34,669 bases of DNA from an uncultured Deinococcales bacterium (lineage in GTDB: Bacteria; Deinococcota; Deinococci; Deinococcales; JAAFIG01), in contig CAXTTL010000019.1 of assembly GCA_964247135.1 (NCBI GenBank), positions 1 through 34,669 on the forward strand. The letters are read 5' to 3'. Below the pieces are notes generated by a model. The model saw only the letters and a program-made list of their open reading frames with translations, had not been told where the DNA came from and made no database searches. The translations under genes were made by a program, and so were the position numbers. Of this stretch, positions 1 to 34,669 are shown piece by piece (the stretch's first letter is position 1; the number at the start of each line of letters is the position of its first letter).

Positions 1-1951
1 CTCGAGTCAGCAGTTCGGTCACGTCGTTGTGCAAGCCAAGGTCGCTGGCGTTTCGAGCCGCCTTGATGAGCCACCGTGCGGTTTGCTGCCGATTGCCTGA
101 AGCCTCCCAGTGCTGGGCGATCAATGCGGGATTGGCGGCACCTTCCTCGAGATACGCGGCGGTCTTGCCGTGCAAAACTTGTTTGATGGCGCTGGGAATG
201 CTTGCCAGCACCGCTTCAAACAACAAATCGTGCGTAAACGCATGACCGCGCAAGACCAGTGCCGTCTCGAGTTCGGCGTGGGCTTCGGCAAGTTCCATCG
301 CGGGGCGCTCGAGGACGCTGGCGGCGAGCTGAAGGTTAAACGAGGTTTTTGCCACCGCCGCCGAACGCGCCAAGCCCAGGGCAGGCGCTGAGAGCCGCTG
401 CAAGCGCCGTCCGATCAATGCCGCCACCGAGCCAGGCGGGGTCAGGCGCGAGGGCAGCCCTTGGGCGAGCGTGCCGCTTTCCATCAGGTGCTTGAGTGTC
501 TCGAGGATGAACATTGGGTTGCCGCCGGTGTAACGCGACAAGCCTTGCACCAGGTCGCTGCTGTCTTCCAAGCCCAAACCATTCAATAGTGTTTCGATGG
601 CGTTCACCTCGAGCGGTTCGACCCTAATTCTGACCGCGATTCCTGCCTCGACCAGTCCGTTCAAAGCGGATTCGGAAATGGCGAGCAGCTCTCCGCGCCT
701 GAACACGCAAATGATGTGCAAGGTCTTGTCGCCAAACCTGGTGGCGAATTTGGACATCAGATAACCCGTGGATTCGTTCGAGGCAATGTCGGAAAATTGC
801 ACGTCATCGGCAACACTGATGATCGCCTCTCGAGCCGTCATCAGCGCAGCGATGGCTTCAAAAAACCGTAGTTTTTCTACCTCAGAACCCAGCGGCGCCA
901 AGCCCTCCTCCTGGCTGAGTTCGGGCAGCAAACGCGACAGTTCACGGTGCGCCCATTTTGGAATACGCTCGAGAATCTGCGGTTCTTGTGCAATCATTTC
1001 CCGTATCGCCCGAGCCTGGGTCGAAAATGGAATTCCCGCATCGCCTGGACGCGCCTGAAAGTGAAAAACCTTACCCTTGCTGTTGGCAAAATCCAGCGCC
1101 AAACGGGTTTTACCAACCCCAGGTTCGCCCTCGAGGTAGATGATCTGCCCGCGTTGCCATGCCTCTTCCATCAGCGCCCATTCGCGTTCACGTCCTGCCA
1201 GCACGGGAGGTCGCAAGATGGCTGTTGGCAGCAGGTTTTCCCTGGGTGGTCGGCTTGCACCCGCCAGCACCGCGCCGCGCTCGACCAAGCCCATCAACTC
1301 GAGGGTTTCTATCAGGGGTTCGATGCCAAGTTCCTCCTGGAGCACAATGCGACAACGCTCCAAGCTGGCGAGCGCCGCGCGGCGATCACCCATCAAATAC
1401 TGCAACCGCGCCACTTGGCGGTACGCCTCCTCGGACAGCAGATCGAGTTTGAGCCTGAAATGCGCGAACTCGAGCGCCTGTTGCAATTGACCCATTTTTT
1501 CGAGCCGATCTGCCTCGGTCTGCGCCGCCCGTGACCGCAGCGATTTGAGTTCTTCACGCACGCCTTGTAACCATTCGTCAAAATCGGGCGCGTCATCGTA
1601 TTCGAGGTCCGCCAGCAGTTCATCGTCTTGGCGCAGCACTTCAAGCGTGGGGTTTTGCAAACTCGAGAGGCGTTGAACGTCCACGTCCACATCGGGGCGC
1701 AACTCGATTCTCTCCTCGCCGAGAATAACTTCACCCACAGCCACCCGAAGGCGGCGCAAGAGTTGGCGCATGTTGTTGCGTGCCGCCGTCTCGCCGGAAT
1801 TCGCCCACAACCAACCCGCCAACTTGTACTTGTGCGTCGCCCCCTCGAGCGCCAAAAATGCCAGCACCGCCGACGTTTTGCGCTCAAGCAGGCTCACACC
1901 GCTTGGCGTGAGCAGTTTGGGATTGCCGAACAGTTGCAACTGGTAAGTCAT
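1..1951 (-). CDS. BTAD/SARP-family transcriptional activator with AAA/STAND ATPase domain (3' end runs off the window)
   Basis: Not in the ORF track because there is no stop inside the window. Manual translation from ATG at 1951: MTYQLQLFGNPKLL...ERKTSAVLAFLALEG...LAGWLW...ARNNMRQLLRRLR (wHTH), DFDEWL...LLSEEAYRQVARLQYLMGDRRAAL...EELGIEP (BTAD), PPVLAGRERE...YLEGEPGVGKTRLA (Walker A). The same frame is still open at the window start. Confidence 0.88.
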   Translation of the reverse strand, partial: MTYQLQLFGNPKLLTPSGVSLLERKTSAVLAFLALEGATHKYKLAGWLWANSGETAARNNMRQLLRRLRVAVGEVILGEERIELRPDVDVDVQRLSSLQNPTLEVLRQDDELLADLEYDDAPDFDEWLQGVREELKSLRSRAAQTEADRLEKMGQLQQALEFAHFRLKLDLLSEEAYRQVARLQYLMGDRRAALASLERCRIVLQEELGIEPLIETLELMGLVERGAVLAGASRPPRENLLPTAILRPPVLAGREREWALMEEAWQRGQIIYLEGEPGVGKTRLALDFANSKGKVFHFQARPGDAGIPFSTQARAIREMIAQEPQILERIPKWAHRELSRLLPELSQEEGLAPLGSEVEKLRFFEAIAALMTAREAIISVADDVQFSDIASNESTGYLMSKFATRFGDKTLHIICVFRRGELLAISESALNGLVEAGIAVRIRVEPLEVNAIETLLNGLGLEDSSDLVQGLSRYTGGNPMFILETLKHLMESGTLAQGLPSRLTPPGSVAALIGRRLQRLSAPALGLARSAAVAKTSFNLQLAASVLERPAMELAEAHAELETALVLRGHAFTHDLLFEAVLASIPSAIKQVLHGKTAAYLEEGAANPALIAQHWEASGNRQQTARWLIKAARNASDLGLHNDVTELLTR

Positions 1952-2015
1952 ACAAGCCTCGTCGAAACAATTTTAAGCCCAAAACACCCTTTCAAACACG
2001 AGGCTCGAGCCAGCA

Positions 2016-2048
2016 GTCACAGCCCTGTCACACCTGTCGCGGCAACAT
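2016..2048 (+). promoter_or_regulatory. Putative SARP/BTAD-activated promoter: GTCACA direct repeats 11 bp apart plus -10-like CAACAT
   Basis: GTCACA at 2016 and 2027; CAACAT at 2043-2048; followed by SD AGGAGG at 2056-2061. Lies upstream of the divergent BTAD gene. Confidence 0.5.
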
Positions 2049-2202
2049 GCTCAGCAGGAGGAAGCCATGAACCCACAAACCAAAACACCCCGATGGCTCG
2101 AGATGGTTTCTTGATAAGCGCGACCCAACACACCATCAACCGTTCGCTCGAGATACCCGCAGCACATGGCAGGCTCGGGCTGGTTTGCGCGAGGAAAGCA
2201 TC

Positions 2203-3207
2203 ATGAAAACACAAACCAAAGAAAAACAATTTGGCTGGAAAGGGCTACTTCTAAGTTTGATTCTGAGCCTGAGCTGCACAACCGTGTATCAAACCATCGC
2301 CAGCTCGAGCGACTTGAAAACCTACCCACTGCCAGGCTTACTGGTGAATGTCGGCGGTCACCGACTGCACATCCATTGCACTGGGCAAGGCAGCCCGACG
2401 GTGGTCATGGAATCTGGCATGAGCGGCTGGTCAACGGACTGGATTTTGGTTCAACCCCAAATTGCCCAAACCACTCGAGTTTGCAGTTATGACCGCGCCG
2501 GATACGGTTGGAGTGAATCTGGACCTCAACCTCGAGACAGCCAGCAAATCAGCAGGGAATTGCGGACTTTGCTGCTTCGCGCCGGAATCCAGGGAAAATA
2601 CATTCTGGTGGGTCACTCGCTTGGTGGGTTGTTCGTTCAACTTTATGCCAAGCTTCATCCAGATCAGGTCGCCGGATTGGTGTTGATCGATTCGGTACAT
2701 CCAGCCCAATCTTTGAGGATGAACGAGGCGGTACGCCAAAAGTACGAAGGAAACCTAACGACCCTGACCAGATTCTCGAGCTTCGCCGCGCCTTCTGGAT
2801 TGCTGCGAATGTTCAACCAACCAGAAACGATCATTGCCAACAAATTGCCAGTCGAAGATCAGAACATGACTCGAGCACTTGCGTTTCAGACCAAAGCCTA
2901 CCGCGCCTTGGCGGATGAAATGGCGGTTTTTGAAGCCAGTCAACTCGAGGTGCGACAGGCGGGTGCGCTGCCAAGAATTTCGATCACCGTGCTCAGCTCG
3001 AGTTTGGTACAAGATTTTCCGCCAGGTTTTGAAGGTGACCAAATCAAAACTCTTTGGGACGAACTGCAACATGACTTCACCCGCCAAGCACCGAATGTTC
3101 TTCACCTGCAAGCCAAAAACAGCGGTCATTACATTCACCTCGACCAACCGAAATTGGTCGTTGAGGCGGTGGTGAACATGGTCAAGAAAATACGCAATTC
3201 AAACTAA
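2203..3207 (+). CDS. Alpha/beta-fold hydrolase (esterase/peptidase-like) with N-terminal membrane anchor or signal peptide
   Basis: VNVGGHRLHIHCTGQGSPTVVMESG, RVCSYDRAGYGWS, nucleophile elbow GHSLGG, C-terminal SGHYIH. SD GAGGA precedes ATG 2203 (ORF track start 2185). Confidence 0.9.
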   Translation: MKTQTKEKQFGWKGLLLSLILSLSCTTVYQTIASSSDLKTYPLPGLLVNVGGHRLHIHCTGQGSPTVVMESGMSGWSTDWILVQPQIAQTTRVCSYDRAGYGWSESGPQPRDSQQISRELRTLLLRAGIQGKYILVGHSLGGLFVQLYAKLHPDQVAGLVLIDSVHPAQSLRMNEAVRQKYEGNLTTLTRFSSFAAPSGLLRMFNQPETIIANKLPVEDQNMTRALAFQTKAYRALADEMAVFEASQLEVRQAGALPRISITVLSSSLVQDFPPGFEGDQIKTLWDELQHDFTRQAPNVLHLQAKNSGHYIHLDQPKLVVEAVVNMVKKIRNSN

Positions 3208-3252
3208 AACCATGAACCCCAGTCGCCGCCTCGAGTGTTAGACGTTTTGCCT

Positions 3253-5274
3253 TTAACGACGCCCTCGAGAACGCCCTTTCCCTTTCGCCCCAGGGATGCT
3301 CGAGGTTTTGACTTCTTTGCCCGCCAATTTCGCCTCGAGCTTCCTGATCTCGTCACGCATGGTCGCGGCTTTCTCGAAATCCATGTCCTCAGACGCCTGC
3401 CACATGTCCAACTCGAGGTCGGTGATTCGCGCCAGAATCTCGTCACGGCTGGCAAATTCGCTGGTTGGCTCAAGTTCGGGTGCTTCCTCTTCGCCACGAA
3501 TGACCTTGCGGATGCTTTTGCTGATGGTGGCTGGCGTGATGCCGTTGGCTTCGTTGTAGGCGGTTTGCAGTTCGCGCCGCCTGTTGGTTTCCGAGATCGC
3601 GTACTGCATGGCTGGCGTGATCGAATCGCCGTACAAAATCACCGTGCCATTGAGGTTTCGGGCGGCACGTCCGATGGTTTGAATCAAACTGCGCTCGGAG
3701 CGCAAAAAGCCTGGTTTGTCGGCGTCCAGAATCGTGACCAAACTGACCTCGGGCAAGTCCAGACCCTCGCGCAGCAGGTTGATGCCGACCAGCGCGTCAA
3801 AATGCCCGAGCCGCAAATCCCGAATGATTTCCTGGCGTTCAACCGTGTCAATTTCTGAGTGCAAGTACCGCGCCTTGATGCCGTGACCCACCAAATACTC
3901 GGTCAAATCTTCGCTCATGCGCTTGGTCAGGGTGGTAATCAAAACCCGTTCGTCCACCTCCGCCCTGGCGCGAATCAAGCCCAGCAAATCCTCGACCTGT
4001 CCCTTGGTGGGGCGCACCTCCACTTTGGGGTCGATCAAGCCGGTGGGTCGAATCACCTGATCGACAATTTGGCTCGAGATGCTGCGCTCGTGTTCGCCTG
4101 GGGTTGCGGACACGTAAATGACTTGCCCAACCAGATCGTAAAATTCTGGGTGCTGCAACGGGCGGTTGTCCATACAACTCGGCAGCCTGAAGCCGTAATC
4201 GGCAAGGGTTTTCTTGCGGTTGTAATCGCCCTTGTACATGCCGCCAATCTGGCTGTGCGAAATGTGGCTTTCGTCCAGAAAGGTGATGAAATTGTCGGGG
4301 AAGTAATCAAGAAGCGTGTACGGTCTGGACCCTGGCGGACGCCCGTCGATGTGCCTCGAATAATTTTCGATGCCCGAACAATAACCCAGGACTTTGAGCA
4401 TCTCGAGGTCGTAGAGCGTGCGTTCCTTGATGCGTTGCGCCTCGAGCAGCTTGCCCGTGTCGTTGAAATACTCGAGCCTTTCTTTGAGTTCCGCCTCGAT
4501 CCCCTCAATCGCGGGCTGCAAGCTGCCCGCCTCCATCACGTAATGCTTGGCGGGATAAATGATGGTGCTTTTCAGTTCCTCGAGCACCTCGCCCGTCAAA
4601 AAGTCAAAGGTCGTGATGCGTTCCAGATCGTTGCCCCACAACTCCAGGCGCATCGGTTTTTCGTCATACGATGGCCAAATCTCGAGCACGTCGCCCTTTG
4701 CCCTGAAACGCCCAGGGAAAAGCTCGATGTCGTTGCGTTCGTACTGAATCGTGACCAATCGCTCGAGGATTTCGTCGCGCCCGATGGGTTTGCCCGTCTC
4801 GAGGAAGAGATTCAGTTTGCGGTACTCTTCGGGGTTGCCCAGACCGTAAATGCAGCTTACACTGGCGACCACAATCACATCGTTGCGGGTCAGTAAACTG
4901 CGGGTGGTCGAGTGGCGCAAACGCTCGATTTCTTGGTTGATGGCGGCGTCTTTTTCGATGAACAAATCCTTGCCAGGGACGTAAGCTTCGGGTTGGTAGT
5001 AATCGTAATAACTGACGAAAAACTCGACGGCGGCACTTGGGAAAAAATCGCGGAACTCGCCCGCCAATTGCGCGGTTAAAATTTTATTCGGCGCGATGAT
5101 GAGGGCTGGGCGCTGGGTTTGTTCAATGATTTGGGCAACGCTATAGGTTTTGCCTGTGCCAGTCGCTCCGAGCAACGTCTGAAACCTGTAACCATCCTCG
5201 AGTCCTTCAACGAGCTGTTTGATCGCGGTGGGTTGATCGCCTTTGGGTGTGAATTCCGATTCGATTTTCAACAC
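3253..5274 (-). CDS. uvrB: Excinuclease ABC subunit B
   Basis: [62 protein letters not shown]-terminal UVR domain ([12 protein letters not shown]). Probable GTG start at 5274 (ORF track start 5319). Confidence 0.98.
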
Positions 5275-5377
5275 AATAACCTCAAATCTTTGCAACTCGA
5301 GCGGCGTATGTGGGTTCAAGCTCGAGTCTTTCGCAAGACCCGAGGTTTAGCATTTTAGTTTACTTCGTCCGAGTGCT

Positions 5378-5394
5378 TTCTGTAAATAGCAGAA
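5378..5394. promoter_or_regulatory. RDRM (radiation-desiccation response motif, DdrO operator)-like palindrome in the uvrB promoter
   Basis: TTCTGTAAATAGCAGAA, 17 bp with TTCTG/CAGAA arms, fits the Deinococcus RDRM consensus as I recall it. Overlaps a -35-like TTTACA (minus strand, 5381-5386) upstream of -10-like TAAACT/TAAAAT (5352-5362). Confidence 0.7.
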
Positions 5395-5461
5395 TTGTGT
5401 TTTGCTTCACCCTCACCTTTCTCAAGCAATGTTCTGCCTAGGATTTGCTACACTTTGCACC

Positions 5462-5791
5462 ATGAAACTTATGGTTGTGATCGTTCAAGATGCAGACGCG
5501 GCGGCACTCGTCAAAGAGTTCACCCAAAAACGTTTAACCGTCACCAAACTCGCCAGCACTGGCGGATTTTTACGTGAAGGCAACACCACCCTGCTCTTGG
5601 GCGTCAGTGAAACCGACCTCGAGACGGCAAAGCAAATCGTGCAAGACAAATGCCGCTCGAGAACCCGTTTTATTACCCCAGGTGTGCCCGTTGCCGAGCA
5701 ACCCGAACCGTTTTTGGCGCAACCTGTCGAAGTGCCTGTGGGTGGGGCGGTGGCTTTTATTTTGAATGTCGAAGAATTCTTTAAGGTTTAA
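5462..5791 (+). CDS. darA: PII-like cyclic-di-AMP receptor (DarA/PstA/YaaQ family)
   Basis: MKLMVVIVQDAD...TKLASTGGFLREGNTTLLLGV...VEVPVGGAVAFILNVEEF; the STGGFLxxGNTT signature and 109-aa length fit the family. ATG at 5462. Confidence 0.92.
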   Translation: MKLMVVIVQDADAAALVKEFTQKRLTVTKLASTGGFLREGNTTLLLGVSETDLETAKQIVQDKCRSRTRFITPGVPVAEQPEPFLAQPVEVPVGGAVAFILNVEEFFKV

Positions 5792-5849
5792 GTTGAATGC
5801 ACCAACCCGAATAGAGGCTCGAATCGAATCGGGACACTTCAAGTTTGGT

Positions 5850-6467
5850 TTATTGTGACTTCACAAGATTGTCTGCCTTCTCGAGTGACCCAATCATGAT
5901 GTGTGACAGGGCTTTGATTGCTTCGCTGCGTGATATTCGCTTGGCGCTGGCAGATTCGGCGAGGATTTCGGCAGCGCCAACAATGCCGAGCAAAGTGGTT
6001 TTCAATTTTTTGTTGGGGATTTTGACAAATGCTGCCAAGGCGTTATGAAATTCATCAACCAAGAACCCGCGCCACGTTTGTTTAAACTCCGCTGTTTCTT
6101 GACTGGCAGAGAGTGAATTGTAAACGGCGCTGATTTCTGGTCCCATCGAAAGGCAGCCATCAATGTAGGTTGTGCTCAAGATTGACCCGACAGCCTCGAG
6201 TGATTTGCCGCCAGCGCTGAGCGCATCGTTCACGTTTTGGGTGATTTGATCGTCAAAGTCGCGGAACATCGCAATCAGCAGCCCCGCTCGGGTGCCAAAG
6301 TGTTCATAAGTGATTGGTTTGGTCACGCCTGCGCGTTCGGCTACGCTTGCCAGCGTCAGGGCTTCGATGCCTTGGTCTCGAACGAGTGTTAATGCCGTTT
6401 CTAGAAGTTGTTTGCGGCGCTGCTCTTTTGACATCCGTTTTAGGGTGCTCAAGGTGGTTTCCTCCAT
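5850..6467 (-). CDS. TetR/AcrR-family transcriptional regulator
   Basis: RRKQLLETALTLVRDQGIEALTLASVAERAGVTKPITYEHFGTRAGLL is a TetR HTH; 205 aa. Confidence 0.93.
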   Translation of the reverse strand: MEETTLSTLKRMSKEQRRKQLLETALTLVRDQGIEALTLASVAERAGVTKPITYEHFGTRAGLLIAMFRDFDDQITQNVNDALSAGGKSLEAVGSILSTTYIDGCLSMGPEISAVYNSLSASQETAEFKQTWRGFLVDEFHNALAAFVKIPNKKLKTTLLGIVGAAEILAESASAKRISRSEAIKALSHIMIGSLEKADNLVKSQ

Positions 6468-6495
6468 TCGTGGTTTTTGCTCGAGCGTGCCCCAC

Positions 6496-6564
6496 TTGAC
6501 AAGTGTGATTTCTTTGGCTATGTTACTGATCGTAACTTACTAACCGTAGCTTACTGAAAGTAAC
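6496..6564 (+). promoter_or_regulatory. Sigma70 promoter of the DUF1772 gene with three tandem TetR-type operators
   Basis: TTGACA (6496-6501), 17-bp spacer, TATGTT (6519-6524). Three 14-bp imperfect palindromes TTACTGATCGTAAC, TTACTAACCGTAGC, TTACTGAAAGTAAC at 6523, 6537 and 6551. Confidence 0.7.
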
Positions 6565-6585
6565 AATAACACAAAGGAGTTCAAG

Positions 6586-7068
6586 ATGAGCGATTCGTTG
6601 TTCTTTGGTCTTCGGCTTGTCGCCGTGCTCGGTTGCGCCCTGATGGCTGGGCTGTATTTTGCTTTTTCCAACACCATCATGCCCGCACTTTCAAAACTCG
6701 AGCCTTCACAGGGCATTCTTGCCATGCAAACCATCAACCGCACGATTCTCAATCCATTGTTCTTGCTGCTTTTTGTTGGCTCAGCCGCCGTTTGTGCCGT
6801 TTTGGTGATTTTTTCGCTTGGAAAATTGCCTACGTTCAATGCCATGTTGTCGATCTTTGGGTCAGTCATTTACATTCTTGGATCGCCAATCGTGACCGCC
6901 GTGTCCAATGTTCCGCTCAACGATACGTTGGTGGCACTCGCCCCAAATGCGACTGGCAGCGCCGATGGGTGGGCAACCTATCTTCAAAATTGGACGATTT
7001 GGAATCATGTCCGAACTGTGACCTCCGTTGTGGCAGCAGTGCTCCTTCTGATCGCAGATTTTAAGTGA
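6586..7068 (+). CDS. DUF1772 / anthrone-oxygenase-like membrane protein
   Basis: ALMAGLYFAFSNTIMPAL...AMQTIN...NVPLNDTL...WTIWNHVRT, four hydrophobic segments; SD AAGGAG. Confidence 0.85.
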   Translation: MSDSLFFGLRLVAVLGCALMAGLYFAFSNTIMPALSKLEPSQGILAMQTINRTILNPLFLLLFVGSAAVCAVLVIFSLGKLPTFNAMLSIFGSVIYILGSPIVTAVSNVPLNDTLVALAPNATGSADGWATYLQNWTIWNHVRTVTSVVAAVLLLIADFK

Positions 7069-9775
7069 GCGCGGCTTGCCACTCGAGTTTGGCTTCAAAA
7101 CCCATTTCGCGTTTGTAACGTGCCAAAAAGGCTTTCAGGCGCTTTGCCGCGTTTGGTTTGCGCCCAAGTTTCACCAAATTCTCGAGCAGCAAATTCATGG
7201 CACTTTCCATCAGTGGCTCGAGTTCCAAAATTCGCTCCAAGTAGATCACGGCTCGTTCGGGCGCGGCGTTTTCGGCGGCGCGTTCCAGGCTGGCGATCAC
7301 GGTTTCGTGCAGATGCTCTCGAGCCTCCGCAATCGCGGGAATGTCCACGTTCGGCGCGAGTTTTCCCGTGTACAACAGATGAATACCTTGGGCGTTTTGG
7401 GTTTTGATGGCGGCTTGAAGCTTTGCCCAGTCTGATTCGGTGCGGGTCAAATGGTGTTCGCCAATGTAGGTGCTCACCCCCCAAGGCTCGAGGCTTTTGC
7501 GCAGGGCGTTCAGGTTGACGTTAAAGTTGTTGCGCACACTTTCCAGCGGCGCATGTTCCCAAAGCATATCCGCGATGGCTTCACGGGGCGTCTCGAGCAG
7601 CAAGAGCAGCAAGATTTCTCGGGGGCGCTGCGAGAGTGTAACCTCTTCGCCTAGAACTTTAACGCGCATCTCACCGAGCACGGAAAGCTCGAGCGGCGGG
7701 ATTTCAGGCTGTCTGGCTTGAATCGCCTCGCGCCAGCCCGATTGCAACACCTCGCGCAAGTTGTACGGCAGGCTCAGTTCGGGGCGCTGGCGTGGCAGTT
7801 TCTCGAGCGGCATCAACAGCGGCAAAACCCGTTCTCGCTCGAGGGTCAAATGAAGCAGTTGCTCGAGGTCACGCGCCTCTGGTTTGATCTGGTAACGCGC
7901 CGCCACCCTGTAGATTTGATCAAAGCGTTTGAGTCCACCGTCCGGTTCGCTGGGAATGCACTCCAAGGCTTTTTTGGTTTTGCCCAAAGCGGCGAACACC
8001 AGTGCGCGTTCGCAATCGATGACGGGACTGTGTTTGTGCTCGAGAATTTTGAAAGCCGCGCTCGGGTTGCCGTTTTCGCGCAGGGTGCGTGACCAGAGCA
8101 CCAAGGTCCACTCGCCGTTCCAATTGGTCGTGTCCGAGAGCACACTGGTGATGTGGGCAAAAGGTTGCGGGTCGCGTTCCAAGTACGCCCGTTCGGCTCG
8201 AGCCTCAAGTGCCAGTTCTGGACGGTTGGCATTATAATTTTCGGTCTTCAGGCAATGCTCGAGTGCCGCCTCAAAATTGCCCGTCATCATCATCCAGAAT
8301 GCCAGGGCGTTGTGATTGTACGCGACTCGAGAGGCGGCTAGATTGGGCGTGAGCAAGTTTTGTTGGTGGTTTTGAATCGAAGTTTGCACGTCGCCGTGGC
8401 GTTCCCAGGCGATGGTCGCACGGTGTCCTCGAACCATGCGTTCGGTAAAATCGCGCCGTTCGTGCTCGAGCGGCATCAATGCCAGGGCTTGTCGCAAATA
8501 ATCTTCGGCAGGGTCCCACGCCAGGGCGTTGACAAAATAATTGGTGGCGTTCAGGTAATAATTCGAGACTTGAAGCGGGTCAGCCAGCGGAATCATTTTT
8601 TGTGCCACGGCGAGCAGCGCCTCACCTCGGACTTGGGTTTCTAAATTCCCGATCAGCATTAAAGCGAAAGCACAGGCGGCAAGGCGCTGGTTTGGGGAAG
8701 CATCGGGATGGCTAATCGCGGCGTCGTAGGCGGCGTAAGTGCGCCCATAATCGGCTTGATCCTTAAAACTGTGCGCCAAATTGATCCAGCGCCCAGGGCT
8801 GCGCTGACTGGGCAACAGCGCATCGAGCCGTTGAAAGCGCAGCGGCTCGAGCATCAGGTCTTTGTCCTCGAGCAGTGCCTCGAGTTCGCTCAGTTGTTTG
8901 GTCGTGCCGAACGCCTCCGCCAGCAATTCTTTGCAGAGGCGTTCTCGGGCATTCAGAACGCTTTGGCGCACGGTTTGCAAATGATACTCGAGCACACTTT
9001 CGGCGGCGAGCGGGTGGAGTTTAAAGCCTGGCTCGAGGATTTGCACAAAACCCAGACGCGCCAATTCAAGGGTTTGGCTGTTGGCAAATGCTTTGGGCAG
9101 GTACGGCAGCGCTGCCAGCAGCGCCAATTCCTGCCACTGCTCCAGATTGAGGCTTTCGCGCAAGCCTTCAATCAAACTTTCGCGTTCTGGCAGTTCACCG
9201 CTCAAACTCGAGCCGGTCAGCGCCATCAAATGCAGTGGCAGCGACCAGCCTCGAGATTGCTCCCAGGCGCTCTGGGCGCGGCTGTCGTTGTCAAAAAGCT
9301 GTTTGGATTCGTGAAGCGTGAACGCCAAATCTGGGGCGAACAGATGAATCAACTGTCCTGCGGTCATCAAACGCGGCAATTCGGGTTGCGAGAGCTTGCC
9401 GCGCGACGCCAGCAAGATCAAACCTGGCGGGTTTCTCAAGAGCGGTGAAATGTTCTCGCTGCCCTCCAAATCCTCGAGAATCAGCAGCGTCGGCACAGAC
9501 CACAGCACCTCGAGCACGCCGCTCCAAAGGCTCTGTTCTGGCAGTCCGAGCGCCCTGGCGGTCAACGTGCGCGGGTCTTCGCCCTGCACCGACAACCAGA
9601 CCACGCGCCAACCTTCCGCCTCGAGTTGAGCCGCCCACTGGCTGGTCAGCACGCTCTTGCCGTAACCATACGGCGCTTGCAGCCAGACCACGTACCCGCC
9701 AGCGTCGGGCAGTTGCTCGAGCAAACGACTGCGCTCGAGGTAAAGGGCATTGGCTTTGGGACGCAAACCGATCAT
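7061..9775 (-). CDS. MalT-like STAND ATPase / TPR-like / BTAD transcriptional regulator (paralog A)
   Basis: N-terminal LERSRLL...APYGYGKS (MalT-type P-loop), LLILEDL (Walker B-like), LAFTLHE, RGWSLPLHL; helical middle; C-terminal LSVLGEMRV...LWEH...RNNFNVNLNALRKSL...LELEPLMESA (wHTH-BTAD). Confidence 0.82.
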   Translation of the reverse strand: MIGLRPKANALYLERSRLLEQLPDAGGYVVWLQAPYGYGKSVLTSQWAAQLEAEGWRVVWLSVQGEDPRTLTARALGLPEQSLWSGVLEVLWSVPTLLILEDLEGSENISPLLRNPPGLILLASRGKLSQPELPRLMTAGQLIHLFAPDLAFTLHESKQLFDNDSRAQSAWEQSRGWSLPLHLMALTGSSLSGELPERESLIEGLRESLNLEQWQELALLAALPYLPKAFANSQTLELARLGFVQILEPGFKLHPLAAESVLEYHLQTVRQSVLNARERLCKELLAEAFGTTKQLSELEALLEDKDLMLEPLRFQRLDALLPSQRSPGRWINLAHSFKDQADYGRTYAAYDAAISHPDASPNQRLAACAFALMLIGNLETQVRGEALLAVAQKMIPLADPLQVSNYYLNATNYFVNALAWDPAEDYLRQALALMPLEHERRDFTERMVRGHRATIAWERHGDVQTSIQNHQQNLLTPNLAASRVAYNHNALAFWMMMTGNFEAALEHCLKTENYNANRPELALEARAERAYLERDPQPFAHITSVLSDTTNWNGEWTLVLWSRTLRENGNPSAAFKILEHKHSPVIDCERALVFAALGKTKKALECIPSEPDGGLKRFDQIYRVAARYQIKPEARDLEQLLHLTLERERVLPLLMPLEKLPRQRPELSLPYNLREVLQSGWREAIQARQPEIPPLELSVLGEMRVKVLGEEVTLSQRPREILLLLLLETPREAIADMLWEHAPLESVRNNFNVNLNALRKSLEPWGVSTYIGEHHLTRTESDWAKLQAAIKTQNAQGIHLLYTGKLAPNVDIPAIAEAREHLHETVIASLERAAENAAPERAVIYLERILELEPLMESAMNLLLENLVKLGRKPNAAKRLKAFLARYKREMGFEAKLEWQAALT

Positions 9776-9849
9776 GGGGTCAACTCCGAAACCAGTTTAC
9801 CGTTTTGGCTCATCCCAAAGCTGAAAATTGATCTTGAAGCTTTGCTGCA

Positions 9850-9885
9850 CAGATTAAGTCCAGATTAACGCCAAATCCTCAAAAT
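9850..9885 (+). promoter_or_regulatory. CAGATTAA direct repeats 11 bp apart plus -10-like CAAAAT upstream of the giant lipoprotein gene
   Basis: Perfect 8-mers at 9850 and 9861; CAAAAT at 9880-9885, 6 nt before ATG 9892. Confidence 0.6.
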
Positions 9886-9891
9886 AGACCC

Positions 9892-12800
9892 ATGACCGAT
9901 AAGGGGGTTTTTATGATGGGGAGGCTCGAGGTTTGGCTGGGACGGATTTTTCGGATTGGTGCACTGGTGTTGTTGCTGGCTTTGGCAGGTTGTGGGCAAT
10001 CCCCAGAACCACCGCCGCCCACACCAGAAGGACCGCTTGGACTGCAAACCATTGGCGTGAAAACCACATTGCCAGCAGGGGTCAACCTCGACCTGGCAAC
10101 CCTCGAGGTTCAAACGGGTTCGGGCAGCAGCAAACTGAGTTCCACGGGCGAGGCGCAAAGTCAGTCGCTCGAGGGCAGCGTGTCGTTGGCGTTCTTGCGC
10201 GGCGCAAACGGCAAAATGCTGCTGGCGGGATGGGTCAGTGCCAACCAAACCCAAATCAATGCCCGCAGCACCGCCGAAGTGCTGCTGTACTTTCAATTGG
10301 GTGCGTACTTCAGCACTTCCGACGTGCGTCAACAAATCATCAGCGCCCTCTCGGGCAGCACGGCTTTAACCCCCCTCGAGCAAGCAATTGCGACCAATTT
10401 GCAGAATCATCCCGACGGGCTGAATTTGACCGACCCCGCCATTTCCAGCGCCCTGCAACAAGTCCGAGGCGTGCTGAGCGCCGCCTCGAGCAAATTTGCG
10501 AATTTAATCAAACCTCGAGGTTTGACGGTTAAACCAGATGCGCCCAAAAGCGGTATTTTGGTTAAGAAAGCCGATGCGAACCAAATTATTTTGGAGAATG
10601 CGTATCGGCGCCGTGCAGTCGCGTTTATTGACAAGCTTTCGTATGTCCCAAGTGCTGGTGGCTCGAGCATCGATGCTTTTGAAGCCAATCCAACCCTCGA
10701 CCGCGACCTGCCCGTTCCCAACGGTGTGCAAGGCGTGTTTTCTGGCACAGCCGATGTGTTGTTGTACGCCTCGAGCTTCTTCTTTGCGAACATCAATGCC
10801 AGTTTCCCTTACCAGGCTGTGGCAACCGACAAAATCGCCTTGAAACTCAAACCAGACGATGCAAAATCCACCACTTACCGTGTCAAAGTGGTCGGTGCAG
10901 GTGCAACGACTGGCGATTTAAGCATATTAACCCTAGCCCAACTCGAGACGCGAAGCAAAATCATCAAGCAAACCTTTGTGCTGGATTTGATCCTGCCGCT
11001 CATCACCAATGTGGTCTTGTCGGCTGTGACCTTGCAAGACCCCAAAACGGGCAAAGACTTGATTGACAATGCTTTTGCAAATGCCCTTAAAAGCAGTCAA
11101 TCAACCCCACTTGGCGATGCCCTAACGGTTGTGACCAATGAATTGCTTGCGCCAAAAGTCAGCCAATTGCTCGAGAATGGTAACTGGTCGAGCGCTTTCT
11201 TTGAAGCGACAGCCATCCTTGGCAATTCGACCACAGCAAAAACAGCCATTTTCAATTTGGTGAAGGTCTTGTTGCAAAAAATCATCAAAGATGCTGCTTT
11301 TGCCACGGCGACCAAAGCCGTTTTTGTTGAAGCTTCGCTCAGTGAGGCGCTGTTTATTCTGGCAATCGCGGACATCAAACTCACTTCCGACGATATCGTT
11401 AAACACCAAATTGCCGACATTCTCAACTCGAGCAGCGTCGAAAGTTTTGAAGTGACCGTTGATGCCGCCAAGGTGCGTTTAACGCCAAGCAATCACCGTT
11501 TGGGCAAACGCAAAATGCAACTCTTCAGCGCCGAGGTCGAAGACACCGCCCAATTTCCTGGAATGCGTTATGAATGGACGCTGGTCGGTGGACATGGGCA
11601 GATCATCAGTTCGGACGGCACAACGGGCAGCACCGCCGTCACCGGTACCAAAGGCGTCTATTACGTGTCTCGAGACACCCTGGGCGAGGACACCCTGAAG
11701 GTCAAGGTGCTCGGCATTGATGGTGCGCCGCCCAGCCAAATTGGTGAAGCCAGCGCCAGCATCACCGTCGAAGATGCCAAACTCGAGGTCAATCCTGGGT
11801 CGGTTTCGGGCAGTGGCACGGCAGGTGAAACCGTGACGGTGGGCATCGGTTTGGAAGCCAGGGGCAGCAACAGTATTGAGTACAATGTCAGTGGCGGCAG
11901 TCCATATTCGGTGGTGCAAAATGGCAATGGTACGCTGCCCCCAAACAAAGGCATTCAAACTCGCTTTCAGGCAGTCTGTCCCGATGTGGCTGCTGGCGGG
12001 TCGGTCACTTTAAAAGGCACGGCGATTGTCGCGGGCACAACCAAAGTTGGCACGGATACCGTGACTTTGCAGCCCATCACCGTCAACATGGCGCTGACCT
12101 GTTACGGCAAAGACCCCGACAACAATCCAGCCCGCAAAAATGGCGGGGCTTGGGGCGATCCGCACATGGTCACCTTCGATGGCTTGCATTACGAATTCCA
12201 GGCGGTCGGCGATTACACCCTCGCCAAATCCACCCAAGACGATTTTGAAGTTCAGGTGCGTTACCGCAAACCCGTCGGCGGCGTTGGCTCGGTGTCTTAC
12301 GGCGCGGGCTTGGCGGCACGGGTCGGCTCGAGCGTCGTCGAGGTTTACACCACCAGCGGCACGCCCAAAGTTTACCTCGATCAAATCCTACTCGACACCA
12401 GCAAGCCTGTCCTGCGAGATTTACCGAACAACGGCGTGCTCAGCGTGAGCGGCTACAGGGTCGTGATTTCCTGGGGCGACTCGAGCGTGGCGACCATCAA
12501 CGCTGGGGCTGAATACTTTGGCGGCATCGACCTGAACGTGCCAGGGGTTCGCACCCGCAAGCTCGAGGGTTTGCTGGGCGACGGCAACAACAACAGTTTG
12601 GATGACCTCAAAATTCGTGGCGGTGCGGTGCTGGTCAACCCGCGCCCCGCCGATATCTACACCCAGTTTCGGCAAAGTTGGCGTGTGCCGTTCGGTTCAG
12701 CCTCGAGTTTGTTCTCACAAGCCCCAGATTTGTGGGACCCGTTTTACCCACCAAACGTGGTGACGCTGCAAGATTTGGACCCTGCGGCGGTGCTGGCAGC

Positions 12801-15399
12801 CCAAGTGATTTGTGCCGCTCGAGGCATTGTGGACAGCGAGGTTTTAAAGGCTTGCGTTTACGATGTCGCACTGACGGGCGACAGCAGTTTTGCGGATCGG
12901 GCATTTGATGCCGACCCCAACGTCTTGCGTGTGCGGGTCAACCCTAGCGTTGGTTTTGTGCCGACCAACCGCACGGATCGCAGCGTCAAACTGGGGGCGT
13001 TCGTGACGGGCACGGACAACCGCGCCGTGACCTGGAGCAGCACTGGTGGCAGCCTGCAAACCAACGGCAACCTCAGCACCTTCACCGCACCGACCACCGA
13101 GGGAACATACACCATCACCGCCACTTTGACCGAAAACCCAGCCATCAAAGGCACGGCAAGCGTGTTCGTTGCGCCGCCAAGCTATGTGTACTGGGACGGC
13201 GGCGGCGACAAACACAGCTTTGGTGACCCGCTCAACTGGCTCGAGGATAAACTGCCAAGCGCCGACTCTGAGGCGATCATCATTGCTCCAAACGGCACTG
13301 AACTCAGCATCAACCTGAACGGTCAGACGGTCAACACGATCTCGACCACGGGCGCGGTCACGTTTGCCTCGGGTAGCCTCACGGCAACCAGGGGTGGGCA
13401 GTTGAATGCACGATTCAAACTCGAGGGTGGCAACCTCAACTCGAGCGGCACGGTTGTCCTGAATGGACAGACAAGCTGGGCGATTGGTAGCTTGGGCGGG
13501 ACTGGCAAATTTGTCAACAACGGCGAACTGAGTTTGCTTGGCGCAAACGCCAAATACCTGGGTGTCAACCTCGAGAACACAGGCACAATCAAGATATCTG
13601 AGGGTCCTCTCGTCCCGAACGCGCTTGGCACAGTCTTGAAAAATTCTGGCAGGCTCGAGTTTTTGACCGACACCTCCATTTCCCAGTACCAGGGTTATCT
13701 GAACTTGCAAAATACTGGCACGATCACCAAAACGGGCGGCACGGGCATTGCCAATATTTCCAGCGATTTGCTCAACACCGGCACGCTCGAGTCTCGCAGC
13801 GGCACATTGCGCCTGGATCGTGGAACGCTCGACACTGGAACGTACACCGCCACCACAGGCGCGACCTTACAGTTGGGCGATGTGACCCTGAAAGGCACAC
13901 TCTCGGGCAGTCCAACCGGCGCGGTGGCGGTCATTGATGGAAATTTGCAAGTTCTTGACACCGCGCACCTCAATTTTGCTGGTACAGGCTTTGACTTCCG
14001 TGGCGGTGGTCTTGGCGGGGCGGGCAAACTCGTCAACGATGGCTTGATGTTGGCAAGTCGCATGTACCTTTCCGGCACACTCGAGAACACTGGAACGATG
14101 AACGTATCTGGTGACATCTACTCGAACGCACCTGGCAGCATCATTGCGATGCGAAACCTGGCTGGGGCAACCATCGAATTTGTCAACGATTTTGGCATCA
14201 GAACGTACCGAGGCAGCATCGCGCTCGAGAATCAAGGTCTGGTTGTGAAAACAGGAGGCATGGGTTACACCTATCTCGAATTTGACACCCTGACCAACAC
14301 GGGCACGCTCGAGTCTCGCAGTGGCACGTTACAAATTCTGGGCGGCACGGTGGTTGGTGGCACGTACAATGCCCTGGTTGGTACAACACTTGATTTCGCT
14401 GGAACGGTCACGCTGAGAGGCACACTCTCGGGCAATCCAGCAGGTGCAGTTGGGGTGATGAATGGAAATTTGCAGGTTGCCAACACCGAAACCGCGCACC
14501 TTCATTTTGGCGGTACGGGTTTTGACTTCCGCAATGGCGGTATTGGTGGAGGCGGTAAACTGGTGAATGACGCTTTAATGCTCTCAGGCATTGCCTACCT
14601 TTCGACCACACTCGAGAATGCGGGATCAATCAAGATTTTAGGCAGTCTGATCTCGAACGCCGCTGGTACGATTGTACGAAACCTGACTGGTGCAACGCTC
14701 GAGTTTGTCAGCGATGCTGGAATTGCAGGCTATCAAGGGCGCATCAACCTCGAGAACAACGGTTTGATCCTCAAGTCTGGCGGTACTGGATTCTCGAATT
14801 TGGAGCTTCAAACCCTGACCAACACGGGGACGCTCGAGTCTCGAAGCGGCACGTTGCGAATTCAGGATGGCACAGTCATTGGTGGCACGTACAACGCGCT
14901 ACCCGGGGCAACGCTAGATTTTTCTGGAACGGTCATTCTCAAAGGCACGCTCTCAGGCAATCCGGCAGGCACGGTCAAGCTCAATGCTGGTTCTAATTTG
15001 CAAGTTTTAACGGGGGAAGAGGCGCATTTAAACTTTTCTGGTACAGGCTTTAACTTCAATACTGGGGGCATTGCTGGCGCAGGCAAACTCGTCAACGATG
15101 GGTCAGCGTTGTTGACTGGTAGCCTCTACCTTTATGGCACACTCGAGAACACCAAAACCATCAAGATTTATGAAACCATCCAGTCGGGTGCGGTTGGCAG
15201 CAGCTTGCGAAACTTGGCGGGGGCGACGCTCGAGTTTGTCAACGATTCAGGAATTGCACAGTATCAAGGGCGCATCACCTTCACCAACGCTGGCACGCTG
15301 TTGAAGTCGGGCGGTGTGGGCAACAGCACCATCACCACGAATTTCACCAACACAGGCACGATCACCGAAGCGTCAGGGCATTTTGTGTTCACGCCTTAA
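9892..15399 (+). CDS. Giant surface lipoprotein / putative adhesin: lipobox, helical region, Ig-like domains, VWD domain, C-terminal beta-helix-like repeats
   Basis: LLLALAG|C lipobox (Cys codon at 9991); WGDPHMVTFDGLHYEFQAVGDYTL...FEVQVR...LEGLLGD is a VWD signature; VTWSSTGG...FTAPTTEGTYTITAT is Ig-like; YWDGGGD...DPLNW precedes Gly/Thr/Asn-rich repeats. Start may be ATG 9892 or 9913 (after SD AAGGGGG). Confidence 0.82.
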   Translation: MTDKGVFMMGRLEVWLGRIFRIGALVLLLALAGCGQSPEPPPPTPEGPLGLQTIGVKTTLPAGVNLDLATLEVQTGSGSSKLSSTGEAQSQSLEGSVSLAFLRGANGKMLLAGWVSANQTQINARSTAEVLLYFQLGAYFSTSDVRQQIISALSGSTALTPLEQAIATNLQNHPDGLNLTDPAISSALQQVRGVLSAASSKFANLIKPRGLTVKPDAPKSGILVKKADANQIILENAYRRRAVAFIDKLSYVPSAGGSSIDAFEANPTLDRDLPVPNGVQGVFSGTADVLLYASSFFFANINASFPYQAVATDKIALKLKPDDAKSTTYRVKVVGAGATTGDLSILTLAQLETRSKIIKQTFVLDLILPLITNVVLSAVTLQDPKTGKDLIDNAFANALKSSQSTPLGDALTVVTNELLAPKVSQLLENGNWSSAFFEATAILGNSTTAKTAIFNLVKVLLQKIIKDAAFATATKAVFVEASLSEALFILAIADIKLTSDDIVKHQIADILNSSSVESFEVTVDAAKVRLTPSNHRLGKRKMQLFSAEVEDTAQFPGMRYEWTLVGGHGQIISSDGTTGSTAVTGTKGVYYVSRDTLGEDTLKVKVLGIDGAPPSQIGEASASITVEDAKLEVNPGSVSGSGTAGETVTVGIGLEARGSNSIEYNVSGGSPYSVVQNGNGTLPPNKGIQTRFQAVCPDVAAGGSVTLKGTAIVAGTTKVGTDTVTLQPITVNMALTCYGKDPDNNPARKNGGAWGDPHMVTFDGLHYEFQAVGDYTLAKSTQDDFEVQVRYRKPVGGVGSVSYGAGLAARVGSSVVEVYTTSGTPKVYLDQILLDTSKPVLRDLPNNGVLSVSGYRVVISWGDSSVATINAGAEYFGGIDLNVPGVRTRKLEGLLGDGNNNSLDDLKIRGGAVLVNPRPADIYTQFRQSWRVPFGSASSLFSQAPDLWDPFYPPNVVTLQDLDPAAVLAAQVICAARGIVDSEVLKACVYDVALTGDSSFADRAFDADPNVLRVRVNPSVGFVPTNRTDRSVKLGAFVTGTDNRAVTWSSTGGSLQTNGNLSTFTAPTTEGTYTITATLTENPAIKGTASVFVAPPSYVYWDGGGDKHSFGDPLNWLEDKLPSADSEAIIIAPNGTELSINLNGQTVNTISTTGAVTFASGSLTATRGGQLNARFKLEGGNLNSSGTVVLNGQTSWAIGSLGGTGKFVNNGELSLLGANAKYLGVNLENTGTIKISEGPLVPNALGTVLKNSGRLEFLTDTSISQYQGYLNLQNTGTITKTGGTGIANISSDLLNTGTLESRSGTLRLDRGTLDTGTYTATTGATLQLGDVTLKGTLSGSPTGAVAVIDGNLQVLDTAHLNFAGTGFDFRGGGLGGAGKLVNDGLMLASRMYLSGTLENTGTMNVSGDIYSNAPGSIIAMRNLAGATIEFVNDFGIRTYRGSIALENQGLVVKTGGMGYTYLEFDTLTNTGTLESRSGTLQILGGTVVGGTYNALVGTTLDFAGTVTLRGTLSGNPAGAVGVMNGNLQVANTETAHLHFGGTGFDFRNGGIGGGGKLVNDALMLSGIAYLSTTLENAGSIKILGSLISNAAGTIVRNLTGATLEFVSDAGIAGYQGRINLENNGLILKSGGTGFSNLELQTLTNTGTLESRSGTLRIQDGTVIGGTYNALPGATLDFSGTVILKGTLSGNPAGTVKLNAGSNLQVLTGEEAHLNFSGTGFNFNTGGIAGAGKLVNDGSALLTGSLYLYGTLENTKTIKIYETIQSGAVGSSLRNLAGATLEFVNDSGIAQYQGRITFTNAGTLLKSGGVGNSTITTNFTNTGTITEASGHFVFTP
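13774..15348 (+). repeat. Three tandem intragenic repeats of ~525 bp (174-176 aa)
   Basis: Anchor NTGTLESRSGTL at nt 13774, 14296 and 14821, with NTGTI at 15349; spacings 522, 525 and 528 bp. Shared blocks GTLSGxPxG, AHLxFxGTGF, GKLVND, NLxGATxEFV. Confidence 0.9.
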
Positions 15400-15410
15400 A
15401 GTATGTGTTT

Positions 15411-15437
15411 TAGGGGCGAGGCACGCCTCGCCCCTAC
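15411..15437 (-). repeat. GTAG-type REP-like palindrome between convergent genes (possible bidirectional terminator)
   Basis: TAGGGGCGAGGC-AC-GCCTCGCCCCTA is a 12-bp perfect inverted repeat; the minus strand begins GTAG GGGCGAGGC. Confidence 0.65.
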
Positions 15438-15439
15438 AT

Positions 15440-18142
15440 TTAACCCGAAACCTGTTGCGTCTCGAGTCTGGCGTCAAAGCCAAACTCGAGGCGATACCGC
15501 TGCTGAAAGTCTTTGAGGCGTTTTTTGGCGCTGGGTTTGCGTCCAGAGTTCAGCAGAATCTCGAGCAGCAAATTCATGGCGCTCTCCATCAGCGGCTCGA
15601 GTTCGAGAAGGCGTTCGCAGTAAATCTCGCGCTGTTGTGGTGCTGCGTTTTGGGCGTGAAGCTCGAGACAATTCACGACCCGCATGTGCAAGTAATCACG
15701 GGTTTCGTTGATACGGTTGATGTCCATGCCTGGTGCGAACTTGCCGCGATACAAACGCAACACGTCTTCAACATGCTCAACCTCAAGCGCCCGCTCGAGT
15801 TCCCAAACGTCCACAGAAGCGTTGGTCAAACCCTCTTCGGTTAAAAACCTTGCCACACCCCAAGGCTCGAGGCTTTTCCTGAGCGCGTTGAACGTCACGT
15901 GCAAATTGTTGCGCACGCTGTTCGGCTCGAGGTCGGTCCAGAGTGCGTCGCTGATCTCGTCGCGGCTGGCACGGGTGACCAGCAGCGCCAAACTTTCTTT
16001 GGGGCGCAAGGTCAACGTGATTTCTTTGCCCAAATGTTTGACGCGGTAACGTCCCAGCAATTCAACCTCGAGTTTGGGAATTTCAGCCAAGCGCACTTTG
16101 ATCGCGTCTTTCCAGCCCGATTGCAAGACCATCTCGAGTGGGTATGGGTTGGAGAGTTCTGGACGGTTTTTGGGAAGCTCGAGAAGCGGTATAAGTGCTG
16201 GCAAAATACGCTCATGCGAGAGTGTTAAACCAATTAACGTCGCCAAGCTGGCAGCATCTTTGGTCATGCGGTAATGCACGGCGTACCAGTGTAAAGCAAC
16301 CTCGCGCTCATCAACGTTGTCGGGTTGCGGCGGCATGGTTTCCAGCGCCTCGGGTTGCTCGAGTTTGTGCAGTGCCAAAGCCCTCATCAGTTGGCACAGC
16401 ACCCGTTCGCCACTCAGTTGCGCCAGGGCTTCATTGGGTTTGCCCAAGTCGATCAGGGCTTGCGCCCAGTGAGCCAGCACAATGTCTTCGGTCGTGGGGT
16501 CTTCCCACAAGTGAATGCGTGCCAAAATGCTTGGAAGCGCCGCCCAATCGTGCTTTAAAATCGCGCCGAAGGCTCTGGCTTTCAAGGCAATCAGCGGTCT
16601 GACCGCGTCAAACTCGCAGGTTTTTTGGAAATGCTCGAGTGCCCTTTTTTTATCGTTGTGCAACATGGCGTTGTAGCCCAAATTCCAGTACATCGCGCCC
16701 GCCTGAAGTGCCGGAATGCCATCACCATTCGCGCCCAGCAATTCCTCGAGCGTGCGGCTCTGCCCCTCGAGATCACCCAAGCGATACCAGCGAAAGACCG
16801 CCAGATTCTGCAATAAATTCGAGCGCCGCGCTTTGGGTGCGTCCTTGGGAATGAGCGCCAAGGCTTGCTGCATTTTGGCTTCGGCAGCCAGAAAATCATT
16901 GCCGATAAAATCGATTCTGGCGCTGTAATTTAAAAACGCGGTGGCTTGGTCTGGACTCACCTGTTCGAGCAATGGTCTGGCGAGCAACTCGAGTTCTCTG
17001 GCACGTTCCAGGTCACTGTCGGAGTTGTGCCACAAGGCTTCGCGGTATGCCTTTAGGCGCTGACTTGGGCTGGCGTCGGGCAGGTCAACGATTGATAACA
17101 ACCGCGCAATCCCTTCGGCTTTGCGTCCGATCAAGCACAGCGAATCGCCAACGCAAATTGAACGCTCAATGCTGCTTGAGAATGCTTGCAGGCGTTCATC
17201 CCAACGCACGGCAGCGTTCGGGTCTTGACGCGCCAGTTCGTTTGGCTGCTCAAAAACCTCGAGCAACATGGCGTCCAACCCCAAAGTCTCAAAAGCCAGC
17301 CCTCGAGCCAAGATTGGCAAACGCTTGGCTTCACGGGTCAGCACCCGTTTGACGTCCAATTGATGAAACTCGAGCACGGTTTCTGCCGCCAAAGGATGCA
17401 ACCTAAAACCCGTCTCGAGCGCCTGGGCAAAACCCGATTCGGCGAGGGTTCTGGTGTGATCGTTCGCCGCCTCGAGCGGTAAAACATGCAAACTCGAGAG
17501 CAACAGCGCCTCCTCCCAGACTTCAGACGCCAGGCTTTCGCGCATTCCTTCGATCAACGCCTGACGCTCTGGCACTTCGCCCGTCAACGCCGCCAAATGA
17601 AGCGGCAACGACCAGCCCTGCGTGGTTTCCCAGGCGGCGTTGGCTCGAGGTTCGTCTTGAAACAAACTGTACGCCTCGGTTTTGGTAAACGCCAGTTGGT
17701 TGCTGGTCAAATGCACCAAACGACCCTCCGCCATCAAACGCAGGATTTCGGGTTCAGAGAGTTTGCCGCGACTCGAGAGTAACACCAAGCCCTGTGTGCC
17801 CTTTAAAAGCGGTGTCAGGCGCTCAGTGCCCTCCATGTCCTCCAAGATCACCAACGTCGGACTCGACCACAAATGCTCGAGCACCACACTCCAAGGGGCA
17901 TTGGCGGGCAGATCGAGCGCCCGAGCCAGCACGGGACGGGCATCTTCGCCCAACAGCGAAATCCAAACCACGCGCCAATCATCCGCCTCGAGTTTGCTCG
18001 CCCATTGGCTGGTCAACACGCTCTTGCCGTAACCATACGGCGCTTCCAGCCAGATCACATAGCCTGCCTCCTCGGGCAGCATTCGCATCAAGCGGGGACG
18101 CTCGAGGAAGAGGTTGCTGGCTTTGGGGCGTAAACCGATCAT
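15440..18142 (-). CDS. MalT-like STAND ATPase / TPR-like / BTAD transcriptional regulator (paralog B)
   Basis: Starts MIGLRPKA like paralog A; APYGYGKSVLTSQWA and LELEPLMESAMNLLLE are identical in both. ATG 18142 chosen by alignment to A (ORF track start 18157). Confidence 0.82.
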   Translation of the reverse strand: MIGLRPKASNLFLERPRLMRMLPEEAGYVIWLEAPYGYGKSVLTSQWASKLEADDWRVVWISLLGEDARPVLARALDLPANAPWSVVLEHLWSSPTLVILEDMEGTERLTPLLKGTQGLVLLSSRGKLSEPEILRLMAEGRLVHLTSNQLAFTKTEAYSLFQDEPRANAAWETTQGWSLPLHLAALTGEVPERQALIEGMRESLASEVWEEALLLSSLHVLPLEAANDHTRTLAESGFAQALETGFRLHPLAAETVLEFHQLDVKRVLTREAKRLPILARGLAFETLGLDAMLLEVFEQPNELARQDPNAAVRWDERLQAFSSSIERSICVGDSLCLIGRKAEGIARLLSIVDLPDASPSQRLKAYREALWHNSDSDLERARELELLARPLLEQVSPDQATAFLNYSARIDFIGNDFLAAEAKMQQALALIPKDAPKARRSNLLQNLAVFRWYRLGDLEGQSRTLEELLGANGDGIPALQAGAMYWNLGYNAMLHNDKKRALEHFQKTCEFDAVRPLIALKARAFGAILKHDWAALPSILARIHLWEDPTTEDIVLAHWAQALIDLGKPNEALAQLSGERVLCQLMRALALHKLEQPEALETMPPQPDNVDEREVALHWYAVHYRMTKDAASLATLIGLTLSHERILPALIPLLELPKNRPELSNPYPLEMVLQSGWKDAIKVRLAEIPKLEVELLGRYRVKHLGKEITLTLRPKESLALLVTRASRDEISDALWTDLEPNSVRNNLHVTFNALRKSLEPWGVARFLTEEGLTNASVDVWELERALEVEHVEDVLRLYRGKFAPGMDINRINETRDYLHMRVVNCLELHAQNAAPQQREIYCERLLELEPLMESAMNLLLEILLNSGRKPSAKKRLKDFQQRYRLEFGFDARLETQQVSG

Positions 18143-18156
18143 GAATAATTCTAGCA

Positions 18157-18189
18157 ACTAAGTTTGAATTAAGTGCCACTTCATAAGCT
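18157..18189 (+). promoter_or_regulatory. A(C/T)TAAGT direct repeats 11 bp apart plus -10-like TAAGCT upstream of the Big_2 lipoprotein gene
   Basis: ACTAAGT at 18157, ATTAAGT at 18168, TAAGCT at 18184-18189. Confidence 0.55.
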
Positions 18190-18220
18190 GAAAGCAGCCT
18201 TTGGGCGAAAGGGGCAGAAG

Positions 18221-19132
18221 ATGAAACCAGGTTTTTTAGGCATGGCATTGATTGCGTCGGCAATGGTCTTGAGCGGTTGCGGTAGTTCTGCACCAAGCGT
18301 TTCTCAAGTCAGTGTAACCGGCGCAGACATCAAAATTGGCGACCCCGCAACCACATTTCAAGCCGTGGCAAAAGACTCGAGCGGGACAATGCTGACAGGA
18401 AAAACATTTACTTGGAACTCGAGCAATCCCGACGTTGCCAGCGTGGATGCAAACGGTCTGGTCACAGCCAAACACGTCGGCACGACCAAAATCACCGCCA
18501 CCTCCGACGGCATCACAGGCGAAATCTCGAGCTTCAGGGTCTATGGGCTGGAAGTGATCGGCGGCGCGGCACGCTACTCGGATACGCCAAACGTCTACCT
18601 TGGACTGTATTACCGCCTGATGCTTCCAGGAACGGCGGCAACGCCAGCGGGAGCGATGAGCATTTCGGGTCCGAGCGGCTGGAATGCGAACGCCGCCCTG
18701 TCCGTGCCGTACAGCGCCAGCGCTCAAGCGGGCGCAAAAATCTCGCCAAATGCCCTGGTCGAAACTGGCGCGTACACTGCAACCACCACCGTCGCCGGAC
18801 AAACTTTCTCGAGTTCGTTCAACATCAACAAAACCAGCACCCTCGAGTTTCCAACCAATGTGAACCTGTCGGCGGTCAGTGCCTCGAGCTTGACCATTTC
18901 ATGGTCGGCGGTGACGGGCGCCGACCGTTACTTGGTTGGTCTGAATCCCAAAGCTTTGGGGGAATGGAAAGACGTTCCCAAAAATCAAGCCTTAAGTGCG
19001 ACCTTCAATGGCGCACCCGCACTGATGACTGGCACAATCTACCGCGCATTTGTGCAGGCTTCAAATTTAAACCCTGACCAACTTCCAAGCCAGTTCAACA
19101 GCGCCTTGCAATACGTTCCAGTCACGTTTTAA
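18221..19132 (+). CDS. Lipoprotein with bacterial Ig-like (Big_2) and fibronectin-III-like domains
   Basis: MKPGFLGMALIASAMVLSG|C lipobox; TWNSSNPDVASVDANGLVTAKHVGTTKITAT is Big_2; PTNVNLSAVSASSLTISWSAVTGADRYLV is FnIII-like. ATG 18221 follows SD AAAGGGG. Confidence 0.85.
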   Translation: MKPGFLGMALIASAMVLSGCGSSAPSVSQVSVTGADIKIGDPATTFQAVAKDSSGTMLTGKTFTWNSSNPDVASVDANGLVTAKHVGTTKITATSDGITGEISSFRVYGLEVIGGAARYSDTPNVYLGLYYRLMLPGTAATPAGAMSISGPSGWNANAALSVPYSASAQAGAKISPNALVETGAYTATTTVAGQTFSSSFNINKTSTLEFPTNVNLSAVSASSLTISWSAVTGADRYLVGLNPKALGEWKDVPKNQALSATFNGAPALMTGTIYRAFVQASNLNPDQLPSQFNSALQYVPVTF

Positions 19133-19226
19133 GAATTTTTTTGAAGCTCGAGATACTGTGATGAGCTGTGTCTCGGCAAACGAGAAGCTCGAGTTTTGAG
19201 GCTCGAGCTTCACCACAATTTAGGTT

Positions 19227-20021
19227 TTAGATTTTGCGGGAACGAATCTCTTCTATGGCTTGCGTGGCAACCATTGCAATGGTTCTGTCTTCATGAACCA
19301 AAGTGTGATCTTTTTGCAATTCAATTAAATCTGGGATTACAGATTCATCTGCGTAAATTCCTAGAGCAGTTATCGCATCGTATTTAACATAATACCACTC
19401 GTGATTTTTTGCCAAGTCTAGGATTTTTGGAACTGCTTCTTTGACGCCGCAGTTAGCCATTAGAAAACATGCTTGACGTTGAGAATCTATATTATTACTA
19501 TCTAATAAATCCATAAGCTGAGTAGCAAACTCTGGTTGAAAATCCTCAATTATTCTGATGAAATAATATTCACACATTGATTTTTCAAATTCTACGTTTC
19601 CAATAAATTTTTTACCGAGGTCTGAAATATTCTCTTGGATGAATTGAAAAATAAGCTCTGGATGATATAAATTTATTTTTTCCGTGATCTTAAAGAAAGC
19701 TTCATGCTCTATATGGTTTTCAATAAAAATTCGAGAAAATAATTTTTCAATGTCTAAGATAGATAAATTAGATAGAATATAAGAGTTAATTTCTACTTTT
19801 ATCCTTGCAGTTCTTTCTTCAGATAATCTATCTGATTCTATTGATTCTTGCTCTGTAAAAGACCAATCATTTGTAACTGGAAGGCTCTTTAGTATTCTCT
19901 CGAGATTTCCGAACAACATTACTCCATTTATTTCCGCAAGATTTTCGCTAATGATGTTTATTTCGCCAGAATCTTGAGTCTTATTGTCAAAGTGTATTCC
20001 TGTTTTTTGATCATCATTCAT
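19227..20021 (-). CDS. AT-rich HEAT-repeat-containing protein
   Basis: C-terminal QRQACFLMANCGVKEAVPKILDLA...VKYDAITALGIYADESVIPDLIEL...ATQAIEEI are PBS-lyase/HEAT-like repeats; SD AAAGGA; very low GC. Confidence 0.7.
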   Translation of the reverse strand: MNDDQKTGIHFDNKTQDSGEINIISENLAEINGVMLFGNLERILKSLPVTNDWSFTEQESIESDRLSEERTARIKVEINSYILSNLSILDIEKLFSRIFIENHIEHEAFFKITEKINLYHPELIFQFIQENISDLGKKFIGNVEFEKSMCEYYFIRIIEDFQPEFATQLMDLLDSNNIDSQRQACFLMANCGVKEAVPKILDLAKNHEWYYVKYDAITALGIYADESVIPDLIELQKDHTLVHEDRTIAMVATQAIEEIRSRKI

Positions 20022-20192
20022 AATATGAATCCTTTAAAGTTGTGCTGGAAAGTTTTTGCCAACGGAGCTGTCTTCAAAAATAATACAGCGGTTGAGATTG
20101 AAATTCCCAGACCATCCTTAAAAATTGGACACTCGAGATTCCAGTTGTTAGGCTAAACCCATGACCCAAACCAATCCGTTTCTCGAGGTTGC

Positions 20193-20954
20193 ATGAAACT
20201 CCAAACCCTGAAGCCCGTGGCATTCTTGGGTTCGGATGCCACCGCGACCATTCACAAGCTTTACCAACTCGAGCAGCGTTTTTTACCGCTGGAAGTGCCG
20301 TCGCACAGCAAGTTAGATCGGGTGATCGCGGGACTCGAGCCGCTGGGGTTTCTGGGCGCGATAGTGGTCGGCAACCCAAGCGTGGAGTTGAACGCGCTGG
20401 TCGAACGCAAAACCCACAGCGCCGAACGGGCGGGAGCCATCGATGCGGTCATCGTCTCGAGCGGCAGCCTCGGAACGAACACGCTCGAGGATTCGCTGGT
20501 CAGCACGCTCGAGACGGTGCGTTACCGTGGCGTGGGTGGACACTGCGTGGTGTTGGGAGGCGGGGCGGTGGCATTCGCCGCGACGCAACTCGCCCGGGTG
20601 GGTTTTAAAACCATGACTTTCGCTGCCCCAGACCGTCCCGCCGCCGAAAAACTGGCTCGAGCCGTGCCTGCTGGGGTCACAACGCGAGCGCTCACTTTTG
20701 AAGAACCCAGTTTATTAGATGCACTCGAGCGTGCCGATTTGCTGGTGCATTGCAGCCCCGACGTTCACTTGGACGCTCGGCATTTGCAACCGTATCACAC
20801 ACTGCTCGAAGCACATTCCGAAACCAGTTTGGCGGTCGGTTTGGAACGCGCCGGCGGCAACGTGATCGGTTTTAAACTCTCAAACGCGCATCATCTGGCG
20901 GCACAACTCGAGTTTGTGACCTCAATCAAATTCGATCCTGCCAGCCTGATGTGA
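20193..20954 (+). CDS. Shikimate-dehydrogenase (AroE)-fold protein with degenerate catalytic motifs
   Basis: AroE-like layout: LGFLGAIV, AERAGAIDAV, GTNTLED, VVLGGGAVA (Rossmann), ADLLVHCSP, AAQLEFVT. Confidence 0.65.
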   Translation: MKLQTLKPVAFLGSDATATIHKLYQLEQRFLPLEVPSHSKLDRVIAGLEPLGFLGAIVVGNPSVELNALVERKTHSAERAGAIDAVIVSSGSLGTNTLEDSLVSTLETVRYRGVGGHCVVLGGGAVAFAATQLARVGFKTMTFAAPDRPAAEKLARAVPAGVTTRALTFEEPSLLDALERADLLVHCSPDVHLDARHLQPYHTLLEAHSETSLAVGLERAGGNVIGFKLSNAHHLAAQLEFVTSIKFDPASLM

Positions 20955-20955
20955 T

Positions 20956-21597
20956 TTAATCCTCGAGCAAACCTTTTAATTTGGCAAACGGGTTGCTCGA
21001 GTCTTGCACGCGGTCTTTGGGAATATTCGGGCATTCGGCGAGTTGTTTTTTTAAAACCGGCGTGTCGGCGGCAAGCACCGCGCAGGTGCCTGCGGGTACG
21101 GTGTTCAGGTTTGCGCCGCAACTGCTGCACAAACCCTTGCATTCTGGGCTGTGAACCACGGTCAGCGGCATTTCAAAACTGAACGCCTCGGCAAGAATGG
21201 CGCTCAACTCGAGGCTGGGATCGCCGAACATGATGCAATCCTCGCCGTCGTCGAGGGTTTGACGGGTGGCAGTCTTAAATTTGGCGCTGTAACGCAGCAA
21301 ACTTTCCAACCTGGCTTCAATGGGCACGGGGGTTGGGGTCAGGCACCTCGAGCATTCCATTAGGGCGATGCCTTTGATCCAGCCGTGCAAGTAAAACTCG
21401 TCCGGTCCGACGTTGTTCACAGAGGCTCGCCACTGGGCGGGTTCGGCGAGGGCAATGGGCGTGATGCTGGGTTCTAAACCGTCGGGGTGTTCGGTCACGA
21501 GTTCGAGCTGGGCGACCAAACCGCTGCCGCTGACATCACCGCCGTCGCCATGCAAGATGCTGGCAAGATTTAAACTTGGGATTTCTGTTTGGATCAT
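20956..21597 (-). CDS. yceD: DUF177 / YceD family metal-binding protein
   Basis: MECSRCLTP, PECKGLCSSCGANLN, C-terminal NPFAKLKGLL. Confidence 0.9.
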   Translation of the reverse strand: MIQTEIPSLNLASILHGDGGDVSGSGLVAQLELVTEHPDGLEPSITPIALAEPAQWRASVNNVGPDEFYLHGWIKGIALMECSRCLTPTPVPIEARLESLLRYSAKFKTATRQTLDDGEDCIMFGDPSLELSAILAEAFSFEMPLTVVHSPECKGLCSSCGANLNTVPAGTCAVLAADTPVLKKQLAECPNIPKDRVQDSSNPFAKLKGLLED

Positions 21598-21646
21598 ACG
21601 GTTTTATTCTAGCCCGAAAAGGGCGGACGAACATCCGCCACATGCA

Positions 21647-22801
21647 CTATTTCGCCTCGAGCAGTTGCGCTTCCAGATTGGCGGCGGTCATCAGTGCCAC
21701 GCCCAACGCGCCAGCATTGCCGCCCAAGTTCGAGGTTTTGATGGTGCTGCGCAAACCCAGTCGTTCGAGGTGAGCGCGGGTGGGTTGCACGATCAGGGTT
21801 TCGAGGTGCGGCAGTTCGCCGCGCATCACGATCAAATCGGGGTCGAGGGTGGCAGCCGCGCCCGAGAGTGCCAGCGCCAAGTGACGTACCACGTGCTCGA
21901 GAGCGGCGACGGCTTTGGGTTCATTGCGGTGTGCGGCTTCAAACACGTCGCGCATCCAGTCGGCGCGGGTAATGTCAAACTCGGCGGCGTCGCGCAAGCC
22001 CTCGTAAATCGAGAACGCCAGAGCGCCAAATCGTGGGTCATTGTTCTCGAGCGATTGCGTGTCGGGCGCGATCAATGCCAGTTCGCCCGCCATGCCGTGC
22101 CGTCCACGGTGAAGTTTGCCGTCCACAATGATTCCCGCACCAATGGCGGGTCCGAGCGTCACAAAAATCATGGTGCTCGAATTGACACCGTGACCGCATT
22201 TGAATTCGCCCCAGGCGGCGGCGTTGGCGTCATTCTCGAGTTGAATGGGTAGTTTGGTTTCTTGGGCAAGAAGGCTGCAAAGGCTGATGCTTTCAAAACC
22301 AAACACCCAAGATTGCCACAACACCCCGTCGGGTTGCACCACGCCAGGAACGCTCAAACCCAGAGCGCGAGCCTGGGGAAAACGTTTGGCAAGTGCAACC
22401 AGCCTTTCGATACGCTTGGTCATGCCGAGCCTCGAGAATGCACCAACGCCAAGGTCGTTGTGCGTCTCGAGCACCGTGCCGTAGAGGTCAAACAGCGTCG
22501 CGTGAAGGTACTCGCCGCCGAGGTCAATTGCCAGCACCGCGTTTTGTTCTGGAATCAAACGCACCAACCTTGGTCGCCGCCCCGTCGCTCCGCTGCGTTT
22601 GCCGTCCTCAACCACCAAACCTCGGGTTTTCAGGTCATCGACGGCGGTGCTGACCGCAGGCAGGCTTAAACCGGTGCTCAGGGCAATTTCTGGACGGGTG
22701 CTCGAGCCGTGTTCGCGCAATGCCTGGTAAACCCGCAAATGGCTGGGCGTTCGGTGTGATGGGGAGGAGGGGTTGTTTAGTTGTTGGTTTGGGGCTGTCA
22801 T
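21647..22801 (-). CDS. ROK-family transcriptional regulator (NagC/XylR-like)
   Basis: N-terminal HTH TRPEIALSTGLSLPAVSTAVDDL, GRRP, LAIDLGG, LENDANAAAWGE, GAGIIVDGKLHRGRHGMAGEL. Confidence 0.92.
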   Translation of the reverse strand: MTAPNQQLNNPSSPSHRTPSHLRVYQALREHGSSTRPEIALSTGLSLPAVSTAVDDLKTRGLVVEDGKRSGATGRRPRLVRLIPEQNAVLAIDLGGEYLHATLFDLYGTVLETHNDLGVGAFSRLGMTKRIERLVALAKRFPQARALGLSVPGVVQPDGVLWQSWVFGFESISLCSLLAQETKLPIQLENDANAAAWGEFKCGHGVNSSTMIFVTLGPAIGAGIIVDGKLHRGRHGMAGELALIAPDTQSLENNDPRFGALAFSIYEGLRDAAEFDITRADWMRDVFEAAHRNEPKAVAALEHVVRHLALALSGAAATLDPDLIVMRGELPHLETLIVQPTRAHLERLGLRSTIKTSNLGGNAGALGVALMTAANLEAQLLEAK

Positions 22802-23002
22802 GGCATCCTTTGAAGGTTTTTTTGCTCGGTCTAATCAGGAAAAATCCGTGATTTTATTCAACTGGTACGCTTATTATAGCGTTTTTTGGATTTTTTAGAA
22901 GTGCAAGCTACAATCTCAATCCATTGGTGGGTGATTCTCAACATGCCATCAACCGAATTGCATATTGAACTTTTTGCCCTTGCAAATCTGGGCAGTCAAA
23001 AT

Positions 23003-23290
23003 CTGTCACATCAAGAAACACCCCAAACGCTGACAATCGAGATTCAAGATTCGGGCACGGGGTTTACAGCAGAATCTATGACTCGAGCCTTTGAACGTTT
23101 TTACCGCAGCCCCGACCGAGGATGACATGGCGGCAGTGGGTTGGAACTTGCCATCTCAAGGTCGCTGGTTGAAGCGCACGGAGGCAGGATTGAACTGGTT
23201 AAAACGGAAGCTGGGGTGTGTGTGCAGGTGACGTTGATAATGCTGTCCCAACCCGCAGAAAAATGCGACTTTGAAGTTAGTACGTGTTAA
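23003..23290 (+). pseudogene. Remnant of a sensor histidine kinase HATPase_c domain
   Basis: One frame reads TIEIQDSGTGFTAESMTRAFERFYRSPDRG*HGGSGLELAISRSLVEAHGGRIEL. G1, F and G2 boxes are present, with an internal TGA at 23123-23125, GLGLA degraded to GLELA and no upstream H or N box. Confidence 0.8.
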
Positions 23291-23448
23291 AATTTGCGTG
23301 GTTGACGATTTAAAACAGCCTCTAGAATTTATCAGGGTCAGCGTTTTATTAAACCAAGTATTGTAAGTTTGTACATTATAAGCCTCTTTTGATTCTTGAA
23401 TAAATGTACGCTTTAAACGAAATTGCTCCGTGCCACCCCCAAATCTTA

Positions 23449-23595
23449 GAGCGTGTTTATGAAGTCCATTTTGAAAAAAGTTCTCAAGGGTTTGATGTGG
23501 AAATGGCTCTAAGCTGCAAGCGATAAGCTCCAAGCCAAAAGCGCTGTTCCTTGGAGCTTGTAGCCCTGCTCGTGCGACACTTCATAAACACGCTC
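23449..23595. mobile_element. 147-bp MITE with IS5-family (IS1031-group-like) ends
   Basis: Perfect 17-bp terminal inverted repeats GAGCGTGTTTATGAAGT (23449-23465) and ACTTCATAAACACGCTC (23579-23595); TTA direct repeat on both sides (23446-48, 23596-98); no transposase. Confidence 0.85.
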
Positions 23596-23723
23596 TTAGG
23601 AGTACGGAAATCTCAAAACTCGAGATGTGCCATCCGCACCTCAAAACCCAATCCTCTTGCCTCAACAAATCAACCATCTCTCGAGCCGCAAGTCTCGAGC
23701 CTGGGCAATTGAAACAACAATCC

Positions 23724-23773
23724 TTGACAAATTGGAATAATTACGTAAAATTGACGCAAACGCATACGTCAAT
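23724..23773 (+). promoter_or_regulatory. Sigma70 promoter and LacI-family operator of the sugar operon
   Basis: TTGACA (23724-29), 16-bp spacer, TAAAAT (23746-51). Palindrome ATTGACGCAAACGCATACGTCAAT (23750-73) with central CG covers the expected start site. Confidence 0.72.
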
Positions 23774-23830
23774 ATTTCGTAAACCCCAAACGCCTCAGCT
23801 TGGCATTCTGGATTGGAGGTAGAGTCTTTC

Positions 23831-24871
23831 GTGTCCACCGTCAAACAACTTGCCGCCAGCCTCGGCGTTTCCAACGCCACAATCTCCCGCGCCCTGAATG
23901 GCAAGCCAGGACTGGCAGAGGACTTGAGATCGAAGATTCTAAAAGAAGCCTCCAGACTCAACCTGCGCCGCTCGAGTGCCGCCCGTTCGCTCTCGACCGC
24001 CCAAACCGAACACGTGTGCTTCGCGGTCTATCACCTGCCCGGACCGCTCGCCAGCGACCCGTTTTACGCTGAAATTTTGATGGGCGTCGAACAAGAATTG
24101 CGTCAGGCTGGACTGCACACCATGCTCGAGGTGCTGGGCGAAGAGGAGATCAAGGACCCGGCGCGGTGGCGGATTGTGCGCGATCAACGGGTGGACGGCA
24201 TTATCCTGAATGGTCCATTTGTACCCACGTCGTTTATCGTCAAACTGCACACGCTGGGAATCCCTGTGGTTCTGGTCGATAATTTCTCGAGCCACACGCC
24301 TGTGGATGCCGTGGTCTGCGATGATCGCGGCGGCGCTCGAGCGGTGGCGGAGCATGTGATTCAACTCGGGCATCGTCGCGCGGTGGTGATCGCCGGACCC
24401 AAAGATTGGTACAGCAATCAGGAACGTTGCGCGGGTTTCGTCGATGCTTTCGCCGATGCCGGACTCGAGCCACCACAGATTTTGCACAGCGCCGCGACCA
24501 CTTTCGAGACGGGTCAAGAATTGATGGCTTTGGCACTGAAAACCAAGCCCACCGCAGTGCTCGCGGTCAACGACGCGATGGCGATGGGTGCATGTGCTTA
24601 CGCTCGAGCATCGGGTCTGGAGATTCCCAAAGACCTTTCGATTACCGGTTTTGACGATGTTGAAATGTCCGCACGTTGGGTCACGCCGCTCACCACCGTC
24701 AGGGTTCAAAAACGCTATTTGGGACGCGCTGCCGCCCGACAATTTCTGGCGCGGTTGGCTGACCCCGCAGCCCCGCAACAACGCATCAATATTGCCACCA
24801 CACTGATTGAACGTGGCTCGAGCGGCATTGTCCCAAATCAAAAAGTTCCAAACCTCAAAGCCAAAAAGTAA
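23831..24871 (+). CDS. LacI-family transcriptional regulator
   Basis: TVKQLAASLGVSNATISRALNG HTH; RVDGII, IPKDLSITGFDD, PLTTVR, LIERGS. GTG 23831 follows SD GGAGGT. Confidence 0.95.
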   Translation: MSTVKQLAASLGVSNATISRALNGKPGLAEDLRSKILKEASRLNLRRSSAARSLSTAQTEHVCFAVYHLPGPLASDPFYAEILMGVEQELRQAGLHTMLEVLGEEEIKDPARWRIVRDQRVDGIILNGPFVPTSFIVKLHTLGIPVVLVDNFSSHTPVDAVVCDDRGGARAVAEHVIQLGHRRAVVIAGPKDWYSNQERCAGFVDAFADAGLEPPQILHSAATTFETGQELMALALKTKPTAVLAVNDAMAMGACAYARASGLEIPKDLSITGFDDVEMSARWVTPLTTVRVQKRYLGRAAARQFLARLADPAAPQQRINIATTLIERGSSGIVPNQKVPNLKAKK

Positions 24872-24886
24872 GTTCGGAGACTCACC

Positions 24887-25930
24887 ATGACCGATATTGC
24901 AAGGCGATTCAACACCAACCCTGTCATCACGCCCGAACAGGTCGTGCCCAGCATTGCGGGCTTCGAGGTGAGTTGCGCCTTCAACCCTGGCGCGTTTGAA
25001 TACCAGGGACGGATCGGTTTGGTCTTGCGGGTTGCCGAACGCCCAGTGCAAAACGAGACCACCGTCAGCACACCAGTCTTAGACGAACACGGCTCACTTT
25101 CGATTCTCGAGTTTCGCCGCGATGACCCCAAGCTCACTACTGGCGACCCACGCGGCTTTACATACGACGGGCGCGATTACCTTACGACCTTGTCGCATTT
25201 GCGGCTCGCCTGGAGCGACGACGGCGAACACTTTGAGGTGCAAGCCGAACCTTGCGGGGTTGGACTCGGCACGCTCGAGACTTTTGGGCTTGAGGACGCT
25301 CGAGTGACCCAAATCGACGGACGTTATTACTTAACTTACACGGCAGTCTCGAGCAATGGTTTTGGCGTTGGAATGCGCAGCACCACCGACTGGAAAACCT
25401 TCACGCATCACGGCATGGTGATTCCACCCGCCAACAAAGACTGTGCGCTGTTCCCCGAAAAAATCGGTGGCTACCATTACATGCTGCATCGACCCACCGG
25501 CGGCGGGCTTGGGGGCAACATGATCTGGCTCGCCCGTTCACCCGATCTCCAGCATTGGGGAGCGCACCAGTGCATCGCCAAACCTCGAGCGCAAAGTTGG
25601 GACGAAACCCGCATTGGCGCGGGTGCAGCCCCGATTCGCACCGAGGCGGGCTGGCTCGAGGTCTATCACGGTGCGGACCGCCATCACCGCTATTGTTTGG
25701 GCGCATTGTTGCTGGACATCAATGACCCGAGCATTGTGCTCGCCCGCAGTGTGCAACCGATCATGGAACCAAGCGCCGAATACGAACTGAAAGGTTTTTT
25801 TGGCAACGTCGTCTTCAACAACGGCAACATTGTGCGCGGCGACGAGTTGATTGTTTATTACGGTGCAGCCGATAGCGTCTCCTGCGGTGCAAGATTCTCG
25901 ATTCAAGAAATCCTCAAAACCCTCTCCTGA
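24887..25930 (+). CDS. GH130 beta-mannoside phosphorylase, resembling beta-1,2-mannobiose phosphorylase (Lin0857-like)
   Basis: NPVITP...FNPGA...LRVAERP, DPR...YLTTLSHLRLAWSDDG, FGLEDARVTQI, NKDCALFPEKIGG, LHRP, GWLEVYHG, GFFGNVVF, YYGAAD. Confidence 0.9.
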   Translation: MTDIARRFNTNPVITPEQVVPSIAGFEVSCAFNPGAFEYQGRIGLVLRVAERPVQNETTVSTPVLDEHGSLSILEFRRDDPKLTTGDPRGFTYDGRDYLTTLSHLRLAWSDDGEHFEVQAEPCGVGLGTLETFGLEDARVTQIDGRYYLTYTAVSSNGFGVGMRSTTDWKTFTHHGMVIPPANKDCALFPEKIGGYHYMLHRPTGGGLGGNMIWLARSPDLQHWGAHQCIAKPRAQSWDETRIGAGAAPIRTEAGWLEVYHGADRHHRYCLGALLLDINDPSIVLARSVQPIMEPSAEYELKGFFGNVVFNNGNIVRGDELIVYYGAADSVSCGARFSIQEILKTLS

Positions 25931-26103
25931 CCAACCCTTTTACAGCTCGCCAGCTCGGAGAAGATCAAGACTCCGACTCGAGAATTGTCGTCTCAAAATA
26001 TGGAAAGGAGCCTTCATTTGCACAACAGTAAAAGCCATGCTCGAGCTTCAGCTAACAGGCGTTTAATGGCAGTCAACACCCAACTCAATTCAGGAGGAAC
26101 GAT

Positions 26104-27354
26104 ATGAACATCAAGAAAAGTCTGGTTTTACTCGCCGCGTTCGGTTGTGTCGGCACACTGATGGTCACAGGTTTGGCGCAACAAAGTCCCGCCAAAGTCA
26201 CGGTGGCGTTCGATGCCAACTGGCGCAATGCCCTCGAGCCACTGATTACCGAGTTCAACACCTCGAGCAAGACCGCCCAGATTGAAGTGCTCTGGGGTGG
26301 CGACCAAGCCAAGCTGATTGCCGCCCAACGCGCTCCAGACATCATCGGCACGGGCGATCTGTACGTCGAGACGCAAAAAGATTTGCTGACCGACCTGACG
26401 CCGCTGGTCGCCAAATCCTCGAGCGACCTGAACTATTCGGATTTCTTTCCACAAATGCTCGCGCCACTCAAGTTCAAAGGCAAGCTGCTGGCGCTGCCAT
26501 TTCGGTTCAACGTCGGTTTGTTGTACTACAACAAAGACCTCTTTGACGCGGCGAGCCTGAAGTACCCGACCAAAACCTGGATGCAAAAAGATTACCTGGC
26601 GGCGGCGCAAAAGCTGACCAAAGCCGACAACGGACGCGCCACCCAGTGGGGCGCGAGCACCACCCTGGGCTGGTGGGGCGAGTGGCTCATTCATGTCCGG
26701 CAATCGGGCGGCGACATCATGAAAGGCGATACCGTCACGCTCAACACCCCCCAAGCCATCGCCGGACTGCAATTTTTCTTTGACAAAACCACCGCTGGCA
26801 AATACAAGATCGCCCCAGGACCCAAAGACGACAACCTCGGTGGTTTCGCAGGCGGCAAGACCGGCATGGAATACGGCGGACATACCGGAACCTGGCCAGG
26901 CTTGAACGCCGTCAAAACCCTCAACTGGGATATCCAAGTCTTGCCGCGCGGTTCCAAGCAACAAAAAGGCGCGGAATTCGCACTCGAGGGTTATGGCGTC
27001 TCGAGCAGCAGCAAAAATCCAGAAGCCGCCTGGGAAGCCCTGAAATTCATCACGGGGCGCAAATTCGTCAACGAAGCCTTCACCAAGCTCGGTTTGCCGC
27101 CCAGCCGCCGTTCGGTCATGGACGACGCCCTGGCAGTCACGCGCGAAAAACGCAACAGCCCAAAAAACCTCGAGGCACTGTTTGACGGCATCAAAACCGG
27201 CATGACCCTGCCGCACAACAAAGACTTCGTGAACATGGCAATTCAGGTCGTGCAACCCGAAATTGACAAGATGCTCGAGGGCAAGCAGTCGCCCGAAGAT
27301 ACCGCAAGAATTGCCGCCGAAAAAGCCACCAAGTACCTGGCGAGCGTGAAGTAA
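26104..27354 (+). CDS. Carbohydrate ABC transporter substrate-binding protein (CUT1)
   Basis: Signal peptide; PDII, LTDLTPL, GKLLALPF...LYYNKDLFDAASLKYP, NPEAAWEALKFI; SD AGGAGG. Confidence 0.93.
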   Translation: MNIKKSLVLLAAFGCVGTLMVTGLAQQSPAKVTVAFDANWRNALEPLITEFNTSSKTAQIEVLWGGDQAKLIAAQRAPDIIGTGDLYVETQKDLLTDLTPLVAKSSSDLNYSDFFPQMLAPLKFKGKLLALPFRFNVGLLYYNKDLFDAASLKYPTKTWMQKDYLAAAQKLTKADNGRATQWGASTTLGWWGEWLIHVRQSGGDIMKGDTVTLNTPQAIAGLQFFFDKTTAGKYKIAPGPKDDNLGGFAGGKTGMEYGGHTGTWPGLNAVKTLNWDIQVLPRGSKQQKGAEFALEGYGVSSSSKNPEAAWEALKFITGRKFVNEAFTKLGLPPSRRSVMDDALAVTREKRNSPKNLEALFDGIKTGMTLPHNKDFVNMAIQVVQPEIDKMLEGKQSPEDTARIAAEKATKYLASVK

Positions 27355-27423
27355 GACTCGAGAAACGAAGACCTCAACCATCCTATCTCGCACGCAATTT
27401 GGCAAAATCTAACGCCCTTAAAG

Positions 27424-27618
27424 CCCTCACCCGACGCTTCTTGATCCCAAAACGCACCTGCGGGCGGGATCGTTCCGCGCCACCCTCTCCCAACATCGGG
27501 AGAGGGTTCTAGAAAGCAATTTTCGTTTGATTACCGTTTCTCGAGAAACCTTGCCGTTACTCGAGATAGAACCGAAACTCCCTTCTCTCCTCGGAGAGAA
27601 GGGTCGGGGATGAGAGGG
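27424..27618. repeat. GC-rich multi-hairpin intergenic element (CCCTCACCC...CCCTCTCCC/GGGAGAGGG...GGGGATGAG type)
   Basis: Stems ACCCTCTCCC/GGGAGAGGGT (27482-27507) and CCCTTCTCTCC/GGAGAGAAGGG (27580-27603); palindrome GTTTCTCGAGAAAC (27536-49); outer ends are imperfectly complementary. Confidence 0.6.
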
Positions 27619-27661
27619 AAACACACCCGCTGATTTTCACAGCCAGACCCGAAAGGCATTC

Positions 27662-28597
27662 ATGGCTTCTCGAGCACAACAATCCGCACCAACCGCCAAA
27701 GTCTCGATCAGCAAATCGAGGCGTGAAACGCTGAACTTTTTTCTGTTTACGGGTTTGGCGGTCTTTGGATTTTTGTTGTTTTACCTGTACCCAATCGCCC
27801 GAACGGTGTATTTGAGTTTTACAAATCTAAAAGTCACCAGCCCCATTTTTGAAGGGGTCGGTTTTGAAAATTACCAGCACGTTTTGTTTGACGACGACAT
27901 TTTTCGTCTCGCCATGAGCAACACCTTCAAGTACGCCGTGGTGGTTGGTGTCATGAAGATTGTTCTGGCGCTCGGCACGGCAATGCTGCTGAACACCGGT
28001 CTTAAATTCATGGGGTTTTTTCGCTCAATCTTCTTCTTGCCCTTCATCATTCCCGCCTTCGCTGTGGCGTATGTCTTTCGGTTTTTCTTTCATCCCGCCA
28101 ACGGTCTGGTGAACGGCTTGCTGGCACAAATCGGGATTCAAGGTCCCGGCTGGTACGCCGACTCGAGCACCGCATTGCAAACCCTGATGATCGCCAGTTT
28201 GTGGAGTTTTGGCGTGCCGATGCTGATTTTTTTGGCGGCACTGCAAGACGTGCCCAAGGAACTGTACGAGGTCGCCGAACTCGAGGGGGCAACGCCGTGG
28301 GCGAAGTTCAGGCACATCACCTTCCCGACCATCTCGCCCGTGTTTTTGTTCAATGCCACATTGATCACGATTGATGCCTTAAAGAGTTTTGACCTGGCAT
28401 TTTTGATGGGTCAAGGCTCTGGTTATCCAGCAAATTCCACTTTGCTCTATTCGGTTTATCTGTTCTCGCAGGCGTTCACCTCGCCGTACCGATTGGGGTA
28501 CGCCTCGGCAATCGCACTGATCTTCTTTGCGCTGTTGATGCTGCTCACGGGCATCAATTTCTTGCTCGGCAAACTGTATGTCAGGACGGAAAATTAA
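27662..28597 (+). CDS. Carbohydrate ABC transporter permease (MalF-like)
   Basis: Six TM segments; EAA-loop-like LQDVPKELYEVAELEGATPWAKFRHITFP; LGYASAIA. Confidence 0.94.
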   Translation: MASRAQQSAPTAKVSISKSRRETLNFFLFTGLAVFGFLLFYLYPIARTVYLSFTNLKVTSPIFEGVGFENYQHVLFDDDIFRLAMSNTFKYAVVVGVMKIVLALGTAMLLNTGLKFMGFFRSIFFLPFIIPAFAVAYVFRFFFHPANGLVNGLLAQIGIQGPGWYADSSTALQTLMIASLWSFGVPMLIFLAALQDVPKELYEVAELEGATPWAKFRHITFPTISPVFLFNATLITIDALKSFDLAFLMGQGSGYPANSTLLYSVYLFSQAFTSPYRLGYASAIALIFFALLMLLTGINFLLGKLYVRTEN

Positions 28598-28598
28598 G

Positions 28599-29459
28599 AT
28601 GCGTACCCGCTCGAGCGCCGTCAATGCCGCACTGTATGTGATGCTGATCTTCAGCTCCCTGCTGCTGATGCTGCCCTTAATCACGCTGTTTTTGACCTCG
28701 TTCAAGAGTCTCGAGGAATCCGTGGGACCCTTCAAATGGATTCCTGCGCAGTTCAATTTCAAAAATTACGAAGAAGTTTTTAAACTGCGCGATTTTAATT
28801 ATTTCAATTACCTGGGCAATACCCTGCTGATTTTTGCACTCAAGACGACTGGAACCTTGCTGTCTTGCACCTTGGCGGCGTATGGTTTTGTGCGTTTTAA
28901 CGTTCGCTTCAAAGGCATTATCTTTGCCTTCATGCTGACCGTCATCATGCTGCCTGGCGAGTTGCTCACCATTCCGATGTACGAGGTTTACCTCAAATTT
29001 GGTTGGTACGACACCTATTATCCATTGTTTGTGGCGACCTATTTTGGCACGGATGTCTTTATGATTTTTTTCTTCAGGCAGTTTTTTCTCGGCATTCCCA
29101 AAGAACTTTTCGAGGCGGCACAGATCGACGGCGCCAGCGAATTTCAGATGTACGGCAAAATCATGCTGCCACTCAGCCGCCCCGCCATCGTGACCTGCAT
29201 CTTGCTGTACTTCACTGGCACCTACAACGAACTGTATGCGCCACTTCTGTACATCTCGAGTCAGCAAAAATACATGATGTCCCAGGGTTTACGCGCCATC
29301 GAGGGTTTGTTCAACACCACAGGCTCGAGGGATTATGTGGTGCCCTGGAATCTGGTTTCGGCGGCGACGGTCTTGTCGCTCATTCCGGTTTTGATTTTGT
29401 TTTTTATTGCGCAAAAGCAATTCATGGAAAGCGTGTCGCGCAGCGGCATCAAAGGATAA
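28599..29459 (+). CDS. Carbohydrate ABC transporter permease (MalG-like)
   Basis: RQFFLGIPKELFEAAQIDGASEFQMYGKIMLPLSRP; AQKQFMES...GIKG end. Confidence 0.94.
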   Translation: MRTRSSAVNAALYVMLIFSSLLLMLPLITLFLTSFKSLEESVGPFKWIPAQFNFKNYEEVFKLRDFNYFNYLGNTLLIFALKTTGTLLSCTLAAYGFVRFNVRFKGIIFAFMLTVIMLPGELLTIPMYEVYLKFGWYDTYYPLFVATYFGTDVFMIFFFRQFFLGIPKELFEAAQIDGASEFQMYGKIMLPLSRPAIVTCILLYFTGTYNELYAPLLYISSQQKYMMSQGLRAIEGLFNTTGSRDYVVPWNLVSAATVLSLIPVLILFFIAQKQFMESVSRSGIKG

Positions 29460-29462
29460 ATC

Positions 29463-31157
29463 ATGACTCGAGTTTGGTTGATGACATTGATTGGGTTTTC
29501 AGGAACGCTGCTTTCAAGCTCGAGTTCGCAAACCACCAACACTGCATCCACAAGTGCTGCGCAAATCAAGCTCGAGGTGATCGAAAAAATGCCGCGAATG
29601 CCTGAACCGTTCATCATGCGCGATTGGAAGACCGTGGCAAAGGATCAGGACGCGGTGTTATTCGATTTTAACGCTAAAGGTGAGAATTTACCCGCCATCT
29701 GGTGGGACAAAACGCGTCACAATTACGATCAAGACATTTTCGCGCTGCCCGCGTACTTGGGCGACTCGAGGCAAAATGCCCGCAATCCCGAAAACCACGA
29801 GGCGATCACCAACATCGGCGCGGTCTTGGGGGCAAGTCTGGTCGGGATCGATAAGAGCCATCAGGATGGGCAAAATTACGTCAAGCAACTGCTCAACTAT
29901 CACAACCGCGACAATGGGCTGAACGTTGTCATGAACCGCACCCGTGCAGAGAACAGCTCCTTTTGGTACGACCTGTTTCCGAACATTGCTTTTGCCGCCG
30001 TCTCGAGTTTGTACCCCAAAGAATCGACGCTCGAGACCATCATGAAAACCTCGGCGGACCGTTGGGGCGAGGCGATTCGGGTGATGGCTGCGGCAAATAA
30101 AATCCCAAATTTCGAGATCACCTATTTTGACCTCAAAACCATGCAGCCTATGGACAACCGTCAATGGTTTGAACCCGACGGCGCGGCGGGTTTGGTCTGG
30201 CTCGAGTACGCCGCCTACAAGCGCTTTGGCGACCCCAAATACCTCGAGAATGCCCAGATTTGTATGCGTTACCTCGAGTCATTGCCGCGCAGCAAAAGCC
30301 CGTTTTATGAACTGCTGCTCTCGTATGGCACGCTCAGCGTTGCCCGCATGAACGCCGAACTTGGAGCACATTACGACCTCGAGAAGATGATGTACTGGAT
30401 TTTTGACGGTGATTCTTTCGCCAGGGGAGACTGGGCGGTGCTCGGGGCGCGTTGGGGCGATCAGGATGTTTACGGCTTGCACGGCAGTTTCTCGGATTTT
30501 GGCGGTTACGCCTTTGCCTTTAACAGTTTCAATCTGGCGGGTTCGCTCGCACCGATCCCACGTTACGAGCCGCGCTATGCCGCCGCCATCGGACGCTGGC
30601 TTTTGAACCTCGCCAACAGCGCAAGGTTGTTCTATCCAAAATACCTGAACGACGACAACCAGATTCAACCCGAATACAAAGGCGCTTACCGCGACGCGCT
30701 GGCTTACGAGGGTTTGCGCAAAAAATGGGGCATCGCCGCGCCTTACGGGGTTGGCGACGCACGGCGTTTCGGCTGGGCGGCAACCGATTTTGGTTTGTAC
30801 GGCTCGGTTTATTCGGGTTTGCTGGGCGCGATCATCAACACCACCAACGACCCGTACATTCTCGAGATCGATCTTTTGAAAACCGATTACTTTCACGATG
30901 CGGCGTACCCAACTTTTTTGTATTACAACCCGCATACCGAATCTCGAGTCGTCAAACTCGAGCTGGGGAAAGCGCCAGTCAACCTTTACGACAGCGTGAC
31001 CCATACGGTTCTTGCCCAAAATGTCAGCGGTACATTCAGTCTCAAGCTTCCAGCCGACAGCGCCCGCGTGATTGCCAGAACACCTGTTCAAAAGCTCGAG
31101 CTTAAAGATGGTAAAACTTGGGTTGGAAACGTGGTTGTGGATTATCACGGACAGTAA
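29463..31157 (+). CDS. Uncharacterised secreted protein, putative glycoside hydrolase
   Basis: Hydrophobic N-terminus with a Ser/Thr linker; Trp/Tyr-rich helical core (FWYDLFPN, WFEPDGAAG, YELLLSYG, GGYAFAFN, LAYEG); last gene of the sugar operon, 3 bp after the permease. Function is inferred from context. Confidence 0.55.
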   Translation: MTRVWLMTLIGFSGTLLSSSSSQTTNTASTSAAQIKLEVIEKMPRMPEPFIMRDWKTVAKDQDAVLFDFNAKGENLPAIWWDKTRHNYDQDIFALPAYLGDSRQNARNPENHEAITNIGAVLGASLVGIDKSHQDGQNYVKQLLNYHNRDNGLNVVMNRTRAENSSFWYDLFPNIAFAAVSSLYPKESTLETIMKTSADRWGEAIRVMAAANKIPNFEITYFDLKTMQPMDNRQWFEPDGAAGLVWLEYAAYKRFGDPKYLENAQICMRYLESLPRSKSPFYELLLSYGTLSVARMNAELGAHYDLEKMMYWIFDGDSFARGDWAVLGARWGDQDVYGLHGSFSDFGGYAFAFNSFNLAGSLAPIPRYEPRYAAAIGRWLLNLANSARLFYPKYLNDDNQIQPEYKGAYRDALAYEGLRKKWGIAAPYGVGDARRFGWAATDFGLYGSVYSGLLGAIINTTNDPYILEIDLLKTDYFHDAAYPTFLYYNPHTESRVVKLELGKAPVNLYDSVTHTVLAQNVSGTFSLKLPADSARVIARTPVQKLELKDGKTWVGNVVVDYHGQ

Positions 31158-31225
31158 ATTTAGACTTCAATGCTTGCCTCATAGATGCTCGAGTCAGATC
31201 ACGAGTGTCACTGCATGGTTGAAGA

Positions 31226-32203
31226 TCATTGCTGTTGCACCACAATCTTGCGTGGACCATTGCCAACCGGAATTGTCGCCGTGACCTTTTTGGTCTTGAG
31301 GTTAACCACCGAAACCGTATTGGCGGCTTCGTTGGTGACAAACGCAGTTTGGCTATCACCCGAAACGGCAACCCAATGCGGGGTCTTGCCAACACCGATG
31401 CTCGAGGTGATCTTGTTGGTCAGCGGATCGACCAGGTTCAGTGCGTTTGTGCCTTGCACCACGACCAAACCGTCTTCGTTGTTTGGGGTGAAAATCAACA
31501 GGTGCGGAGATTCACCCGTCGCAATTTGCCCTGAAACCTTGCTCAAAGCAACATCAAAGATTCCGACGGCATTCGCCCCAGCTTGTGTGAAATAAACGCG
31601 TTGCCCGTCTTGGCTGAAGGTCACATCTCGAGGGGCTTTCTCGAGCGGGGTGGTTGTGGTAATGCTGTTTTGGGTTAGGTCAAGCGTGATTAAGCCAAAA
31701 TGCCCAGGGTCTTGGCTTGCGACCACGGCGGTGTTGCCGTCGGGATTGATGGCAATCGTATGCGGTTTGTGGACGGCAATGCTGCCGATCACGGCGTTTG
31801 TTTTGGTGTCCACCACGGCGACCTTATCCGCACCGTTGACCGCCACCAGCAAGCGCGTTCCATCTCGAGTCAGTGCCAAACCGTGTGGAGCAGAACCAAC
31901 CTCAATGTTTTGGCTGATCTTGTCGCTGGCGGTGTCAATCACGCTGACCACGCTCGAACCTTCGTTTGAGACGTAAACAAATTTGCCATCCGGTGAGATT
32001 TCCATGCCGTGAGGTCCTTTGGGAATGGGAATGCTGCTGATCATTTTGTTGCTGCCCGTGTCAATCACACCAACCGCGTTGTCTTTGAACAATCCAACAT
32101 AAGCTTTTGGCGCAGCACCAGCCGCGCTCGAGTGATTCAATTGCCCCATTGCGATCAGTGAGGTTGTCAACAACGTTCCAAATACCAGAAATGTCTTTTT
32201 CAT
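31226..32203 (-). CDS. Secreted YVTN/YncE-family beta-propeller protein
   Basis: Signal peptide; repeats PHGMEISPDGKFVYVSNEG, VGSAPHGLALTRDG, AFVTNEAANTVSVVNL...IPVGNGP. Confidence 0.88.
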   Translation of the reverse strand: MKKTFLVFGTLLTTSLIAMGQLNHSSAAGAAPKAYVGLFKDNAVGVIDTGSNKMISSIPIPKGPHGMEISPDGKFVYVSNEGSSVVSVIDTASDKISQNIEVGSAPHGLALTRDGTRLLVAVNGADKVAVVDTKTNAVIGSIAVHKPHTIAINPDGNTAVVASQDPGHFGLITLDLTQNSITTTTPLEKAPRDVTFSQDGQRVYFTQAGANAVGIFDVALSKVSGQIATGESPHLLIFTPNNEDGLVVVQGTNALNLVDPLTNKITSSIGVGKTPHWVAVSGDSQTAFVTNEAANTVSVVNLKTKKVTATIPVGNGPRKIVVQQQ

Positions 32204-32233
32204 TTTAAGTTCTCCTTGTGGTGTCGCTCGGGA

Positions 32234-32719
32234 TTACTTGTCTTCCAGCAATGCGCTGGCAATAACCGCGCCGTTTTTGACCTCGAGTTTGACGGCTTGA
32301 AGTGGTCGTTCGGCTGGACCTTGAATCACGCTGCCATCGAAGGCGTAAACGCTGCCATGACAAGGGCAGGTCATCTGATGCGTCTCGTCGGGCAGTGCGG
32401 GTGTGCAACCCAGGTGTGTGCAAATACGGGTAAACGCTGTGAGGTAGACGATTTGCGTTTTGCCAGCTTTGTCTTTGGGGCTTGTCCTGAGAACGCGTTT
32501 GGATTTTGTGCCCGTTGGCTTTGGTAAACGCACCAGCAAACATGGCTTGTCTGCAAAGCTAAATTCTTTTGTGCTGAACTCTTGATCCAGCATCTCGAGG
32601 TCGGTGATCTTAACAGGATTTGCCTGTGCCGCCCTGGAAACGCCCTGATTCAACACCAGCCCAACACCGCCAACGGCAAGTGCCTTGACCAAACTTCTGC
32701 GGTCTGTCATTGGATTCAT
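32234..32719 (-). CDS. Tat-exported Rieske [2Fe-2S] protein
   Basis: DRRSLVK twin-arginine signal; CTHLGC and CPCHGSVY boxes; GPAERPL. ATG 32719 follows SD AAGGAG. Confidence 0.92.
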   Translation of the reverse strand: MNPMTDRRSLVKALAVGGVGLVLNQGVSRAAQANPVKITDLEMLDQEFSTKEFSFADKPCLLVRLPKPTGTKSKRVLRTSPKDKAGKTQIVYLTAFTRICTHLGCTPALPDETHQMTCPCHGSVYAFDGSVIQGPAERPLQAVKLEVKNGAVIASALLEDK

Positions 32720-32869
32720 TGAGACTCCTTTCTGCACGCCCGATCTTGGTGTACTCGGTCAGGCTAGTCTCGAGCCACGATCAGCAACACCCGCAAAGGT
32801 GGGTGCTTGACCCCTTACTTTCGTGGGGTAGCAATCAAGCACAAAAAGCCGATAATGGTTTAACTCGAG

Positions 32870-34225
32870 GTGCAAGTGAAAACCTGGCAATCAACCTGGA
32901 ATCGATTGAGCCTGGCTTGGAAGTTCAGCCTGGCAAGCTTGCTGGTGCTGGTGCTGACCGCGCTGGTCGTGGGTTGGTGGGTCGCGCGTGAAATCCGCGA
33001 GGGCGTCGTTCATCGCCTGGCTGCCGATGCCGCCTTGACCGTCTCGAGTGTGCTTCAACCGCAACTCCAGGGTTTCTCGAGCGATAAAGCCCTATCAACA
33101 GAACGTATTGCGGCGCTTGAGGCGGTGTTGCGTCAAATGCCACTTGGAGATCAAATCGTGTCATTGAAACTCTGGGGGACGGGGCAGCACGTGATTTACA
33201 GCACCGAGCCTTTCGATCCAACTCGAGCCTTGCCCAAAGAGAGCGAACTTGACCAAGCTTGGACTGGAGCACTTTACGCACGCTATGGACGCTCGAGCCA
33301 TCATCTTGGCAATGCCTCAGAATTTGTGGTGTACACGCCATTGCGTGTTCCAGGTTCGGAACAAATTGTGGCAATTGCCGAGTTTTCACTCAAGACCAAC
33401 GATCTCGAGCAAGCCTTGTTTTCGGCACAATTGCGCAGTTGGTTGATCGTTGGCATCGCCATGCTTGGCGCGTATTTGTTGTTGGTTGGTTTGGTCAAAC
33501 GCGGCAGTGACACAATTAACCGCCAAGGTCATGCTTTGCTCAGCGAAGCTCTCAAAAACGAGGTCTTGCGCGAACGGATTCAACGCGCCGCCAGCCGCAC
33601 GGTTGCGCTCAATGAGCGCTTCTTGCACCGCATCAGTGCCGAATTGCACGACGGTCCAACCCAGGAACTCACCTTCGCGCTGCTCAAGCTCGACAGCCTG
33701 GCACACCACCCCAACGAAGCCGCCGATTTTGTGGTGCTCGAGGCAGCGCTGGACAAAGCCATGCGTGAAACTCGAGCCATTGCCACGGGCTTGCGCTTGC
33801 CCGACCTCGAGCCGCTGAGCTTGCAAGAGGTGCTTGACCGTGCCGTGCGTGACCACAAACGCCGCACCGAAAGCGAGGTCAGCGTTTGTGTTGAACCTTT
33901 GCTCGAGCCTGTGCCACTAACCGTGAAAATCACAGCGTTTCGGGTGATTCAAGAATCGCTGACCAATGCCTTCAGACACGGTGGCGGCATCAACCAACGT
34001 GTAAGCCTCAAATCCAGTGACAGTTGGCTGGTGCTCGAGGTTGCCGATGACGGATCAGGTTTTGCCTGCCCAGACCAAGCCATCTCGAGCGAACATTTGG
34101 GTTTGGCTGGAATGCGCGAACGCATCGAAAGCATCGGCGGTGGCTTCGAGGTCATCAGCACACCAGGGCAAGGCACGCGCATCCTCGCCCACCTGCCCTT
34201 GCGACTCGAGTACAGCGATGACTGA
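32870..34225 (+). CDS. Membrane sensor histidine kinase (NarX/HisKA_3 type)
   Basis: Two TM helices; H-box ISAELHDGPTQ; FRVIQESLTNAFRHG; DDGSGF; HLGLAGMRER; PGQGT. Confidence 0.93.
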   Translation: MQVKTWQSTWNRLSLAWKFSLASLLVLVLTALVVGWWVAREIREGVVHRLAADAALTVSSVLQPQLQGFSSDKALSTERIAALEAVLRQMPLGDQIVSLKLWGTGQHVIYSTEPFDPTRALPKESELDQAWTGALYARYGRSSHHLGNASEFVVYTPLRVPGSEQIVAIAEFSLKTNDLEQALFSAQLRSWLIVGIAMLGAYLLLVGLVKRGSDTINRQGHALLSEALKNEVLRERIQRAASRTVALNERFLHRISAELHDGPTQELTFALLKLDSLAHHPNEAADFVVLEAALDKAMRETRAIATGLRLPDLEPLSLQEVLDRAVRDHKRRTESEVSVCVEPLLEPVPLTVKITAFRVIQESLTNAFRHGGGINQRVSLKSSDSWLVLEVADDGSGFACPDQAISSEHLGLAGMRERIESIGGGFEVISTPGQGTRILAHLPLRLEYSDD

Positions 34226-34669
34226 ACTCATTCGCGTGATCGTGGTGGACGACCACCCCCTGGTGCGCGATGGTGTGGTGGCGGCACTCGAGCCAGAAAA
34301 CGATATTGCCGTTGTCGGTCAGGGCGCAACAGCCGCCGATGCCGTGCAACTTGCCCAGGATTTGCTGCCCAACCTGATCTTGCTCGACATCGCCATGCCA
34401 GGCGGTGGACTGAGTGCCGTGCGTGCCATCGCTGAAACTTGCCCAGTCTCGAGGATGGTGATGCTGACCTCTTCGGAGGAGGAGGCACACGTGCTTGCCG
34501 CATTGCGGGCGGGCGCTCGAGGCTACGTGGTCAAGGGCGTGACTGGGCGTGAATTGCGTGGCATCGTGCGAGCTGTCCATCGCGGCGAGGTCTGTGTCTC
34601 GCCCAGTTTGGCGGCGGATGTGCTCTCGGAAATGGCTTCGGCATCCAGCAATCCAAGCGCCAGTCTGCT
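34218..34669 (+). CDS. NarL/LuxR-family response regulator (truncated by the window end)
   Basis: Not in the ORF track. MTELIRVIVVDDHPLVRDG...LILLDIAMPGGG...MLT...ALRAGARGYVVKG; the start overlaps the kinase 3' end (ATGACTGA). Confidence 0.93.
   Translation, partial: MTELIRVIVVDDHPLVRDGVVAALEPENDIAVVGQGATAADAVQLAQDLLPNLILLDIAMPGGGLSAVRAIAETCPVSRMVMLTSSEEEAHVLAALRAGARGYVVKGVTGRELRGIVRAVHRGEVCVSPSLAADVLSEMASASSNPSASL

Follow-up and report, generated by a model that had tools for sequence, protein, structure and literature searches.

CTCGAG is a highly iterated palindrome of the HIP1 kind in a family of Deinococcales

The DNA studied here, a stretch of 34,669 bases from a Deinococcales contig (the window), raises the question of whether the word CTCGAG, strewn through it in genes and spacers alike, is a genome signature comparable to the cyanobacterial HIP1, as a first-pass annotation had proposed. 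The hand counts of that annotation were exact (13 copies to base 2000 and 39 to base 5400), and its estimate of about 7 per kb and a roughly 20-fold excess throughout the window was borne out: there are 238 copies (6.86 per kb), about 35-fold over expectation, as dinucleotide-preserving shuffles of the window give 6.86 copies (sd 2.6, largest 14) and none of 100 shuffles reaches 238. The sites fall in all three frames (137 in CTC-GAG, 26 in xCT-CGA-Gxx and 48 in xxC-TCG-AGx) and between genes, where 26 lie in 3,266 nt of non-coding DNA (7.96 per kb), with one more at a gene edge. The enrichment is also genome-wide: the assembly (386 contigs, 5.09 Mb) holds 33,925 copies, or 6.66 per kb, about one per 150 bases, which is 24.7 times the zero-order expectation and places CTCGAG first among all 6-mers, more than two-fold ahead of any other.

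Codon or dipeptide usage, a repeat family, or an artefact of assembly or binning could each produce a frequent word with no special process at work. Composition-based binning could drop word-poor DNA, and the codon effect is indeed large in the high-GC sister genomes, where it makes up much of the count (in G025, 63 of 67 coding sites lie in frame CTC-GAG, against 37 by synonymous shuffle). For the family itself, such an account is refuted by the codon-aware nulls, by codon usage outside the word and by the uniqueness of the contexts, and we give it practically no credence. The nulls used were a synonymous-codon shuffle and a codon permutation (a dicodon-preserving shuffle keeps CTC-GAG by construction): genome-wide, the former gives a ratio of observed to expected of 5.8 in frame CTC-GAG, 14.6 in xCT-CGA-Gxx and 11.5 in xxC-TCG-AGx, and the latter one of 16.8 overall. 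Once the word is set aside, 15.5% of Leu codons are CTC and 32.7% of Glu codons are GAG. Non-coding DNA, which may hold a few missed genes as the gene calls come from our own simple caller, carries the word at 7.16 per kb, as against 6.57 per kb in coding DNA, with 5,348 copies where about 150 are expected (about 35-fold). These non-coding copies are neither repeats nor promoter or terminator elements: 5,319 sites have 5,298 distinct 26-mer contexts, and density is similar in convergent, divergent and co-oriented spacers (7.8, 6.9 and 7.6 per kb). The word also recurs at 4.3-6.8 per kb in 18 of the 18 family relatives sampled (45-60% GC), so that the evidence for the family comes from 19 independent assemblies, a closed genome among them. 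The proposal of a HIP1-like signature outside cyanobacteria, and not a simple codon effect, is thus upheld: CTCGAG is a genuine highly iterated palindrome, genome- and lineage-wide.

The unit of this signature is the 6-mer, as had been suggested from its variable flanks, because the flanks show little preference (39% of genome sites have G at -1 and 37% have A at -3) and only 12.5% of the sites fall within the 8-mer GCTCGAGC. The TaqI core TCGA is not the unit, because outside CTCGAG it sits at expectation (20,685 copies versus about 19,800, by arithmetic on the genome counts). Coverage is even, with none of 4,088 3-kb windows of the assembly holding fewer than three sites, and spacing is mildly regular (coefficient of variation 0.96), with too few gaps below 24 bases and of 400-800 bases. 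The claim that the word is scarce in foreign-looking DNA stood in part. It holds for the HEAT-repeat gene, which looks foreign (the widest gap between window sites, 697 bases, starts at 19202), and for a low-GC restriction-modification gene pair outside the window (one site in 1,554 nt), but not as a general rule, as no word-poor 3-kb window exists and windows below 42% GC still carry 3.4 per kb. The 66 tRNA genes contain 10 sites. CTCGAG was found within a CRISPR repeat too, and other palindromes are scarce in the genome.

How strongly the word is held can be read from 861 kb aligned to a congener at 85.3% identity, a pairwise and unpolarised comparison that pools gains and losses and whose pattern is equally expected from selection and from biased conversion. 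The third base of CTC differed in 7.1% of codons followed by GAG versus 36.7% elsewhere, and that of GAG in 5.8% of codons preceded by CTC versus 37.9% elsewhere. Conversely, of 115 CTTGAG words 75 were aligned with CTCGAG (18% for CTT to CTC elsewhere), as were 104 of 198 CTCGAA words (14% for the corresponding change elsewhere); relative to the same base change elsewhere, one-step neighbours faced full sites 3.6-4.8 times as often. Change within the word was 2.4-5.4 times below that at matched control or neutral positions, synonymous ones included (2.8, 2.4, 5.4, 4.2, 3.0 and 4.7-fold at positions 1 to 6), which shows all six positions to be read, and each mutational step shifts the equilibrium odds by a factor of 12 to 29. 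Transversions are suppressed 2.7-7.5-fold, transitions 1.7-5.2-fold at the C and G positions, and T-to-C or A-to-G changes at positions 2 and 5 by 1.05-1.7-fold. Among non-coding 6-mers, 74% of CTCGAG copies are fully conserved versus 44% of others, and the pressure there is as strong as at synonymous sites.

The pressure also overrides protein sequence. Leu-Glu is the most over-represented dipeptide of the proteome (observed over expected 2.35; 23,170 dipeptides), and is spelled CTCGAG in 77% of cases versus about 5% expected. In the conserved uvrB gene, whose product has as best-scoring PDB entries 1c4o and 1d2m (which we take to be the Thermus thermophilus protein), the presence of the word was already noted from the letters and extends to all three frames (Table 1); at such sites UvrB carries Glu where most of 80 homologs have Arg or Lys. 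At CDS 516 the sister family reads CTGAAG, encoding Leu-Lys, and 80 diverse homologs have Arg most often (31) and Glu in 16; the site was created when the residue changed on the stem of the family. At CDS 1980 the sister family has ATCGAG, and 49 of 67 diverse homologs carry Arg or Lys. The site at CDS 552, where 41 of 80 diverse homologs have Arg and 5 Glu, is a younger one that is still turning over, because it is found in just 8 of 15 family genomes.

Table 1. Features of the window and their CTCGAG content.
Feature	Position	Strand	Observation
Whole window	1..34669	.	238 CTCGAG, 0 GAGCTC, 2 GGCC
uvrB	3256..5319	-	Pfam UvrB domains; 14 sites (6.8 per kb): 11 Leu-Glu, 2 in TCG-AGx frame, 1 in CGA frame
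uvrB site CDS 1980 (L661-E662)	3334..3339	-	CTCGAG in 14/14 family genomes with data
uvrB site CDS 1241, frame xxC-TCG-AGx (I414-S415-S416)	4073..4078	-	CTCGAG in 13/15 family genomes and in none of the sister-family genomes examined
uvrB site CDS 552 (L185-E186)	4762..4767	-	CTCGAG in 8/15 family genomes
uvrB site CDS 516 (L173-E174)	4798..4803	-	CTCGAG in 13/15 family genomes
904-aa gene, no Pfam match	7064..9775	-	10.0 sites per kb (27 in all), one of the densest window genes
Dense gene	15443-18157		27 sites (9.9 per kb)
HEAT-repeat gene	19230..20021	-	GC 32.4%; lowest site density in the window (1 site, 1.3 per kb)
Long intergenic spacer	22802..23812	.	4 sites (23082, 23619, 23680, 23694), example of non-coding copies

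A survey of 364 genomes shows that enrichment in CTCGAG recurs across the phylum. Two sister-family genomes carry it at 10.8 (G303) and 7.2 per kb (G304), against 0.2 per kb in their congener G305. With the family, G303 and G304 share only positions where a Leu-Glu-like dipeptide was present beforehand, and the family's signature sites are absent, so their trait is of independent origin. The comparison shows the trait toggling on and off between related lineages, with at least two origins. Some lineages are enriched in the 8-mer variant GCTCGAGC, and two large genera, g7 and g9, strongly avoid CTCGAG or its 8-mer form.

Taken together, a trans-acting, whole-word and site-autonomous pressure very probably exists, which is not codon usage, repeats or XhoI-type restriction. 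Such a directional pressure would act on each copy separately, wherever it is located, and hold the word at its density; its source would be a sequence-specific factor that lineages gain or lose. With some 34,000 copies, a transmission bias (biased gene conversion) would be likelier than a separate function for each copy. Our tentative preference, at clearly less than even chances, is for CTCGAG as a self-tag read during DNA exchange: DNA or alleles bearing the word would be favoured in uptake, in recombination or in heteroduplex repair, and through this preferential transmission the word would spread in the gene pool. The DUS of Neisseria and the USS of Pasteurellaceae are over-represented genome-wide in genes and spacers, reshape proteins, are spaced more evenly than chance and are kept by biased transmission, not per-copy function; CTCGAG resembles them in the first three respects and may do so in the last. 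ComEC and DprA are encoded here too, a further likeness, but as nearly universal proteins they are no specific evidence. DUS and USS are, however, non-palindromic words of 9-12 bases, for which biased uptake and a receptor have been demonstrated. For CTCGAG, the analysis turned up no protein that could be its receptor or reader. Known uptake sequences also occur about once per kb, so that the far greater density of CTCGAG counts against an uptake role. Among cyanobacteria, HIP1 when methylated is reported to increase natural transformation (10.1101/2024.09.10.611283), and HIP1 abundance is described as tracking type IV secretion system proteins, with a role as DNA-uptake sequence proposed (PMC13756078), a parallel in favour of the self-tag. 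The cyanobacterial transformation effect needs methylation, however, and no shared methyltransferase was found here among the classes surveyed, which counts against it.

The self-tag has to be weighed against other sources of the pressure. As Elhai put forward for HIP1, a solitary methyltransferase, here of unrecognised class or lineage, could mark CTCGAG, with the mark guiding the strand choice of mismatch repair or some other genome-wide epigenetic function, so that sites are made and kept. Cyanobacterial HIPs are reported to co-occur with methyltransferases of matching specificity, and the G at -1 and C at +1 favoured here recall the 'GmC' idea set out in the same paper (Elhai 2015, PMC4390886). 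CTCGAG-specific modules do circulate in the phylum: of 251 genomes in the order, 7 encode an XhoI nuclease, which in every case examined adjoins a 340-aa PF01555 methyltransferase, and the XhoI-family methyltransferase occurs in 43 of the 364 genomes. Two genomes (G027 and G345) have a solitary enzyme of this family with no XhoI nuclease detected and are enriched in GCTCGAGC, within which 26/38 and 11/11 of their sampled CTCGAG sites fall. Enrichment in some lineages and avoidance in others would be expected from restriction-modification modules, and recurrence together with avoidance is more readily reconciled with a mobile recognition module (a methyltransferase, for instance) than with a receptor inherited vertically. 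Yet the XhoI/PaeR7I- or TaqI-type methylase link put forward in the first-pass annotation found no support in the family, where neither the XhoI nuclease family nor, at E <= 1e-40, the partner methyltransferase of the sister families was matched in any of 19 genomes (the latter also in 0/3 of g55 and 0/4 of g22), and TCGA outside the word is not enriched. XhoI/PaeR7I systems of these sister families target the same site, and restriction pressure depletes it, the pattern that g7 and g9 show, whereas the family is enriched. No methyltransferase of the four classes surveyed is common to the family; a D12 enzyme would be a further candidate. PF01555 finds no match in the closed genome (G011) and another genome (G008) lacks a C5 methyltransferase, the N6 enzymes of about 500 aa split into non-orthologous clusters that share just 25-40% identity, and the methyltransferases of G011 reach at best 42% and 32% identity in G000, against 84% for UvrB. 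Moreover, G228 has an XhoI-family methyltransferase without enrichment, in g9 the enzyme (24 of 32 genomes) goes with avoidance of the word, and the congener comparison gives no C-to-T excess at the cytosines of CTCGAG, hence no m5C hot-spot signature. We hold a methylation-linked origin to be only slightly less probable than the self-tag.

A neutral drive by very-short-patch-like mismatch correction, in which a nuclease nicks near-site mismatches and repair restores or creates a word that itself has no function, is improbable. It would account for the slower loss and faster gain seen together, and for the stronger suppression of transitions at C and G than at positions 2 and 5; in E. coli, very-short-patch repair by Dcm/Vsr leads to over-representation of CCWGG, so that sequence-specific mismatch correction does raise the frequency of a short palindrome there. 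Genome G000 encodes four small DUF559 proteins, presumably of a Vsr-like family, but has no match to Vsr itself (PF03852; the assembly is 84% complete), and a small sample of relatives' DNA (1.89 Mb) has no DUF559 homolog. The E. coli effect is also small, far below the 25-fold enrichment seen here, and protects only the methylated cytosine, whereas all six positions are protected in CTCGAG, and T:G-specific repair leaves unexplained the suppression of transversions at the T and A positions (3.9-7.5-fold). We regard as equally unlikely direct selection for a chromosome function, in which CTCGAG would bind an abundant nucleoid or condensation protein that needs many evenly spread copies. The uniform cover, the shortage of very short gaps with its mild regularity, and the positional conservation of sites are in its favour, and a similar case has been argued for HIP1 from conservation and a 10-90 kb periodicity (Xu et al. 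2018, PMC5861425). Against it, the gain from each of about 34,000 copies must be tiny, yet each is under a bias of 12-29-fold, which has even replaced Arg by Glu in UvrB; the trait is missing in the congener G305 and in whole sister genera of similar biology, and no candidate protein was found.

As described for HIP1 (GCGATCGC) and the alternate cyanobacterial HIPs (Elhai 2015; Xu et al. 2018), CTCGAG is a short GC-rich palindrome whose count exceeds expectation by a factor of tens, found within genes in all frames and between them, conserved between species above the background rate, lineage-wide with exceptions among close relatives, and present in a CRISPR repeat of an otherwise palindrome-poor genome. 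Related words swap between lineages in both systems, CTCGAG and GCTCGAGC here, CGATCG within GCGATCGC there. The phylum and the word differ, and CTCGAG is both shorter, with 6 bases, and denser (6.7 per kb versus 0.3-2.7 per kb in Table 2 of Elhai), and its pressure raises one dipeptide to more than twice its expected frequency. DmtA and DmtC-type enzymes are usual with HIP1, as opposed to the family studied here, where no matching methyltransferase was found; the strong avoidance of the word by sister genera is another difference.

Our literature searches found no published report of a CTCGAG iterated palindrome in Deinococcota. The recurrence across the phylum, the independent origin, the 8-mer variant and the strong avoidance in two genera are new. 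The family gives a second natural system in which to study iterated palindromes, long unexplained in cyanobacteria.

The palindrome CTCGAG, the XhoI/PaeR7I site, occurs 238 times in the window, where dinucleotide-preserving shuffles predict 6.86 (none of 100 attains 238), an approximately 35-fold excess, and the hand counts of the first-pass annotation (13 sites to base 2000, 39 to base 5400) agree exactly with the computed site list. The enrichment is, as was supposed there, not restricted to the window (contig C19): the source genome, G000 (5.09 Mb in 386 contigs, 84% complete), contains 33,925 copies, that is 6.66 per kb or 24.7 times the zero-order expectation, and CTCGAG is its commonest 6-mer by more than 2-fold. 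A maximal-order Markov expectation is uninformative here and was discarded, since CTCGAG accounts for most occurrences of the 5-mers it contains, and unrelated TCGA words then come out as enriched. None of 4,088 3-kb windows has fewer than 3 sites, in an assembly from which composition-based binning may have removed atypical DNA. No 16S gene was found in this 84% complete assembly, and the best UvrB match among 80 of at least 600 loci, at 60% identity, is too distant to place the genome; in one DNA sequencing run, 5% of the sampled words were present, as contigs only. The coefficient of variation of the distances from site to site is 0.96; gaps below 24 bases and of 400-800 bases are too few, and a gap of exactly 6, by which GAGCTC would arise, is never seen. 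The flanks are only weakly biased (G at -1 in 39% of sites, A at -3 in 37%), only 4,225 sites (12.5%) lie inside the 8-mer form GCTCGAGC, and TCGA outside CTCGAG is at expectation by arithmetic on the word counts. The unit in G000 is therefore the 6-mer, as its varying flanks had indicated, and the idea of a TaqI core, TCGA, as the unit falls.

The word is not confined to one reading frame. Among 4,321 genes from our own caller (85.5% coding), 28,610 sites are coding (6.57 per kb): 17,855 in frame CTC-GAG, 4,200 in xCT-CGA-Gxx and 6,555 in xxC-TCG-AGx, with observed/expected ratios over a synonymous shuffle of 5.8, 14.6 and 11.5, respectively. Non-coding DNA holds 5,348 sites (7.16 per kb), where about 150 are expected. 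The window itself splits into 137, 26 and 48 sites in the same three frames, 26 non-coding and 1 at a gene edge. As nulls we used the synonymous shuffle, codon permutation and non-coding DNA; a dicodon-preserving shuffle is unsuitable, because it keeps CTC-GAG by construction, and the codon-aware nulls are conservative, because codon usage is itself bent by the word. The first-pass annotation had argued from sites in all frames and in intergenic DNA that this is no simple codon effect, and the off-frame excesses and non-coding density bear it out. Outside CTCGAG, CTC makes up 15.5% of Leu codons and GAG 32.7% of Glu codons; yet CTCGAG encodes 17,855 of the 23,170 Leu-Glu dipeptides (77%). No other dipeptide of the genome is as over-represented as Leu-Glu (observed/expected 2.35, some 13,000 extra), and Glu-Leu stands at 1.01. 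The 66 tRNA genes contain 10 sites, versus 34 expected at genome density and 1.4 from composition.

The non-coding sites with full context (5,319) fall in 5,298 distinct 26-mers, with a flank information content of at most 0.11 bit per position, and their density is similar in convergent, divergent and co-oriented spacers (7.8, 6.9 and 7.6 per kb). CTCGAG is thus neither a repeat element nor part of a promoter or terminator, and a dispersed repeat of the REP/MITE type was rejected as its carrier, the flanking sequence being unshared. The only recurring context among the non-coding sites is a CRISPR-like repeat (see table).

The word also reaches into conserved proteins. Among 80 diverse homologs of the uvrB product, the position of E174 is Arg/Lys in 31 and Glu in 16, that of E186 Arg/Lys in 41 and Glu in 5, and that of E662 Arg/Lys in 49 and Glu in 10. 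A gene of the cyclic-di-AMP receptor family adjoins uvrB. Three large neighbouring genes further along are among the most CTCGAG-dense of the window, with a density of about 10 per kb in two. Pfam matched only one of the three, through a von Willebrand factor D domain.

From G005, a genome of the same genus, 1.18 Mb were aligned to G000, giving 861 kb at 85.3% identity; the comparison is pairwise and unpolarised, so that selection and biased conversion would leave the same pattern. The third base of CTC is changed in 7.1% of cases before GAG versus 36.7% before other codons, and that of GAG in 5.8% after CTC versus 37.9% after other codons. CTT is aligned with CTC in 75 of 115 cases before GAG (18% elsewhere), and GAA with GAG in 104 of 198 after CTC (14% elsewhere). 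By arithmetic, the forward-to-back odds at the word are shifted approximately 12-fold and 29-fold, a scaled pressure of about 2.5-3.4 per step. In-frame sites are intact in the congener in 87% of cases, and in non-coding DNA 74% of sites are fully conserved versus 44% of other 6-mers (first 280 kb). In one or other of the three frames, each motif position coincides with a synonymous third codon base, and protection measured there amounts to 2.8, 2.4, 5.4, 4.2, 3.0 and 4.7 for positions 1 to 6; the ortholog alignments that had been proposed as a check on site gain and loss thus show every position protected, 2.4-5.4-fold. Transversions are suppressed 2.7-7.5-fold; for transitions the suppression is 1.05-5.2-fold and is weakest at positions 2 and 5. 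What is read is the entire word, beyond its cytosines alone.

All 18 relatives in the family of G000 (f1; 5 genera, 57-94% complete, one of them a single-contig genome) carry 4.3-6.8 CTCGAG per kb. Sampled family loci span 45-60% GC, and the other genera carry the word at 7-11 per kb, in spacers as well as in every frame. The uvrB sites at CDS positions 516, 1980, 912, 1241 and 843 are common to 12-14 of the 14-15 family genomes with data, while 735 is found in genus g1 only and 693 in g5 and G010; the alignment therefore points to old sites and continuing turnover. Position 516 encodes Leu-Lys in the sister family, so it was an amino-acid substitution on the stem of the family that gave rise to this site.

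We then extended the comparison to 364 genomes of the Deinococcota by counting GCTCGAGC, with its reversed form as a control (G250 entering the tallies only); the word is enriched in several lineages and avoided in others. The family has 310-912 copies of the 8-mer per Mb (reversed control 0-165 per genome), and many genera of family f2, together with g22 of f5, have 250-940 per Mb with a low reversed control; in other f2 genera the two forms are about equal. Across the phylum, the CTCGAG-enriched lineages show a low reversed control. The closest sister family by UvrB identity is f3 (70-71%), whose main genus, g7, avoids CTCGAG (128-457 sites per 4.2-4.8 Mb; 0-1 per 20 kb of sampled DNA at 66-70% GC) and has 4-199 copies of the 8-mer per genome (n = 111). 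Genus g9 (n = 32) has 2-56; two of its members, G022 and G026, hold about 2,000 CTCGAG each despite few 8-mers. Within f3, however, two genomes of genus g55, G303 (1.9 Mb) and G304 (3.5 Mb), reach 3,525 and 3,329 copies of the 8-mer (reversed control 1 and 4), and CTCGAG at 10.8 and 7.2 per kb in samples, in all frames and spacers, beside a congener, G305 (2.3 Mb), with 42 (control 16) and 0.2 per kb. Weaker versions occur in G168 (f2, g41), G128 (f5, g22) and G116 (f5, g13, a genus of isolate-quality genomes), where CTCGAG runs at 2.5-3.2 per kb in samples, ahead of every other 6-mer, and is more frequent in the off-frames than the synonymous shuffle predicts. Most sampled sites in G345 (11/11), G180 (12/14), G165 (13/17) and G027 (26/38) lie inside GCTCGAGC, which is therefore the unit in these genomes. 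The count in the high-GC genome G025 (f4) is mostly a codon effect: frame CTC-GAG holds 63 of its 67 coding sites, with 37 expected.

The UvrB proteins of G303 and G304 are 74-76% identical to f3 and 70-72% to the family. Their uvrB sites overlap the widely shared ones of the family only at 693, 873, 912 and 1980, where Leu-Glu-like dipeptides already existed; the family signature sites 516, 1241, 843 and 1845 are absent, and the two genomes have sites of their own in common at 1097, 1428 and 1755. CTCGAG therefore accumulated independently at least twice.

A search for the responsible agent among the restriction-modification (R-M) genes of G000 recovered NgoPII-type and Eco29kI-type nucleases, each with a C5 methyltransferase, an MvaI/BcnI-type and a weak NotI-like nuclease, each with a PF01555 methyltransferase, a solitary PF01555 enzyme on contig C36, an HsdM-like enzyme, two MmeI-like enzymes, a 1,499-aa Eco57I-like enzyme, and a D12-class methyltransferase overlapping a SacI-family nuclease on C320. 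Overall, these genes carry CTCGAG at 4.9 per kb. The first-pass annotation had linked the word to an XhoI/PaeR7I-type methylase, a link that fails in the family. Across the order, 7 of 251 genomes have the XhoI nuclease (PF04555; f4 5/23, f2 1/71, f5 1/68), and in G021 and G105 its gene and that of a 340-aa PF01555 methyltransferase converge, tail to tail; homologs of this methyltransferase (E <= 1e-40) occur in 43 of 364 genomes: 13/23 in f4, 27/68 in f5 (24/32 in g9), 3/128 in f2 (G027, G345, G228) and 0/125 in f3. Since both partners are found in sister families, the searches work; with nuclease and methyltransferase each at 0/19 in the family, an XhoI-type system is therefore excluded as the agent there.

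Nor is any of PF00145, PF01555, PF02384 and PF07669 both universal in and specific to the family, in assemblies 57-94% complete and with enzyme specificity unreadable from sequence. PF01555 is without a match in the closed genome G011, and G008 lacks a C5 enzyme. Candidates rejected as a shared agent were the solitary C36 methyltransferase (in only 5 of 18 relatives), the HsdM-like enzyme of C169 (sporadic), the N6 methyltransferases of about 500 aa (non-orthologous, in clusters only 25-40% identical and at odds with the species tree) and the G011 methyltransferases, which lack a close relative in G000 (at most 42% identity to anything there, whereas UvrB is 84% identical). A motif-IV regular-expression screen added 14 proteins, of which 10 match unrelated Pfam families (including PrmC), 2 are DUF559 and 2 have no Pfam match. 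A conserved orphan methyltransferase is thus unlikely as the agent, and only unlikely, because the assemblies are incomplete, the survey covered these four Pfam families, with the D12 class lying outside them, and one enzyme may be exchanged for another of equal specificity.

The genome is also poor in other palindromes. GAGCTC, with the half-words swapped, occurs 0 times in 5.09 Mb and 0 times in the window, where Glu-Leu codon usage alone would give about 1,100 in G000 (arithmetic), and it is near-absent in most family genomes. Judging from gene content, the D12/SacI-like pair of C320 is the likely cause; no homolog of the pair was found in 1.89 Mb of relatives' DNA. Also scarce are GGGCCC (1), CGGCCG (3), AGGCCT (4), CGTACG (5), GGATCC (7), CCGCGG (11), CAGCTG (15) and GGCC (380). 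This poverty fits the R-M gene set, with its NgoPII-type, Eco29kI-type, MvaI/BcnI-type and NotI-like pairs on contigs C14, C178, C189 and C207. The avoided palindromes outnumber the systems that the genome holds, which suggests that different R-M systems have come and gone over a long time.

Foreign-looking DNA is poor in CTCGAG only in part: assembly windows below 42% GC still hold 3.4 per kb. The HEAT-repeat gene of the window, for which one copy had been counted by hand and one is found, looks recently acquired. The MvaI/BcnI pair, whose methyltransferase was missed by the codon-usage gene caller, likewise looks newly acquired, with CTCGAG still to accumulate in it. We also scanned viral contigs for three CTCGAG within about 100 bases and examined 80 of at least 126 such stretches. 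The densest viral loci, among the matches listed, have 2.7-7.1 CTCGAG per kb at 60-73% GC, and most of these are also rich in GAGCTC and GGCC, so that their density is a codon effect and not the signature of the family.

Features of the window and of other G000 contigs
Feature	Location	Strand	Remarks
uvrB	window 3256-5319	-	14 CTCGAG sites
Cyclic-di-AMP receptor family gene (PF06153)	window 5402-5788	+	137 bits; DNA 90-93% identical in same-genus genomes
Large gene	window 7064-9775	-	904 aa
Large gene	window 9892-15396	+	1,835 aa
Large gene	window 15443-18157	-	905 aa
HEAT-repeat gene	window 19230-20021	-	GC 32.4% in a 54% GC window; single CTCGAG
MvaI/BcnI-type nuclease and methyltransferase	C189:4080-5632		GC 38-40%; 1 CTCGAG in 1,554 nt
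D12-class N6-adenine methyltransferase (277 aa) overlapping SacI-family nuclease (364 aa)	C320:1064-2985		nuclease 29.7 bits
DUF559 (PF04480) small gene	C290:108-440		
DUF559 (PF04480) small gene	C252:2763-3125		
DUF559 (PF04480) small gene	C61:2806-3117		
DUF559 (PF04480) small gene	C142:2030-2329		
CRISPR-like array	C221:7029-8104 (and C9:64-135)		16 repeats, spacing 70-75 bases; CTCGAG in repeat

These data call for a trans-acting, sequence-specific factor that reads the whole word, acts on all copies alike, and can be gained or lost by lineages. There are about 34,000 copies, every one maintained with a bias of 12-29-fold despite the cost to proteins, and in our judgement a transmission bias is more likely than a function for each copy. 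By analogy, CTCGAG may be a tag read during DNA uptake or recombination, a reading to which we incline only tentatively. It is in line with HIP1 work in so far as the accessible parts of two reports go (10.1101/2024.09.10.611283, PMC13756078), and G000 has, like bacteria with DNA uptake sequences, the competence genes ComEC (155 bits) and DprA (236 bits), widespread genes that are weak evidence for uptake. An origin of the abundance in methylation is only slightly less likely than that, though short of probable: 2 of the 3 f2 genomes with a solitary XhoI-family methyltransferase are enriched for GCTCGAGC, the one positive association, but none of the four Pfam families surveyed supplies a universal and specific enzyme, and in g9 the same methyltransferase family goes with avoidance of the 8-mer. 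The g9 enzymes are of about 300 aa and 62-66% identical to the XhoI-linked methyltransferase, some in open frames of 560-620 aa, which suggests a restriction system reading GCTCGAGC; to our knowledge, no restriction specificity for this 8-mer has been described.

A drive through mismatch correction is improbable. Very-short-patch repair, with Vsr and protection of the cytosines only, was rejected, as Vsr (PF03852) has no match in the 84% complete G000 and all six positions are protected. The four DUF559 proteins, which we take to be related to Vsr mismatch endonucleases, are possible candidate players in biased repair; two of their genes are mutually 92% identical, and 1.89 Mb of relatives' DNA yielded no homologs. 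We give similarly little credence to a site for a nucleoid protein, and the chance of an artefact is negligible in view of the non-coding density, the off-frame excesses and the unique contexts. Returning to uptake or recombination, one might speculate that CTCGAG/GCTCGAGC is a kin-recognition tag for natural transformation in the Deinococcota, a combined scheme that is unlikely to hold in all its parts. A transferable reader, based on methylation or not, would make cells prefer the uptake or recombination of word-bearing DNA; the word would thereby drive itself to about 34,000 copies per genome; and the system would be switched on independently by lineages, while those with CTCGAG-specific restriction enzymes would purge the same word.

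HIP1, the highly iterated palindrome of cyanobacteria, has gone unexplained for about thirty years, partly because it is known from one phylum only. That a signature of this class exists outside the cyanobacteria, as first proposed from the window, is upheld: like HIP1, CTCGAG is a short palindrome whose genome-wide excess, here 24.7-fold, lies beyond about 15-fold, in all coding frames and in non-coding DNA with no repeat element as carrier, conserved between species above the background rate, and common to a whole lineage. The CRISPR-like repeat adds a further likeness, HIP1 lying within a Synechocystis CRISPR repeat according to the accessible part of PMC6604393, and conservation and periodicity (10-90 kb) of HIP1 are given in the available text of Xu et al. 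2018 (PMC5861425). The HIP1 class usually goes with a methyltransferase of matching specificity (Elhai's rule), whereas in the family, in assemblies 57-94% complete, no enzyme of the four Pfam classes is shared and none of the XhoI family was found. The accessible text of Elhai 2015 (PMC4390886) lists alternate HIPs in cyanobacteria only, and neither 'CTCGAG' nor 'Deinococc' occurs in it; the literature searched, with subscription journals outside its coverage, held no published report of CTCGAG hyper-abundance in any bacterium. CTCGAG is thus a genuine and strong counterpart of HIP1 that the literature covered does not describe, and its spread across the phylum, including recurrence and avoidance, is new.

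This Deinococcota counterpart is independent of HIP1 and denser, and it comes with natural contrasts: a family at full strength, two full-strength genomes beside a word-less congener, lineages with the 8-mer variant, weaker versions in isolate-quality genomes, and two large genera purging the word. Such contrasts make the mechanism open to comparative and experimental tests. A six-base DNA word here overrides protein evolution, with Leu-Glu more than doubled and charge reversals in UvrB, which matters for codon-usage models, phylogenetics and composition-based binning of such genomes. If the proposed scheme is true, then, together with HIP1, iterated palindromes would be general, convergent self-DNA tags in naturally competent, restriction-rich bacteria.
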